64,000 bases of DNA, taken from contig DAHVQG010000003.1 of NCBI GenBank assembly GCA_027317865.1, positions 1 through 64,000 on the forward strand, given 5' to 3'. A program made the translations under genes and the position numbers. A model generated the notes under the pieces. It was not told where the DNA came from. It made no database searches and saw nothing but the letters and a program-made list of their open reading frames with translations. Below, piece by piece: positions 1 through 64,000 of this stretch (positions are counted from its first letter, which is position 1; every line of letters starts with the position of its first letter). This DNA comes from Bdellovibrionales bacterium. Its GTDB lineage: Bacteria; Bdellovibrionota; Bdellovibrionia; Bdellovibrionales; UBA1609.

Positions 1-77
1 TCGGCGCCCGGTAAACCTCTTTCAGATCCGCCAGAAATTCCTTGTGATACTTCGAGCCCAAGTAACGAAGCGACGCC
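1..77 (-). mobile_element. Fragment of an IS256-family transposase (second copy, runs off the window edge)
   Basis: 1-77 is identical to 57131-57207, inside the intact IS256 transposase. Confidence 0.9.
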
Positions 78-80
78 TGA

Positions 81-198
81 ACTACACGCCACGAATATCC
101 GTTTAGGCATTTATGCACCTACGGTCCCGGCAGCTCACGCTGCCGCGGCCTCTGCTGGGCCAGCCGCTAATTTTCAAAAAGTCTCTGGTTCGTGTAGT
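81..198. repeat. 118-bp element bounded by 8-bp inverted repeats (MITE-like)
   Basis: ACTACACG (81-88) and CGTGTAGT (191-198); GC-rich internal hairpin GGCAGC..GCTGCC; abuts the truncated IS256. Confidence 0.4.
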
Positions 199-206
199 GA
201 TTGGAT

Positions 207-283
207 TGGTAGGGGCTCAAGGATTCGAACCTTGGATCCTCCGGTTATGAGCCGGATGCTTTAACCAACTAAGCTAAGCCCCC
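207..283 (-). tRNA. tRNA with CAT anticodon, probably tRNA-Ile2 (lysidine)
   Basis: Full cloverleaf GGGGGCT...CTCATAA...TTCGAAT...ACCA; lacks the initiator GGG/CCC anticodon stem; lies downstream of rpoD like E. coli ileX. Confidence 0.9.
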
Positions 284-339
284 GTTGCCCGATTAGAGAT
301 TAGACTCGACTCGGTGAATGGATCAATCCGGATTTATTT

Positions 340-2190
340 CTAACTGCCGCCACTGCCTTCGCCGGTAAAGTCAATAAATGCTTTGAGTTTGTTTGATCGA
401 CTCGGATGGCGGAGTTTTCGAAGTGCTTTAGCTTCAATTTGCCGGATCCTTTCGCGAGTGACGTTGAAATCCTGCCCGACTTCTTCGAGTGTATGATCGC
501 TTTCTTCACCGATTCCAAATCGCATCCGTAAAACTTTTTCTTCTCTCGGCGTAAGCGTAGCGAGAACTCGGCGAGTTTGTTCGGCCAAATTCAAGTTCAC
601 AATGGCGTCTGATGGATTGATCACGTTCTTATCTTCTATGAAATCACCTAAATGCGAATCTTCTTCACCGACTGGCGTTTCAAGAGAAATCGGTTCTTTA
701 GCAATTTTTAAAACTTTGCGTACCTTTTCAAGCGGCATATCCATTTTTGCAGTGATTTCTTCAGGGGTGGGTTCGCGCCCCAACTCTTGTACTAATAGTC
801 GTGAAGTGCGCACGAGTTTGTTAATTGTTTCAATCATGTGGACGGGTACGCGAATCGTACGTGCTTGGTCGGCAATTGCACGCGTGATAGCCTGACGAAT
901 CCACCAGGTGGCATAAGTTGAAAATTTATAGCCGCGGCGATATTCAAATTTATCAACGGCCTTCATGAGGCCGATATTACCTTCTTGGATTAAATCCAAA
1001 AGTTGTAGCCCGCGGTTGGCATATTTCTTCGCAATTGAAACAACAAGACGTAGGTTGGCTTCAACCAATTCAGCTTTTGCCTTGTCGGCTTCGCGCTCAC
1101 CTCGCCATATGAGAGTGTTGGTGTCGCGAATCCATTCGAAATTCATTTCAGTTTCAGCTTCAAGCCTTTTCAACCGGCGATCAGCGTTCGAAGCTAAAAA
1201 ATAATGATGTCTGAAAGCGCCGTAGTTGAGCCCGGTTTCTTTAAATACTTTTTGCGCTTCGGCGTCTGAACTTTCACAGCGTTTGAATTTCGCGGCCAGT
1301 TCCGTCAAATCTTTTGAAAACGACTTTTGTAATCCATCGCGTACACGCTTGCGCAAAACAGCCATCCGGTTCACTAGGTTTTTAAACTTAATAACAATGC
1401 GATTTATGGTTTTGCGATTGAAGTTAATCGACTCGAAGCTGACCATCAGCTCCTTATTTAAACCTTCGAGTTCTAGTTGAGCTGCTTTTGTCTCTTGTGA
1501 TTCTCGGGCGGCAATACGCAAAACATCAAACGCCGGTTTCGAACGTTTTTGATATTTTTTGACGTGTCCAATCAGCTCGTGAATTTTTTCTATGTATTCT
1601 TTTTCTTCGTATTGAGTCTCTTCATCTTCAAGGCCGCGAAAGATCGCTTTGACTTTTATTCGTCCTTCGTCGAGTCGCGTCCCAAGGTTAATTATTTCTT
1701 GAGTTCCTATTGGAGACATCAAGATCGCCCGAACAATTTCGCGTTCACCACGCTCGATACGTTGGGCGATTTCAACTTCACCTTCGCGGGTTAAAAGCGC
1801 AACCGAGCCCATTTTACGTAGATAAAGTCGAACAGGATCATTCGAGCGCGGGTCTCCGCTTTCTTCTTCGTCGGCTTCTTCGTCTTCGCCGGCGAAACCT
1901 TCAGCCTCAAAAAGCCGGCCCTCGTCCTCGTCCGAGTCTTTCTTATTTTCCGACCCATCGGTAATGATTACACCATTGACCTCAAGAGCTTGCATGAAAT
2001 GATCGAGCACCGGAGCGGAGATAATTTCGGGCGCTAATAGCTCATTGATCTCTTCGATCAGGAGTGCTCCGCGCTCCTTGGCAAGTTTGATAAACCGCTG
2101 AATTTCTTCAACAATTATTATTTGTTGTTCAGCTTCTGATAGCGCCACTTTCGCGCCCTCTTTTTCAGATTTTTTATTCGAAGAACTCAT
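340..2190 (-). CDS. rpoD: RNA polymerase primary sigma factor RpoD
   Basis: [68 protein letters not shown]. Confidence 0.98.
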
Positions 2191-2193
2191 CAA

Positions 2194-4041
2194 TTATGAC
2201 TCCCGATCGTCGCGTAATTGGTGTTTTGACTTTTGCATATACATTATTTGTTCCAACTTCCTTTTTCTCTCTTCTGATGGGGCTTCGGTCAGCGAGGCGG
2301 CCAATTGGCGCGATCGAAATTGCAAGAATTTGGATCGGATCTGACGAATGCAATCCTCCAAAAGTTGAGTACGCCCCTCGTGATCCATTGAGCACAGAGG
2401 TTCACCCAAGTGAACCCCCAACGCTTGAGCCGGTTGTGCAATGGTCATAAGATAAGCTAATAACCTATCAAAACCATTGGGCGTTTGTCTATAAAACGTA
2501 TTCGCTTTCAAAAATAGCTCCTGAATGCCCGTGTGCGACAACTTATCTATGACTTCGGCCTCAGCGACCTTTTCAAAGGTTTCACGGTCCATTAACGATA
2601 AGTTAAGCAAAAAAAGTTCCGCTCGCGGGGCCCCGTTTAATTTGATCTTAGGCTCTATTTGTAGGACGTCAGGGGCCTCGGACCGGGTTATTTGGGGTTG
2701 ATTTTGTGCCTTAGGTGCCATTTTAAGGTCTAATGGGCGTTCTTGAGCATTGCCGTGTTTGGTGATCCAACTCGCTTCAACCCCGATTTTTTGTGCAATT
2801 TCTTGTATATAGAGATCTTTGAGGCTGGGATTTTCTATATTTTGAAGAATGGGTGTCAAATCGTTCAACAATGTGACCTTTTCTGATGCCCCACCTCGAT
2901 AATGTACGAGCTTACGTTCGAGTACAATGGAGAATAAATCCGGCGCTGCGTGCAAATGGTTTGCCAGTTCAGTTGCCCCGCGATCTTTAATGAATTCATC
3001 AGGGTCAAGCTCATCAGGCAAAAACACAGCCTTTGGGAACAATCCGTGCCGTAAAAGTATAGGTAAACTGCGTTCGGCGCCGTTTTTCCCCGCCTCGTCG
3101 CCATCGTATAAGACTACAACATTTTGAGTGTACCGATGGAGAAGCTTTGCGTGCGAATCAGTTAAAGCTGTACCTAACGTGGCTACGACGTTTTTAATTC
3201 CCGCAGAAAAAAGAGCAATAAAATCCATATAGCCTTCAACCACGATGGCATAATTTTCTGTACGGATAAATTTAGCCGTTTCATGAAGGCCATAAAATGT
3301 TTCGCCCTTTTTGAAAATTTCTGACTCGGAACTGTTCAAGTATTTAGCCGGCTGATTGTCGGCTAGCGCTCGACCGCCGAAACCAACGCACTCGCCTTTA
3401 TGTGAAACCACCGGGAACATCAAACGGTCGCGAAACATATCGTAGTGGCCGTCGCCATTATGATCACGTTTAATAATTCCGAGACTTTCTGCAAGATCAA
3501 GTGGCGCTTTAAGACGCGCGAGCTCTCGCGACAAAGCATCCTTCTGAGAGGGAGCATACCCAATCGAAAATAAATGCACAATTTCATCGCAAAGTCCGCG
3601 CTTATTAGCATAAAGGCGAGCGGGGTGATCTGAAGGCAATTTTACAAATGCTTCGTGGTAGCGCGCTTTAGCCACTTGATTGATTTTGAGAAGTTTCTCT
3701 CGGCGAATCTTTGCCCCTGATTGGACTTGAGATGTCTTGCTCTCGGCTGGGATGGGCAGGCCGGCTTTTTTGGCTAAATATTCGACGGCTTCGGGGAAGT
3801 TAAGCCCCTTGAGTTCCTGAAGCGCGGTAAAAATCTGGCCCGAACGCTTGCAGCCAAAACAATAGTAGACTTGTTTGTCTTCTGACACAGAAAAAGACGG
3901 CGTCTTTTCGTTATGACCCGGAAAAGGGCACAACCCCATAAGGCGGCCACCGGACCGCTTAAGTGGTGTGTACTCTGAAAAAACGTCCACAATGTTATTG
4001 GCATCGCGAACGCGCTCAATAAACTCTGGGCTAAACCGCAT
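2194..4041 (-). CDS. dnaG: DNA primase
   Basis: CPFPGH-x-EKTPSF..CFGC zinc finger, KYLNS, VVEGYMD, YDGDEAG TOPRIM; upstream of rpoD. Confidence 0.98.
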   Translation of the reverse strand: MRFSPEFIERVRDANNIVDVFSEYTPLKRSGGRLMGLCPFPGHNEKTPSFSVSEDKQVYYCFGCKRSGQIFTALQELKGLNFPEAVEYLAKKAGLPIPAESKTSQVQSGAKIRREKLLKINQVAKARYHEAFVKLPSDHPARLYANKRGLCDEIVHLFSIGYAPSQKDALSRELARLKAPLDLAESLGIIKRDHNGDGHYDMFRDRLMFPVVSHKGECVGFGGRALADNQPAKYLNSSESEIFKKGETFYGLHETAKFIRTENYAIVVEGYMDFIALFSAGIKNVVATLGTALTDSHAKLLHRYTQNVVVLYDGDEAGKNGAERSLPILLRHGLFPKAVFLPDELDPDEFIKDRGATELANHLHAAPDLFSIVLERKLVHYRGGASEKVTLLNDLTPILQNIENPSLKDLYIQEIAQKIGVEASWITKHGNAQERPLDLKMAPKAQNQPQITRSEAPDVLQIEPKIKLNGAPRAELFLLNLSLMDRETFEKVAEAEVIDKLSHTGIQELFLKANTFYRQTPNGFDRLLAYLMTIAQPAQALGVHLGEPLCSMDHEGRTQLLEDCIRQIRSKFLQFRSRQLAASLTEAPSEERKRKLEQIMYMQKSKHQLRDDRES

Positions 4042-4058
4042 TTAATAATCTCTGCAAG

Positions 4059-4505
4059 TTAACCGAGTTTTGTTTTTACGATTTCGCTGATCATTTTTCC
4101 GTCGGCAGCGCCGGCCGTCTTAGCCATTGTCGCTTTAATGACGGCCCCCATGTCTTTCATCGATGCCGCTTTTGTTTCGGCAATTATTTGCACAATGACT
4201 TTTTCTAATTCTTCACGCGACATTTGCTTCGGCAAATAAGCTTCGATGACTTTAAGCTGCGCCTGTTCGTTGTCGACAAGATCTTGTCTTGCCGCTTTGG
4301 AGTATTGCTCGATGGAGTCTTTATGTTGATTACAAAGCTTTTTGATCACTGCTATAACGTCTTGGTCAGCAATGGCCTTCGGGCGTAGTTCAATCTCTTT
4401 GTTTTTGATTGCCGACTGTAAAAAGCGCAACGCCGAGAGCTTTACGGCGTCTTGCGCTTTCATTGCGTTTTTCATGTCATTCAAGATGATTTCTTTCATT
4501 GCCAT
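4059..4505 (-). CDS. GatB/YqeY domain protein
   Basis: DMKNAMKA..LSALR..IKNKEI, YLPKQMS, MKDMGAV; conserved position between rpsU and dnaG; GAGG upstream of ATG 4505. Confidence 0.93.
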   Translation of the reverse strand: MAMKEIILNDMKNAMKAQDAVKLSALRFLQSAIKNKEIELRPKAIADQDVIAVIKKLCNQHKDSIEQYSKAARQDLVDNEQAQLKVIEAYLPKQMSREELEKVIVQIIAETKAASMKDMGAVIKATMAKTAGAADGKMISEIVKTKLG

Positions 4506-4574
4506 GATAAACCTCATTTGGATGGTATAAACTAAAAGAGCAAATGGGCTTCATCCGCTCCCTAAAAAATAAAA

Positions 4575-4769
4575 TTAGACCGGGCGACGCCCTTTTTTCA
4601 ATGCGCGTTTTCGAGCCGACAAACTTTTTTTCTTTTTTCGCACGCTCGGTTTTTCAAAATGTTCGCGCTTTTTGAGTTCAGATAAAATACCTGACTTTTC
4701 ACACGCTTTTTTGAATCGCCGAAATGCTTGCTCGAACGCCTCGCCTTCGCGAATACGAACGATGGCCAT
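4575..4769 (-). CDS. rpsU: 30S ribosomal protein S21
   Basis: [29 protein letters not shown]. Confidence 0.97.
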
Positions 4770-4849
4770 TGATCAATCACCTGCCCTTCAAACGGATTCG
4801 ACCAAACTGCCGATTGCGCCATGCGTTGTCAACTGGTAATGTAGTGGAG

Positions 4850-5299
4850 ATGAGCACACACGATGATTTCATGCGCGCGGCCATTGCCCAGGCGCGCCTT
4901 GCAGAAGCAGCCGGGGACGTTCCGATTGGAGCGGTTGTTGTTCGAAACGACGAAATTGTTGCCTCTACTTTTAATGAAAAAGAAGCTCTTCGCGTCCCCA
5001 CGGCGCATGCTGAAATGCTAGCAATCGAGCGTGCGGCGTTAAAGCTCAACCGTTGGCGGTTGATTGACTGTGATTTGTACGTCACGCTTGAACCATGTCT
5101 CATGTGCGCCGGTGGAATTATCCAGGCGCGGCTAAGGACCGTCGTCTATGGCGCTGTTGATCCAAAAGCCGGAGCCGTTGTATCTGTTTATCAGGCTTTA
5201 AGTGACGGACGATTAAATCACCGGCCTGTAATTGTTGGCGGGGTGCTTGAAAGTGAGTGTGCATCCCTGCTAAAAGATTTTTTTGCGAAGAAGCGATAA
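4850..5299 (+). CDS. tadA: tRNA adenosine(34) deaminase TadA
   Basis: DVPIGAVVV, TAHAE, LYVTLEPCLMCAG, DPKAGA, LLKDFF; start taken at ATG 4850 after GGAG. Confidence 0.95.
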   Translation: MSTHDDFMRAAIAQARLAEAAGDVPIGAVVVRNDEIVASTFNEKEALRVPTAHAEMLAIERAALKLNRWRLIDCDLYVTLEPCLMCAGGIIQARLRTVVYGAVDPKAGAVVSVYQALSDGRLNHRPVIVGGVLESECASLLKDFFAKKR

Positions 5300-5303
5300 A
5301 TCC

Positions 5304-5393
5304 GGAGAGATGGGAGAGTGGTTTAATCCAGCAGCCTGGAACGCTGCCATGGTCGCAAGGCCATCGTGAGTTCGAATCTCACTCTCTCCGCCA
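5304..5393 (+). tRNA. tRNA-Ser(GGA)
   Basis: GGAGAGA...GCAGC-CTGGAAC-GCTGC, long variable arm, GTTCGAATC, GCCA end. Confidence 0.96.
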
Positions 5394-5450
5394 TTCTTGA
5401 TAGTATGCGCACTCTGGAGACCCCTCGAATTTACCTATTGCGATGCGGGG

Positions 5451-6011
5451 TCAAATTTTAATCAGTATTGTTTCGCCGATGAAATCGCGAAGGGCCCGTT
5501 TTTTTCTATTCATAAGAATGACAAGAATTCCCCCGATACCCCAAGTATAACTGAGAGCACTTAGACTGTGGGGTGTTGCGCCTGAAATTAAAGTCGATCG
5601 CGCTATTGCCCCCAATTGCTGAAACTGTTCTTTTGAAACCGAGTATATGGCCTGCACTTGAATGGCCGAGTAAATCACGGCAAAAACTGTATCCACTGAG
5701 CTTCGCATGATGGCGTGACGAATGCCAATGTCCGAAAAGTCGGGTTTCGTAACTTTGATTTTTAGAATCATCTTGCCGATCGTTTGTCCCCATTTTGCAT
5801 GAAAGCAAATCGGATACACAATTCCTGTTATAAACAAAATGGCAACGGCCGCCACGGCGGCATCGGCTCTCGATTTAAACGGGTAAAGTATAATGTAAAA
5901 CCACGCTGGTAGCAGAATGATGCAATCGACGAGAATGGCTTTGAGTCGAAGCCAAAGCCCAGCATAGGGAATATCGTTGGTTTGGCCCATCCTTTTTTCG
6001 ACTTCACTCAT
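5451..6011 (-). CDS. RDD family membrane protein
   Basis: YAGLWLRLKAILVD, GQTIGKMILKIKV, KRALRDFIGET. Confidence 0.88.
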   Translation of the reverse strand: MSEVEKRMGQTNDIPYAGLWLRLKAILVDCIILLPAWFYIILYPFKSRADAAVAAVAILFITGIVYPICFHAKWGQTIGKMILKIKVTKPDFSDIGIRHAIMRSSVDTVFAVIYSAIQVQAIYSVSKEQFQQLGAIARSTLISGATPHSLSALSYTWGIGGILVILMNRKKRALRDFIGETILIKI

Positions 6012-6031
6012 AACGGACGCTCGCCCAAAGT

Positions 6032-7042
6032 TTAACGCAAATACCAGTCGATAGTTTTTTCGATGCCGGTTTCAAATGTTTCTTTTGCCCGCCAGCCGAG
6101 TTCGGTTTCAATTTTTGTCGCATCGATAGCATATCGAAAATCGTGACCAGGTCGGTCGGCGACGAACGAGATCAATTGCTTATAACTTTGTCCGTTTTCG
6201 CGTGGCCTTTTGCGGTCTAAAATTTCGCAGATGGTTTCGACAATATCGAGATTTTTTCGCTCGTTGCGGCCGCCAATGTTGTACGTTTGGCCGGGGCGTC
6301 CCTTTTCGAAGGCCAAGTCAATGCCGCGGCAGTGATCTAAAACGTAGAGCCAGTCGCGAATGTTTTCGCCGCGACCGTAAACAGGAATAGGCAACTCCGC
6401 CAGAGCTGTTCGAATCACAGTCGGGATCAGTTTTTCAGAGTGTTGTTTCGGTCCGTAATTGTTACTGCAGTTGGTGGTTACGACGTTTAACCCATAAGTG
6501 TGAAAGTAACTTCGTACAATCATATCGGAGCTCGCCTTTGAGGCGCTATAGGGCGAGTTCGGCGCATAGGCGGTCGTTTCAACAAAAAGCCCGTCCTTGC
6601 CAAGAGCTCCATAAACTTCGTCGGTAGACACGTGCAAAAACCGCGCATGTTCGAATTCCGATTTTACGGCAAACGGCTTTGCCATCCATTGATTGCGCGC
6701 GACATCGAGGAGCGTAAAAGTCCCAACTATATTCGTCTGGATAAAAGCGGCGGGGCCGGAGATTGAGTTGTCGACGTGTGATTCGGCGGCAAAGTGAATA
6801 ACCCCGTCAATCTTGTATTCCGAAAATATTTTTTCAACTTGAGCGCGATTGCAAATGTCACCGTGAATAAACGAGTAACGCGAGTTTTTTTCGGCCAACC
6901 GGAGGTTTTCCAAATTGCCTGCATAGGTGAGTTTGTCGAGATTGAACACCCGCGTGTCCGAATGGGATTCCAGATAGTATTCGACAAAATTTGATCCGAT
7001 AAATCCGGCGCCGCCGGTTATTAAGATATTTCGCTCAGACAT
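6032..7042 (-). CDS. rfbB: dTDP-glucose 4,6-dehydratase
   Basis: [44 protein letters not shown]. Confidence 0.97.
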
Positions 7043-7851
7043 TTTTCTAAACTCTCCATCCAGTGTGGAATTTTAATACTAATTGCAGCTTTGAGTTTCG
7101 ATTTATCTAATACGCTGTAACGCGGACGCTTGGCACGTGTCGGATAATCGCAAGATAAAATCGGCTCAATTTCAAATGTCAATTTTTTTAATCGTTTAAC
7201 GGCACAAGCGACATCATACCAGCTACCCACCCCCTCGTTGCTGTAATGAAAAATGCCGGATAAATCGCGCGCTTCTAATACCATTTGGGCCAAGTCACGG
7301 GCATAAGTGAGTGTACCGATCTGATCAAAGACGACGCGCATCTTGGCATTTTCGGCACCGAATTTTAAAACAGTTTTGACAAAATTTTTACCGTGCGAAG
7401 AGTAAACCCACGATGTTCGGAGGATGAGGGCTGACGGCAAAACGTCGAGTATGGCGCGCTCGCCATCGGCCTTTGATTTTCCGTAAACACTTTGCGGCGA
7501 AACCGCATCGTCTTCGGTGTAGGGCGCATCAGCCTGTCCGTCAAAAACATAATCTGTTGAAAAGTGAATGAAGCGAAACCCCAATTCGCGGGCAAGTGCC
7601 GCCATTTGTGCCGGGGCCTCGCAATTTACCTGATGAGCGATTTGTGGTTCACTTTCAGCTTTGTCAACTTGTGTGTAAGCGGCTGCATTTATGAGAAGGG
7701 ACGGGTGAAGTTCAGTGATTACACTTGTAATTTGAGCTGGATTTCGCAGATTGAGTTGCGTTGAGTTGAGAAAGGTGACCGGCACAGCGCCCGACAAAAT
7801 TCGCTGCAGTTCAAATCCAAGTTGCCCTGTTGCGCCGGTGACGACAATCAC
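7021..7851 (-). CDS. rfbD: dTDP-4-dehydrorhamnose reductase
   Basis: [43 protein letters not shown]. Confidence 0.96.
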
Positions 7852-8396
7852 AATTGCTCCCTAATTGATCGAAATGAAGGGTTTTCCCGGTCTTTATCGG
7901 AAACGACGATTTCTTCGGGTTTGATGATCCAGTCTACGGCAAGATCGGGATCTGCGAAATGAATCCCACCTTCGTTTTCAGGTGAATAAAAATTATCACA
8001 TTTGTAGCACACAAGAGCCGATTCGCTTAAAACGACAAACCCGTGCGCAAAACCCCGCGGTATAAAAAATTGATTTTTATTTTCACTTGAAAGGCGTGTT
8101 CCAAAAGACTTTCCGAACGTGGGCGAAGTGGCGCGCAGATCGACAGCCACATCCCAAATCTCGCCTTGAACGGCGCGCACCAGTTTAGCCTGGGCATATG
8201 CGCCCTTTTGAAAATGAAGCCCCCGCAGGGTGCCATAATTTGAAAAAGACTCGTTGTCTTGTACAAACTGTAAATCAAGCCCGAGAGGCGAAAAAGTTTT
8301 TTGATTATAAATCTCAAAAAAATAGCCGCGCGGGTCCTTAAAAATTTTCGGTTCTAAAATTAAAAGATCTTGAATTGGCGTTTCTCGAATTTTCAT
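7848..8396 (-). CDS. rfbC: dTDP-4-dehydrorhamnose 3,5-epimerase
   Basis: DPRGYF, QDNES, LRGLHFQ, DVAVDLR, GFAHGF. Confidence 0.97.
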
Positions 8397-9274
8397 AACG
8401 AATTTTTCGAATGTTTGAGCATTTCTAAAAGATACTGGCCATAAGAGTTTTTCTTCATTGGCTCCGCGAGTTTTTCAACTTGTTCAGCAGCAATGTAGCC
8501 TTTGCTATACGCAATTTCTTCTAGGCAGGCGACTTTTAAGCCCTGCCGATTTTCAATCGTCGCGATGAAATTCGAGGCGTCAAGAAGGCTTTCATGAGTG
8601 CCGGTGTCAAGCCACGCAAATCCGCGGCCCAAGACTTCAAGATGCAAGTTGCCGCGCGCGAGATAAGTCTTATTAACATCCGTAATTTCGAGTTCGCCGC
8701 GAGCTGACGGGCGCAGATCTTTTGCAATTTTTATGACGTCATTGTCATAGAAATAAAGTCCGGTGACGGCATAGTGAGATTTGGGTTGCGCGGGCTTTTC
8801 TTCTAGTGACACAACACGGCCGCTGGAGTCGACCTCCGCAACGCCATATCGTTCAGGATCTTTGACGTAATATCCAAAAACCACGGCGCCTTTTTTCAGG
8901 TCGACAGCGCGTGAAAGCTTATCTGTAAAACCTTTGCCGTAAAAAATGTTATCGCCCAAGATGAGGCAGCAATTCGACTGGCCGATAAACCGTTCGCCGA
9001 TCAAAAACGCCTGGGCAAGGCCATTCGGCTTAGGTTGTTCGGCGTAAGTAATTTCAATTCCCAAATGGCTTCCGTCTTTGAGCAAATTTTCAAAAAGCGG
9101 CCGGTCGTGCGGGGTGGTGATAACAAGAACTTCGCGAATTCCGGCAAGCATGAGAGTCGAAAGTGGATAGTAAACCATCGGCTTGTCATGAACCGGAAGC
9201 AACTGCTTTGAAATCGAAACGGTGGCCGGATAGAGTCGTGTCCCCGAGCCTCCGGCAAGAATAATACCCTTCAA
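8393..9274 (-). CDS. rfbA: Glucose-1-phosphate thymidylyltransferase
   Basis: [42 protein letters not shown]. Confidence 0.98.
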
Positions 9275-9348
9275 TTAAAGACTCCTCTTTTACCGGCGCA
9301 CAGTACCGAATGTTGCGCTGCTGTGCAATCATTGGTTAACGTAGCGGA

Positions 9349-10137
9349 ATGTCCCAAAAAACCAGCTTTTCTGAATATCTCTGCTTGAGGCGCAAATTTC
9401 TGCTCTACAATTTAATAGCGCGAAATTTGAAAATTCGCTACCGGCATTCGCTGTTAGGGATGATATGGACCGTGCTGATACCGGCCGCAACGGCCGCGAT
9501 TTTTTACGTCATTTTCGATTATATTTTTAAAGTACAAATACACGACTATCTGCTCTTTCTTCTAAGTGGGCTCATACCGTGGACTTTTTTTTCAACGGCC
9601 GTTCCTTTGGGTACAGAAGGGCTAGTGAACAGTTACAGCTTATTAAATAAAGTGCCGCTACCGGCGCATTCACTTCTTATGGCCGAGGCCCTTACGCATC
9701 TTATCAACTTTGCTTTTAGCATACCGGTTTTAATTGCTGCGATGGTGATTTTTCACGTCAAACCGACACTGGCAACGATTCAATATCCGGTTTTGATGGT
9801 ATTCTTGTTTTTTATTACTTATGCATTTTGCCTGATTTTTGGAATGGCCTACGTCTATTTTCGCGATCTGAAGCACATCATTGCGTTGGTTTTGCAGCTT
9901 TGGGTTTATGGCACGCCGATCATGTATTCGGTGAAAATGATCCCTAAACGCTTTCACTTCGTGCTGTGGTTAAATCCCGTGGGTTATATTTTTGCCGGCT
10001 TTCATGATTCGCTTCTCGATGCGAGATGGCTTTCGTTGAACAGTTGGGCCGTCATATTTGCGTGGACCTTAGGCCTTATTTTGCTTTCAAAATTCATGCT
10101 CGACTGGCTTCGAGATTCGATCGTGGAGATGTTATGA
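9349..10137 (+). CDS. wzm: Polysaccharide ABC transporter permease (Wzm)
   Basis: KIRYRHSLLGMIW, GLIPWTFFS, YFRDL, TPIMY, LNP; six hydrophobic segments. Confidence 0.92.
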   Translation: MSQKTSFSEYLCLRRKFLLYNLIARNLKIRYRHSLLGMIWTVLIPAATAAIFYVIFDYIFKVQIHDYLLFLLSGLIPWTFFSTAVPLGTEGLVNSYSLLNKVPLPAHSLLMAEALTHLINFAFSIPVLIAAMVIFHVKPTLATIQYPVLMVFLFFITYAFCLIFGMAYVYFRDLKHIIALVLQLWVYGTPIMYSVKMIPKRFHFVLWLNPVGYIFAGFHDSLLDARWLSLNSWAVIFAWTLGLILLSKFMLDWLRDSIVEML

Positions 10138-10919
10138 ATTCGGTCGAATTTAAAAACGTAACAAAAACTTTTAAAATTTGGCACGAGCGTCCGGACTCGA
10201 TTAAGACAATTTTAGCCGATGCCTTAAGGTTGCGATTTAACAAAGGTGAGCGAGAAGCTCGAACGGTTTTAAAAAATATTTCCTTTGATATTCGCAAGAA
10301 CGATTTTGTCGGCATTATGGGGCGAAACGGCGCCGGCAAAAGTACTATTTTAAAACTTATCTCAGGCATATATCATCCCAGCAAAGGGCAAGTGATTACA
10401 AACGGCCGAGTTGCTCCTCTACTTGAACTGGGGGCCGGTTTTGCAACAGAACTTTCAGGCTATGAAAACATTTTTTTAAATGCCTCAATTTTGGGATTTG
10501 GGCGCGCGCAAGCGACGCGATATCTTGATTCGATAATTGAGTTTTCAGAGTTGGGTGAGGCGATTAGCCGCCCGGTGCGAAAATATTCAAGCGGGATGCT
10601 TGTGCGGCTTGGATTTTCAATCGCAGTCCACCTTGAAGCCGACATCTTACTTTTTGATGAAATCCTTGCGGTCGGTGATGTGGGCTTTCAAGACAAGTGT
10701 ATGCGAAAAATCCGTGAGCTCCATCAAAGCGGGAGTTCGATTGTGCTTGTCACACACCATCCCGGACAAATAGAACAGTTTTGCGACCGTTGCATTGTTG
10801 TTGATCACAGCGGCATTTTGTTCGATGGCGGAGCAAAAGAAGGCGCGAATTGTTACAGAAGTTTGTTCCCCGAAACGTCTCAGGCGGTACCGGTTTATAG
10901 CGCCACCAAGAAAAGTTAA
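10134..10919 (+). CDS. wzt: Polysaccharide ABC transporter ATPase (Wzt, no C-terminal carbohydrate-binding domain)
   Basis: GRNGAGKST, YSSGMLVRLGF, DEILAVGD; ATGA overlap with wzm. Confidence 0.93.
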   Translation: MNSVEFKNVTKTFKIWHERPDSIKTILADALRLRFNKGEREARTVLKNISFDIRKNDFVGIMGRNGAGKSTILKLISGIYHPSKGQVITNGRVAPLLELGAGFATELSGYENIFLNASILGFGRAQATRYLDSIIEFSELGEAISRPVRKYSSGMLVRLGFSIAVHLEADILLFDEILAVGDVGFQDKCMRKIRELHQSGSSIVLVTHHPGQIEQFCDRCIVVDHSGILFDGGAKEGANCYRSLFPETSQAVPVYSATKKS

Positions 10920-11947
10920 GCAAATATTGTTTGAATCCAGCGTTTAAGCTCGAGGGCTTGAATCGCTTCATTGGGCACAAATTCGGTTAAATTGGCATCA
11001 GCTCGCGCGCGCAAAAACTCAGGGTCGATTTGCGGATTGTCGCGATCAATAATGTAAATAAATCGTTTATCATAATAAGGGGTCTCGCGAATATAATGGT
11101 TTGTCGTAACCAATTTGAACCCAGAAGCAAGGGCCTCGACGGCTCGGTGTGAGAAACCGGATTGACGCGGATGATGAATGTCTAAAATGGCAATCGTCGA
11201 ACGGATTACCGATTCCGTGGAATCACCAAGTTGTGGCTTAAGGCTTAATTCTTCAACTCGAAATGTGCGAAATGCCGGGTCGAAAATTTTTCGGAAATAG
11301 TATAATAACGGGCTTTGAAAAAATACGAATCGGTAAAACGAAAACTCAGAGGGCAAGGTCTGCGAAATTTTAGCTAGAATTTTAAGCCGATCAGAATGGC
11401 ACGATCCGATAAATGTAAGATTCCAATTCTTGTGGGTTAGGCTGTCGTCATTCTTTTTATCGTTATGCGGCTTTTCGACGTAGTAATTCGGCATGTAATG
11501 CCATTCGGGATGTGACTTGCTATCTTCGATATCAAAAGAGAAAACACGATCCATAAAGGGAACGATTGACATAGCTGTTGGGTGATTTCGAAGGCTATCC
11601 CACAAATAAATTTGAAATCGCGCCTTTTGAAAGCGCCTTTTCATGCCGTGCACGACAGCTTTAGTTAAGCCTTCGCCCTTAATAATAAACACTTCGTCAA
11701 TGTTATTTGGAATTTCATTAAAGACTCGCTCATAATACCGGCGCAAATAGGGCGCCAATAGAAAGCGGAATTTTCGAATCAGTATTTTAACAAGGGCCTT
11801 TTTTGATGGCCGATCACAAACGTAGTAAACCGTGTGACCCTGACGGATAAGTTCGTCGCGAACGAGAATATGATAATTAAAGAAATCAGGCGAAATAAGA
11901 AGTATGGATCGGGCTGGTGTCGAATTAGGATAAATAGACGGACTCAT
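10916..11947 (-). CDS. Putative polysaccharide biosynthesis glycosyltransferase
   Basis: YLWDS, DRVFSFD, FIGSCHSDR, ILDIHHPRQSGFSHRAVEAL..KLVTTN (GT-B-like C-terminus); convergent with wzt. Confidence 0.7.
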   Translation of the reverse strand: MSPSIYPNSTPARSILLISPDFFNYHILVRDELIRQGHTVYYVCDRPSKKALVKILIRKFRFLLAPYLRRYYERVFNEIPNNIDEVFIIKGEGLTKAVVHGMKRRFQKARFQIYLWDSLRNHPTAMSIVPFMDRVFSFDIEDSKSHPEWHYMPNYYVEKPHNDKKNDDSLTHKNWNLTFIGSCHSDRLKILAKISQTLPSEFSFYRFVFFQSPLLYYFRKIFDPAFRTFRVEELSLKPQLGDSTESVIRSTIAILDIHHPRQSGFSHRAVEALASGFKLVTTNHYIRETPYYDKRFIYIIDRDNPQIDPEFLRARADANLTEFVPNEAIQALELKRWIQTIFA

Positions 11948-12047
11948 ATTTTTTCGCCATGACTTCAGGCATCGTCGCTGCCTCGTGCGCAAGAGTCAAT
12001 AGGAAGATAAGCGTGCCAGGTTTGGGGCGCCCCTCGGCCCAGAAATA

Positions 12048-13517
12048 CTACGGTAGTGCGGTAAACAATACGGCCGCCGAATGGTCGGTGAGCGTCACAG
12101 ACGAAACGGCGCTATAAGTGAGGGTCCCGCTTTCGTTGCCATTGGCGTCGACCGTTAGCAATCCGTCGGGAGAAGTTTGGGCGAGATAATAAGTCCCCCC
12201 GAGCGGAACAGTTATGGTACTTGTACTCGGATTGACCAAAACAAATCCGTTGGTAAAATTGCGCCGATAAACGCCGAGCGTAGAATCAAACAAATTTTGT
12301 ATGGAACTACCGGCATTTTCAGTCGGTGCGCCGATCGGGATATTATATTCCGGATACCATTCCGGCCCCGTCGAGCCATTGACGCCCACTCTATTCCCCA
12401 TCGAGTTATTGATGCTAATATAAGTTCGGGTTCCTTTGATTAGCAGATAACTGCCGACAGTAAACATGCGGTTTTTTGCCGTTGTGACATACGTTTGGCC
12501 GATTACAGCTTGGTTTCGTGCAACAACAGCTAAAATTCTATTCATTTCGAGTTGCCAATCGCTTTCAGCATAAAAGCTCGTGTTGTTGGGCATTGCAAAC
12601 TGTTCGACCATTATGCCGTCGGCGGGAGTAATAATATCGGGATGATCGCGTCCTGTAATCCACGACCCGACGTTAGGGACAAGGTAATATCCGGGGAGAT
12701 TGGCTTTAAGATAGACGAGCCAATTTTGCATCCACGATGCCCATTGGTCTTCAAAAGTTGAATCAACTGCGGGGAGATTTGGGCTATAATTGGTCGAGCC
12801 AAAGAAGTTTGGAATACTAAAACTATCCATAAAAATGCCGTCGTCATTGTTGGCAACAAGTTGTGATTTGACCTGATTGAGCCACCACGTTTGATAGCTC
12901 GGGTCACTGATATTCATAACGTACCACCCGTTGTTGCAGAAATAGACGCGAGAGCTACCGTTGTAAGTAAAAAACCACTGCGGCTGAACCACACTGTTGC
13001 CCGGCCATTCTTGAACCCAATTATTACCGTCAATGATCGAGATGTAGTTTCCGCTAGGGGTACAGTTGGAATTCGCCGTTTGATACCCAAGCCCATATCC
13101 GAGCCGATAATGAAGTATCAAAAAATTCGGGTTTATACTTCTAAGTTTTGCGGCATCGTTTGCCGTCACCTTTTGCACCCCCGCATAGTGAGTGGCCACA
13201 AATTGAATTTGTGCCGAATCAAAAGCGGCAAGGTCGACTTGATCGTGAAAAATGTGAATTCCTGAAGTCGTATCGGGCCACTGCCTTTTGTAAGTTGCGT
13301 TGCCGGTGGGATTGCCGCCCGTTGTACTACCTCCGGTTGTGCCTGTCGTTGAACCCGCCGATGGTCCGGATACGCTGGCATTTGATATCGCTTGGCTTGT
13401 ATTCACTGCACTAAAGCCGCCCGAACAATTTTGAAACGAAAATAAAAGAAGTGTCGAAGTTGAAAACAGTGCTACAAACTTAGACAGTTTTGCGGATGTG
13501 GTTGTGCGAAATTTCAC
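12048..13517 (-). CDS. FQNC-signal lipoprotein with putative glycoside hydrolase (TIM-barrel) domain
   Basis: LLFSFQNCS signal, G/T/S linker, DGIFMDS, GIMVEQF, GVYRRNFTNGFVLVNP. Confidence 0.65.
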   Translation of the reverse strand: MKFRTTTSAKLSKFVALFSTSTLLLFSFQNCSGGFSAVNTSQAISNASVSGPSAGSTTGTTGGSTTGGNPTGNATYKRQWPDTTSGIHIFHDQVDLAAFDSAQIQFVATHYAGVQKVTANDAAKLRSINPNFLILHYRLGYGLGYQTANSNCTPSGNYISIIDGNNWVQEWPGNSVVQPQWFFTYNGSSRVYFCNNGWYVMNISDPSYQTWWLNQVKSQLVANNDDGIFMDSFSIPNFFGSTNYSPNLPAVDSTFEDQWASWMQNWLVYLKANLPGYYLVPNVGSWITGRDHPDIITPADGIMVEQFAMPNNTSFYAESDWQLEMNRILAVVARNQAVIGQTYVTTAKNRMFTVGSYLLIKGTRTYISINNSMGNRVGVNGSTGPEWYPEYNIPIGAPTENAGSSIQNLFDSTLGVYRRNFTNGFVLVNPSTSTITVPLGGTYYLAQTSPDGLLTVDANGNESGTLTYSAVSSVTLTDHSAAVLFTALP

Positions 13518-13543
13518 AGTTAGGCCCCCTGCGAGATTAAGAA

Positions 13544-13559
13544 AGCAACTGCGATGCCA
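13544..13559 (-). promoter_or_regulatory. Sigma54 -24/-12 promoter for the 13517 gene
   Basis: TGGCAT-CGCAG-TTGCT on the minus strand, 27 nt upstream of the start. Confidence 0.6.
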
Positions 13560-13820
13560 GCATATGTATCAACGCGAGACGAACTTCTAGTTTCTGTTCG
13601 ACATGTTTTCATAGAACAAAAAGGGGCACGTCGAAATTACGAACGAAAAAATTTACGTTTTTTGCCTATGGAATAGCCATCACTTACAATTTTCGGCACA
13701 ACCGCATTTTAAATGGTATAGAAATCGAATTATCATTTTGTACCTCAATTTTAACGGCCCCGGAGCCGGACCCAGTATTGCATCGAGAAAACGAACGGGA
13801 AGGCAAACAGAAAGGCAAAC

Positions 13821-15116
13821 GTGAAAATTTCTAGCAGTAAACTTCTGTTCGTCATATTCATTTCAATTTTTATTTCGCCTTCGGCTTTTGCGGATTATTT
13901 GCAGGCGTACTGCCCTGCGGTTTTAACAGGCGGCATGATGTTCAGTCCGGGTAAATTGACTCCCGAAGAATATAGACAATTGTTATTGCGGGGCTTTCGG
14001 GCTCTCGCAGAAGATGGCAATACAATTGATTTGAAACTGTTTCGGGTCAGTAGAAAAAGCAATCCAGCAAAGTACGACCATTTAAATAAAGTCTTAGTGC
14101 AAGCGTTAAAAATTCCTTTAACTTTAAATGACTTTTATAATCTGTTGCCGCTTTCGTCGATGACGATACCAAATATTTATAGAAGTCTCGAGCTGGGTGA
14201 GCCAATACCGATACCACGATTTATAGCGCGAGACGCAAGGCAAGTTGAAAAACAACAAAAAACAGCCGAAAGGCAGCGTAGGCATTTGGCAAAGCTTGAT
14301 AGCCGTCTGAAAAAAGCTGAAATGCGTTTGAAAAAAATTGCAGACCGAGGGTTGAAATATCGCACTGATGGCTTATCGCGATCCGAGAAATTTTCTCCTT
14401 TGCCAGAGGCCAAATCGATTCGCATGCAAAACAAGACACCAGTCGATCAGCCGCCGTCAAAAGTCATAACTGTGCAGCGGCCAATTGCCGTACCAATCAA
14501 ACAAATCGCGATTCGTATCGCCGATAAGAAGTCGGCAAAAAGTGAAACAAATGAAATTGCGAAAGTTAAAGAAGAGACGCAAAAAGAGGCGCAAGTTATA
14601 ACTCTTTTGAGGGCATTAAATAAACAAGGCATAAAGCCAAATATAATTAATTTAGCAGCGTTGCCGAGCGGCAATAAGATACTTGATGCCGTGCAGTTAG
14701 AATTTCACTCGAGCCTTTATGACGCTGTCGTTGCGGCCGGTCTTGACCCGAGCGAAGTTTTTGAAAGGGAGGCCAACACACAAGTTCTAACTGTCCGGAC
14801 GTTATTGCTGCGTATTCAAGCGATCAACCAATCCGATCGTACGCCCGAAAATGCAAAACAATTAGGTGAGCTAATAAGTATGGAATTTCCGCACAACCTA
14901 ATGGCATGGGCGAGCTGGACTGTAAATCATATTTTACTCGAGCCAAATTTGACCCCTAATGAACTGTACGGGTTATATTTAAAATCCATGAATGGCGCGA
15001 CCCCGCGCGGAGACAAAATGCAAATGATGTCTCAAGAGGTATTTGACCTTATTCTGCGGTCATTGTCGCGGAATCAATCATTGTACTCATATATTCGCAC
15101 GGCGAAGAAGCAGTAA
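13821..15116 (+). CDS. Secreted hypothetical protein (basic, coiled-coil)
   Basis: 431-aa ORF; signal peptide ending SAFA; no recognised domain. Confidence 0.65.
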   Translation: MKISSSKLLFVIFISIFISPSAFADYLQAYCPAVLTGGMMFSPGKLTPEEYRQLLLRGFRALAEDGNTIDLKLFRVSRKSNPAKYDHLNKVLVQALKIPLTLNDFYNLLPLSSMTIPNIYRSLELGEPIPIPRFIARDARQVEKQQKTAERQRRHLAKLDSRLKKAEMRLKKIADRGLKYRTDGLSRSEKFSPLPEAKSIRMQNKTPVDQPPSKVITVQRPIAVPIKQIAIRIADKKSAKSETNEIAKVKEETQKEAQVITLLRALNKQGIKPNIINLAALPSGNKILDAVQLEFHSSLYDAVVAAGLDPSEVFEREANTQVLTVRTLLLRIQAINQSDRTPENAKQLGELISMEFPHNLMAWASWTVNHILLEPNLTPNELYGLYLKSMNGATPRGDKMQMMSQEVFDLILRSLSRNQSLYSYIRTAKKQ

Positions 15117-15220
15117 AATTAAAAATTCGCCTGCAGCATAAACGCTCATATGGATTGCATTTGAGCGCATCAATTTGAGACATCCATCGCGCCAAAGCAT
15201 TCATAAAATGTGTTAAAAAT

Positions 15221-15228
15221 GCCGATAT
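15221..15228 (+). promoter_or_regulatory. Sigma28 (FliA)-like -10 element
   Basis: GCCGATAT 7 nt before ATG 15236; TAAA upstream. Confidence 0.5.
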
Positions 15229-15235
15229 ATTATGT

Positions 15236-17629
15236 ATGAAAATGCGGTACGTTTTCTTATTTATGCTTTCGCTTTTAGCCGCGGGGTGCGGAAAAGTCTG
15301 GGTATCTTTGTCTGTCAAGTCGAGCACACCAACCTCGGGCCCAACAACCTACAAACTTGTTTTTACAACCGAACCTTCATCAAGCATTTCGGCCGGTGCA
15401 GCATTGCCGACAGGTGGGGTAATTGAAGTCGAAGACAACAATGGCCATCTCGTATCAACCGGCGCACTCTCGACGGCCACGATCACTTTGTCGGACTCAA
15501 CCGGCAACGGTGGGATTGCCGGTGTTACAACTGTTACAGCTTCAGGTGGTATTGCGACGATTCCAAACAATACGCTAAAATTTGAAAAGAGTGGTTCCAC
15601 AAGTTTAAACGCCTCAGCGACAGTCACGGGATATGGTACGCTCAGTACAAACAGCAGCGCCATCAATATCGCAACGCCCACATTTTCAACGGTAAGTGAT
15701 TTTTCAGGGCCCGATGACCCCAACGGAGAGGTGAATGGTACTGGTACAGCTGCAAGACTTTGGGAGCCTCGCGGTCTCGTTTCTGATGGCACGAACGTGT
15801 ATGTAATGGAAGGTACGCCAAACTGTACGATGCGCGAATACAATATCTCAACCGGTGCGGTCACGACTTTAGCTGGCACGCTCTATAGCTGCGGCTATGC
15901 GGACGGCCTTGCCGGCGCAAATACTCTAGAGCCGGCGGGGGAACTTGCCACTGACGGCACTTATGTCTATTTTGCGAATGGTTGTGGCATTCGACGGGTG
16001 ACGATTGCTAGTGGCGCGGTAACAACAATTGCCGGGAATGCAACCTCCTGTGGATACTCGGACAACACGACGGGCACGAGCGCGCGCTTTGGTGACATTG
16101 GCGGCATTTATCTAAACGGCACGACGCTTTATGTGGGTGACAACGGCAACTGTTATATACGTGCGGTTGATTTGTCGGCGTCGCCCTACGCAGTAACTAC
16201 TGTCGCTGGCAACGGCACGTGTGGCGATGTCGACAATTCTTCGCCGACATCAGCCGAAGTTGAAAGTATGGATTCTTTTTCTGGCGACTCAACCAATCTC
16301 TATTTTACCGATACGACAAACAAGGTCGTTCGGCAAATGGCCTGGGCGGGCGGGGCCATAACAACTGATGCTTCCGGATTTTGCGGCCAGGTGCCAGCCT
16401 ACCTGACTGTTTCTGGTACGACGATGTATGTTTCGTGTCAGTCTATAATTGACGCGGCAACAATTGGCACTTGGTCATGGTCTTCAGTCGCGGGGCAAAG
16501 CTGGGACGGTGGCGAAGTCGACGGGGCAACCGGGACGTCACTAATGGGCACAGGTATTGATGGATACGGTAACTTTCTCTCAGCATATGGCACGAACATT
16601 TATTTCAGTGACACGATGAATGGCGGCCTTCGTGTTCTCAATGGCACAACCGACACAGTTACGACCTTAGCGGGTACTCCAAATTCAGGTACAAATTGGG
16701 TTCAAAACACAACCGCGCTAAACACGCATTTTGAGACTTTGCAAGATTTTGTCAGTGACGGAACGAGCCTCTACGGTTTTGATTTTGGCACTAATTTAAT
16801 ACCAGTGATTTCATTGGCAACGGGGGCATCGGGCTCGCCAGTTGGCTACTCGTCATGGGGTTTTAGTTCGGGCTTCAACCAAGTTCTTGCGTATATGAAT
16901 GGCGAAATCTATTACGCCGACCCGTGCAAAATTTGGGAAGTCAACCCGAGCGCTGATACACGCACGGCGCTTGCCGGTACCGGAACGTGCGGCGAAGTTG
17001 AGGGTAGTTTTGCAACGGCTGAGTTTAAAGGCATCGGGGCCATTGCGACCGACCAGAAGAACATTTTCATTTTTGATAACCACGCGATTAAAAAACTCGA
17101 TATGTCCACTGATACCGTAAGTGTCTTGTCGGGTACGGCTGGGACGAATGGTTGCGCCACCGGTAGTGCGAGCGCATCGCTGTACGATAATAGCGTGACG
17201 GACATGACCTATTTAAACGGCAACCTCTATTTTACCGAATCATGCAATAATTCGGTTGTTGCGGTCAATACAACGACGGGAGCATCAAGCATTGTAGCGG
17301 GTAACGGCACAGAGGGTTATGTTAATAGTACTCTTTTGTCGTCTGAGTTTTGCATCTCAGGGAGCGGCTGCGGTGGATTGCCGATCACAAATGATGGCAA
17401 AAACTTATATGTTGACGATCCTGATAACGGAGCCGTTCGAGAAATTAATTTAGTCGGCAATGCGGTGACAACTCTTTTTGGTTCGCCTAATCAGCGTTGG
17501 CAGGTTGACGGCGCGCTTTCGGGTGCGAGTGAAAGCCCACCGCATCCGGGGGTACCATTTCGAAACATCTACTATGGATATGGCAAACTCTATATCGGTC
17601 ATGCACGCGGGATTCGAGTTGTGCAATAG
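15236..17629 (+). CDS. Surface lipoprotein: Ig-like domain plus NHL-like beta-propeller repeats
   Basis: Lipobox LAAGC; KLVFTTEPS..VIEVEDNNG Ig-like motif; repeated VTTLAG..G..DG / TDGTNLY units. Confidence 0.8.
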   Translation: MKMRYVFLFMLSLLAAGCGKVWVSLSVKSSTPTSGPTTYKLVFTTEPSSSISAGAALPTGGVIEVEDNNGHLVSTGALSTATITLSDSTGNGGIAGVTTVTASGGIATIPNNTLKFEKSGSTSLNASATVTGYGTLSTNSSAINIATPTFSTVSDFSGPDDPNGEVNGTGTAARLWEPRGLVSDGTNVYVMEGTPNCTMREYNISTGAVTTLAGTLYSCGYADGLAGANTLEPAGELATDGTYVYFANGCGIRRVTIASGAVTTIAGNATSCGYSDNTTGTSARFGDIGGIYLNGTTLYVGDNGNCYIRAVDLSASPYAVTTVAGNGTCGDVDNSSPTSAEVESMDSFSGDSTNLYFTDTTNKVVRQMAWAGGAITTDASGFCGQVPAYLTVSGTTMYVSCQSIIDAATIGTWSWSSVAGQSWDGGEVDGATGTSLMGTGIDGYGNFLSAYGTNIYFSDTMNGGLRVLNGTTDTVTTLAGTPNSGTNWVQNTTALNTHFETLQDFVSDGTSLYGFDFGTNLIPVISLATGASGSPVGYSSWGFSSGFNQVLAYMNGEIYYADPCKIWEVNPSADTRTALAGTGTCGEVEGSFATAEFKGIGAIATDQKNIFIFDNHAIKKLDMSTDTVSVLSGTAGTNGCATGSASASLYDNSVTDMTYLNGNLYFTESCNNSVVAVNTTTGASSIVAGNGTEGYVNSTLLSSEFCISGSGCGGLPITNDGKNLYVDDPDNGAVREINLVGNAVTTLFGSPNQRWQVDGALSGASESPPHPGVPFRNIYYGYGKLYIGHARGIRVVQ

Positions 17630-17879
17630 TTGATTGGAGGCCAATTGGCTGCAATTAAATAGGCGGTAATTGAATTGGGCGTTAATTGAAAAATACTGTC
17701 AAGTCTGACACCTATGTTTAACGGTTAAACGACATTTGATTGCTGACCATGGATGTATTGATTGCGCTGAGAACGGGATTTGCAGTCTAGAAGTATGAAT
17801 GGCGACCCTTTTTGTCGCTGGCTCAAAATGAGTCAGTGAGTCTGTGGATAGATAGTATTTAGGAGCGTTATGGGGGCAC

Positions 17880-19559
17880 ATGAAGAAGCAAATTTTAACG
17901 AATTTAACAATTTGTATCGGAGTTTTGGCGCTCGTTACAGTGTTCAATAACTGTAGCGCCGGGTTTACTGCCTCAAATTTTGGCAATAGTTCGGCACAGA
18001 GTGCAAGCACCTCGTCCGGAGGACCCACAAATACCGGGGGCCCAGTGAACACAACGCCACCGAGTCAGTATGCTGCAAATACGTACACAGGTTGGCCGCT
18101 TCAATTTATCGGCATTGATATTTCATCAGCGTATCCAAACATCCAATACTACAACCGCTTTACGGTTCGTGGTGGTTTGTATCCGTACACATTTAAACTT
18201 TTAAAAGCTCCCGCGGGTATGCAGATTCAAACTCGAACAGGCGAGATCAAATGGACGCCGACCCAAAACGACACTTCTGCAAACGTCGAAGTCGAAGTAA
18301 CCGACAGCGCCGGTAATACGCTTACCCACGCCTATACTATTAATGTGACAACGAATGGATTTTATTTTGTTAATTCCGCAAGTGGCAATGACTCAAATCC
18401 GGGGACACTTGCACAACCCTTTCAAACGCTAAATGGCGTGATGGCTAAAAATTTGCCAGGTTCAACTATTTTATATGTGCAAGCCGGTACCTACCCGCTG
18501 AGTGGGTCAATTCAAATGAGCAATATGCCCGGAATTATCATGGCCTATCCCGGTACAAGGCCCGTTATCGACTGTCAAAACCTCGGCAACTGTTTTCATT
18601 TAGATGGAACGGTGAAAAACCCCGTTCTATTTCAAGGCTTTGAAATGGAAAACTGTTCATTTAAGTTCTTTTCGCTAGACGGCTACAAATACAGTGCAAC
18701 CTGGCGAAACAACATCATGCACAACATAAATGTAACAAATCCCAATAACGCTTATGAGAATCCGGCTTTTATTTTCACTTGGGATTACACGAACTCTCCG
18801 ACGCCCGTTTACCAAAATCTGATTGTGCAAAATAATCAATTCTACAACATGCAAAACTATCAAAGCGACATCCATATTGCCGCCTTTACTTGGTATGACG
18901 TTAGCCATTCAGTTGTCGAAGACAACGTGATTCACGACATCAATCGGGGCGCCTGTTTCGACGACAAAGATGACGGTTGGTACAACACCTTTCGCAACAA
19001 TATTTGTTATAACTCAAACCCGTATGGGTTTGATTTCGCGAGTCAATATACAGAGGGGCAAGAAGAGATAAATAACAATTTGTTTATCGGCAATGCGAAC
19101 GATACGGACGCAATCCAAGTAGGGATGCAGCCCGGGTACATTCAGGATGTCTATATTCACAATAATACGATCATAAATGGAACGATTGATTTTGGTTATC
19201 CGTTCTCATTAGCCAATACGCAAAAATTCGTGATTAAAAATAATATTTTTTATATCGATGGCACCGTTAATGTTTCATCGCTGCCGTTCTATCATGGCGA
19301 TCCGTCGGTTATTGGCCAAGACGGTGTTGCGGCCAACAATAACATCTACTGGAGTTCAAATTCGGCCCAGCCGATGATCGCGTGGGGGTGGACGGGCTCT
19401 CAACTTGAATTTTCTGGGTGGCAAAAGCTCGGCTACGATATCAACAGCTCATTTGGCGTTAAGCCCACTCTTTCAACAGACGGGACATACTCGCTGTCAC
19501 CAAGCAATCCCGACTATGGAGCTTACGGTAAAGATTTTTCTGCTGGAGTTTGGCAATGA
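17880..19559 (+). CDS. FNNC-signal lipoprotein: Ig-like domain plus right-handed parallel beta-helix (pectate-lyase-like fold)
   Basis: VFNNCS; APAGMQIQTRTGEIKWTP Ig motif; YFVNSASGNDSNPGTLAQPFQTL; many xxNNxx beta-helix rungs. Confidence 0.8.
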   Translation: MKKQILTNLTICIGVLALVTVFNNCSAGFTASNFGNSSAQSASTSSGGPTNTGGPVNTTPPSQYAANTYTGWPLQFIGIDISSAYPNIQYYNRFTVRGGLYPYTFKLLKAPAGMQIQTRTGEIKWTPTQNDTSANVEVEVTDSAGNTLTHAYTINVTTNGFYFVNSASGNDSNPGTLAQPFQTLNGVMAKNLPGSTILYVQAGTYPLSGSIQMSNMPGIIMAYPGTRPVIDCQNLGNCFHLDGTVKNPVLFQGFEMENCSFKFFSLDGYKYSATWRNNIMHNINVTNPNNAYENPAFIFTWDYTNSPTPVYQNLIVQNNQFYNMQNYQSDIHIAAFTWYDVSHSVVEDNVIHDINRGACFDDKDDGWYNTFRNNICYNSNPYGFDFASQYTEGQEEINNNLFIGNANDTDAIQVGMQPGYIQDVYIHNNTIINGTIDFGYPFSLANTQKFVIKNNIFYIDGTVNVSSLPFYHGDPSVIGQDGVAANNNIYWSSNSAQPMIAWGWTGSQLEFSGWQKLGYDINSSFGVKPTLSTDGTYSLSPSNPDYGAYGKDFSAGVWQ

Positions 19560-19689
19560 AGAGTGCGCAAACGAATACACAGTATTTATCCGAAGCGGGT
19601 TGGAGTGACGGGTTGATATCGGTTACCGCAAATTTAAGTGAATTTACGTCGGGTTAAAAAGTTTGACATGTAATTAAAGGGTAAAAATA

Positions 19690-20661
19690 ATGAGGCGAAT
19701 ATCATTTCAAATTGCAGTCGTGCTCGGTGCAATAGCTCTAGCTACATTATTCAACAATTGCGGAGGAGGCTTCGATGCAAATCCTGTCGCGGTGACTAAC
19801 GCGTCAAATGCAGCGTCCGGCACGTTATCGAATGCACCATCAATCCCGACGTCGAGTGTAATATCAAATAAGTCGGTAACAGTTTTGACCGATCTTGTGG
19901 TTTCATCGAATACGATACCAAATTTACCAGGATGGTCGATTGGCGGCAAAATTCTTTCAGCGCAACCAACTGCACCGCCGCCCGTAAGCGGTGATGCGCC
20001 TTACGCACTTGTGGCGACTTATCCTTCTAGCGGACCGACCGGTATGGGCGGCCCATGGGCGAATTTCAGTGTCGCCGCATTAAATACTGAAAGTATTTAC
20101 ATCGACTTCTGGGCTAAAATGCCCGACGCGAAAGAGGGCTTTAAATTCTGTAAGATTTTTGGTCAAAAGAACAGCCCTGTCGGTTATGCCGATGCAACCT
20201 TTCAAACTGATTACACGGACGTCGCTCAGGGCGGTTTTGTAATGGTCGGGTTTGGCGATGGAACGAATACAATAAACGATGGAGAAAATATAATAAGTTT
20301 AGATGATGGGCCAAATATGAATATAGGACGCGCGACGGGCACTGCGACGGTTCTTACACCACAGATGAGTTATTTTATGCCGTCCGATTGGGGTACTAGT
20401 TGGCATCACTTTCGTATTCATGTCAGGTTCAATAGCGGTACGTCTTCTGCCAATGAGATTTCAAACGGTGAGATCTATTTTGAGATTGATGGCAAGGTTT
20501 ATGTGAAGGCGACGGGGCTCTATAATCGTAATCCGCAAAATGGCCCAATCGATTACATTGGGCTTTTCGGTTGGGCGCAAAATGACCCGCAACCGTTTGA
20601 TATTTGGTACGACAACGTTGTCATTTCAACGGGCGGGTTTGCCTCCGGGCCCGAACTCTAA
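19690..20661 (+). CDS. FNNC-signal lipoprotein with beta-jelly-roll (polysaccharide lyase/LamG-like) domain
   Basis: LFNNCG; IYIDFWAKMP..GFKFCKIFG, WHHFRIHV, IYFEIDG, IWYDNVVIS. Confidence 0.65.
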   Translation: MRRISFQIAVVLGAIALATLFNNCGGGFDANPVAVTNASNAASGTLSNAPSIPTSSVISNKSVTVLTDLVVSSNTIPNLPGWSIGGKILSAQPTAPPPVSGDAPYALVATYPSSGPTGMGGPWANFSVAALNTESIYIDFWAKMPDAKEGFKFCKIFGQKNSPVGYADATFQTDYTDVAQGGFVMVGFGDGTNTINDGENIISLDDGPNMNIGRATGTATVLTPQMSYFMPSDWGTSWHHFRIHVRFNSGTSSANEISNGEIYFEIDGKVYVKATGLYNRNPQNGPIDYIGLFGWAQNDPQPFDIWYDNVVISTGGFASGPEL

Positions 20662-20801
20662 CCGCTGGCCAAAAAATGCAACTGCAGCCCAATCTTTTTT
20701 TGCTAAACTTTGTGAGGTTTCAATAATTTTCGCTAGTCTAGTTTTTTCAAGTTGATCGACAACCTGTTGACTGCAAAGTCCGACATTACATTATTGTAAG
20801 C

Positions 20802-21656
20802 ATGGCCAGGTTGGCATATATTTTTTTGATTTATATTGCGGCTTTGTCAATTCCACATAAAGCCTTCGCGTGGTGTGATAATTGCGGCGCAAACGGTTGC
20901 TGTAGATGCCCAACGGGGCAGGCGCAATGTCTAGGGTCATATTCATCGTGTGAAGAAGCTTGCGGTCTGACGACTCCGGTAGTCGGCGGCGGTTCAAGCT
21001 TGCCTGGAGTGCAGGGCGCGTTCATCCAAGGCGTTATGAACGGATTAATAAATGGCGTACGCAATTCGCAACAACAAAGGCCGTTATCTCCATATCAGAT
21101 TCAACAACTGCAGCTAGAACAACAGCAAGAGCAGCAGGCCGAAATTGCCCGCCTAAAAGCAGAGCAAGAGCGGCAACAAAAAATTCAGGCGTATCTTCAG
21201 GCGAAGGAGCAAGCCAAAAAAGTAAAAGAAGCAAAACTAGATCGCGAGGCTCAAGACGGGATGGATTTACTCAGGTCAAGTCCCGCGCCGGCTCTTTCGG
21301 ATCAGGAGTTGATCGGGCAAGGTCCAAATAACGATGTTCGCGATAAATCTGAGGGTTACCAAAAAGGTTACAATCACGCGATGAATTGTATTTCGCGAAG
21401 TGCGGGTAGTAGTTGTTCGGCGGGTACAGCTCAGCAAACCATTTTATGCGTGCAGCAATACAATGGCGGATATGACGCCGGTTTAGCCAAAGTTCAAATG
21501 GCAATGAAAGAGGCCTACGAATCGGGTGAGCAAGCTGGGCGTAAGGGGCAACTGTCAAACGGTGCGGCTGACCCGCGCGCTAATGGCGGATGTCGTACGG
21601 AGTGGATTGAGTCGTACAATCGAGGATATTTCGCGGGAAAACATTCAAACGAATAG
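20802..21656 (+). CDS. Secreted Cys-rich / coiled-coil hypothetical protein
   Basis: Signal ending AFA; Cys-rich N-terminus, Q/E-rich coil, C-terminal Y-x-x-G-Y-x-x-G repeats. Confidence 0.75.
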   Translation: MARLAYIFLIYIAALSIPHKAFAWCDNCGANGCCRCPTGQAQCLGSYSSCEEACGLTTPVVGGGSSLPGVQGAFIQGVMNGLINGVRNSQQQRPLSPYQIQQLQLEQQQEQQAEIARLKAEQERQQKIQAYLQAKEQAKKVKEAKLDREAQDGMDLLRSSPAPALSDQELIGQGPNNDVRDKSEGYQKGYNHAMNCISRSAGSSCSAGTAQQTILCVQQYNGGYDAGLAKVQMAMKEAYESGEQAGRKGQLSNGAADPRANGGCRTEWIESYNRGYFAGKHSNE

Positions 21657-21668
21657 GGGTCATCAATT

Positions 21669-22655
21669 ATGAAATCCAAACAATGCCTGCTGATCGCCGT
21701 TTTAATAATATCACCATTTGCGTGCGCTCACGCTGACGACTTTGAGATGATGCGACTAAAAGCGCAAGATTTTATCGTGGCGAAAGATTGGTCAGCTGCG
21801 GAGCACGAAGCAAAGGCGATGACAAAAGCCGATCCAGCGAACCCCGATGGATGGTTGATGTATGGCATTGTAGAACAGCGCCTTGAGAAAAATGAATCGG
21901 CCGCAAACGCCTATAAAAAATATTTAGATCTCCATCCTCCGAGCGATAAAGCTGAGGCGGTTCGCCAACGGCTAGCGCAAGTAGAGGTACGAGCTGAAAG
22001 GGCTCGGCAAAAAGAAACAACCAAGAAACAGCAACGCTACGGCTTGCGTTCGAACGGTGTTTATTTTGCATTCGCACCAATTTATGAACCGTCAACGTCA
22101 ACGGTCCTTAGCGGCAATGTCAATAGCAACTACCAACTGGGCCTTCAACTTCAACAAATAAATCTAGGTGTTATGTATGACGGTGGGAGCGTTTCTCAAT
22201 TAAGAGTTCCTGCTGGCGGGAGCAGTTATAAAACTGCGGGACCTGCTAATTTAGCAACGTGGACGTTTTACGCTGAGTACAACTACATTCTTACCAATCC
22301 GTTTACGACAACGGGGCCGTTCTCCATTTATATTCCAGCTCATCTTGGTTTTTTTACGAATACTCTTCGACTGAGTGATGGATCAAATAGCTATTCGAAC
22401 ATGGGGGCCGAGGTTGGGACGGGCATTGGCGTCCAATGGTACAGCCGTACGCCGTTGGCGATCGGTATGGCGGCACTTTATCACCAAGGCGTTGGCTTCG
22501 AAAATCTCACGAGCAGCACGAACACATCGCAAGGCGTAGAGAATATGTCGGGAGTTCTCGCACATGGCGGCAACGTCGGCCCGGAAATTCGTCTCATTTT
22601 TACGTACCTATTTGGATATGAAAAATCGTTGGCCGAGAAGGCGGGGGCTCTTTAA
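21669..22655 (+). CDS. TPR plus predicted outer-membrane beta-barrel protein
   Basis: Signal peptide; TPR (DPANPDGWLMYG..AYKKYLDLHP); amphipathic beta-strands ending LIFTYLF. Confidence 0.7.
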   Translation: MKSKQCLLIAVLIISPFACAHADDFEMMRLKAQDFIVAKDWSAAEHEAKAMTKADPANPDGWLMYGIVEQRLEKNESAANAYKKYLDLHPPSDKAEAVRQRLAQVEVRAERARQKETTKKQQRYGLRSNGVYFAFAPIYEPSTSTVLSGNVNSNYQLGLQLQQINLGVMYDGGSVSQLRVPAGGSSYKTAGPANLATWTFYAEYNYILTNPFTTTGPFSIYIPAHLGFFTNTLRLSDGSNSYSNMGAEVGTGIGVQWYSRTPLAIGMAALYHQGVGFENLTSSTNTSQGVENMSGVLAHGGNVGPEIRLIFTYLFGYEKSLAEKAGAL

Positions 22656-22773
22656 CCAAGAATAAGTATTTTAAGGAAGTGATCGCGGTTTAGCGCCAGG
22701 CGATCACACATAGCAGGGGGTGCGGAGATAGAACGCCCCATCCCGCATTTTTAAAGTTAAGTTGCGGCAATCT

Positions 22774-23274
22774 CTACAAACCGGCAAACGAGCTTGTTGT
22801 CACGAATGTAGTTGAGTTGTTTATAATAACAGCGTGCCACCCAGGGTACTGTCCAAAGACGTCGCCGGGTTTTTGATCACCGCTGTAATGGTAAAGAGGC
22901 AAACCATTATACGTTAGTTGCGGCTGCCCGTCATTGCCGTTAATGACTCCAAAAGGCGATGAGACTTGATCGCCCGCCGGAACATGCATCGGCGGCCACT
23001 CGGATAGACAACTGCCACTGCAGTTCGAAACATTCGTCGTATCTTGATCGAATGTATAAAGAGACATGCCATTTCTATCAGTCATTATAGTGGCAGGTCG
23101 ACCGTTCACAGTCGTATTTAACTCTGATACAAGATTTGTGCCGATTATCGAACCCGCCGTAGCATTTGTGCTTCCGGCAAGATGTGCATGGGCGTTTCCG
23201 GCACAGGCGACAAGTCCCGCCACAACCAAATAGTAGCCGCCTATTCTAATTAGCAACTTTAATTTCGTATTCAT
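22774..23274 (-). CDS. COG4315-type lipoprotein (Y-x4-D repeats)
   Basis: LVAC lipobox; GMSLYTFDQD..C.G.C...WPP, QLTYNGLPLYHYSGD..PGD. Confidence 0.88.
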   Translation of the reverse strand: MNTKLKLLIRIGGYYLVVAGLVACAGNAHAHLAGSTNATAGSIIGTNLVSELNTTVNGRPATIMTDRNGMSLYTFDQDTTNVSNCSGSCLSEWPPMHVPAGDQVSSPFGVINGNDGQPQLTYNGLPLYHYSGDQKPGDVFGQYPGWHAVIINNSTTFVTTSSFAGL

Positions 23275-23336
23275 TTTGCCCCCCTAATAGGTAAAATTAG
23301 CCTGGATGAGGTATACCCTATTTTAATTTTCATAAT

Positions 23337-23353
23337 ATTGTTAGAATAACAAT
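23337..23353. promoter_or_regulatory. LysR-type operator (T-N11-A inverted repeat)
   Basis: ATTGTT-AGAAT-AACAAT between the divergent lipoprotein and LysR genes. Confidence 0.55.
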
Positions 23354-23419
23354 TTAAAAATGCCTTAAATACAATATGTGTTTTCAAGAAATGAGTTTAG
23401 CGTGAAATCAAAGAGAAAA

Positions 23420-24208
23420 ATGAATGATTTTGGCATCCTCGCAAGCGATATTACGTATTTTCTCGTAGTGTTTGAGCAAAAAAGCATTAATGGAGCCGCT
23501 CGAAAATTAAACCTCGATGCGGGCAATATTTCGCGAGCGATCGCGCGGCTAGAGCAAAATCTAGGTGTAAAACTCTTTACGCGACATAAAAATGGATTAC
23601 GTTCAACCGAGTTTGGCGACAACTTTAATGCCGCCGTACAAGAAGCCCAAGACTCATTTTCAAATAGACTCGCGTCAAACAAAAATACCAACCGGCATAT
23701 TCGAATCGGATTTAGTCCGGCAATTGGATATTCGCATTTTTGTTATCGTTTTATTCAACCGCTAATTGATCTGGCCATGACGCCAGAGTTTATTATTGCG
23801 CCGTCGTCGCAGCTGGTAGAGATGATCAAACATCGCGAAGTTGATTTTGTTTTGTCTCATAATCCGGTTAAATTTCCAGGTGTGATAGCCCGGTCCATTT
23901 CCTCAGAGGGGGTCGTGTTGTGTTCACGTACAGGCACCGAACAAAAAATACTCATCTTACATCCTGACATGCTAGGGCTTGAGCGCATTATCCAGTCGTT
24001 TAATTACGAAACCCGTTGGCTCCTCCGCGATTACTTTGTCATCTCAAAAATTTTAGAGTCGAACGAGGGGGTAATGGGGCTTATCCCAGAAACTTTAGCA
24101 AAAGGACGGTCAACGCTAAAAATACTCAGAACTTTCTCCAAAGAAGGGCGAATCACGGCTCTGTCCTGGCCCGGTTCTGTCGGGGTCGAATTGATAAAAC
24201 AAATCTAA
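23420..24208 (+). CDS. LysR-family transcriptional regulator
   Basis: SINGAARKL..NISRAIARLEQNLGVKLFTR...TEFG; start uncertain (23378 alternative). Confidence 0.9.
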   Translation: MNDFGILASDITYFLVVFEQKSINGAARKLNLDAGNISRAIARLEQNLGVKLFTRHKNGLRSTEFGDNFNAAVQEAQDSFSNRLASNKNTNRHIRIGFSPAIGYSHFCYRFIQPLIDLAMTPEFIIAPSSQLVEMIKHREVDFVLSHNPVKFPGVIARSISSEGVVLCSRTGTEQKILILHPDMLGLERIIQSFNYETRWLLRDYFVISKILESNEGVMGLIPETLAKGRSTLKILRTFSKEGRITALSWPGSVGVELIKQI

Positions 24209-24328
24209 TGCGCATCCTTCAATTTAAGAATCTATTCGATATTTATTCAGTCATCGACATTATGGTATGTATGCCCGATAAATTTGTCCGATAATTGGCA
24301 GGTTTGCCTCTGGGCCCGAACTGTAAAA

Positions 24329-27226
24329 CTATTCAAGCGACATCGGATAGATTGGTGTCGTATTGTCGGTTATCGTGCCGTTGCCGAGATTTCCGGCGTA
24401 GTTGTGTCCCCAGCATTCAAGGTTGCCAGAGACAATCGCACATTGCGTGTATATATCGCTTTGAACGTAGCCACCTGAGAAATCGGTTACGCCGCTAGAG
24501 AATTCGGTTAAAACATCGTTTGACCAGTTATAGCCCCCGATACCATTACCGCCCCCCATTTCGCCACCCCAACAATATAGCGCACCAGTCGATGAAATTG
24601 CGCAAAATGCTGAGACATTATATATTCCGTAAATTGCAAAAACGCCTGACGTCAGCGGCGATTCATTTGACGCAACGGGCGTGGTTTGGTTTCCAGAATA
24701 AGAATTGTCAGCCACTCTGTTGTCGTTAGCAAAACCCCAGCAATAAACAGACCCAGAAGTGTTGAGTGCACATGTGGTAGTGTAACCTAGATTATTAGAT
24801 TGTTGGACACTGACGATCCCCGATGTAAGGCCAATGACTTGCACGGGTGATGATTCATATGTGGTTGTACCATTTCCGACTTGGCCCTGCGAATTGCCAC
24901 CCCAGCAATTGAGATCGCCACCCGTGAGAATTACACATTTGACATCGTCATCGCCCACGCTAGAGACCCCTGAACCGATACCAATAATGGTTTGAGGCGT
25001 GCCCGTGTACAAGGTGTTACCAAAATCGTATCCCCAACAATAAAGTGCATAGGATGTGGAAGTCGCGCAGGCATCGCCGGCAGTCATCGAAATTGACGAG
25101 GCGAGAATCGGCGATCCGCTTAGTTTAACTTCGGATGGAGTGGATGTGCCACCCCCTCCTGTGTCGCCCCAACACCACACGGTATTGTTCGATTCTAGTG
25201 CACACGCCCAATCATTAGAAGTGGAGTTACCTTCACCAGTTAAAACTTTTGTAACGCCACTTACCCCGCTTACTGTCACCGGCGCAAGACTCGATGTTGT
25301 CGTGCCATTGCCCAAATTGCCGCCGTCGTTATTGCCCCAACATTTGACGGCGCCCCCAACTACGGCGCAAGTGAAATTGCCAGCAGTGGATACGTCTGTG
25401 AGAAGAGATGTCGATGTGCTGTCAAGGTTGAAAGAGGCCGATGTCATGCTGGTTGCGGATGCAGTTATAGTCGAGGTTTCCGTTGCCGAATCTTCAACAT
25501 AAAATGTTTGGCTAGAGGAGCCAACGCCGATCGACACGCTAGATATCGGAGGTCCAGTGCAACTTGAACTGCTATTGGGTGCTGCCGAACCCGTCGCGCT
25601 CAAATTGACGGTCATGGCACTGCCCGAGACCGGGCTTGGGTTTCCGTATTGGTCTGTATCGGTAACTGTTAGTGGCACGCACGTACCCGGGGCTTCGAAA
25701 GTTGGCCCCGTTATTATGAGTGTTTGGGGCGTGGTAGCGTTGACGGTGACAGTTGTCCCAAGTTGTGTACCAGAGGGCGGCGAATTAACTCCAAGATACC
25801 CGCTCGTTTGCCCCCATGTGATGTAAGGGTCAAAAGATTCGGCGCGAATGTCTTTTGTATACAATGTTGCGCTGGTGGCACCTGATGAAAACCACATTGG
25901 GCTAGTCAAGGGGGTGGTGCAAGCAGCATCAGTATAAAATTGACTTGAGCCGGCCGTAATGCCGGCGAGATCGCCGGAATTTGTGCCGCCACCAATTGCG
26001 GTTGTGGCGCCGTTGTTATCTTCAAATGTAACTGTAACCTGTTGGCAAGTTCCTGCGGCAAATGAAGTTGATGAATACGCGGTGACGACGGCGTTGACGA
26101 TCCATGTACTGCTGTCAGTTGGGGTTTGGGTGAGGGTGGTTGCGGTTGCGTAATCGCCTTCGCTTTCTGAAACGCTATCGGTTAAGTAAATATTTGGCGT
26201 GCTCGACGATCCAGCTGATATTGTCGATGTCGTAGTCTGCGTCGAGCAGGCGGAGTCGGAATAAAACTTAGCACTACCTGATGGCACAAGAGTAAGGTTG
26301 ACGGCGGAACTGGAAACAGTAGCTGTGTTACCGTATTTATCCTCAACGCCGATCTGAACGGGCGTGCATTGATTGACGAATGGGTTCCCGTAAGGCGCCG
26401 ACGTCCACACGAGTTGCGACGGCGTACCAGCGGCAACGTTGATCGCACTGGAACAAGCGCCTGAGAGCCCACTTGCTGAAGCGCCAATATAGAATGTCCC
26501 GCTTTTTGTATAATTCACTCCCGCAAACGTCGCGACACCCGACGTTGGAGTAAGCGGATTGGTCGTCGCACTGAACGTACCGGTCCCGGCGCTCGTGCAC
26601 GCGCTGTCGGTATATGCAGCAAGAGTCACGGCATTAGAAGCTGAGGTCACAACGTTACCGTAAGTGTCTTCAATGGTGATGCCCGGCTGGGTAGAAAGCG
26701 CGATCCCGGCTGTGCCACTCGCGGAGGGTTCGGTTGAAAAGATAAGTTTTGAAGGGTTACCTGGAGTTATGGTGATGGCATTTGAACACGCACTGGTCAG
26801 GCCGCTCGAAGAAGCGCCGATGTAAATTGTTGTGGAGGGGCCAGTCAACGTGACTCCATAATTAACCCCAGCAAACGAAGCAACGCCAGATGACGCTGCC
26901 AAACCATTATTGGTTATAGTAAAGGTGCCTGAAGCCGGCGTTGTGCACGTTGAATTTGTGTACGCTGCGAGCGTGACCGTGTTTGTCGCTGAAGTCACGA
27001 TATTGCCCTTTGCATCTTCGATTTCTATAACCGGTTGGGAGCTAAATGTAACCCCTGCGCCGGCGGTTGAAGAAGGTTGAGTTTGAAAGGCGAGCTGCGT
27101 CGGTGGGCTTGCTGGGGCGTTCGCATTTGCCGCAAAGGGCGTATGAATTGAAAGCGTGCAGGCGGTTGTTAGGCTAAATATAACCGCACAGAAAAGCAGA
27201 ATAAACGGCCTTAATGTGCTTTTCAT
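24329..27226 (-). CDS. Large surface lipoprotein: Ig-like repeats plus C-terminal RCC1 beta-propeller
   Basis: LTTAC lipobox; repeated LxFxTxPS..QPxIxIEDxxGN domains; multiple TCA..G.V.CWG.N..G.LG.G repeats. Confidence 0.85.
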   Translation of the reverse strand: MKSTLRPFILLFCAVIFSLTTACTLSIHTPFAANANAPASPPTQLAFQTQPSSTAGAGVTFSSQPVIEIEDAKGNIVTSATNTVTLAAYTNSTCTTPASGTFTITNNGLAASSGVASFAGVNYGVTLTGPSTTIYIGASSSGLTSACSNAITITPGNPSKLIFSTEPSASGTAGIALSTQPGITIEDTYGNVVTSASNAVTLAAYTDSACTSAGTGTFSATTNPLTPTSGVATFAGVNYTKSGTFYIGASASGLSGACSSAINVAAGTPSQLVWTSAPYGNPFVNQCTPVQIGVEDKYGNTATVSSSAVNLTLVPSGSAKFYSDSACSTQTTTSTISAGSSSTPNIYLTDSVSESEGDYATATTLTQTPTDSSTWIVNAVVTAYSSTSFAAGTCQQVTVTFEDNNGATTAIGGGTNSGDLAGITAGSSQFYTDAACTTPLTSPMWFSSGATSATLYTKDIRAESFDPYITWGQTSGYLGVNSPPSGTQLGTTVTVNATTPQTLIITGPTFEAPGTCVPLTVTDTDQYGNPSPVSGSAMTVNLSATGSAAPNSSSSCTGPPISSVSIGVGSSSQTFYVEDSATETSTITASATSMTSASFNLDSTSTSLLTDVSTAGNFTCAVVGGAVKCWGNNDGGNLGNGTTTSSLAPVTVSGVSGVTKVLTGEGNSTSNDWACALESNNTVWCWGDTGGGGTSTPSEVKLSGSPILASSISMTAGDACATSTSYALYCWGYDFGNTLYTGTPQTIIGIGSGVSSVGDDDVKCVILTGGDLNCWGGNSQGQVGNGTTTYESSPVQVIGLTSGIVSVQQSNNLGYTTTCALNTSGSVYCWGFANDNRVADNSYSGNQTTPVASNESPLTSGVFAIYGIYNVSAFCAISSTGALYCWGGEMGGGNGIGGYNWSNDVLTEFSSGVTDFSGGYVQSDIYTQCAIVSGNLECWGHNYAGNLGNGTITDNTTPIYPMSLE

Positions 27227-27356
27227 TCGACGTCCCCCAATACATAAATTCTATCACGATTCATAATACTGAGGTGGAAATTCGAGGGCAAATGCACCCC
27301 GGCAGTCTTCGCAAATCTCAAATTGAGCCGAATAAACTTATCAAATTCATACATAG

Positions 27357-28535
27357 CTATGGTACCCCATAAGAAATACCTAAACTGATAGCATTTATTT
27401 TGATTGAAATTTCATTTTGTAAAAGATTGACTTGCCGGTAACTCAAATTGAGAGAAAGGCTGCGCTGGTTGCGATATGTTCGCGTCCACCCGATGCCACC
27501 GTTTAATTCATGGCTAGCAAAACTCAAATTAAATTGTGAATCGACGGGCGTATAACGAAGATAAGCGTCGAAAGCATTTTTGTTATCTGGGGAGTATGTA
27601 AGAACAGGGAACAATTCGGGCTCCCACAAGTTGGTATAGCCAAAATTCATTCCTGAAGGGAGCATGGTTGAATAATATACTCCACCAGCAATTGCGACTG
27701 ACCATTTTTGAGGGTGTATCGAAATGAGGTAAATCAAGTCGGCGCCGAGGCCAAAAAATCGGGCGGACATTTGATTTGAATCCGTTGAAAACGGCGTTGT
27801 TGTAACTAGGTCAAGAAGCGAGCGCGCCTTAAAAGTCCAGTGGTTGGCAAGAGTTTGTCGATATAAAATATTTCCGGCTATTGACGTTTCGTCTAACTTA
27901 TTTAAGTTTGTCTGCGAGTACGCAATCGAACGCGCCGAGAAGCCAAAGTTCCATCGCGAATGTTTTTTCGCTATTTGATTTTTTTCAGCCTTTTTAACTA
28001 GATTATGTTTTACCAGATGGGCTTTTAATTTACTCTGTTTAAGCGACAGAATCAGAACATACGGTTGTGCAAGTAAAGGCGGTTTAGACGCACGAAAAGG
28101 AATTTGAACGTGCCCGTAGGGCAGCGTGAGCGACAGGCTGAATCGACCATTTGAACCAACAGTAATTTCTTTTGAACTTGGCGCCATTTTTCTGATCGAT
28201 TGATTTTGTACACTGAGATGCGAATTGATCGCGACCGTACCAGGTTGCAGTTGAATTATTACTCCAGGCTGAGCCTTGCCGTTAAGTTGTACGCGAACAT
28301 AATCCGGGTCAATTTGTTGATAAGTTGTTTTTAGCCACTGAACTTTGACAGTATCATTGCCTTGCGGTAACGGGGCCGTTTGAATTCGTGATTTCAGGAT
28401 TTTTGATTGCTGAATAGAAATAGCGGTGGCCGGGTTTGACCACGTGGCCGAAACAAAAAAGATGATCAAAAGCGTGTGCCGCGACAAAGCACCGATCACA
28501 CGTTTAAATGAAATCGTGCGGACATAAAACATCAT
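27357..28535 (-). CDS. Predicted outer-membrane protein (N-terminal beta-sandwich plus C-terminal beta-barrel)
   Basis: Signal peptide; alternating hydrophobic strands; C-terminal ISLGISYG. Confidence 0.65.
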   Translation of the reverse strand: MMFYVRTISFKRVIGALSRHTLLIIFFVSATWSNPATAISIQQSKILKSRIQTAPLPQGNDTVKVQWLKTTYQQIDPDYVRVQLNGKAQPGVIIQLQPGTVAINSHLSVQNQSIRKMAPSSKEITVGSNGRFSLSLTLPYGHVQIPFRASKPPLLAQPYVLILSLKQSKLKAHLVKHNLVKKAEKNQIAKKHSRWNFGFSARSIAYSQTNLNKLDETSIAGNILYRQTLANHWTFKARSLLDLVTTTPFSTDSNQMSARFFGLGADLIYLISIHPQKWSVAIAGGVYYSTMLPSGMNFGYTNLWEPELFPVLTYSPDNKNAFDAYLRYTPVDSQFNLSFASHELNGGIGWTRTYRNQRSLSLNLSYRQVNLLQNEISIKINAISLGISYGVP

Positions 28536-29119
28536 TATCGTTTCGGTAAAAAACCCTTAAGAAATTAATGGCTTACAAGACTAACGTCGTTTGGCTGATC
28601 AACATAATTTTTTAAGTTAATTCTTCGGTGTGCAATGCCATACAAAAGCCTAGCTATTTGATTTTTTAGCGTTTCATTTTTGGCGCGGATAACTTGTCTG
28701 CACGGCCCATATGCAAAAGAACTCAACGACTTATCGGGGAGCAGTATAAGGGCATTCTAGATTGTCATTGTGATGTCTTTTGAGCTCCTAGACGACTAAT
28801 GCGGCTCTTATCTGTTAGTACTTACACCAGGTCTAGCGCACCCGGTATATTGGTGCATGCATTGGTGGAGGCGATTTCCCACTCTCAACCCACTGAAATT
28901 AGCTCATTATTTTTGTGACGTCCATCAAGTGTCCAGCTTCCAAGCCCAGAATTCAGGGAAATCGGTCGGGAGGTTCAGGGAATTGGCGGGAAGCAGGCCG
29001 ACCTTTTGTTGTCACATCCGCCAGGGACGCTCTGGCCAATGAGTCCAACACGGAAACACCAACCGTGCTAGAGTGACTCAGTCACCGCGCCTCTCAATTT
29101 TCTTCAAGGAGTCACAATT

Positions 29120-29263
29120 TTGAATACCAATTTGCTGGTCGCCAACCTCAATGATGGCCGAGCGATCATGGTACGCGAAAACATACCTTTCGTGCCTCGG
29201 CCGCCGCCACTCAAAATCGCCGCCAAGAAGAAGCCGTATCCCAAAACCCGCCAGCTGAAGTAG
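29120..29263 (+). pseudogene. Internally deleted RRM RNA-binding protein gene (47 aa)
   Basis: AAGGAG plus TTG start; MNTNLLVANL-NDGRAIMVRENIP aligns to the start (MSKKLYVGNL) and end (MDGRAINVSKAKP) of the intact RRM at 31647-31925. Confidence 0.65.
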
Positions 29264-29269
29264 GTCCTA

Positions 29270-30181
29270 ATGAGAATTGAAAGCGTTCGCGACCTTCACA
29301 GCCAATTTCCGGATATTGACGGCTATTGGGCCTCAGGCGACTTTGCAACCACTGAAGCCGCCATTCGCTCTGCCTTACCCGCCGACGTTAGTGGAGAGTG
29401 GAGCACAACAGCGCTTGATGCCATCACTCAACTCGTGCGCGTACAAAATCTTCAAGGCAAAAACGCAGAAGCGAAAGAAACTTTGGAGTTCGCGCGCAAA
29501 TTGATAATGGCGATCGATCCGGCGAAACGGACCCGTTTAGAAATTCGCATGCTCCTCGAAGAGGGACGCCACCTCTGCCTTTCAATGATGCCGTCTAAAG
29601 CGCAGGCGCACTTCAGTCAGGCCTGGTCTGCGGCTACCGCTACCGACGAAGTGTTTTTGGCGGTCGAAGCGGCAGTCATGCTCTCCATTAGCCAGCCGCC
29701 CAAATTCAAGAATGATTGGCTTCAACGTGCCATTGAGCTCGCAGAAAAGACCGAAGTTCACCAAGCTAAGCTTTGGCTCGCACAGCTCTACTTGATGGAG
29801 GGATGGCACGCCTTTGACCTTCACCGCTTCGACGACGCTTTGAAAAGTTTTAAACTGGCACTCGAACGCCCCCGAGAGCCAGGTGAAATGACAAGTCTGA
29901 TTCTGATCAGGTGGTGCGTCGCACGGGCCATGCGCGCCCTGGGCCACAACCAAGAGGCCTTAGATATCCAAAAGGAACTTTTAGCCGAAGTCTCCAAGGA
30001 AGGTAAACTCAACGGCCATATCTTCCTGGAGATCGCCGAATGCCTGCAGCTTCTAAGAAAGACCGAGGAAGCTAAAGCCTATTTTGAATCCGCTTACAAG
30101 GATCTCTCCGCGAACGGTTGGTATTCAGACAATAAGGGTTCCGAACTTAGTCGCATGCAACACCTTTACAAGAAACGCTAA
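29270..30181 (+). CDS. Tetratricopeptide-repeat protein
   Basis: All-helical with TPR-like patterns (GWHAFDLHRFDDALKSFKLAL, RWCVARAMRALGHNQEAL). Confidence 0.82.
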   Translation: MRIESVRDLHSQFPDIDGYWASGDFATTEAAIRSALPADVSGEWSTTALDAITQLVRVQNLQGKNAEAKETLEFARKLIMAIDPAKRTRLEIRMLLEEGRHLCLSMMPSKAQAHFSQAWSAATATDEVFLAVEAAVMLSISQPPKFKNDWLQRAIELAEKTEVHQAKLWLAQLYLMEGWHAFDLHRFDDALKSFKLALERPREPGEMTSLILIRWCVARAMRALGHNQEALDIQKELLAEVSKEGKLNGHIFLEIAECLQLLRKTEEAKAYFESAYKDLSANGWYSDNKGSELSRMQHLYKKR

Positions 30182-31161
30182 TCTCTTGATAACGACCGAT
30201 GCTTTTTTCGATTGGTGTATGTTTTAGCCCAATGCCTAACTCTGGGTAGGCTACCAAATAGAAATTCCAAAAGAAATTTGCGCGGGACAAATCGGCGAAG
30301 ATAATAAAATATCCTGGCGTCTAAGGTGGCTGGAATCCACAACGGCGGATTTTTCTGGTTAATCGTTTTGAGGATTCGCCGGGCAACATTCTCCGGGGTC
30401 GTAAAGCTCAGCCCCATTAGCCTCTCTATAAAGGGAGTCATGTGCATGTAGTAGTCCGCATAAAGACCCTCGATTCCATGCTCCGGACCCGATGCCGACG
30501 AGTACCGCACATTAAGAAATGACTTAGAGCGAACAAATCCAGGCTGAATCAGGCTAACATTGATTCCAAGAGGCCTCACCTCATACCACAAAGATTCGCT
30601 GATCCCCTCAAGTGCATACTTCGAAGCACTATACGATCCCATCGTCGGCATGGCGAGCATTCCGCTCACAGAGGACACGTTGATAATCTTTCCTCTCCCC
30701 ATTTTTCGCATAAACGGAAGTACGGCTCTTATCAGGCCTACCGGGCCAAAATAGTTGGTATCAAATTGATGTTGTTCTTCTGCAGCAGTCATATGCTCGA
30801 CGACAGCCCGATAACTTACGCCTGCATTGTTGACCAGCACGTTCACACCACCCCACATGGTTTCAATTTCCCGAATCAATTGATTTCTTGCCGACTCATC
30901 GGTCACGTCCAGTGGACGCACGAGGAACCTCGAGCTTTCGGGAAAATGGGATTTCAATAGCCCCAGTGATTTAGATCGTGCGGTCACAATCACGCGATAT
31001 TGATTCAGGGTAAAAAGAAGTTTGGCAAGCGCATGGCCAATTCCCGAACTGCAGCCTGTCACTAGAATGACAGGCTTAAACGGCGACTGAGCGGGCGCCT
31101 TAATGAAGCAGTTGATTCGAAACTCGATTCGTTGAAAACTCGATATCCTCGGGTGTCGCAT
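30178..31161 (-). CDS. SDR family oxidoreductase
   Basis: LVTGCSSGIG, LVNNAG, NVSS, YSASK; start uncertain because it overlaps the upstream FKBP gene. Confidence 0.9.
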   Translation of the reverse strand: MRHPRISSFQRIEFRINCFIKAPAQSPFKPVILVTGCSSGIGHALAKLLFTLNQYRVIVTARSKSLGLLKSHFPESSRFLVRPLDVTDESARNQLIREIETMWGGVNVLVNNAGVSYRAVVEHMTAAEEQHQFDTNYFGPVGLIRAVLPFMRKMGRGKIINVSSVSGMLAMPTMGSYSASKYALEGISESLWYEVRPLGINVSLIQPGFVRSKSFLNVRYSSASGPEHGIEGLYADYYMHMTPFIERLMGLSFTTPENVARRILKTINQKNPPLWIPATLDARIFYYLRRFVPRKFLLEFLFGSLPRVRHWAKTYTNRKKHRSLSRD

Positions 31162-31573
31162 CACGGGCTTCAAGCGCTTCAATTTCGAAAAGCAGATCCT
31201 GACCGGCAAGAGGATGGTTGCCATTAAGACTCACGAAATCTTCATGATATTCAATAACTCGATAGGAGCGACGAATTCCGCTCGAGCCGACGATGCCTAT
31301 CATTTCACCTTTTGAGACGGACTTCGGCAGTTTTCTGCGCGGAAATAAAATCACCTTGTTTGGATCATAGAGGCCGTACGCCGCCTCCGCACGAACTGCA
31401 AAGCAACGTTTCTCGCCCCTTCTTAAATTCTGCAGATTTTTAGTTAAACCCGAGAGAGTTCCGCTCTGATCCGGCGCTATCGCATTTAGGGCCTCACGAT
31501 TATAGGTCTGACTGATCAAGCGGCCGGCCGAGTTCTTTAGCGTGCATTTGAAAGAAATGATCTGCGGACACAT
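31100..31573 (-). CDS. FKBP-type peptidyl-prolyl isomerase, SlyD-like (no His-rich tail)
   Basis: GEK..F.V.AEAAYG.YDP, NHPLAGQDLLFEIE...RDATPEDI. Confidence 0.88.
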   Translation of the reverse strand: MCPQIISFKCTLKNSAGRLISQTYNREALNAIAPDQSGTLSGLTKNLQNLRRGEKRCFAVRAEAAYGLYDPNKVILFPRRKLPKSVSKGEMIGIVGSSGIRRSYRVIEYHEDFVSLNGNHPLAGQDLLFEIEALEARDATPEDIEFSTNRVSNQLLH

Positions 31574-31594
31574 ACAATTCCTCCACTGGAAAAC

Positions 31595-31622
31595 AAAAAC
31601 CGACCCTCGCGGATCGGTTTTT
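31595..31622. terminator. Intrinsic terminator (bidirectional)
   Basis: AAAAACCGACC-CTCGC-GGATCGGTTTTT downstream of the RRM gene. Confidence 0.65.
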
Positions 31623-31646
31623 CAAACTCTCTAATTTAAGATCGAT

Positions 31647-31925
31647 TTAGAAACGACGGCGATCATTGTCGCCAGGCACTTGCGGCTTGGCTTTGCTCAC
31701 ATTGATCGCGCGTCCATCCATCTGACTTCCATTCAGCTGATCAATCGAAGCAGCAGCCTCAGAAATAGATGACATCTCTACAAACGCAAAGCCTTTGCTG
31801 CGACCCGAATCGCGATCCATGATCACTTTGGCAGATGCAACGGTTCCGCATCGCGAGAATGCATCCGCCAGCATCTGATCTGTCACTGAATAGGGAAGAT
31901 TTCCGACATATAGTTTTTTACTCAT
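31647..31925 (-). CDS. RRM (RNP-1) RNA-binding protein
   Basis: KLYVGNL (RNP2), RSKGFAFVEM (RNP1); AGGAGG RBS. Confidence 0.96.
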   Translation of the reverse strand: MSKKLYVGNLPYSVTDQMLADAFSRCGTVASAKVIMDRDSGRSKGFAFVEMSSISEAAASIDQLNGSQMDGRAINVSKAKPQVPGDNDRRRF

Positions 31926-32137
31926 TTTGACCTCCTAAAAGTCTTGAGGGCCGACTTTGGAGGATATGGACACTATGTACATGTACTCGTAAGCAAGCAG
32001 TTGAACTATTAAACCTACGTTAACACACAACACTGGCATTCCCAACATGCATATCCAGATAAACAAGCTAATTGTAGATTTTCAGCGCTTAGCTTAAACA
32101 AATCGGGAACATACATTTATCGGACAAAGGTCAGCAA

Positions 32138-32368
32138 TCAGCTAAGATTCTTGCGCTTCTTTATTTGCTCGAGACCTAATTCGAGTGCGCGAAGAAAGAC
32201 TGCGTTCTTCTTCAAATTAATCCGACGATACTCCGGCTGGGCCTTTAGAAGTGTTAGTACCGATTCAAATTCCGACACGAATGACTGCTTCTCTTCCTTT
32301 GCCACTCTATAACCGAGCATTGGATAGTTAGCATTGATGTCAGCGCTCTTCTTTTTTCGACTTCCCAT
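32138..32368 (-). CDS. Small basic hypothetical protein (possible DNA binder)
   Basis: 76-aa ORF with a strand-helix-helix-like pattern. Confidence 0.55.
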   Translation of the reverse strand: MGSRKKKSADINANYPMLGYRVAKEEKQSFVSEFESVLTLLKAQPEYRRINLKKNAVFLRALELGLEQIKKRKNLS

Positions 32369-32450
32369 AACCTAATTATTATATAATTTGCTAATAAAAA
32401 TACACTAATTATAGGCTAACGTTTAGGTCTGTTTCCGCCGATAAGTAACT

Positions 32451-32639
32451 ATGTCAAAAACCTATAGGGAGTCACATATGACGTATTTAAAAAGAATTGA
32501 GCGCGAACTGATACTCGATTGGCATAGGTTGCAGCTTGAGACGGTGCCAGCTCTTAAAGCAGCTGCCCTGAGGGCTTACAACATAAAGTGGGCTCTTTAT
32601 CGCAGATCGAAAACGTGGAGCCTTGAATTGGCTCAATAA
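32451..32639 (+). CDS. Small hypothetical protein
   Basis: 62-aa ORF preceded by GCCGATAA (32437-32444). Confidence 0.5.
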   Translation: MSKTYRESHMTYLKRIERELILDWHRLQLETVPALKAAALRAYNIKWALYRRSKTWSLELAQ

Positions 32640-32952
32640 CTGCGAGATCTATGAGGATCCCGTCCGAGAATCCATCAGAGATCCACCAACCTCGACCTGA
32701 AAGCGTCCCGCATCAGCCGGGAAGTACAGGGAATTCACTTTTGAATGATATCGATAAGTAACCGAATTCCGTGTCACTCAAAAAATCCCCAGCCCTGTAA
32801 CTCCTGGAAATTACTCAGCTGGAGGAAAATGGTGGAGGATCGGGGAGATGCCCCTAAACTTTCTTCTCCACATCGACATGCATACAGTGGAGAAATTAAC
32901 TGAAATCTTAGGGGCTTAGCAAGTCAGAAAAACCTAGCTAAGGAGGTTTGCC

Positions 32953-33111
32953 ATGTATCTGACGCCCCGAAAATTCTCGCCGCCGCGATTTTATCTGGAG
33001 AAGAATCCGATTTCGTGGAGAAGAATTCTTCTCCCTCTAAATCGCGCTGGCTACGTGCCCACTAAGCAACGCTTACCAGTTATTTACATCGTGCTTAGTT
33101 GGAGGGCCTAG
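32953..33111 (+). CDS. Putative 52-aa leader/small ORF
   Basis: AGGAGG at 32941 then ATG; MYLTPRKFSPP...IVLSWRA; stop 3 nt before the XRE start. Confidence 0.35.
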   Translation: MYLTPRKFSPPRFYLEKNPISWRRILLPLNRAGYVPTKQRLPVIYIVLSWRA

Positions 33112-33114
33112 ATC

Positions 33115-33525
33115 ATGCATGAAATCAACTCGTTAAATGAATTGTCGACCGTCACGCCGGCCAGTAAGCGCACCGCTCGCGTGATTATGAGCGACGAAGC
33201 ACGAGTTTTACGGGATCTGCGCGAGGCGCGCGGACTTTCCATGAGAGCGCTCGGCGCTTTGATGGGAAAATCCGACAGCTACATTAGCCAGGTCGAAAAC
33301 GGCCGAATGGACGTACCGACAGGCGCGGCGCTTGAAAGATATCTCACCGCCATCGGCGGAATCAATGAGAGGAGCTTTTACGAGCGCGTTCGTCGCTTTC
33401 GTCTGGATGCCGGTCCTTCTTACCGCGACGAACTCATTGAAATTGCGAAAAGGGCGACAGATGCACAAACAAAGCAGATTTTAATTTTAGCAAAGACGAT
33501 TTTGGCAACCCCAATAAATTTTTAA
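33115..33525 (+). CDS. XRE-family HTH transcriptional regulator
   Basis: LRDLREARGLSMRALGALMGKSDSYISQVENG. Confidence 0.92.
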   Translation: MHEINSLNELSTVTPASKRTARVIMSDEARVLRDLREARGLSMRALGALMGKSDSYISQVENGRMDVPTGAALERYLTAIGGINERSFYERVRRFRLDAGPSYRDELIEIAKRATDAQTKQILILAKTILATPINF

Positions 33526-33537
33526 TCGGAGGCAATT

Positions 33538-33723
33538 ATGAATACATTAATCGACTGGATACTTACCTTGGTTTCGGTCGCAGTCATTGGTGTCGGCGGA
33601 ACATACACCGTGAAGCGGGCGTTTACGTGGAGTCGCACGGCTGCTCTCGAAAAAGTGGCACATGGACTCGGGCAACTAGAACCAGCGGCGCAAAAAATGA
33701 CCGGAGGTAAACTCGACTTCTAG
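33538..33723 (+). CDS. Small membrane-anchored hypothetical protein
   Basis: GGAGG RBS; N-terminal hydrophobic helix. Confidence 0.65.
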   Translation: MNTLIDWILTLVSVAVIGVGGTYTVKRAFTWSRTAALEKVAHGLGQLEPAAQKMTGGKLDF

Positions 33724-33785
33724 ATAAGCGAAACGCTGGATGGTCCATAGGTCGGATATAACCAAATTCATTAAAGAGAGAGACT

Positions 33786-34142
33786 ATGGGCAAATTTAAA
33801 CAAATGATGCTTGATGAAGAAACAAGCATTCAATCGGCGAGAAGATTCCATGCCGCAATGGCAGTTTTAAATGCTGACAAAGACCTGAAGCGCAAAGTAT
33901 TACCCTTTGTCGATTTTGCGTTGGAACAAATTGATTGGAACGATTTGTACGATGAGAGTTTTAGCTTGAAGGAATTGGCCACACTCGTTTGGGTCAAGGC
34001 CATATGGTACAATCAGGTTAAGACAGCACGCGATCCCTTCGATGTTGCTTACGTAATGGACAGCGACTTACAGAATGCGGTGCTTGAGGCCCTTGCGATC
34101 CGATGGGGCTTGATGGATTCGTTCGCAGAGGGGGCCGCCTAA
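33786..34142 (+). CDS. Hypothetical protein
   Basis: 118-aa ORF; stop overlaps the resolvase start (TAATG). Confidence 0.7.
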   Translation: MGKFKQMMLDEETSIQSARRFHAAMAVLNADKDLKRKVLPFVDFALEQIDWNDLYDESFSLKELATLVWVKAIWYNQVKTARDPFDVAYVMDSDLQNAVLEALAIRWGLMDSFAEGAA

Positions 34143-34837
34143 TGAACGAACGCAAAGTATGCCTCTACGCGAGAGTGAGCACCGATCAGCAGGCCACAGG
34201 CCTTGAGGCCCAAGTGCGTGCACTAAAAGAATATTGTCGACTAAATAATATCACGCAGTACGAGCTTTACGCTGACGAAGGGATTAGCGGAACAAAGAAC
34301 AGTCGTCCGGCGCTCGACCGCATGATGGCCGAAGTCAGAACTGGCAACGTTGAAACTGTTGTTGTATATTCGTTTTCGAGATTCGCGAGAAGTACAACGC
34401 ATCTTCTTGCAGGGCTTGAAGACATGAAGAAAAACAATACGAATTTTTCGTCGCTTACCGAGCGCATCGATACGAATTCCCCCATTGGAAAAGCCGTGTT
34501 TGTGATCATTTCGGCCATCGCGCAGCTCGAACGCGACTTAATAGCCGAGAGAGTCAAAAATGGTTTAGCCAACGCTCGCGCAAAGGGGCGCTTGATTGGT
34601 AGAAAGAAACTTCGCGATTCAGATTTAATCCGAAAACTTTTAAAGAGTGGGTTAAGTTATCGTGCCTGTGCAGTCATCGCAAAATGTTCGCACGGAAGTA
34701 TCCACCAGGAAAAACTGGCGATGAAACGCGATGAAGCAAAGGCGAAAGAACTCGCGGAACAACAAGCAAAAGAAGAGGCTCTAAAATTGAGTCAAGCAAT
34801 CGAAACTGCTGCACAGTTTCCAGCTCCGGCAGCGTAA
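34142..34837 (+). CDS. Serine recombinase (resolvase/invertase family)
   Basis: YARVST, DEGISG, RPALDRM, SRFARS, ERDLIAERVKNGLANARAKGRLIGR. Confidence 0.95.
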   Translation: MNERKVCLYARVSTDQQATGLEAQVRALKEYCRLNNITQYELYADEGISGTKNSRPALDRMMAEVRTGNVETVVVYSFSRFARSTTHLLAGLEDMKKNNTNFSSLTERIDTNSPIGKAVFVIISAIAQLERDLIAERVKNGLANARAKGRLIGRKKLRDSDLIRKLLKSGLSYRACAVIAKCSHGSIHQEKLAMKRDEAKAKELAEQQAKEEALKLSQAIETAAQFPAPAA

Positions 34838-34861
34838 CAGTTCATTTGGTTTGAAAATCAG

Positions 34862-34888
34862 AAGGGTCCCGACTGGGACCCTTTTTTT
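34862..34888 (+). terminator. Intrinsic terminator after the resolvase
   Basis: AAGGGTCCC-GACT-GGGACCCTTTTTTT. Confidence 0.8.
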
Positions 34889-35277
34889 GCAGGCCAACCG
34901 CTCGGCAAACCTGGTTTTAAATCGCGTCGCTACCGAATGCGGCCATTTAGTTCGCGCCAACAAATTCAGTCAATTAGCCTGCAATCAGTTTTTCGGCGCC
35001 TGCCTGTGTTTGAAGTGGTTTTGATAACACACCTGCCAAACAAATTTTGATTTTCCTAAACGATTTAAACGGTTACTGAGGAAAAATTTAGATCGAGATT
35101 TGTGTAGATTTCATAAATTTCTGCTCGACCGCGTGAGTTTTAATCCATTTAATTTTCATGAATGCTCTCAATTCATGGTTTTCAAATTCTCGAAAAATTA
35201 CTCTGGTCTCGCTACAGTTGTAATCCATCTTGATTAAAAGCCAATGCAAAACTTGTCACAGAAAAATTTTAGTTTCT

Positions 35278-36381
35278 TTAATGTTTGCTAAAATTCGCGT
35301 TTAGCCAGTTAATATTCAGCACTACGGAAGCCTCAACAGGCTCAATCATACCGGCGATTACCATTCCGATCACTTGGCCATTTGAATTGAGTACTGGGCT
35401 CCCGCTGCCCCCAAAATATTCAGCGTTTGTAAATTGCAGCCTTTCTCCATTCAAATTTTGCTTTGGATACCCAGGTACTTCCATTGGTTTGCCAGAAGAA
35501 ATGACCAAGACCCGCCCTGGCGCGTCTTTTGCGCCAATTTTCGCAAATACATGTGTGCTATTCGGATATCCTATTTCATAAGTCCTCGACTGATCGGTTA
35601 GTTGAGTATTATGAGCCATGACAAGTGGCTTTGCGTTTAATGGAGCATCCAAACTAATTTTGATGAATTCCTTGGCAAAATCCTCATCTGTATCTTGAGG
35701 TGTGGTTGTCCAATATGAACGATCAGAGTCACTCGCATCTAACATTGCCTCCCCCGAAGTTTTTACTAAAACTTTATTTTTATAGAGCAATACCGGAATT
35801 CGAATTTGTGCTAACGAAAGGCTTGGATTGTCATTTAGCGTGGTCTTAACCCAGTGGTGAATCGTGTGGGCAGCTGTTGCTAATGTCGATGAATTTCCAG
35901 TTAACCATGCAGTGCCGTCACCTTTTTCCGCAAAGATCGGGCAATTTGAAATCTTCTGATTAAGACAATTTTTAATTTGTAAATTAACCCACTCGTTATT
36001 TGTTTGCATTGCGGGGGCAGGTAAATGCCATATAACGGCTTTACCCTTGGGATACACGATTTCAAAGATTGATTTCTGAACGTTATGAACCCAACCCAGT
36101 TTACTTGAATGTATTTGTCCGGGTTTTCGAAAACCAGTCCAGTTGAGTAGGTCGGACTGCAATTGCATAACACTTTTTTGGAGTGATCTTTGTGCACCGG
36201 ATTCACAATTGCAAAACACCCCTATTTGCGCCGAAGTGGCTTCCAGCGACGGGCCAAAACTACGTCCACTGGTCGAAAAGAGAGTTAATAAAATAATGCC
36301 ACTAGTTCCGGCTGCTTTTAAAACACTCATAAACTCTGTAAAGTAGCAATATTTGAGCCGTAAGTTTATCAATAATTTCAT
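35278..36381 (-). CDS. Secreted trypsin-like (S1) serine protease
   Basis: GTAWL, ATAAHT, IGYP, GGSGSPVLNSNGQVIGM; alternative start 36330. Confidence 0.8.
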   Translation of the reverse strand: MKLLINLRLKYCYFTEFMSVLKAAGTSGIILLTLFSTSGRSFGPSLEATSAQIGVFCNCESGAQRSLQKSVMQLQSDLLNWTGFRKPGQIHSSKLGWVHNVQKSIFEIVYPKGKAVIWHLPAPAMQTNNEWVNLQIKNCLNQKISNCPIFAEKGDGTAWLTGNSSTLATAAHTIHHWVKTTLNDNPSLSLAQIRIPVLLYKNKVLVKTSGEAMLDASDSDRSYWTTTPQDTDEDFAKEFIKISLDAPLNAKPLVMAHNTQLTDQSRTYEIGYPNSTHVFAKIGAKDAPGRVLVISSGKPMEVPGYPKQNLNGERLQFTNAEYFGGSGSPVLNSNGQVIGMVIAGMIEPVEASVVLNINWLNANFSKH

Positions 36382-36464
36382 TTACTTAAATAACCCATTC
36401 GGGCTTTAGATGGTTAATTGTCACTTTTCTGACAAATCTTTTGACAGACATCTAACGCCAGATA

Positions 36465-36493
36465 TTGCTATATGCATATATATATGGCACAAT
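36465..36493 (+). promoter_or_regulatory. Sigma70 promoter with palindromic operator of the toxin-antitoxin operon
   Basis: TTGCTA-N17-CACAAT overlapping the perfect palindrome TATATGCATATA (36469-36480). Confidence 0.6.
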
Positions 36494-36502
36494 GACCTTG
36501 AT

Positions 36503-36754
36503 ATGCCAACGGTTCTGAAGATCATAAACCTCATTTTTATTATCCACACCAAGGACCATGGATATCCGCACGTGACAGTTTATCGTGGTACGCCCGAAAA
36601 CCATGATGCTTATGCCAAGGTGAGATTAGACGAGATTGAGGTCATCGAGCTTCGAGGATTTAAAGCATCGGCTGAGGCAGTCATTTTAGAAATAGTATCC
36701 AAAAACCAAGACGACTGGCTGGAGGTATGGAATGAAACACGCGAGACAAAATAA
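36503..36754 (+). CDS. DUF4160-family putative toxin
   Basis: MPTVLKI....F.I...DH..PHV.V, AKVRL, WLEVWNE. Confidence 0.8.
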   Translation: MPTVLKIINLIFIIHTKDHGYPHVTVYRGTPENHDAYAKVRLDEIEVIELRGFKASAEAVILEIVSKNQDDWLEVWNETRETK

Positions 36755-36998
36755 AAAAATAAAGCATGGCGATGTCGAACTGGGCACCGAATATCTTGAC
36801 CCGAAGAACCAGAAACATCGAGTTACATTTTGGATGGATGGCGATCTTAAGGAAGAACTTATTCGACAAGCCAATGAGGTTGGTGCAGGTTATCAAACCT
36901 ACATGCACAAGCTTTTGAGGGACGCTGCCTTTAAACACCAATCCCTCGGTGATCGTGTCGAAAAACTTGAAAAAGCATTGAAGAGTAAGACTGGTTAA
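36732..36998 (+). CDS. BrnA-like (RHH) antitoxin
   Basis: KHRVTFWMDGDL...L...A...G.GYQTYMHKLLR; overlaps the toxin gene. Confidence 0.78.
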   Translation: MKHARQNKKIKHGDVELGTEYLDPKNQKHRVTFWMDGDLKEELIRQANEVGAGYQTYMHKLLRDAAFKHQSLGDRVEKLEKALKSKTG

Positions 36999-37238
36999 TT
37001 TAGCACTGACTTTTAGTCGGCTTTTCAATACGCCGGCGCGAATCCTAACAGCTCGACGGAATAAAAATAGCCATCTGCCCGGCAGATTCGCAGCCATGCG
37101 ATCTCACTCAAACAAGTGAAATCTGGTCATGTGAAAATTTTCCCACGCGAATCAATCAAATTAATTTGGATTCGAACACCGTACAGAAGAAATACCCATT
37201 GCATTTAATGTCTAAACAGTTCTATAAGGTGAACAGTT

Positions 37239-37661
37239 ATGAAAAATTGGCTTAGCCGCTTTTTGACCCCAAAAAATCAGAATTCTGGCACAAGTTCAGC
37301 GCCGTCTGCACCCCAAGAGTTACTTAATTTTGGAGATCGACCTTATTCCTTTGATGACGACAAAGATGAGTATTTCGCTTTCGGCGAAACGCAATTTTCG
37401 GTTTTAGCTCACGAACCCGGTTTGAGCACAGCGGATGCGGATGGGCCTCGAGTTGAACATGTACACCTTGAAAGAGTAATTGACCTGACTGAACCAAAGA
37501 CGCTGGCTCAATTCAAAATTACGCGCGACGAATTAATACATAAATCAAAAAATTGCGTGCAACTTGCAATTGGCGATGCGGCTCGTAGACGCGGCTTTCA
37601 GGCCCTCATCGTACCGACTCCAAGGGTTAAAGACGGAAAAGTCCTAGTACTGTTTAAATAA
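37239..37661 (+). CDS. Degenerate RES-domain protein
   Basis: RVIDLT, QLAIGDAARRRGFQALIVPT, VLVLF match the RES C-terminal half; the N-terminal half does not. Confidence 0.6.
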   Translation: MKNWLSRFLTPKNQNSGTSSAPSAPQELLNFGDRPYSFDDDKDEYFAFGETQFSVLAHEPGLSTADADGPRVEHVHLERVIDLTEPKTLAQFKITRDELIHKSKNCVQLAIGDAARRRGFQALIVPTPRVKDGKVLVLFK

Positions 37662-38082
37662 TCTTCTATTTGTTTATCGTTTAACAATTGTTGGGTTCAC
37701 ATTGCCGTATCGAAAACAAATCTTACCTGGCATACACGCGATCTGATGAAAACCGATGTTATGACCGAGCTGATGGGGACGACTCCCATGCGGATAGGCA
37801 TTCCATATAAAAGGACGTGCGCCGAATTCTCGTCCCCACGTGCGTGGTCAGTAAGCGGCGGATATTGACCGGAGCGGTGACTTTGAATTGAAGACCAACA
37901 TCGGGGTCAAAGTTCGATTTTGGGCGAAGTCTTTTGAAATCGCCACAGTACCACGCCGACTTTAAGCTGCGTTTTCCTGACCAAAGCTAAAATCTCTACT
38001 TATGACGTTGCTCAGATTCACACAGTTACTTTGGACAGGTCGACGTTTGACCATCTTGAACGATAGCGTAAACCCTGCGTAA

Positions 38083-39678
38083 TCAGCGGTATTGACGAAG
38101 CCGCCCGGCATGTTGAAGCGGTGTTTCGATTTCGTCGCTTTCGGCTAACCAGTTGAGAGACATTAGAAGGTAGGACCTTGGGTCGAGATCGTTTTTCTTA
38201 CACGATTCGATAATTGTGAACAGCGTCGCCGCCGTGTCGGCGCCAGTGTGGGAACCCGAGCCATAATAATTTTTCCGACCGATCACCGCATGGCGGATCG
38301 TTCGCTCGGCTTCGTTATTTGAGAGCGGGATTCTCGTATCGGTCAAAAATAACTCAAAGCCAGGCCAACGCTTACTGATGTACAAAATGGCCTTTCTCTT
38401 TTGCGATCCTTCGCGGGATTTCGGGTATTCATCGAGTAGAAGCTCTTTCAAGTCTCGAACCACCTGGGCACTCTCTGTTGCACGAAGCCCCTTAAGCTCT
38501 GAAAAATTCTTAGCTCGACGCTCGATTTTAAATAATTCATCGATGAGATTTAAAATTGGCGTGACAGTCGGGTCGTGTGATTCGATTTTAAAAAACTCGC
38601 GCCGGGCATGTGCCCAGCAATAAGCATGCGGGATCTTCGCCTCGTCTAAAACTCCGTTATACGTTTCAAGACCATCCGTCACGACGGGCCCCTTATAGCC
38701 CCGCATCTTCTCCATTAAAATTTTTGCCGATCGGGTGGGCTTAAAAAAGTAGTAGCTCCCACATCGATTCGAGATCACCCACATAAAACCATCTCGCTCA
38801 TTTTTATTTTGGATCCCCCAGGGAGTTTCATCGATATGTAGAGCCGTGTCGCTTTCTAAAAGCTCCGATAATATCGCCTCTTGTATCGGCTCAAGTGCCG
38901 AAGCCGCGACAGCGCACAGGCGAGATAGCGTCGAGTTCTGTATACCCTTAAGACCGAGCGATTCCATCTGCCGAACTTGCCGCTCAAGCGGGATGTGGCT
39001 GATATATTTATCCGCCACAACTGACGCCACAAAATCTGTCGTATAGTTCATGCCAGGCATTAGCCCCGGCACAGATGCCGTCAAAATCACATCCTTGTCG
39101 CCGACCTGCACCGTGTAATGCTCCTTGAGCTTATACTTTTTTTTCTTAAAGACTTTTTTGATGTAGCGCCGCTCGATGATTTCAATTTGAGTCAGCCGCT
39201 CAAAAGTGTTCGGGATCTCTTCCCATAAATCCGACCATTTTTCTAAATCGTGCTTTTCGATTCCGCGAAGACGCCCCTCTTCTTCGAACTCACCCTCATT
39301 CATCGACACTTCGATTTCTTGCGTGTCCAAATCCGCAAAGCGGGTTTTGATCGTTTGACCCGATTCATCTCGAACTTCGTCCGTTGGGAACATGGCTTGG
39401 CTAAAAAGTAAGTTATCGCGCTGGCTTTTCGTCCTCGGTCGATCACTCGCATCGGCTCGTTTCTCACGACTGCGGCCAAAAATCGACCGGCGGATCAGCT
39501 TTAGCCTTTCTTCGATAGTAAAACTTCTCTGATCGCGCTTTGCCTGTTCGTCCCGCAGATGTTTGATTTCGTTTTTTTGCCCCTCAATGTGCTCGGCCAT
39601 GTCGGCCATGAGGGCCGCGACAACGTCTGGATGTTCGTTCTTTACGATTTGCTTCATTCGCTCTTTAACGTCCATCAC
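38083..39678 (-). CDS. tnpC: IS66 transposase TnpC
   Basis: LHIDET, VTDG, CWAHARR, SNNEAERTIR..VIGRKN. Confidence 0.95.
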   Translation of the reverse strand: MMDVKERMKQIVKNEHPDVVAALMADMAEHIEGQKNEIKHLRDEQAKRDQRSFTIEERLKLIRRSIFGRSREKRADASDRPRTKSQRDNLLFSQAMFPTDEVRDESGQTIKTRFADLDTQEIEVSMNEGEFEEEGRLRGIEKHDLEKWSDLWEEIPNTFERLTQIEIIERRYIKKVFKKKKYKLKEHYTVQVGDKDVILTASVPGLMPGMNYTTDFVASVVADKYISHIPLERQVRQMESLGLKGIQNSTLSRLCAVAASALEPIQEAILSELLESDTALHIDETPWGIQNKNERDGFMWVISNRCGSYYFFKPTRSAKILMEKMRGYKGPVVTDGLETYNGVLDEAKIPHAYCWAHARREFFKIESHDPTVTPILNLIDELFKIERRAKNFSELKGLRATESAQVVRDLKELLLDEYPKSREGSQKRKAILYISKRWPGFELFLTDTRIPLSNNEAERTIRHAVIGRKNYYGSGSHTGADTAATLFTIIESCKKNDLDPRSYLLMSLNWLAESDEIETPLQHAGRLRQYR

Positions 39679-40095
39679 TTACAATGATGGTGCCATTCCA
39701 ACCGGCAATGCAAATGACTCCCGTTGCGTCACTGATTTTTGTGATTCTGATTTTTGCGGTACAAACGAACGATCAATGAGTGGCCCACGCAAAACACTTC
39801 CGTGAACGATCAATTTTAATTCCTGTAAACTGATTTCGGCTCTACCTAAAAGTTCGGCGTGCGACATAAACCCGCCACGCTCCATTCGCTTTGCAATCAG
39901 CACAAGCCCCGAACCGTCGTAAATTAGTAACTTGAGTCGTCTTCGATTCTTGCCAAAAAAGATATACACATGCCCTTGGTTCATCTCGGCTCCCAAATGA
40001 TGTACGCAAAAACTCAAAAGCTTTTCAAACCCCGCGCGCATGTCGATCGGCTCACGATAAACAAAAACCCGCATGCCACGTTTATCAAAAAACAT
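39679..40095 (-). CDS. tnpB: IS66 accessory protein TnpB
   Basis: PIDMRAGF, FFGKNRRRLKLLIYDGSG...KRMERG. Confidence 0.93.
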   Translation of the reverse strand: MFFDKRGMRVFVYREPIDMRAGFEKLLSFCVHHLGAEMNQGHVYIFFGKNRRRLKLLIYDGSGLVLIAKRMERGGFMSHAELLGRAEISLQELKLIVHGSVLRGPLIDRSFVPQKSESQKSVTQRESFALPVGMAPSL

Positions 40096-40492
40096 CGCGA
40101 CCTCCGCACGCCGTCAATACATCGATGACCATTGCGGCCGGCAACCCCTCGATCAAATACCCATCAGGTGTTGTAACTGTCACAGTTACAAATGCCGCCC
40201 CCTGAATTGGCCGGGCGTCTGTATCCGTCACAGATACAGATCTGCTCTTGGCTATGGTTAGCTGCTTAAAGCCTTCCGCCTTTGACTTTGACCGCCAGGC
40301 GTAAACCGAGTCGGTTGAAATGCCGACAAGCTCCGCCGCCCCTTTGACCGACCCCACGAGTTCACAAAGTTTCATCACGCGATCTTTGATCGCGCGCGGC
40401 CACACTCGACGACGGTTGGCTCCGACTTCCGCTTCATATTGTGCGCGGATTTGTCTTATCTCATTCGCTAAAATTTTAATCTCGGAATTCAT
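40085..40492 (-). CDS. tnpA: IS66 TnpA (HTH)
   Basis: RRRVWP..K, SVKGAAELVGIS...VYAWR; first ORF inside the IR. Confidence 0.85.
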   Translation of the reverse strand: MNSEIKILANEIRQIRAQYEAEVGANRRRVWPRAIKDRVMKLCELVGSVKGAAELVGISTDSVYAWRSKSKAEGFKQLTIAKSRSVSVTDTDARPIQGAAFVTVTVTTPDGYLIEGLPAAMVIDVLTACGGRDVF

Positions 40493-40633
40493 CGCGCCGG
40501 AGTATCGCCGAAAACCGGGAGCCTTAATAGACGTGAATTACGCCGGGGTTACACGATAGCGCCGTTACCTACGGCAAGCGACGCGAACTACATCTTTTAC
40601 GTCGGCAAATTGAACACAAATCAAGATGGTTGG

Positions 40634-41395
40634 CTATTTATCAGTTAACAGATGCGGACAACTATTCAAATAGGCCGAGAGTCGCTGCCGATAAGGCACG
40701 ATTGATTCATCGAAATACCTTCCCCAATAATTCCAGGGATAACCATTTTTGCTATTGTAAAGTTTAATCCAGGCGGCGCTATTTTCTGGGACGCCCACCC
40801 CCCAAAGTTTAGGTGTCAATTTAATATTTTTTCGTTTTGCCCACGGCAAAATCACTTTCAAATAGAACCGTCTTAACTTGAGAATAGCTGAATATTCTAT
40901 GCGGGCATTATCGAGTACGTATTGACTTCTGGTATAAGTATTGTCCGTTAAGGCTCTTTTGAGTGACTTTTCGAACAGTTTTGCGTTTTCCATGTTAAAT
41001 GCCTCGAAAAAGAAAGTCTTCCAAAGATTTTCAAAGTCCATCGGCATTCCGACAGGACCATCGTGATTATAAGTTGGCGAAATTCGAATGCGTCCAAGTA
41101 TATCTGCTGCTGGATAAGTATGGTTACCGTTCGCGGCTGGAGTCGTTGGGTTGGGGTCCCAAAGGATATGCTTAGATCCATATATTACGAGCGCGTATTT
41201 GAACGGCGCATCGGTCACAAGAAGTTCATGGCGGGCATTATTCGAATCAAAATACGCCGTCATATTTGGTCTATCGTGAAGCATTGCCTCAAGTTGCTCT
41301 TGGCGAACCGACTGAGTTGCAAATGCGGGCCTAACGATGAAAAGCATTAAAATCGGAATCAAAAAATGATAGCGCCCTTTAAACTCCAGAGACAT
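40634..41395 (-). CDS. Secreted hypothetical protein (possible metallopeptidase-like FE-x-x-N motif)
   Basis: Signal ending AFA; FFFEAFN...ARIEY. Confidence 0.65.
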   Translation of the reverse strand: MSLEFKGRYHFLIPILMLFIVRPAFATQSVRQEQLEAMLHDRPNMTAYFDSNNARHELLVTDAPFKYALVIYGSKHILWDPNPTTPAANGNHTYPAADILGRIRISPTYNHDGPVGMPMDFENLWKTFFFEAFNMENAKLFEKSLKRALTDNTYTRSQYVLDNARIEYSAILKLRRFYLKVILPWAKRKNIKLTPKLWGVGVPENSAAWIKLYNSKNGYPWNYWGRYFDESIVPYRQRLSAYLNSCPHLLTDK

Positions 41396-41689
41396 ATTTT
41401 GTATATTACTGGTCCAACGCAGAATTTTAAATATTACTGAAATTTTTCCTCAGCTGTCATTAATGTGGTCACTCGGCCGTCGGATACAAGAGCCCAGAGG
41501 AATTCGAAGCGGAGATTTTGAAGACTAAACCAGCCAACCGGCCTGTACAAAAAATCTGGGGCTACGCTGTCTAGTCAAAGGGGCGCATTCCATTCTCCTT
41601 ACCCGAACAGTCACCTCTTGCCATACCTGTTCGGAAAATGCCAATCGGTGTTCAGTAATTCTTAGGGGAATATCTGACCTCAGGGGCGC

Positions 41690-42069
41690 AGGCTATAACA
41701 GATTTCAAGAATGGGATTTTAGATTCTGAAGGATATGAGCGGAGGGTGGCACGGGTGAGATCTGAACGAAAACGCTTTAGCCATCAGCTCGAAGAGGCTC
41801 AGGTTCAGATTACAGATGCAGGTATCGAAACGGCGAAAACAACTATCGAACTCGCGAAGTCCGCGAAAACATTATGGAATGACGCCACAGTAGAGGAGCG
41901 TATGCAAATTCTAAAACGTGTACTTTCGAACCCGGTGCTCGATGGGCCAACGCTGCGATATGATTTGAAAAATTCAGTGGCGGCGTTGGCCGCAATGGCC
42001 ACTCAGAGTGAGTGGCGTCCCCTACGAGATTCGAACTCGTGTCTACTCCGTGAAAGGGAGTTGTCCTAG
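41690..42069 (+). pseudogene. C-terminal remnant of a large serine recombinase reading into tRNA-Glu
   Basis: DFKNGILD..GY, IELAKSAKTLW.....EER..ILKRVLSNPVLDG...RYDL...WRPLRDSN; no catalytic N-terminus; left boundary approximate. Confidence 0.7.
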
Positions 42070-42088
42070 GCCTCTAGACGAAGGGGAC
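42013..42088 (-). tRNA. tRNA-Glu(TTC)
   Basis: GTCCCCT...ACTCC-CTTTCAC-GGAGT...GTTCGAATC...GCCA. Confidence 0.96.
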
Positions 42089-42105
42089 ACATGAGTACAA
42101 AAAAA

Positions 42106-42181
42106 TGGTGATCCGCGATGGATTTGAACCATCGACCCTCTCCTTAAAAGGGAGATGCTCTACCAACTGAGCTAGCGGATC
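42106..42181 (-). tRNA. tRNA-Lys(TTT)
   Basis: GATCCGC...TCTCC-CTTTTAA-GGAGA...GTTCAAATC...ACCA. Confidence 0.96.
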
Positions 42182-42243
42182 ACTGTTTGCACTTGCAAAG
42201 ACGGTCAATTTCGAAGAAATGCCGTTTCAAGTCAATAATTTAA

Positions 42244-43572
<1,329 letters not shown>

Positions 43573-43599
43573 TCAGTTGAAGCGCCAAGTCGTGAAGGT

Positions 43600-44550
43600 T
43601 CACGATTCGATTGGGATTGGATTTGAACGCTCGCCCGAAACCAAAGCCGCAATGAGCGCATTGACGGCCAAGTCAGACGCGCGGGCCATGGCTTCGTTGG
43701 TAAATGCTCCCATGTGGGGAGTGATGACAACATTCGAAAATTTGCGCAGGCGCGATTCGGCCGCGAGCGGCTCGGTTTCAAAAACGTCAAGTCCGGCGGC
43801 GCTTACCTCACCAGAATCAAGGCTTGCGATAAGAGCGCGCTCGTCAACAACCGATCCTCGGGAGGTGTTGATCAAAATCACACCATCTTTTGCCTGTTCA
43901 AGCGTGCGTTGATTGATAAAATGGCGTGTTTCATCGTTCAGGGGCACATGTAGCGACAAAATATCAGCTTGGGCCAGAACCTCTGAGAAACCGAATCGTT
44001 CAAGATTAAAACTGCGAAATACGTCATCCTTTTGGTAAGGGTCGTGAGCGACGACGGTTGCGCCAAAACATTGCGTCAGTCGCGCGACGCGAGACCCGAC
44101 CCGGCCGAGACCGATGATGCCGACAGTTTTGCCGGAGAGTTCAGCGCCAAATTTCAGAGCGTCCTTCCACTCCCGGTTACGTAACGCGCGTTGGGCCTCG
44201 GTTTGCCTGCGCAAACACGAGAGCATGAGTAAAAGCGTCAGCTCAGCCGCCGCTGGAGCGTTAGCATCAGGAGTGTAAAGTGCGGCGATATTTTTTTGCG
44301 CGCAAAGTTCGGCATCGACATGGTCGTAACCGCTCGTTGCAGAAACGACGACTTTTAATTTTGGCGCTTGGGCTAATAGTTCGGCGTCGACAACGGTGCG
44401 AGAACGAATGAGCAAACCATCTGCGCGGGCCAGTTCGGCGGCGCTTGGTCGTCGATCCGTTCTCACAATTTCGCAGGGGTTCAACGCGTGCCGAAGTTTT
44501 TCAAGCGATTCAGTCAAATAGGTATCGGTAACAAGAATGGTTGTGCTCAT
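43600..44550 (-). CDS. serA: D-2-hydroxyacid dehydrogenase, phosphoglycerate dehydrogenase-like (no ACT domain)
   Basis: GIIGLGRVG, LHVPL..ET, INTSRG, LDVFETEP, TPHMGA. Confidence 0.8.
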   Translation of the reverse strand: MSTTILVTDTYLTESLEKLRHALNPCEIVRTDRRPSAAELARADGLLIRSRTVVDAELLAQAPKLKVVVSATSGYDHVDAELCAQKNIAALYTPDANAPAAAELTLLLMLSCLRRQTEAQRALRNREWKDALKFGAELSGKTVGIIGLGRVGSRVARLTQCFGATVVAHDPYQKDDVFRSFNLERFGFSEVLAQADILSLHVPLNDETRHFINQRTLEQAKDGVILINTSRGSVVDERALIASLDSGEVSAAGLDVFETEPLAAESRLRKFSNVVITPHMGAFTNEAMARASDLAVNALIAALVSGERSNPIPIES

Positions 44551-45702
44551 TTATTTTAGTTCTGCGCGCAAGGCGGCGAGCGCTTCTTCGCGTGCGTTTG
44601 CCGCTAACGGCACTCCTAGATCTTTAAGTGCTAGGTATAGGATTTCAGTTGTGGCGGCCATGTCGTCGTCCGTAATGTAACCGAGATGACCGATGCGTAA
44701 GATTTTGCCCTTCAGTTGATCTTGCCCGCCCATTAGCGTGAGATTGTATTCCTTTTCAATATGCTCCCGCAGTTTTTGGCTGTCGATTTCGGCCGGGGTA
44801 AGAAGTGCTGTCACCGATGCACTCGGAAATTTTGAATAAATTTGCAACCCCAGCGGCTTCGACATTTCACGCGTGGCTTTTGCCAGTTTTTTGATCCGTG
44901 CTAGCGTTTGCGTTTTTTGTTCACCCGTCAAAAACTGCAGACTGATTTCAAGTGCGCGAATCGTCGCGACGGCTGAGCTAAAATGAGTTTCGCCTTTTTC
45001 AAGCGATTTTTTTTCGGTACGTAAGTCCCAATAATATTTTGGCAGTCGCGATTTTTGGTTAAACCCCCACGCCTTTTCACTCAAGGCAATGAAACTCAAC
45101 CCGGTTGGGAGCATGAACGCCTTTTGCGAACTGCCGATGACGACATCGAGACCCCACTCATCCATTTTGAGTTCCATCGCGCCGACGGCGGTGATCGCGT
45201 CTACGATTAATAGCGTCTCACTTCGTTTACGTACGATTGAGGCGATATCGCGAATGGGATGTACAGTTGCCGTGCTCGTTTCACAATATTGCGAGAACAC
45301 GGCTTTGATAGTCGGGTGTAGAGCAAGCTGCTTTTCGATTTCTTGAGGATCAACCGCATTGCCCCATTCGACGAGTAGAGGATGAACGTTAAGCCCAAAC
45401 TGTTTAACCATATCCGCCCAACGTTCGCCGAATTTGCCTGAGACTACGACGAGTACATCATCGCCCGGAGAGAGCGTGTTGACGATAGCCGATTCCATGG
45501 CTCCTGTTCCGGTCGACGTGTGCATAAAAACCGGCTGCTTCGTTTCGAATACGTCTTTTAATTTTTCACTGACATTTTTTAGAACTCGTTTGAATTCAGG
45601 AGTGCGATGGTGAAGCATCGGCTCAGCTAGGATTTTTCGAACTTCGGGATGCAAAGGCACCGGCCCGGGAGTCAACAATCGATAGGGGTAGTTTTTTGTC
45701 AT
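44551..45702 (-). CDS. Class V PLP aminotransferase (serine-pyruvate/alanine-glyoxylate type)
   Basis: LLTPGP, HHRTPEF, GTGAME, VDAI, SSQK, RIGHLG. Confidence 0.92.
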   Translation of the reverse strand: MTKNYPYRLLTPGPVPLHPEVRKILAEPMLHHRTPEFKRVLKNVSEKLKDVFETKQPVFMHTSTGTGAMESAIVNTLSPGDDVLVVVSGKFGERWADMVKQFGLNVHPLLVEWGNAVDPQEIEKQLALHPTIKAVFSQYCETSTATVHPIRDIASIVRKRSETLLIVDAITAVGAMELKMDEWGLDVVIGSSQKAFMLPTGLSFIALSEKAWGFNQKSRLPKYYWDLRTEKKSLEKGETHFSSAVATIRALEISLQFLTGEQKTQTLARIKKLAKATREMSKPLGLQIYSKFPSASVTALLTPAEIDSQKLREHIEKEYNLTLMGGQDQLKGKILRIGHLGYITDDDMAATTEILYLALKDLGVPLAANAREEALAALRAELK

Positions 45703-45754
45703 GCGACCCAATATAAGTTGTTACCGCCTAGTTGTCATGCTAGCGTAATCGATT

Positions 45755-46336
45755 ATGAATAAGTGGCGTGCGATTTTATCGATCATTGCGTTATGCAGTT
45801 TGGTCGGGTGCGCCTATCAGTTCGGTTATCAACAGCGGTCGTTGCCCGACGGGTACAAAAGGGTTGCGATCCCCATGTTTAAAAACCTTTCAGATCAGGT
45901 TGACGCCGAAAAATATTTTACCGAGGCGATCGTTCGCGATTTTGATCGTTCACGCGTAGCGAAAGTGGTCGGCCTGAGACAAGCTCCGATTGTTCTTGAC
46001 GGCACAATCACTTCGATCACCTATACCCCCGACGCGTACATCTATGCGGGCAATACGGAGTCGAATACAATTGACCTGCCCGTCAACACCGTTTTGGCGA
46101 GCTCCTACCGTTGTTCGGTCAACGTCAATATCAAAATTCGCCGTAAATCTGACAATAAAATTATTTGGCAGGGCGATTTCAGCGATGAACGCGAATATCA
46201 GGCGCCGCAAATTGGTTTGGCCGTTATTAATTCGGCGGACCCGCTGTACAACCATAGCGCGCACAACGAAGTGGTCGAGCAACTTGCAAATGATATGATG
46301 CAAACGGCTCACGACCGTATAACTGAGAATTTTTAA
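45755..46336 (+). CDS. lptE: LPS assembly lipoprotein LptE
   Basis: LVGC lipobox, VAIPMFKN; directly upstream of holA. Confidence 0.8.
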   Translation: MNKWRAILSIIALCSLVGCAYQFGYQQRSLPDGYKRVAIPMFKNLSDQVDAEKYFTEAIVRDFDRSRVAKVVGLRQAPIVLDGTITSITYTPDAYIYAGNTESNTIDLPVNTVLASSYRCSVNVNIKIRRKSDNKIIWQGDFSDEREYQAPQIGLAVINSADPLYNHSAHNEVVEQLANDMMQTAHDRITENF

Positions 46337-46348
46337 AGGACTTGTAAG

Positions 46349-47356
46349 ATGGCTCGGCCGGCAGAATGGGATCTGCGCAAACTTCAAATGAGTCTTGAAA
46401 AGGGAACTCCCGGCCCAATTTATTTGCTGCATGGTGAAGAAACGTTTTTGATCGATCAGGCGATTTTGGCGATTCGGACGAAAACACTGGCGTCGGGTTT
46501 GGCTGATTTTAATTGCGATGTGCTAACGGCACCCGAGACGACTCCGGGGCAGGTTCGCGACATTGTTGAAACGCTCCCGATGATGGCCGAACGGCGTCTG
46601 GTTATTTATCGCGGAATTGAATCCGTTAAAGACGAAGCGTGGGAGCAGCTTTTGCCGGTCGTCGAAAATCCGATTTCATCTACGGTTTTAGTGTTGGTGG
46701 CGGACAAATTAGATAAACGGAAGAAGTTTATAAAACGCCTGAATGAAGTCGCAATATTGGTTGATTTAAAAAAGCCGTATGAGAATCAAATTGCGTCATG
46801 GATCGAATATATAGCCTTTCTCGAAGACCTGAAGCTCGCTCCCGACGCGATGGCCGCTATTCAACAGATCGTCGGTACGAATCTGTGCGAAATTCAGAAC
46901 GAAATTCGTAAAATTAAACAGTTTTTGGGGCCAGATGCGAAATCGGTCGCGCTTGCAGATGTGCTAAAAGTCGTATCGAAGGCGCGAGTCGAAAGCGTTT
47001 TTAGCCTAACCGATGCCATTGGCCGGCGCGATCGCGCTCGGGCTCTGTTATGTCTGGCGAATTTGCTCGAACACGGCCAAAACGAAATCGGTGTGTTGTC
47101 GCTCATTTACCGGCAAATTCGAATTTTGTCGGCCGTTTATGACGGTAAAAAGGCGGGACTTAGCGGAGTTCGTTTATCGCAAAAAGTGGGTGTCCCCGAA
47201 TTTTTTCTCAAGCAGTATCTGGAGCAGGTTCGCCTATGGGACAGTCAAAAATTCGCTTGTACCATCAAAGCTTTGCATGAAACCGATAAGGCACTGAAAT
47301 CGTCGCCGGTTGCTTCGCACATTTGGCTCGAAAATTTTGTCGTCCAAATCTGTTAG
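46349..47356 (+). CDS. holA: DNA polymerase III delta subunit
   Basis: IYLLHGEE, TLPMMAERRLV, VFSLTDA, TDKALKSS. Confidence 0.93.
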   Translation: MARPAEWDLRKLQMSLEKGTPGPIYLLHGEETFLIDQAILAIRTKTLASGLADFNCDVLTAPETTPGQVRDIVETLPMMAERRLVIYRGIESVKDEAWEQLLPVVENPISSTVLVLVADKLDKRKKFIKRLNEVAILVDLKKPYENQIASWIEYIAFLEDLKLAPDAMAAIQQIVGTNLCEIQNEIRKIKQFLGPDAKSVALADVLKVVSKARVESVFSLTDAIGRRDRARALLCLANLLEHGQNEIGVLSLIYRQIRILSAVYDGKKAGLSGVRLSQKVGVPEFFLKQYLEQVRLWDSQKFACTIKALHETDKALKSSPVASHIWLENFVVQIC

Positions 47357-47424
47357 AAGCACGTTCATTGAATCCAGAATCGCGTGACTCATTTTGAAAC
47401 GGTGTTTTAAAAGTGCCGTCGGTT

Positions 47425-47432
47425 GCCGATAA
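47425..47432 (+). promoter_or_regulatory. Sigma28-like -10 element for the PilZ gene
   Basis: TAAAAG-N11-GCCGATAA. Confidence 0.55.
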
Positions 47433-47452
47433 GTTGTGTTGAGGGCAAGTTG

Positions 47453-47902
47453 ATGGGTAACGAACGAGATCACGCGCAAAACACAACGCAAAGTGCTGTG
47501 CCGAATTCGGTTGAACCATTTGCCGATATTTCCGGTTATGTCGGTCACCGTCGTGTGCCGCGCCGACCGGTATCTTGCCGTATCGGTGTTCTAATTGGTG
47601 GGAGCTATCACCTCGCCAATGCGTATGAAATGGGCGAAAACGGAATGATGATCGACTCGCCGATTGAGTTAAGTGAGAAGCAATTGATTGTTGTTGCTAT
47701 TCGGGTTGTCAACGTTGTTCAAGGCGTGATGCTCTCGCGCGTGGTTTATAAAGTCCCTGCAAATGAACCAGGGCAACCCATAAAGTATGGGTTGCAATTC
47801 GAGCAAATTGGTTTTGACGTGAAACGTATGATTCGGAATTTCGTCGCTTCAAACCGGTCGAGCGAAAATGTCGTCGACCGTAACGAAATTAAAGCCGGTT
47901 GA
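47453..47902 (+). CDS. PilZ domain protein
   Basis: RRVPR (RxxxR), EMGENG (D/NxSxxG variant), YGLQF. Confidence 0.85.
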   Translation: MGNERDHAQNTTQSAVPNSVEPFADISGYVGHRRVPRRPVSCRIGVLIGGSYHLANAYEMGENGMMIDSPIELSEKQLIVVAIRVVNVVQGVMLSRVVYKVPANEPGQPIKYGLQFEQIGFDVKRMIRNFVASNRSSENVVDRNEIKAG

Positions 47903-48197
47903 TTTGCGCCGACAAACGGCCGATGCGGCGAGCGGCGCGCCGGACATGAACAGCGCCTTTTTGAGCCGCGCGATCAACAGTCGACATAAACGTCACCAGC
48001 GCTTTTTTGGCCGATTCGACGTCCTTTTTTTGAATCGCTACTAAAACGCTTTTCTCGATTGTTTTGACTTGGCTCTTCCAGCTCGTATTGCGGGCTGCAC
48101 GGCGGACCGTCTGACGCGCCCGTTTTTGCGCGGATTTGTGGCGGCCTTTGATCATTTTTCTTTTTTCTGCGGCGGCTTTATTCGCTTCTTCTGCCAT
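47889..48197 (-). CDS. rpsT: 30S ribosomal protein S20
   Basis: HKSAQKRARQ..RR..RN...KS..KT, DRAAQKG.VH...AAR. Confidence 0.93.
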   Translation of the reverse strand: MAEEANKAAAEKRKMIKGRHKSAQKRARQTVRRAARNTSWKSQVKTIEKSVLVAIQKKDVESAKKALVTFMSTVDRAAQKGAVHVRRAARRIGRLSAQINRL

Positions 48198-48329
48198 GTG
48201 GTTCCTTTCAACCGGGAATGGTCACATTTTCTTGCCATGCCCACTCAAATTTCAACTATGCGCTTCTACCATATTGGAACAACAGTTGCAATGCCCTATC
48301 GACAACCATGATAGCTGACCACAATATAG

Positions 48330-49379
48330 TTAAGAGTCTGAAACTGTATGAATCACTCGCTGCGGAAAGGGTATGTCGATGCCTTCTTTTTTAAATCGGG
48401 CATGCAGCGCCTTAATGAATTCGTGCTTGATAAGGTAATTGTCAACATACGTCTCGGCTCTTAAGTTTACCGATAAATTAATCGATGAATCGCCAAATTC
48501 ATTATACCGTACTGAAGGTACGTAGGAACGGACAGCTCCGGGAACAGTGGCTATAACCTGTTTGGCCACCTCGACAATCACCTTTTCGATTTGTTCAAGG
48601 TCGCCGTCGTAAGACACTCCTACAGGAACAGAAACCGAGGTTTCGCGGTTTGGTAGATTGTAATTCGTCAATCGTGACGAGGCGATTTTCGAATTGGGTA
48701 CAACAATGACATTACCGGATAACTGCTGAATGCGTGTACTGCGCCAGCCAATATTGACGACGTACCCCTCCATACCGGCGCCGTCGTTGAGATTGACATA
48801 GTCTCCTATATTAATTGGCCGGTCGGCCAGAACATAGATGCCGCTGAAGAAATTGCTCAAAGTGTCTTGCAGCGCGAGTGCTACGGCAACAGAACCGACG
48901 CCTAAAGAAGCGAGTAGGGGAGTGATTGAAATCCCAAGGCTGTCGAGAATAATGAGTGCGCCGATCGAGTAAACAAAAACCCGGATCGCAATTTGAATCA
49001 GTTGGCGGCTACCGACGTTAAACTGTGCAAAGTAGCGATGGCTATGGATTATGACTTTCGCAAACCGGTCAACAACGACAAGACTGACAACAACAAAGTA
49101 AATGAGCAGGGTATTTGTTAAAAGATTGGCATGGTGAAACGTGCTGGGGACGAACCCCTGGGCGAACGAAAGGGTCAATCCAAAGACGGTTAACTTGGCC
49201 GGTAGATCGAGCTCGTCTAAAATCTCTTTGCGCCAGCCGCTTTCCGAGGCGTGAGTCCAGTGACGAATTCGTGACCATAGCCATTTCTTCAACACTGTTG
49301 CAACAATCAACGCGCAAACGAACACAATGGCGAATACGGTCCAAGGAGCGAGGAGCGTCAGTATTTTATTTGCATTCAT
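48330..49379 (-). CDS. MscS-family mechanosensitive channel
   Basis: LLASLGVGSVAVALALQDTLSNFFSG, IGWRST, VPNS, IDIPFPQR. Confidence 0.93.
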   Translation of the reverse strand: MNANKILTLLAPWTVFAIVFVCALIVATVLKKWLWSRIRHWTHASESGWRKEILDELDLPAKLTVFGLTLSFAQGFVPSTFHHANLLTNTLLIYFVVVSLVVVDRFAKVIIHSHRYFAQFNVGSRQLIQIAIRVFVYSIGALIILDSLGISITPLLASLGVGSVAVALALQDTLSNFFSGIYVLADRPINIGDYVNLNDGAGMEGYVVNIGWRSTRIQQLSGNVIVVPNSKIASSRLTNYNLPNRETSVSVPVGVSYDGDLEQIEKVIVEVAKQVIATVPGAVRSYVPSVRYNEFGDSSINLSVNLRAETYVDNYLIKHEFIKALHARFKKEGIDIPFPQRVIHTVSDS

Positions 49380-49451
49380 ATTCAATTGCCTACAGTTTAC
49401 GAGATTATTTAGAATAACAAGTGGCGCGAGTTTTTTTCAAATCAATAATTT

Positions 49452-52400
49452 ATGACACTGTCTGACCTTTCTATTCGACGACCGGTTTTTGCATGGATGC
49501 TCATGCTTGGCCTTATTGTGTTCGGGCTCATCAGCTATTCGCGGATGGGCGTCAGCCAGTTCCCGGATGTTGATTTTCCGATTGTAACTGTAACGGTCAC
49601 CTGGACCGGGGCATCTCCTGAGACTATGGAATCGGCTGTCGCGGACGTCATTGAAAACGCCGTGATGGATATCCAAGGGGTTCGTTCGGTGACGTCGAAC
49701 TGCCAAGAAGGGCTCTCCACCACCACAATCGAATTTAATTTAAATAAAAATATCGATGCGGCGGTACAAGAGGTCGATGCGGACATCGGGCAAGCGCAAA
49801 AGCAACTACCTCCCGATATTGATCCGCCGATTGTCCAAAAGGCAAATCCGACGGATCAACCGATTATGTGGATCACGCTGACGGGGGGCAAGTCGCTTCG
49901 TCAACTTGTTTTATTTGTTCGCGATCATTTGCTTGACGCGCTTACCACGGTCGAAGGCGTTGGCGATATCAACGAGGGTGGGTACGTCGACCCTGACATG
50001 CGCGTTTGGTTAAACAGCAAAGAAATGAACGAGCGCGAGATTACCGTTAGCGACGTGATATCGGCTCTGCAAGCCGGCACGATTTTGACTCCATCCGGAT
50101 ACATGGATAACGGTCCAAAAGAAACAAACGTTCAGATCATGAGTCAGGCCCAGACGGCCAAACAATTCGGCGATCTCGTGATACCGACGCGTAACGGTCA
50201 GCCCGTATGGAGTATCATCCGCATTCGTGATGTCGCCCATGTGGACGCGGGGCTAGCGGATATCCGTCGAATTTCACGGGTCAACGGGCAAAGAACCGTC
50301 GGCCTCGGAATTATTCTACAGCCTGGTGCTAACGCCGTTAACGTCGCCAACCGGGTAAAAGCGAAAGTCGCACAGATTGATAAAATTTTACCTCCCGGTT
50401 TGCACTTGAGAGTTGTTGTCGATGGAACGACATTCATTCGCGCTGCTGTTCGAGAGTTGATACGAACTTTGATTATTTCAGCGCTTTTGACTTCGTTGGT
50501 CTGCTGGTTATTTCTCGGGTCGATGAGCTCGGCATTCAACGTCGTTTTGGCCATACCGACATCGTTAATCGGCGCGTTTATTGTCATGTATTTTGCCGGG
50601 TTCACGTTGAACAGTTTCACGCTACTGGCGCTTTCGCTCGCCATTGGTATCGTTGTTGATGACGCCATTATGGTGCTTGAAAACATCGTTCGCTATCACG
50701 AGATGGGCTACAGTAAAGTCCGAGCTGCCCTCGTGGGCGCGCGCGAGATCACCGGTGCGGCGGTTGCGGCGTCAATGGCGATTTTGGCAATTTTTATGCC
50801 GGTCGTTTTTATGGGCGGCATTGTTGGCAAATTTTTCTTTCAGTTCGGGGTTGCGATGTCGGTGACTGTGCTGCTTTCGCTCCTCGAAGCATTAACACTC
50901 GCGCCAATGCGCTGTGCGCAGTTTTTGCACGTCGGTGAAGTGAATGTTTTGAGCCGCGGTGTCGGTCGCGGTATGGACCGTCTTACCGTAATTTATAAAA
51001 AAGTTCTTGGTTGGTCACTTGATCATCGATGGAGCGTCATTGGCATCGCCTTTGCAGTTTTCTTTAGTTCGTTATTTATCGCCAAGAAATTACGCAAAGA
51101 GATGGTACCATCCCAAGACATCAGCCGTTTTTTGATTACCATGTACACGCCGCTTGGTTCGTCATTGCAGCACACAAACAAAGTTTTCAAAAAGGCGGAA
51201 GCGTTTTTCAAAAGTCGACCCGAAATCGAAACCTATTTCGTTGCCATCGGCGGCTTTCAGGGCGGGCTGGTCAACCAAGGCAATATATTTATTATGATGA
51301 AAGATCCGGGCAAGCGCGGCGTTTATCCGCCTTTTCGTCACGAGCCGACTCAGCAGCAGTTTATGTCTTTTGTTCGTAAGCATTTGAAGGCGATCAAGGG
51401 GGTAACGCGGGTTTCGCTTATGGATCTCTCGCAGGCGGGGTTTTCGGCGCAAAGAGGGTACCCCATTACATTTTCTCTGCAAGGTCCGAGTTGGCATATG
51501 CTTGCACAGTTAGCAAAAAAATTAATGTTGAAAATGCGCAAGTCCGGTCTGATGACCGATGTCGACACCGATTACAATCCTGATATGCCTGAACTTCGAA
51601 TCATCCCCGATCGGGCCAAAGCGGCGGCACGGGGAGTGACGATTGAGAATATTGCCAACTCGATTAGCGCGTTGGTCGGCAGTTTGGTTGTGGGTCAGTA
51701 TACCGATTCGGCAGGACATCGAGACGACATTCGCGTGCAACTAATGAGCAAATTTGACCGCACGCCGAACGACATTCGAAAAATCATGGTGCGAAATATT
51801 CAAGGGCAAATGGTGCCGCTGGCGAGCGTTGTTAAATTTGAAAACAAGCCGTCTTTGCTAACCATCACGCGCTACGACCGTCAACGGACCATTTCGCTGT
51901 TTGCAAACGTGAAGCACGGGAAGTCACAGGCGGCCGCATTGGATTATGTTGAACATTTAAGAAAAATCCTGCCGCCGAATTACGATTTGATTGAAAGCGG
52001 CTCTTCAAAAACCTTCAAGCAAACTCAACGGAATTTATTGATGGCGATGGCCCTAGGTATATTGTTTGCATACATGGTCTTGGGCACACAATTTAATTCG
52101 TTTATTCATCCTTTTGTCATTTTGCTGGCCTTGCCATTTAGTGTAACGGGAGCGTTTATAGCGCTATGGATCACCGGCATCAGTCTTAACATGTACAGCA
52201 TGATCGGCCTCATTTTACTCATGGGGATTGTGAAAAAGAACTCGATCTTGCTTGTGGATTTTACGAACAACCGTCGCGCTAAAGGGATGGGGGTGCGCGA
52301 GGCACTGCTCGATGCGTGTCCAGTACGGTTGCGCCCGATTCTAATGACATCAGCGGCAATGGTTACAGCCTCGCTCCCTGAAGCTTTGGCGATCGGTGCA

Positions 52401-52652
52401 GGGTCTGAGACGATTCGCCCAATGGCGGTTGTCACCATCGGTGGCGTGATTGTTGCGACATTTTTGACCTTACTTGTCGTACCGTGCGCTTACTCACTTC
52501 TTGCGCGGTTTGAGAATCGCCAACACGAAGGTGAAATTCGCGAAGCGGTCGAGAGTCTCGAAGTTGAAGCCGCCGAAAGATATCAAAAACTTATTGGCCG
52601 TAAACGCGTTCAAGATCCACGCCCATCAACTTCCGAGCCGTCGCGAGCGTAA
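49452..52652 (+). CDS. RND efflux permease (AcrB/HAE1 family)
   Basis: IRRPV, GIVVDDAIMVLENI, KKNSIL, RLRPILMTS. Confidence 0.96.
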   Translation: MTLSDLSIRRPVFAWMLMLGLIVFGLISYSRMGVSQFPDVDFPIVTVTVTWTGASPETMESAVADVIENAVMDIQGVRSVTSNCQEGLSTTTIEFNLNKNIDAAVQEVDADIGQAQKQLPPDIDPPIVQKANPTDQPIMWITLTGGKSLRQLVLFVRDHLLDALTTVEGVGDINEGGYVDPDMRVWLNSKEMNEREITVSDVISALQAGTILTPSGYMDNGPKETNVQIMSQAQTAKQFGDLVIPTRNGQPVWSIIRIRDVAHVDAGLADIRRISRVNGQRTVGLGIILQPGANAVNVANRVKAKVAQIDKILPPGLHLRVVVDGTTFIRAAVRELIRTLIISALLTSLVCWLFLGSMSSAFNVVLAIPTSLIGAFIVMYFAGFTLNSFTLLALSLAIGIVVDDAIMVLENIVRYHEMGYSKVRAALVGAREITGAAVAASMAILAIFMPVVFMGGIVGKFFFQFGVAMSVTVLLSLLEALTLAPMRCAQFLHVGEVNVLSRGVGRGMDRLTVIYKKVLGWSLDHRWSVIGIAFAVFFSSLFIAKKLRKEMVPSQDISRFLITMYTPLGSSLQHTNKVFKKAEAFFKSRPEIETYFVAIGGFQGGLVNQGNIFIMMKDPGKRGVYPPFRHEPTQQQFMSFVRKHLKAIKGVTRVSLMDLSQAGFSAQRGYPITFSLQGPSWHMLAQLAKKLMLKMRKSGLMTDVDTDYNPDMPELRIIPDRAKAAARGVTIENIANSISALVGSLVVGQYTDSAGHRDDIRVQLMSKFDRTPNDIRKIMVRNIQGQMVPLASVVKFENKPSLLTITRYDRQRTISLFANVKHGKSQAAALDYVEHLRKILPPNYDLIESGSSKTFKQTQRNLLMAMALGILFAYMVLGTQFNSFIHPFVILLALPFSVTGAFIALWITGISLNMYSMIGLILLMGIVKKNSILLVDFTNNRRAKGMGVREALLDACPVRLRPILMTSAAMVTASLPEALAIGAGSETIRPMAVVTIGGVIVATFLTLLVVPCAYSLLARFENRQHEGEIREAVESLEVEAAERYQKLIGRKRVQDPRPSTSEPSRA

Positions 52653-53928
52653 TCAGATAATCAAAATGGGTTGAGATGAAAAGCTTTTCGGCATTGTAGC
52701 GAGTTGTCTGTACGTCCAACACATCTTGAGTTGTTGCGATACCACGCCGGTAGTCGCTCATTCCGCGAATTAAAGCCTGGCGGGCAATGAGGTCGGCTTG
52801 GCGCGCGAGTAGTAGGCGTTTGTAGCTCGCTTTTAACTCGGTAAGTTCAGACTGTAGTTGTGCTCCGATCTGCAATTGCGAGGCTTCGAGGGCACGTGTT
52901 GCGCTTTCGGTTTGCTCCGCGTAGCTACGTCGCTTGTAAATGGAACTGAGCCCCGAGAACAACGGCACTTTGAGCTCCAGCATGACTTGTGAAAAGTTAT
53001 TATTGGGATCAATCCACATCGACGCGTTTGCCGATTGGTAACCGTATTCACCGGTCAAATAAAGGCTGGGCATATCTTGCGACAAGTCTACGGCCTTTTG
53101 ATTGGCAATTTCGTTACGTTGTTTTTTAAGCAGCAAAATGTCGGGATTATCGACCATGGCTTTTGCCACGGCATCGATGGTGTTGAGGACTTCGACCTTT
53201 TCTGAAACTAATTTAGTTGGTACAGCAATTTCAGGCGGCTCGGGGAGCGCCAAAAGTTGGCGCAATTGCTCTAGTTGCTGCTTGAGTTGTGACTCGGCAT
53301 TATTTTGGTCGGCTCGCGCTGAGAGCAGATTAACGTCGGCCTGCATTTCATCAATGACGCGCGCGCGGCCAATTTTACGGTAGTACCGTATGACATTGTC
53401 GTAGTTACGCAGGATTTCGACGTTTTTAGTCGCCGCGTGGGCGAGGTGATATTGTTCAGCATAATTGTAATATGCCGTCACAAGATTCAGCACAAGATTT
53501 TGCTTATCCGATTGATTTTGAAGCATTTGAGCTTGTTCCATTTGCCGGCGCAAGGCAATGCCACTTGAAATCAATCCGCCAACGTAAAGTGGCTGAGATG
53601 CTCCGATATAGCTTTTGTAAAACTGGTTGCCGAACATCGCCGATAGCGGGCTGCTGGTTGTAGTTGAAGTGAAACCCGCATAGTGGTTCATTGTTTCGCT
53701 GGCGTCGGCGTAAATAGTCGGAAACACTCCCGCTTTATATTCGTTCGTTTGTGCGCGCATGCTGGCCAGACTGGCGTCGTCTTTTTTAATTATGGGCGAG
53801 CGATCAATGCCAATTCGCACAATTTCTGCCAATTGCAATTTGCGGGCTTGGCTTGTGCTCGAAATGAAGACAGCTGCTGCCAAAAATAAGAAGGTCGCAA
53901 GCCGTGTTGCTTCGTGAGTAATTCTCAT
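52591..53928 (-). CDS. TolC-family outer membrane efflux protein
   Basis: Signal peptide; QPLY.GG, ELKVPLFSG, YRRG.....DVL; GAGGTG RBS before ATG 53928. Confidence 0.92.
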   Translation of the reverse strand: MRITHEATRLATFLFLAAAVFISSTSQARKLQLAEIVRIGIDRSPIIKKDDASLASMRAQTNEYKAGVFPTIYADASETMNHYAGFTSTTTSSPLSAMFGNQFYKSYIGASQPLYVGGLISSGIALRRQMEQAQMLQNQSDKQNLVLNLVTAYYNYAEQYHLAHAATKNVEILRNYDNVIRYYRKIGRARVIDEMQADVNLLSARADQNNAESQLKQQLEQLRQLLALPEPPEIAVPTKLVSEKVEVLNTIDAVAKAMVDNPDILLLKKQRNEIANQKAVDLSQDMPSLYLTGEYGYQSANASMWIDPNNNFSQVMLELKVPLFSGLSSIYKRRSYAEQTESATRALEASQLQIGAQLQSELTELKASYKRLLLARQADLIARQALIRGMSDYRRGIATTQDVLDVQTTRYNAEKLFISTHFDYLITLATARKLMGVDLERVYGQ

Positions 53929-54094
53929 GTTGAACACCTCATTCATCCATAGTTTAGAAGATGCCTGACTGCGTGCCCAGACCTGAAATTGTTGAAGGAA
54001 TGTTAAAGATAGGCTATGAATTGTGGCTTCGTAACGGTGATTAGTCACTTCGAGTCGCGATTCGCCGATATTTTGGCAAACGGATCGTGGATAA

Positions 54095-54170
54095 GCGGGT
54101 GTAGCTCAGTTGATAGAGCGTCGGCTTCCCAAGCCGAAGGTCGTGGGTTTGAGACCCATCACCCGCTCCA
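54095..54170 (+). tRNA. tRNA-Gly(CCC), non-canonical A19/U56
   Basis: GCGGGTG...TCGGC-TTCCCAA-GCCGA...GTGGG-TTTGAGA-CCCAT...TCCA. Confidence 0.92.
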
Positions 54171-54262
54171 AGCTAAGGTTTTGAAAACCTTAAGCTTACC
54201 GGATCGCGACCCACCTTCGACTTAAGTTTATTTAGGATCTTGCCACAAATTTGCCACGGATT

Positions 54263-54553
54263 TCATTCAAGATTATAGCCAATGGTTTCGTATACGTTTT
54301 TCAGCAGAAATATCGTAGGGTTTAATTCTGCGATAATTACTTTCAATTGGTCACATTCAGATTTCAACTCTGTCATCGCGATTGTCGTTGAATCAAAAAT
54401 GGGCTCGTTGGGCGTATTTAACCTTCGGCCCTGTCCAATCCAGTACTTTGCTGTTGTTCGAGGAATATTGAGATGAGGGAATAGGTTTGTTCGTCCCGTT
54501 TTTACAAATAGCGATTTTACCCACGGCTCATAAGAAGCATACTTACGTCGTCT
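54263..54553 (-). pseudogene. N-terminal fragment of a putative transposase
   Basis: 97-codon open frame with no start codon at its 5' end, RRKYASYEPWVK...TNLFPHLNIPRTTAKYWI; resembles the HTH N-terminus of DDE transposases (recalled, not searched). Confidence 0.45.
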
Positions 54554-56732
54554 TTACTGATAATCGCGGCGCAGTTAACCACATAACAGTGTTACTCATA
54601 CTCGTACAGCGCAATATTATTATTTACAGTTAAAACTGCGTAAATTTTCGAGTTGAGAGTAAATAGAGAATCAACGACTTCACCGCTCGGTGCTAAGGTT
54701 GACATTTGCGTAACAGTACTGCCGTTGTATGAATAAAGATGCGGCTTTCCTGAAGCATCGTTGGCTTGAAAATAAACAATTGAATTGATCACCGCTTCCA
54801 GAATTGGTGAATCGTTGCCTCCCCCGCTAGTATTCGAAATTTGGGAAACAGATGTACCATCATACTTGTATAAATGCTGATTTGAATTCGCATCGTTATT
54901 TATAAAAAAAAGATTTGGCCCGTCAAAGTCGAGAGCGCTTGGACTATCAGTGCTTGCGTTGGTGATTTGTTTCACAGTCGAACCATTATAGTAATATAGG
55001 TGTTGTGTGCCTCCGGAATCGTTAGCAGTAAAATAAAGTGTGGATCCATTGAGGGTTAGATTTGACGGACCGTCATTACCGCCCCCGCTTGTATTTGAAA
55101 CCTGCGCTACTGTTGTGCCATTGTAAAAGTAAATATGGTCATCTCCACTTGAATTGTGCGCTGAAAAATAAATTCCTGAACTTGTCGGGGTAAAAAGACT
55201 GTAATAGCTATTTGCATAACCTAAAATAAAACCGCCAGACTGGTTTAGATCGCTATTGCCTGGTCCAGATGTCGATGACACTTGAAGTACCGAGGTGCCA
55301 TTATAAAAATACAAGTGCGAGTAACCTCCACTGTCTTCTGCGCCAAAATAAAACCCAGAGCCCGAGAGAGTTAGATCGCCAGGATAATCGTTGCCGCCGG
55401 AGCTTGTATTTGAAATTTGTGTGACGGTTGAACCGTTATAGACATAAATATGTTCGTCACCTGTTGAGTTGGCTCCAACAAAATATAAATTTGACCCGGA
55501 TACCGTTAGGTTTTGCGGATGATCACTGCCGCCCGAGCTGGTGTTTGAAATTTGGGTCACGCTTGTGCCATTGTAGCAATAGATATGACTTTTAGATGAA
55601 GCCACGCCAACAAAGCAAAGGTTCGTACCGAACGGCGTCAGGTATAAAATATTTTGAAAGTTCGTGGCTGTGATTTGTGATGCAGTTGAACCGTTATACA
55701 TATAGACGTTTTCTTGCCCGAGTGCATTTGCCGCCGTGAAATAAAGATTGCCGTTGAGCGGGGTTAGGTTACTTGCAATATAGCTGGCGAAGTCGTTGCC
55801 GCCATTTGTGTTTGTGGTATTCGAGACTTGTTGAAAATGGGTGCCGTCGAAACTGAAAATATGTTCACGTTCTATGTTATTAAGTTGGCCCCACAGTGAG
55901 TCGTAATAAGGGCCTGAAAAGTTTTCTGAATCAATGGAGTAGCTCGTTAGAGTCGTAAAGTAGGCGTTGTTACCGCCAATAGTTGGAGTGCCAATGTTAT
56001 CGTCGCCCGCAACGTTATTGCTAGGTTGGCTGAGCTTTGAAACGGAGCTGCCATTGTAAAGATACAAGTGAGTATAGCCGCTAGAGTCGGCCGCCGAAAA
56101 ATAGACATTGCTCCCTGAAATTCCGAGCACCGTAGCGGCATCCCCTCCCGATGGGTTAGTCGATGAAATTTGCGTTACGTTTGTCCCGTTATATAAATAA
56201 AGATGTCCGTAACCGTTTGAGTCATGTGCTGAAAAATACAGATCGCCGCCTGAAACCATGAGGCCAAATGGATTGTCATTGCCGCCAGAGCTCGTATTGG
56301 AAATCTGTGTGACGGTTGAGCCGTTCGTGTAATATACGTGATAATCTCCTGTTGTAGTCGGGTCGTCGACAAAATAAGCATCAGTTCCGGATGCAACAAG
56401 GTCGTAGTCTGAAGCTGAGTTTGATAGTAAAGTAGTTGAGGAGCCATTATAAACAAAGAGTTGGAAAAAATTAAAATAAACATTCGAACCTGCGGGGACG
56501 GCATTGGTAAAATTGCCCGCTGACGTTAAGCTGTAAAGGTTGGATATGGTGCTGCCATTAAAACTACCCAGGGTTTTGAGAAACGTTGAGCTATTTAGGT
56601 AACCAAAATAAACTTTACCAGAACCGGCAAAGAGTCCGCTTAAGGCCATTAATCCCGTGGGCACTGATGTAGTTGTGCTACCATTCCAAGCATAAACATA
56701 GGTGTGGTTGATCCAATACAGATATGCGCCGA

Positions 56733-58089
56733 GAGGGCGAAAATTTTTTTGTGTAAACCAACCAAGTTAATAGATCAGTTCACAGTTTCTGGGATGCGGT
56801 CGCCAAAAACAATTTTTAGCTGACCGAGCATCTGAGCCCAGCCGAGCTTACTCTTAAACGCCCCCTTTAAGTCAAGTGTCGCGAGATAGAGCATCTTTTT
56901 TAAAGCGTCGTCCGTTGGGAAGGCGCCCTTGGTTTTCGTGACCTTGCGGTACTGACGGTGCAGCGCCTCGACGGCATTTGTCGTGTAAATCATTTTTCGT
57001 ATCTCCGGCGGAAAGGCGTAAAATGTCGATAAATTCGTCCAGTTATTCTTCCACCCCGCAACAGCAGACGGACACTTTGGCGACCACTTTTCATCGAGCT
57101 TTAATAAATTTGTCTCGGCCACGTCGAGCGTCGGCGCCCGGTAAACCTCTTTCAGATCCGCCAGAAATTCCTTGTGATACTTCGAGCCCAAGTAACGAAG
57201 CGACGCCCGAATTTGGTGCACCACGCAGAGCTGAATCCGCGTATTCGGGTACGCACTTTCGATAGCCTCTGGGAAGCCCTTAAGTCCGTCGACACAAGCG
57301 ATTAAAATATCCTTCACGCCGCGAAGCTTGAGGTCGTTTAAAACCGTCAGCCAAAAATGGGCGCCTTCGGTTTCAGCAAGCCACAGGCCAAGTACATCGA
57401 CTTTGCCGTCGAGATTGATGCCCATGCAGGTATACGCGGCTTTCGATATGACCTTGGCGTCCTGGCGGATTTTGTAGTGGATAGCATCCATAAAAACCAC
57501 CGCGTAAACGTCGTCAAGAGCCCGCTGTTGCCACGCTTGCACGCCCTCTAAGACTTTATCGGTGATTTTTGAAATGAGCGCCTGCGACACTTCAGTGCCA
57601 TAAAATTCTTGCAGCTGTTGGCCGATATCGCGAGTCGACATCCCGCGTGCGTACATCGATGTCACGCGTCTTTCGAGATCGGGATCGAAGCTTTGGTGCT
57701 TAACCACAAACTGCGGCTCGAACGTGCCTTTGCGATCACGGGGGATTTCGATTTCAACTTCGCCCGAAGACGTTTTTATTTTTTTTGTTGAAAATCCGTT
57801 CCGACTGTTATCGGGAGATTTACCGTTTTTCTGATACGGCTCGTAACCGAGATGCGCCTCTTGCTCCGCTTTCAAAATTCTCTCGACGGTGCCCTTAATC
57901 ATTTCTTGCACAACGCCATTACTTCCTGTGAGATCAGAAAGTGACTTCACATTCTTAAGCATCTCCGTCACTTTCGCGACGTCGAACGGTGGGATTTCTT
58001 TTTCCATTTTCCAGCTCCTTCCATGGGTGGACTTCAAAAATCCTAACCCATATTGTTTGGGCTGGTTACACAAAACTTTTTACACTCCC
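56733..58089 (-). mobile_element. Intact IS256-family element (1357 bp)
   Basis: IRs GAGGGCGAAAATTTTTTTGTGTAA / GGGAGTGTAAAAAGTTTTGTGTAA; 8-bp TSD TGCGCCGA at 56725-56732 and 58090-58097. Confidence 0.95.
56775..58007 (-). CDS. IS256 family transposase
   Basis: RNG, IPRDR.G.FEP, MYARGMSTRD, DGLKG, QLCVVH, YTTNAVE; AAGGAG RBS. Confidence 0.96.
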   Translation of the reverse strand: MEKEIPPFDVAKVTEMLKNVKSLSDLTGSNGVVQEMIKGTVERILKAEQEAHLGYEPYQKNGKSPDNSRNGFSTKKIKTSSGEVEIEIPRDRKGTFEPQFVVKHQSFDPDLERRVTSMYARGMSTRDIGQQLQEFYGTEVSQALISKITDKVLEGVQAWQQRALDDVYAVVFMDAIHYKIRQDAKVISKAAYTCMGINLDGKVDVLGLWLAETEGAHFWLTVLNDLKLRGVKDILIACVDGLKGFPEAIESAYPNTRIQLCVVHQIRASLRYLGSKYHKEFLADLKEVYRAPTLDVAETNLLKLDEKWSPKCPSAVAGWKNNWTNLSTFYAFPPEIRKMIYTTNAVEALHRQYRKVTKTKGAFPTDDALKKMLYLATLDLKGAFKSKLGWAQMLGQLKIVFGDRIPETVN

Positions 58090-58716
58090 TGCGCCGACGC
58101 CCACTAACTCTAATCCGTAGCTTCCAGGATTTGCGACATCCGATCCGCCCGGGTTGTTATTTGAAATTTGCACAGTTGTTGAGCCATTGTATTCATAAAC
58201 ATGGCTGTGCGAAGCGGAGTCATCGGCAACATAATAAAGATCGCCACTCCACCAGGTTAAATTTGTTGGAGAATCGTTGCCGCCGGCGCCTGCCGTGCTC
58301 GAAATTTGAAACACTTTTGAGCCATCGTATTCGTAAACATGCTGATTCCCAGTCGAGTCGTTGGCTACGAAATAGAGATTTGTATTATCGGTAACGAGAT
58401 CCGTCGGGGTATCGCTGCCCCCGTTGCTTGTATTAGAAATTTGTACTGCATTTGTGCCGGTGTACTCAAATACATGTTCACCTGTTGTGCCTGTAGCCAC
58501 GTAATACGGCGTTGACCCGACGAACACCATGTCGTGGGGATCTTCGCTTTGGTTGGTGTACGAAACACGTATCATCTGTAGCTGAGTTTGTGGCTGCTGG
58601 TGCACTGTGATTTCAACCCATACCTTTCCACAACCTGTAAGGCTGATCAAAGGTGCCAGAAATAAAATCATTGCGACTAAAGCCGCTAATCGGAAACGTC
58701 CAGTCCGCATAATTAC

Positions 58717-58724
58717 TTATCGGC
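58717..58724 (-). promoter_or_regulatory. Sigma28-like -10 element
   Basis: TAAT-N15-GCCGATAA, 6 nt before ATG 58710. Confidence 0.55.
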
Positions 58725-58856
58725 AAATTTTATGAGCTTATTACATTAGTCATGAATCATATTGAGATTCTTAATTTTAATTTGAGAAAAAATAACGCAT
58801 TAGAAGATTTTCCGTTCTATAGTTTTTAGCGGAACAGTTTGTTCACCGGAGGTACG

Positions 58857-58940
58857 TGGAATGGCCCCCAAATCAACAGGACAGTTGTGTTGTAGTAAGG
58901 AGAAGTGATGGAATTACTAAGAAACTCACGCCGGCGCCGA
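58857..58940 (+). mobile_element. Possible IS3-family left-end remnant
   Basis: TGGAATGGCCCCCAAATCAACAGGACAG resembles IS3-family termini, followed by AAGGAG and a short RRR-containing frame; no orfB. Confidence 0.3.
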
Positions 58941-59315
58941 GATTCGCGGACCGACACTCAGTTTTCGAATTCATTCATTCTAAGCAGTGACATCGCGTCC
59001 TTCGTTGCCAACGCGTTAGTCACGCCGTATGCAATACCAACGGTCAACACAATTGCAAATCCGCCGATTGATCGATTACCGTTACCTTCGAATGTGGGCC
59101 GACCGGGGTCGCCAAGTCTACTGGCATAAAGCTCGCGTTGAGTTTCTTTGAGGCGCAAAATTATGCCCCCCTTGGATCGTCTATTATAGAGACACTGACT
59201 ATTTCCTATACGCTAAAAACTCACACGATGGATAGGGCCTGGCCCATGGTATGCATAAGCAAGAGATAATAGGGTTGAGCTATGGACTTAAGCGCCGATG
59301 AAGTAAACTGGGGAG

Positions 59316-59918
59316 GTGAATACGAAAAACAAAACAATCTACGGTTCCATTTCAATCGTTTTTGTCGCTTCTTTATTTCTATTTCAGAATTGTGCCAAAA
59401 ATCCAAATTTGAGTTCTTATAGCCAACAAGCTTCGACGAGTCCGACACCCACTCCAACTTCTTCCTCTAATCCAACTCCGACACCTTCAACTCAATATCC
59501 AATAAGTGTGGCCCTAGCCGTGTTTGTACAGAGCTATACATCAACCTTGACACTTACGTCTGCGCCGACAAATCCGATTGATATTGGTTACTATTATTCA
59601 GTTGCGTCGCCTGTGCCAAGCGATTTAACAAATTCGAACTTTACTGAAACTATTGAATCATCAAGTGGCTATTTTGCTGCGCAAATGACTTTTCCAAATA
59701 TCATAAATGCCAACGTCCCCGTCGTGAACGGGCAAATGAGTGAGGGCCTCGCAACCGGCATTCAGTTGCCTTCGAATCTGCCACCTGGGACTTACACGCT
59801 TGCCATTGAATTTACAGATTCTTCAGGTAATCCCATCTCTATGCACCCAGAAACAGGTGTGTCACAAGATCAATTTCACTCGGGATACTATGATGTGGGC
59901 ACACTCATAATGAAATAA
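59316..59918 (+). CDS. FQNC-signal lipoprotein with PT linker
   Basis: LFLFQNCA; TPTPT linker; beta-rich domain; start codon ambiguous. Confidence 0.75.
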   Translation: MNTKNKTIYGSISIVFVASLFLFQNCAKNPNLSSYSQQASTSPTPTPTSSSNPTPTPSTQYPISVALAVFVQSYTSTLTLTSAPTNPIDIGYYYSVASPVPSDLTNSNFTETIESSSGYFAAQMTFPNIINANVPVVNGQMSEGLATGIQLPSNLPPGTYTLAIEFTDSSGNPISMHPETGVSQDQFHSGYYDVGTLIMK

Positions 59919-59928
59919 GCACGTATCA

Positions 59929-60240
59929 TTGGACACCGAAGTGTACTGGTATAACGACACAAGCAATTCTTACTCGGGGGGCTTCCCGTTTGACTCAACT
60001 AATGGCGGTTCGTCTTATAGTCCAATCGCTAGCGGCGATGATCAAACCTTTAAAATAACCAGTGGATCGGCGAATTTTATTTACACGTATAATTCTGTGA
60101 ACTCGACTACGTATACAACCTATCCGGCTGGGCAGTCGATAACGATTGACGGTGGAGTGGCTGGCAAATTAACTTTCGTCCCGTCGTCCACGCAACCTTC
60201 CAGTACAACCGAAAGCGACTCAGTGATGGTTTTGCAATAG
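59929..60240 (+). CDS. Fragment of a Ser/Thr-rich extracellular protein
   Basis: 103-aa ORF with no signal peptide or RBS. Confidence 0.4.
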   Translation: MDTEVYWYNDTSNSYSGGFPFDSTNGGSSYSPIASGDDQTFKITSGSANFIYTYNSVNSTTYTTYPAGQSITIDGGVAGKLTFVPSSTQPSSTTESDSVMVLQ

Positions 60241-60477
60241 TGGCGGTTACTTCATCTTAACGTCAGTAAAATTCCCGATGCGCTGGTCATCCAACAAGGT
60301 GGATGACCTTAGAATTTTTGATCATACTAATTGACGTCATAACCGATCCTTTAGGCAGAGCGATAACGCCAAGAAATAATTTCTCAAAGATCAGAATTTT
60401 CATCGTAGCGAAGTAAAACTGTGGTCAACATTCGCCATTTATGCGAAGCGAGTCACAGTTAAAGTTGGGGGATATTC

Positions 60478-61350
60478 ATGAAAATCGCCGCACTCGCGTT
60501 TTTGTTATTGTATTGCTGCACAATTTTGGCCATTACGGGAGGCAAAACGGTTTCACCAAGTGATCCTATTGCCAAACACCTCGCTTATCTCGAAATGTAT
60601 GGAGCTAACGGGCAGCCATACAATTGCACGAGCGTCATTATCGCCAAGAATATGCTTCTCACTGCAGCTCATTGCGCGAAGTTTTACGCTCCGTGGAGGA
60701 TGTGGGCGGCATTTACAACTCAAGTTCAAAAATACAATCAAAATTGGGCATCCGCAGAATATAAAAAGGGCAATCTTATACAGGTAAAAACATATGCTGT
60801 GAATAAAGCCTATGTCGTATACGAATCACCTTCTTATAACTTCAAAACGGAAACAACAAAGCAATACGACAAAATAGCCGATCAATACTTTGCCAACTAC
60901 GTCCGGCACGCCGCCGATCTTGCTGTTGTTGTTTTAACAAAAAATATTCCGCCTGGATTTCAACCCGTGCCCATTTATCAAGGACAAATTTCAGACAATA
61001 CGATTCTTACGATTAGTGGATATGGGCTAAACAGCGTTCAGGATTACCTCGGTGGTGCCGTTAACACGTTCACACTTCGCAAAGTGCGGATGAAGATCAA
61101 CCAGATTAACAAAAATACTTTTGGTAGTAACGGAGTTTCGCAGACGGACTCCGTTTGTAGTGGCGACTCGGGCGGCGCGGCGTTTATCCGACAAAACGGA
61201 AAGCTTTATTTAGCCGGAACAACAATTCTTGGTTCGTGTGGCAAAAACCGCGAACAGAACATTTTCGAGCAAGACAAAACGTTTAAAAATTGGATTTTGA
61301 ATCAAGCCCCGGCCCAAGCACAAAAGTTTCTCGCTAAGGTTACGAATTAA
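60478..61350 (+). CDS. Secreted trypsin-like serine protease
   Basis: ITGG N-terminus, LLTAAHC, DLAVV, CSGDSGG. Confidence 0.93.
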   Translation: MKIAALAFLLLYCCTILAITGGKTVSPSDPIAKHLAYLEMYGANGQPYNCTSVIIAKNMLLTAAHCAKFYAPWRMWAAFTTQVQKYNQNWASAEYKKGNLIQVKTYAVNKAYVVYESPSYNFKTETTKQYDKIADQYFANYVRHAADLAVVVLTKNIPPGFQPVPIYQGQISDNTILTISGYGLNSVQDYLGGAVNTFTLRKVRMKINQINKNTFGSNGVSQTDSVCSGDSGGAAFIRQNGKLYLAGTTILGSCGKNREQNIFEQDKTFKNWILNQAPAQAQKFLAKVTN

Positions 61351-61385
61351 GACATCAGTTATTGGCGGCGAAGGCAGCCGTAATA

Positions 61386-61799
61386 TTATTTGCCGTCGCA
61401 TTCAGCAATGGCTTTCAGGGTGGATTGATTCACGTAATACGGTTTCGACGTTGTGAAACAATCCAAAAAACCACTGCCGGCTCTATTGCATTTATTTACG
61501 GCCGCAGCTGAATTGAACCAGCCCGAATTTAGCGCTGTTGAATAACAGTCGTCAAAACCGCCCGCAGCTCTTTTGCACTCGTCGACAGCTTGGATATGAG
61601 TATACCGTCCCGTATTTAATGCGTCCTTATAGCAATCGGCAAAGCCGCTACCGGCTCTGTTACATTCTCCGATTGCATCCACTCTGGGGATCCACCCTTT
61701 TGCGGCTGAATAGCAATCGCTAAAACCTGACGCAAAAACCGGTTGACTCAAGGTAAAAAACAATAAGAACAAAACAAAAATAGATTTGCGGTGTGGCAT
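61386..61799 (-). CDS. Secreted Cys-repeat protein
   Basis: Signal ending VFA; four [SG]GFxDC[YF]...A[VI]xxC repeats. Confidence 0.8.
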   Translation of the reverse strand: MPHRKSIFVLFLLFFTLSQPVFASGFSDCYSAAKGWIPRVDAIGECNRAGSGFADCYKDALNTGRYTHIQAVDECKRAAGGFDDCYSTALNSGWFNSAAAVNKCNRAGSGFLDCFTTSKPYYVNQSTLKAIAECDGK

Positions 61800-61966
61800 C
61801 TCGGACCTCCAGGCGTCTTTGCGATCTCACATAATTCAATAATTGTGCCACTGCTAAACGAGCCCCGGCCGACGGGTGGGGCGATGAGCTGCTTAATTGG
61901 TAGACATAATGAGGACGAAAATTGGCGCTTCGAAAATCCGGCAGCCGCATCTCAAGGTAAATTAGT

Positions 61967-62329
61967 CTATGATTTTTCTTTTAGTTTAAATATGTCAGCG
62001 ATTGCCCGATCAAAACTGTCTTTGGGCATAAAACCAGACGACATAACCGGGTCGCCTGCAACTGGGATGAACAATACGGCGGGGATGCCGCGAATCCCAA
62101 ACATGGCCGCTAATTCGGGCGACGCTTCGGTATCGACTTTGTAGACATCGATTTTGCCGGCATAGGCAGTTGCAACTTCTTGCAATACCGGGGCAAGTGC
62201 ACGGCATGGCCCACACCAATCGGCATAAAAGTCGACGATAACCGGGCGTTCGCCGTTATATGCCCACTCCTTATTAGTTTCATAGTTGAACACTTTCGCT
62301 TTGAATGTTTCATTATTTAAAACTTCCAT
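61967..62329 (-). CDS. trxA: Thioredoxin
   Basis: VDFYADWCGPC, GIRGIP. Confidence 0.93.
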   Translation of the reverse strand: MEVLNNETFKAKVFNYETNKEWAYNGERPVIVDFYADWCGPCRALAPVLQEVATAYAGKIDVYKVDTEASPELAAMFGIRGIPAVLFIPVAGDPVMSSGFMPKDSFDRAIADIFKLKEKS

Positions 62330-62354
62330 CTTGCACCACCTTTTAAAATATAAT

Positions 62355-62374
62355 ATATTATCATTTTATAATAT
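62355..62374. promoter_or_regulatory. Probable ArsR operator
   Basis: ATATTAT-N6-ATAATAT between the divergent trx and arsR genes. Confidence 0.5.
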
Positions 62375-62447
62375 GTCAATTTGATGATTGACGAATCTTA
62401 TAATGAAACAGTCGGGGTTGAAATAACAGCGCGCCGGAGGGTTTAAA

Positions 62448-62756
62448 ATGGCAACGGCCATATCGATTCAAAAGATAGAACGAACATGCGAGGACGTCAG
62501 CCAAATTTTAAAAGCTTTGGCGCACCCGGGTCGTCTTTTAATTTTAGGTCATCTTCTGAATGGGCCCAAAACGGTGACCGAATTGACGGACTTGTGCCAC
62601 ATTTCGCAGTCGCAGATGTCGCAATTTCTTATGCGAATGAAGATCGAGGGGCTTGTGAGTGTCGAAAGCGATGGAAAGTATCGAATTTATTCTGTCGCCG
62701 ATAAACGTCTCGGCCGCCTGCTCATGACGATTCAGCACGAATATTGCCAAAATTAA
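62448..62756 (+). CDS. ArsR/SmtB-family regulator
   Basis: LKALAHPGRLLIL, SQSQMSQFL, GLV; C-terminal YC. Confidence 0.92.
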   Translation: MATAISIQKIERTCEDVSQILKALAHPGRLLILGHLLNGPKTVTELTDLCHISQSQMSQFLMRMKIEGLVSVESDGKYRIYSVADKRLGRLLMTIQHEYCQN

Positions 62757-62780
62757 ATCGCAAACGCGAGGAGGCCAATT

Positions 62781-63140
62781 ATGACATCTTCAAATCTCTA
62801 TCTGTACGGAACAGTCGCACTAATTGTGTTATTTTTTGCATGGAAGAAATGGAGGGCCATAAAAATGCGACCGATCATTGCCGACTATCTCAATAAAAAA
62901 GCTGTCGTCATCGATGTGCGAAGTCCGCAAGAGTTTGCCGGGGGACATTTCGAGGGGAGCATCAATATTCCTTTAAATACTTTGGCCGGTAAAGTGTCGA
63001 CTCTTGATAAATCTCGTCCCACTATTGTTTGTTGCGCATCGGGAGCGAGAAGCGCGGTTGCTCTCGGTATTCTCAAAGGCCAAGGCTTCGAACAGGTAAT
63101 CAACGCCGGGCCGTGGACAAATACCCTCATTTCCCCTTGA
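62781..63140 (+). CDS. Rhodanese-like membrane-anchored protein
   Basis: IDVRSPQEF..GH..GSINIP, CCASGARS. Confidence 0.92.
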   Translation: MTSSNLYLYGTVALIVLFFAWKKWRAIKMRPIIADYLNKKAVVIDVRSPQEFAGGHFEGSINIPLNTLAGKVSTLDKSRPTIVCCASGARSAVALGILKGQGFEQVINAGPWTNTLISP

Positions 63141-63248
63141 AAGCGAAGGTCGCAATATTTTGGTGTTTTACCGACGCGGTTGAAAAGTCATTAAAATTTG
63201 AACTGTTGACCGCGCACCCAGGGAGATTGAGGGAGGTCTTTTTGGTCC

Positions 63249-64000
63249 TCAAACTCCCTGGGCGAAAATTTCTCCCATTTCTCTAGGGAGCTGCGCGATA
63301 ATGTGTCTAGTCTCGCCAATTGTTGTGACCTCGCCAAATTTGCGCCAAAATTTTTGTAAGATGATTTTCGTTTCGCCTATATTTTTGCCAAGGCGATTGC
63401 TGATTTCGCCGATGATTTCGTCGGTTGTCATTTCAGAACCTCCAAACGAAATTTCAGACATCAGTTCCGCTTGTAAAACATAGGGGAGCTGTGAAAGCAG
63501 ATTTTTGCCCTCACTCGGCGTCACTTTTCGCAAAATCGCAGTGATGGCATAAAGCGTGAGGTTTCGAGCGTCGCCGCGGCTCAAATCTGTAGCACCTGCA
63601 ATTTGGCTGATGAACCGATGGTAAGAATGCTGTCTTCGATCTTGGTGGCGAAACGCGGATCGAGCTGTACCTCGAGCCGGTGGTCTTTGCCCGCTAACGG
63701 GCTTTTCAAGTTGAGACTCAATAATGGCCTTGCTGTCATCGACCTCGATGAGATGCGACTTTATGAGATCGTCGAGTGTAATGACGCCGATGCATCTTTG
63801 GTGCGAATCGGAATCGTCACGAATAACGGGTACGCGTCGAATACCTTCTTCGCGCATCAGCGTGACAACGTCTTGCAATGTCGCTGTTTCTGTGACGGCG
63901 ACCAGTTTGCCGGCGCCCATCAGCTTTTCGATTAAATCATCAGATTTGATTTCTTTAAATGCAAACGCGAAAGCCAAATCACGATCAGTTAATATTCCGA
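63249..64000 (-). CDS. CBS-pair plus DUF2267-like protein (5' end outside the window)
   Basis: GILTDRD, IRRVPV, GVITLDD; C-terminal LLSQLP / IIAQLP helices. Confidence 0.85.
   Translation of the reverse strand, partial: GILTDRDLAFAFAFKEIKSDDLIEKLMGAGKLVAVTETATLQDVVTLMREEGIRRVPVIRDDSDSHQRCIGVITLDDLIKSHLIEVDDSKAIIESQLEKPVSGQRPPARGTARSAFRHQDRRQHSYHRFISQIAGATDLSRGDARNLTLYAITAILRKVTPSEGKNLLSQLPYVLQAELMSEISFGGSEMTTDEIIGEISNRLGKNIGETKIILQKFWRKFGEVTTIGETRHIIAQLPREMGEIFAQGV

Follow-up and report, generated by a model that had tools for sequence, protein, structure and literature searches.

A short post-lipobox tag carried by unrelated large lipoproteins in three Bdellovibrionales genomes, with gene links to an outer-membrane barrel family

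Two genes in the window (the whole 64,000-nt stretch of Bdellovibrionales DNA analysed) read the same seven residues, G-CGKVWV, at the lipobox. The Cys codons start at 15287 (+ strand) and 58632 (− strand), and CGKVWV is followed by SLSVK in the first gene and by EITVH in the second. The bodies of the two proteins had been described as dissimilar in the original prediction, and a BLASTP comparison agrees: 30 columns match, covering signal peptide and tag, and the bodies remain unmatched. What does so short a stretch do in proteins of such different make-up? The genes are laid out as follows.

15236..17629, + strand: tagged lipoprotein, 797 aa (signal peptide, tag, Ser/Thr/Pro linker, Ig-like stalk domain, NHL-type propeller region)
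15287..15319, + strand: tag CGKVWVSLSVK (Cys+1 to +11)
54592..56724, − strand: 3′ part of the interrupted tagged gene (propeller repeats)
56725..56732, − strand: target-site duplication, copy 2
56733..58089, − strand: IS256-family element, 1357 bp, with imperfect terminal inverted repeats
56775..58073, − strand: Mutator transposase of this element (PF00872, E 1e-109)
58090..58097, − strand: target-site duplication, copy 1, at the end of the 5′ part
58090..58710, − strand: 5′ part of the tagged gene (signal peptide, tag, first propeller repeats)
58600..58632, − strand: tag CGKVWVEITVH (Cys+1 to +11)

The open reading frame that starts at 58710 is only 214 aa long because an IS256-family element splits a gene of 917 codons, a point absent from the original prediction. 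The Mutator-type transposase, the terminal inverted repeats (alike at 18 of 28 nt) and the 8-bp target duplication are those of the IS256 family. The insertion is polymorphic in natural samples, the empty site being present in 4/4 runs.

The tag is not confined to two genes that share their 5′ ancestry. The search in this genome and its relatives, which the original prediction had proposed, revealed a larger family: C-G-[KR]-[VLI]-W-[VFLI] follows the lipobox Cys in 18 large lipoproteins of three related Bdellovibrionales genomes. As foreseen, this is a mix-and-match family, with at least seven unrelated bodies (seven clusters, of NHL, GLUG, SBBP, FG-GAP, CSLREA/He_PIG and other types) and no similarity between the clusters beyond residue +14. 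Exact CGKVWV occurs five times among the 32,451 six-frame ORFs of the genome, each time at a lipobox, where 7e-5 copies are expected by chance among 232 lipoprotein candidates. None of the other genomes among the 109 of the family carries the tag; motif matches outside the three genomes (two in 401 phylum genomes, eight in the 109 family genomes, six in G001–G004 and one in a further search) were all off-frame or away from a lipobox. Genome and metagenome collections returned 160 motif matches, of which seven passed the lipobox filter and none adds a gene: three are antisense or low-complexity, and four read the same as genes already counted. Our literature search returned no paper with CGKVWV and no title or abstract on the tag or on the barrel family described below, and searches combining Bdellovibrio with lipoprotein, motif and propeller terms likewise found no paper.

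The tag is conserved at the protein level, as had been argued from the codons of the two genes (TGC GGA AAA GTC TGG GTA vs. TGT GGA AAG GTA TGG GTT, both series being correct): its amino acids are kept, and its synonymous sites are saturated. Among seven representatives with unrelated bodies, codon positions 1 and 2 of the tag are 89% identical, a value that counts only in contrast to those that follow, since members were chosen by motif; the signal-peptide DNA of the same representatives is 35% identical and the next ten codons 27%, and the four-fold third positions of the tag are 33% identical. In all 18 genes, positions +4, +6 and +8 are hydrophobic (+8 lying outside the search pattern), +3 is K/R, W+5 is invariant and D/E are absent from +2 to +6; K/R occupies +11 in 11 of the 18. 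The pattern predicts an amphipathic β-strand, in which hydrophobic +4, +6, +8 and often +10 would lie on one face, with K/R+3, W+5 and polar +7/+9 on the opposite one.

Could the tag have persisted neutrally, as a leftover of a single 5′ cassette (promoter, signal peptide and first codons) that recombined onto different bodies? The genes do have in common a −10 box, a short leader and an upstream TCTCAA-N-TGA-like word, and the likeness of their signal peptides is a little above random (21% vs. 12%). Neutrality is nevertheless very improbable, with W+5 invariant amid saturated synonymous sites while signal and linker codons have diverged. A common ancestral cassette of promoter, signal and tag is the likely origin, with selection keeping the tag thereafter.

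The reading that we prefer, tentatively, is that the tag is a β-strand by which interchangeable adhesins dock on a shared, undescribed outer-membrane barrel of the type called clade B below. The surroundings of the tagged genes in the window introduce the elements that bear on it.

17880..19559, + strand: FxNC-type lipoprotein (FNN-CSAGF), beside the 15236 gene
24329..27226, − strand: CTLSIH lipoprotein, 965 aa, Cys at 27160 (clade-A-type tag, Ig-like stalk repeats, RCC1 propeller)
27357..28535, − strand: clade-A outer-membrane protein (signal peptide, Ig-like domain at about residues 61–165, predicted 10-stranded OmpT/OpcA-like barrel at 193–391)
59316..59918, + strand: divergent FxNC-type lipoprotein (FQN-CAKNPNL)

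The gene at 27226 (−) starts CTLSIH at its Cys, as noted originally, and indeed shares an Ig-like stalk with the 15236 protein (37% identity over 75 aa, E 2e-6). The LxFxTxP..IxIEDxxG motif of this stalk occurs three times in the former and once in the latter, which has a single such domain (about residues 40–145); the 58710 gene is without it. Of the three propeller types proposed for the tips, RCC1 is recognised by Pfam. NHL comes from homologues only: PF01436 lies on most of those listed beyond the nine closest, and the protein itself has no direct Pfam match. The ELWxxDGT-like tip yields a weak match only (TIGR04534, E 0.002–0.006, far below cut-off).

The clade-A protein belongs to no Pfam, NCBIfam or PDB sequence family. 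Pfam gave no match for the barrels, profiles of both clades reached at best E 0.54 and 0.9 in a PDB sequence search, and the ESM Atlas returned for both clades only unnamed clusters, under 0.9. Modelling, done for clade A only, predicts the barrel fold of OmpT and OpcA (7xw0: Z 21.0, rmsd 2.5 over 195; 2vdf: Z 19.3, rmsd 2.7 over 190), from which the protein differs by an identity of 7–8%, an extra Ig-like domain and the lack of a sequence relative in PDB. The family comprises 822 sequence clusters and occurs in 74 of 301 phylum genomes; a quick tree of 8 and 5 rows separates the two clades with an SH-aLRT of 100. We dropped the idea of a clade-B barrel with a missing strand that the tag completes, alignments by eye showing ten strands in both clades. 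Co-folding of the C40 clade-B barrel (residues 22–372, alignment of 53 rows) with residues 1–32 of the 15236 protein (alignment of 12 rows), controls not folded, scored 0.00 in both runs and weighs neither for nor against docking; tag plus stalk of the 15236 protein, folded from the single sequence, had a pLDDT of 33.

The original prediction had singled out the barrel at 27357–28535 for co-folding with the N-terminal peptide. The link between this barrel family and tagged lipoproteins holds, but the barrel named is of clade A and pairs with the CTLSIH gene, likely the second gene of its operon; the barrels linked to CGKVWV genes are of clade B and lie on other contigs than the window. Of the four Ig-bearing clade-B genes, three stand head-to-head with CG[KR]xW genes, whose bodies differ from one another. 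Two of the three barrels share just 33% identity, and the three pairs probably descend from one ancestral arrangement. Of the clade-A genes that are intact and have DNA downstream of them, all five are followed by a C[STG]xx[IL] lipoprotein. Genome G000 has six Ig-barrel genes: five have as neighbour a lipoprotein bearing a short tag after the Cys, and the sixth stops at a contig end. Across the phylum, 9/40 barrel loci adjoin a Ser/Thr/Gly/Asn-rich lipoprotein vs. 18/261 for other genes there (p 0.004, kin not being independent); we prefer this count to 14/59, which includes 20 loci chosen partly after seeing their neighbours and about two doubtful lipoprotein calls. Of the 109 family genomes, the same three have both tag and clade B, a co-occurrence that amounts to one event in three kin genomes, the clade-B profile having been built from these. 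Barrels lie in the same islands as tagged genes, and therefore the adjacency may reflect a clustering of surface genes.

Only 3 of the 18 tagged genes are beside a barrel, and the single clade-B barrel of G006 is an orphan. The 15 without a barrel neighbour speak for a reading in which the tag is an export signal for a general lipoprotein surface-translocation machine, similar in role to the lipoprotein export signal (LES) of Bacteroidota, with the barrels mere island neighbours. Coherent with this, other Ser/Thr/Gly/Asn-rich lipoproteins of G000 also show an enrichment of F/W at +5 or +6 (13/46 vs. 12/106, six members removed; p 0.016), and a post-Cys signal sufficient for surface targeting has been reported (PMC5080379). 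Genus g41 has its own analogous tags, C-[ST]-[LI]-[DE]-A-x-[IL], on propeller lipoproteins of 400–1,240 aa, with no barrel within two genes (0/13 loci shown); the order-wide pattern, too loose to count (57/61 genomes, controls similar), was used only to fetch these loci. The one distant homologue that turned up, in two of three such genomes, lies in a FecR-like operon. A general export signal would, however, leave unexplained the match of tag class to barrel clade and the several distinct tag classes that one genome keeps, and the alternating strand is longer than the short, acidic LES. We regard it as rather unlikely.

The most frequent neighbours of tagged genes are FxNC-type lipoproteins, found next to 10 of 17 vs. 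39 of 2,183 in the background (1.8%). Six of these ten neighbours are co-oriented downstream, and nine have F at +5. The tag might then pair lipoproteins (tag with tag, or with the FxN-C-S-x-x-F tag), or lie in the membrane surface via W+5, giving mixed assemblies without a barrel. The other four neighbours are convergent or divergent, though, and the neighbour bodies are varied; barrel loci adjoin FxNC genes too, as expected from shared islands. Such pairing appears unlikely to us.

Compatible with docking on a barrel, but quite improbable, is a role as sensors, in which a surface lipoprotein would signal through the barrel to a FecR-like membrane protein and on to a HAMP-SpoIIE phosphatase, the tag being the joint between sensor and barrel. 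FecR-like or HAMP-SpoIIE genes lie within three genes of 17/69 barrel loci, G004 has a FecR-barrel fusion, and a small clade-B barrel of G000 adjoins a FecR (PF04773) gene; clusters of FecR, adenylate cyclase and TPR genes are described in Campylobacterota (PMC9239204). Yet such neighbours are found at 0/4 Ig-bearing clade-B loci and 0/8 clade-A loci, and the FecR-HAMP pair of G000, on C3, has no barrel beside it. Of the 69 barrel loci, 29 have neither a lipoprotein nor a signalling neighbour.

The upstream sequences bear on when the tagged genes may be expressed.

15170..15178, + strand: TCAATTTGA palindrome, candidate operator, with related words upstream of three other tagged genes
15221..15227, + strand: FliA/sigma-28-like −10 box GCCGATA, 8 nt before ATG
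58718..58724, − strand: FliA/sigma-28-like −10 box GCCGATA, 7 nt before ATG, with TAAT at the −35 position

From this spacing, the 15236 mRNA is predicted to be leaderless or nearly so. A [GT][CT]CGATA box stands 7–12 nt before the start of 15/18 tagged genes, as compared to 2/174 other lipoprotein candidates and 48/1,917 long ORFs; TAAG occurs at the right spacing in three of the six tagged genes of G000, where FliA is present. In B. bacteriovorus, TTAAG-N16-CCGATA marks 92 of 140 attack-phase promoters (PMC3627812), and therefore the tagged genes, with their FliA-type box, are probably attack-phase genes. Clade-A barrel genes carry the box; the clade-B genes do not (0/5).

If the tag docks on a clade-B barrel protein, its strand would pair with an edge strand there, which could belong to the sheet protruding above the membrane or to the Ig domain. 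Many cargoes per one or two clade-B barrels (6:2, 9:1 and 3:1 in the three genomes) would keep the tag fixed. Each clade-A barrel comes with a cargo of its own in cis, and the tags there have drifted. The docked lipoproteins, presumably lipidated at the Cys, would display interchangeable adhesive tips on the cell surface, likely in the attack phase. A wider form of the idea, which we hold to be possible but doubtful, is a plug-and-socket display in Bdellovibrionota: Ig plus 10-stranded barrels would capture lipoproteins by a lineage-specific post-anchor β-strand, tag and barrel classes being matched, and for the CGKVWV class one barrel would carry up to nine attack-phase, prey-binding heads. 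If so, lipoproteins would have a new way to the surface, prey recognition a further source besides the MAT fibres, and the ten residues could serve as a display tag.

How Bdellovibrio-like predators recognise their prey is explained only in part, and a 2026 review (PMC13721041) describes as poorly understood the way in which many lipoproteins arrive at the outer surface. To these questions the locus offers a ten-residue tag, an unannotated candidate partner family and probably attack-phase surface proteins with interchangeable tips; the analogous tag class of g41, in the same order, could bring them within reach of cultured relatives.

Among known systems, chaperone-usher donor-strand complementation (PMC13721041) also uses an N-terminal strand with alternating hydrophobic residues, a strand that in our case is predicted from the residue pattern. 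We do not favour classic strand donation: the clade-A Ig domain, modelled alone, comes out as a complete sandwich (pLDDT above 90) and not as an incomplete acceptor; moreover, several cargoes have no Ig domain, and the loci examined include neither chaperone nor usher. Slam, of type XI secretion, consists of TPRs and a 14-stranded DUF560 barrel, and its cargoes have in common a C-terminal barrel of 8 strands (Hooda et al. 2017, PMC5449769; PMC13721041), and a lipoprotein gene is reported adjacent to 185 of 353 Slams (PMC5449769). Both families combine a barrel with an N-terminal soluble domain and often lie beside a lipoprotein gene (here, the 5/6 in G000 and 9/40 phylum loci given above). Here the soluble domain is Ig-like and the barrel is predicted to have 10 strands, and all that the cargoes have in common is the N-terminal tag: their matches are to propeller, GLUG and Ig families, a TbpB-like C-terminal barrel not being among them. 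The LES of Bacteroidota, K-(D/E)2 or Q-A-(D/E)2 after the Cys, is charge-dependent (Lauber et al. 2016, PMC5080379). In both cases a short conserved stretch directly follows the lipidated Cys of lipoproteins of surface type, whose bodies are unrelated (here, 18 genes in seven clusters); unlike the acidic LES, the tag alternates basic and hydrophobic residues around an invariant Trp, is limited to three genomes and is linked to a barrel gene family. Finally, the MAT fibres of Bdellovibrio are trimeric, with a conserved β-rich N-terminal domain of about 130 aa and an anchor reported as unidentified (Caulton et al. 2024, PMC10769870). They resemble the present proteins in joining a constant N-terminal element to variable adhesive tips in a predator of the Bdellovibrionota; the proteins described here are lipoproteins, in which the constant element is a tag of about 10 residues and the tips are propellers or β-helices.

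The motif search of this genome and its relatives proposed in the original prediction found the CGKVWV-like stretch, or tag (C-G-[KR]-[VLI]-W-[VFLI], cysteine = +1), in 18 large lipoproteins of three genomes (G000, G005 and G006); it is not confined to two genes. In G000 (2.65 Mb; the window is C33:1-64000), we identified among 32,451 six-frame ORFs five exact copies of CGKVWV, each after a hydrophobic signal, and one additional CGKLWF, where chance would yield 7e-5 among 232 lipoprotein candidates. With a looser DNA pattern, lipobox hits made up 6 of the 8 matches from G000, all 9 from G006 and all 3 from G005, but none of the six from four other genomes of the genus (completeness 78-97%). 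Beyond the tagged genomes, all eight matches in 109 genomes of the family and both matches in 401 genomes of the phylum were off-frame, and the 160 matches in large sequence collections included no new lineage. The window features concerned are:

15236, forward strand: tagged (CGKVWV) lipoprotein gene
27226, reverse strand: lipoprotein gene starting CTLSIH, with Ig-like stalk and RCC1 repeats
27357-28535, reverse strand: Ig-like domain and predicted 10-stranded outer-membrane barrel
56733-58089: IS256-family element
58710, reverse strand: tagged (CGKVWV) lipoprotein gene, interrupted by that element

The G|CGKVWV at the lipoboxes of the 15236 and 58710 genes was borne out with the codons quoted, and the stalk said to be common to the 15236 and 27226 genes is real. 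Among the three proposed propeller tips, RCC1 is firm, NHL is reached via homologues and the ELWxxDGT likeness is weak. The insertion in the 58710 gene is flanked by an 8-bp duplication; without it, the gene would have 917 codons with no stop in frame. Window DNA was matched in mine-drainage and wastewater metagenomes (five rows with at least half of the words, from two studies, one row possibly being the source). Contigs of four out of four runs skip exactly this element (the insertion is polymorphic and the site empty), implying that uninterrupted copies of the gene occur in nature. One run shows the element leading into other DNA near 58969. The insertion may switch this surface gene on and off, or it may be a recent hit.

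The tagged proteins form seven clusters without likeness to each other beyond residue +14; one comprises 10 proteins, joined by a common stalk or NHL repeats, and the bodies include NHL, SBBP, FG-GAP, GLUG and CSLREA/He_PIG types. Among seven representatives, the tag reaches 89% identity at codon positions 1-2, whereas values near saturation are seen at four-fold sites (33%), in signal DNA (35%) and in the codons that follow (27%), which upholds the claim of conservation at protein level. Position +8, which lies outside the search pattern, is hydrophobic in all 18. The tag is therefore almost certainly real and selected as a peptide; that it is a neutral relic, carried along without such selection, is very improbable in the face of these figures. 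Its periodicity would suit a one-sided beta-strand.

A [GT][CT]CGATA box, a FliA (sigma-28)-type -10 element, lies 7-12 nt ahead of the start codon in 15 of the 18 tagged genes. Of the 174 other lipoprotein candidates, 2 have such a box, as do 48 of the 1,917 long ORFs. Three G000 tagged genes have TAAG at -35 spacing, and G000 encodes FliA. This common upstream layout points to one ancestral 5′ cassette. In B. bacteriovorus, 92 of 140 attack-phase promoters, those of cell-surface anchors among them, carry the box consensus, according to PMC3627812. By extension of that consensus, the tagged genes would have attack-phase, near-leaderless expression, in a lineage that is itself presumed to be predatory. 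A palindrome, TCTCAA-N-TGA / TCAATTTGA, located ~50 nt before four of the tagged genes (15170-15178 and 58757-58767 in the window), is a possible activator site.

G000 has five paralogues of the 27357-28535 gene. The model of this gene's product (pLDDT 85) combines the Ig-like domain with a 10-stranded barrel; the closest folds are OmpT (Z 21.0) and OpcA (Z 19.3), and SiiE for the Ig part (Z 8.2), while no sequence family was found in Pfam, NCBIfam or PDB. The barrel family counts 822 relatives when clustered at 50%, and 74 of the 301 phylum genomes carry it; a quick tree gives two clades in the genus of G000. Clade-A genes have a sigma-28-like box (CCGAT in six of eight, CCGAAA in two), and at all five intact loci with downstream DNA (two others are at contig ends, one is truncated), the barrel gene is followed immediately by that of a lipoprotein whose start reads CTLSIH, CTSYIR, CTTSIS, CGATLA or CSTYIR. 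The 27357-28535 barrel, originally suggested for co-folding with the N-terminal peptide, is of clade A and likely the partner of the 27226 gene rather than of the two CGKVWV genes. One truncated clade-A gene (L077:4672-5493, G006) has an apparent lipobox and C-terminal residues like the end of RCC1 cargo genes; it is possibly a deletion fusion of barrel and cargo.

Clade-B barrels stand head-to-head with a tagged gene in three of four loci (CGKLWF, CGKVWV, CGRVWV; three different body types). Full-length matches occur in the three tagged genomes only, from which the profile itself was built; 27 other genomes match it at best at ~1e-20, mostly over the Ig domain. G006 has nine tagged genes and one clade-B barrel. 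On contig C11 of G000, a FecR gene converges on a 253-aa clade-B barrel without Ig domain (L247:4362-6137).

The tag is probably an element through which a common partner at the outer membrane is recognised, and the clade-B barrel is our best single guess for that partner, put forward tentatively. It would be a socket that docks tagged lipoproteins, many cargoes per barrel; proteins this large would probably not fit through a barrel of 10 strands, which makes a socket more plausible than a channel. A clade-B partner alone explains the matched classes of tag and barrel, the head-to-head pair kept through body swaps, and the tight tag conservation wherever one barrel serves many cargoes. Other extracellular-type lipoproteins are also enriched in aromatic residues at +5/+6 (13/46 versus 12/106), as would suit a general lipoprotein export signal, a reading that we consider unlikely.

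Against the clade-B partner, only 3 of the 18 tagged genes adjoin a barrel, and none of five clade-B genes has the sigma-28-like box. A lipoprotein with an FxN-C lipobox adjoins 10 of 17 tagged genes (a 59-aa contig-end fragment is unscored), versus 39 of 2,183 genes in G000. Barrel loci too adjoin such genes, and the tag-barrel linkage may thus owe something to surface-gene islands. Pairing of the lipoproteins with each other through the tag, or contact with the membrane, is less likely still than an export signal. Further post-Cys classes in G000, C[GS]xVxF[ST] (6), CSxGF-like (8) and CAKNPNL (4), many of whose members have FQN/FNN lipoboxes, cluster beside tagged genes (in the window, 17880-19559, 19690-20661 and 59316-59918).

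Among 69 barrel loci phylum-wide, 17 have FecR-like or HAMP-SpoIIE neighbours, 28 a lipoprotein neighbour and 29 neither. That the tagged lipoproteins belong to a signalling chain (FecR-adenylate cyclase-TPR clusters have been described from Campylobacterota, PMC9239204) seems to us quite improbable. In another genus of the order, 15 lipoproteins from 20 loci start C-[ST]-[LIM]-[DEN]-A-x-[ILF], five with the box, on RCC1, DUF5122 and BNR bodies; no barrel lies within two genes at the 13 loci shown, which likewise counts against a barrel partner. This tag (L199-L218; G152, G124, G102) is found at the start of propeller lipoproteins 400-1,240 aa long and of a few proteins of only 70-80 aa. Two of three genomes with this tag gave one distant barrel, in a FecR-like operon converging on a ~1,080 aa RCC1 lipoprotein. 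Within family f24 (L096, L101, L104, L111), C-x-K-A-[KE]-L lipoproteins, possibly another tag class, recur at most three genes from barrel homologues. In G004, a FecR domain fused to a family barrel (L248:7465-9738) immediately precedes a fibre-like gene of 2,001 aa, the start of which resembles the adhesive-tipped MAT fibres of Bdellovibrio, a possible lead to the MAT anchor.

Neither the tag nor the barrel family was found described in literature largely outside the subscription journals, and passages of PMC13689555 mention neither lipoproteins nor barrels. That tag and barrel form a new display system is doubtful. The tag lacks the defining features of the lipoprotein export signal (LES) of Bacteroidota (PMC5080379) but is like it in position; the barrel-cargo loci lack those of Slam-cargo pairs (PMC5449769, PMC13721041) but are alike in gene layout; and the tagged lipoproteins lack those of MAT fibres (PMC10769870) but follow a parallel logic.
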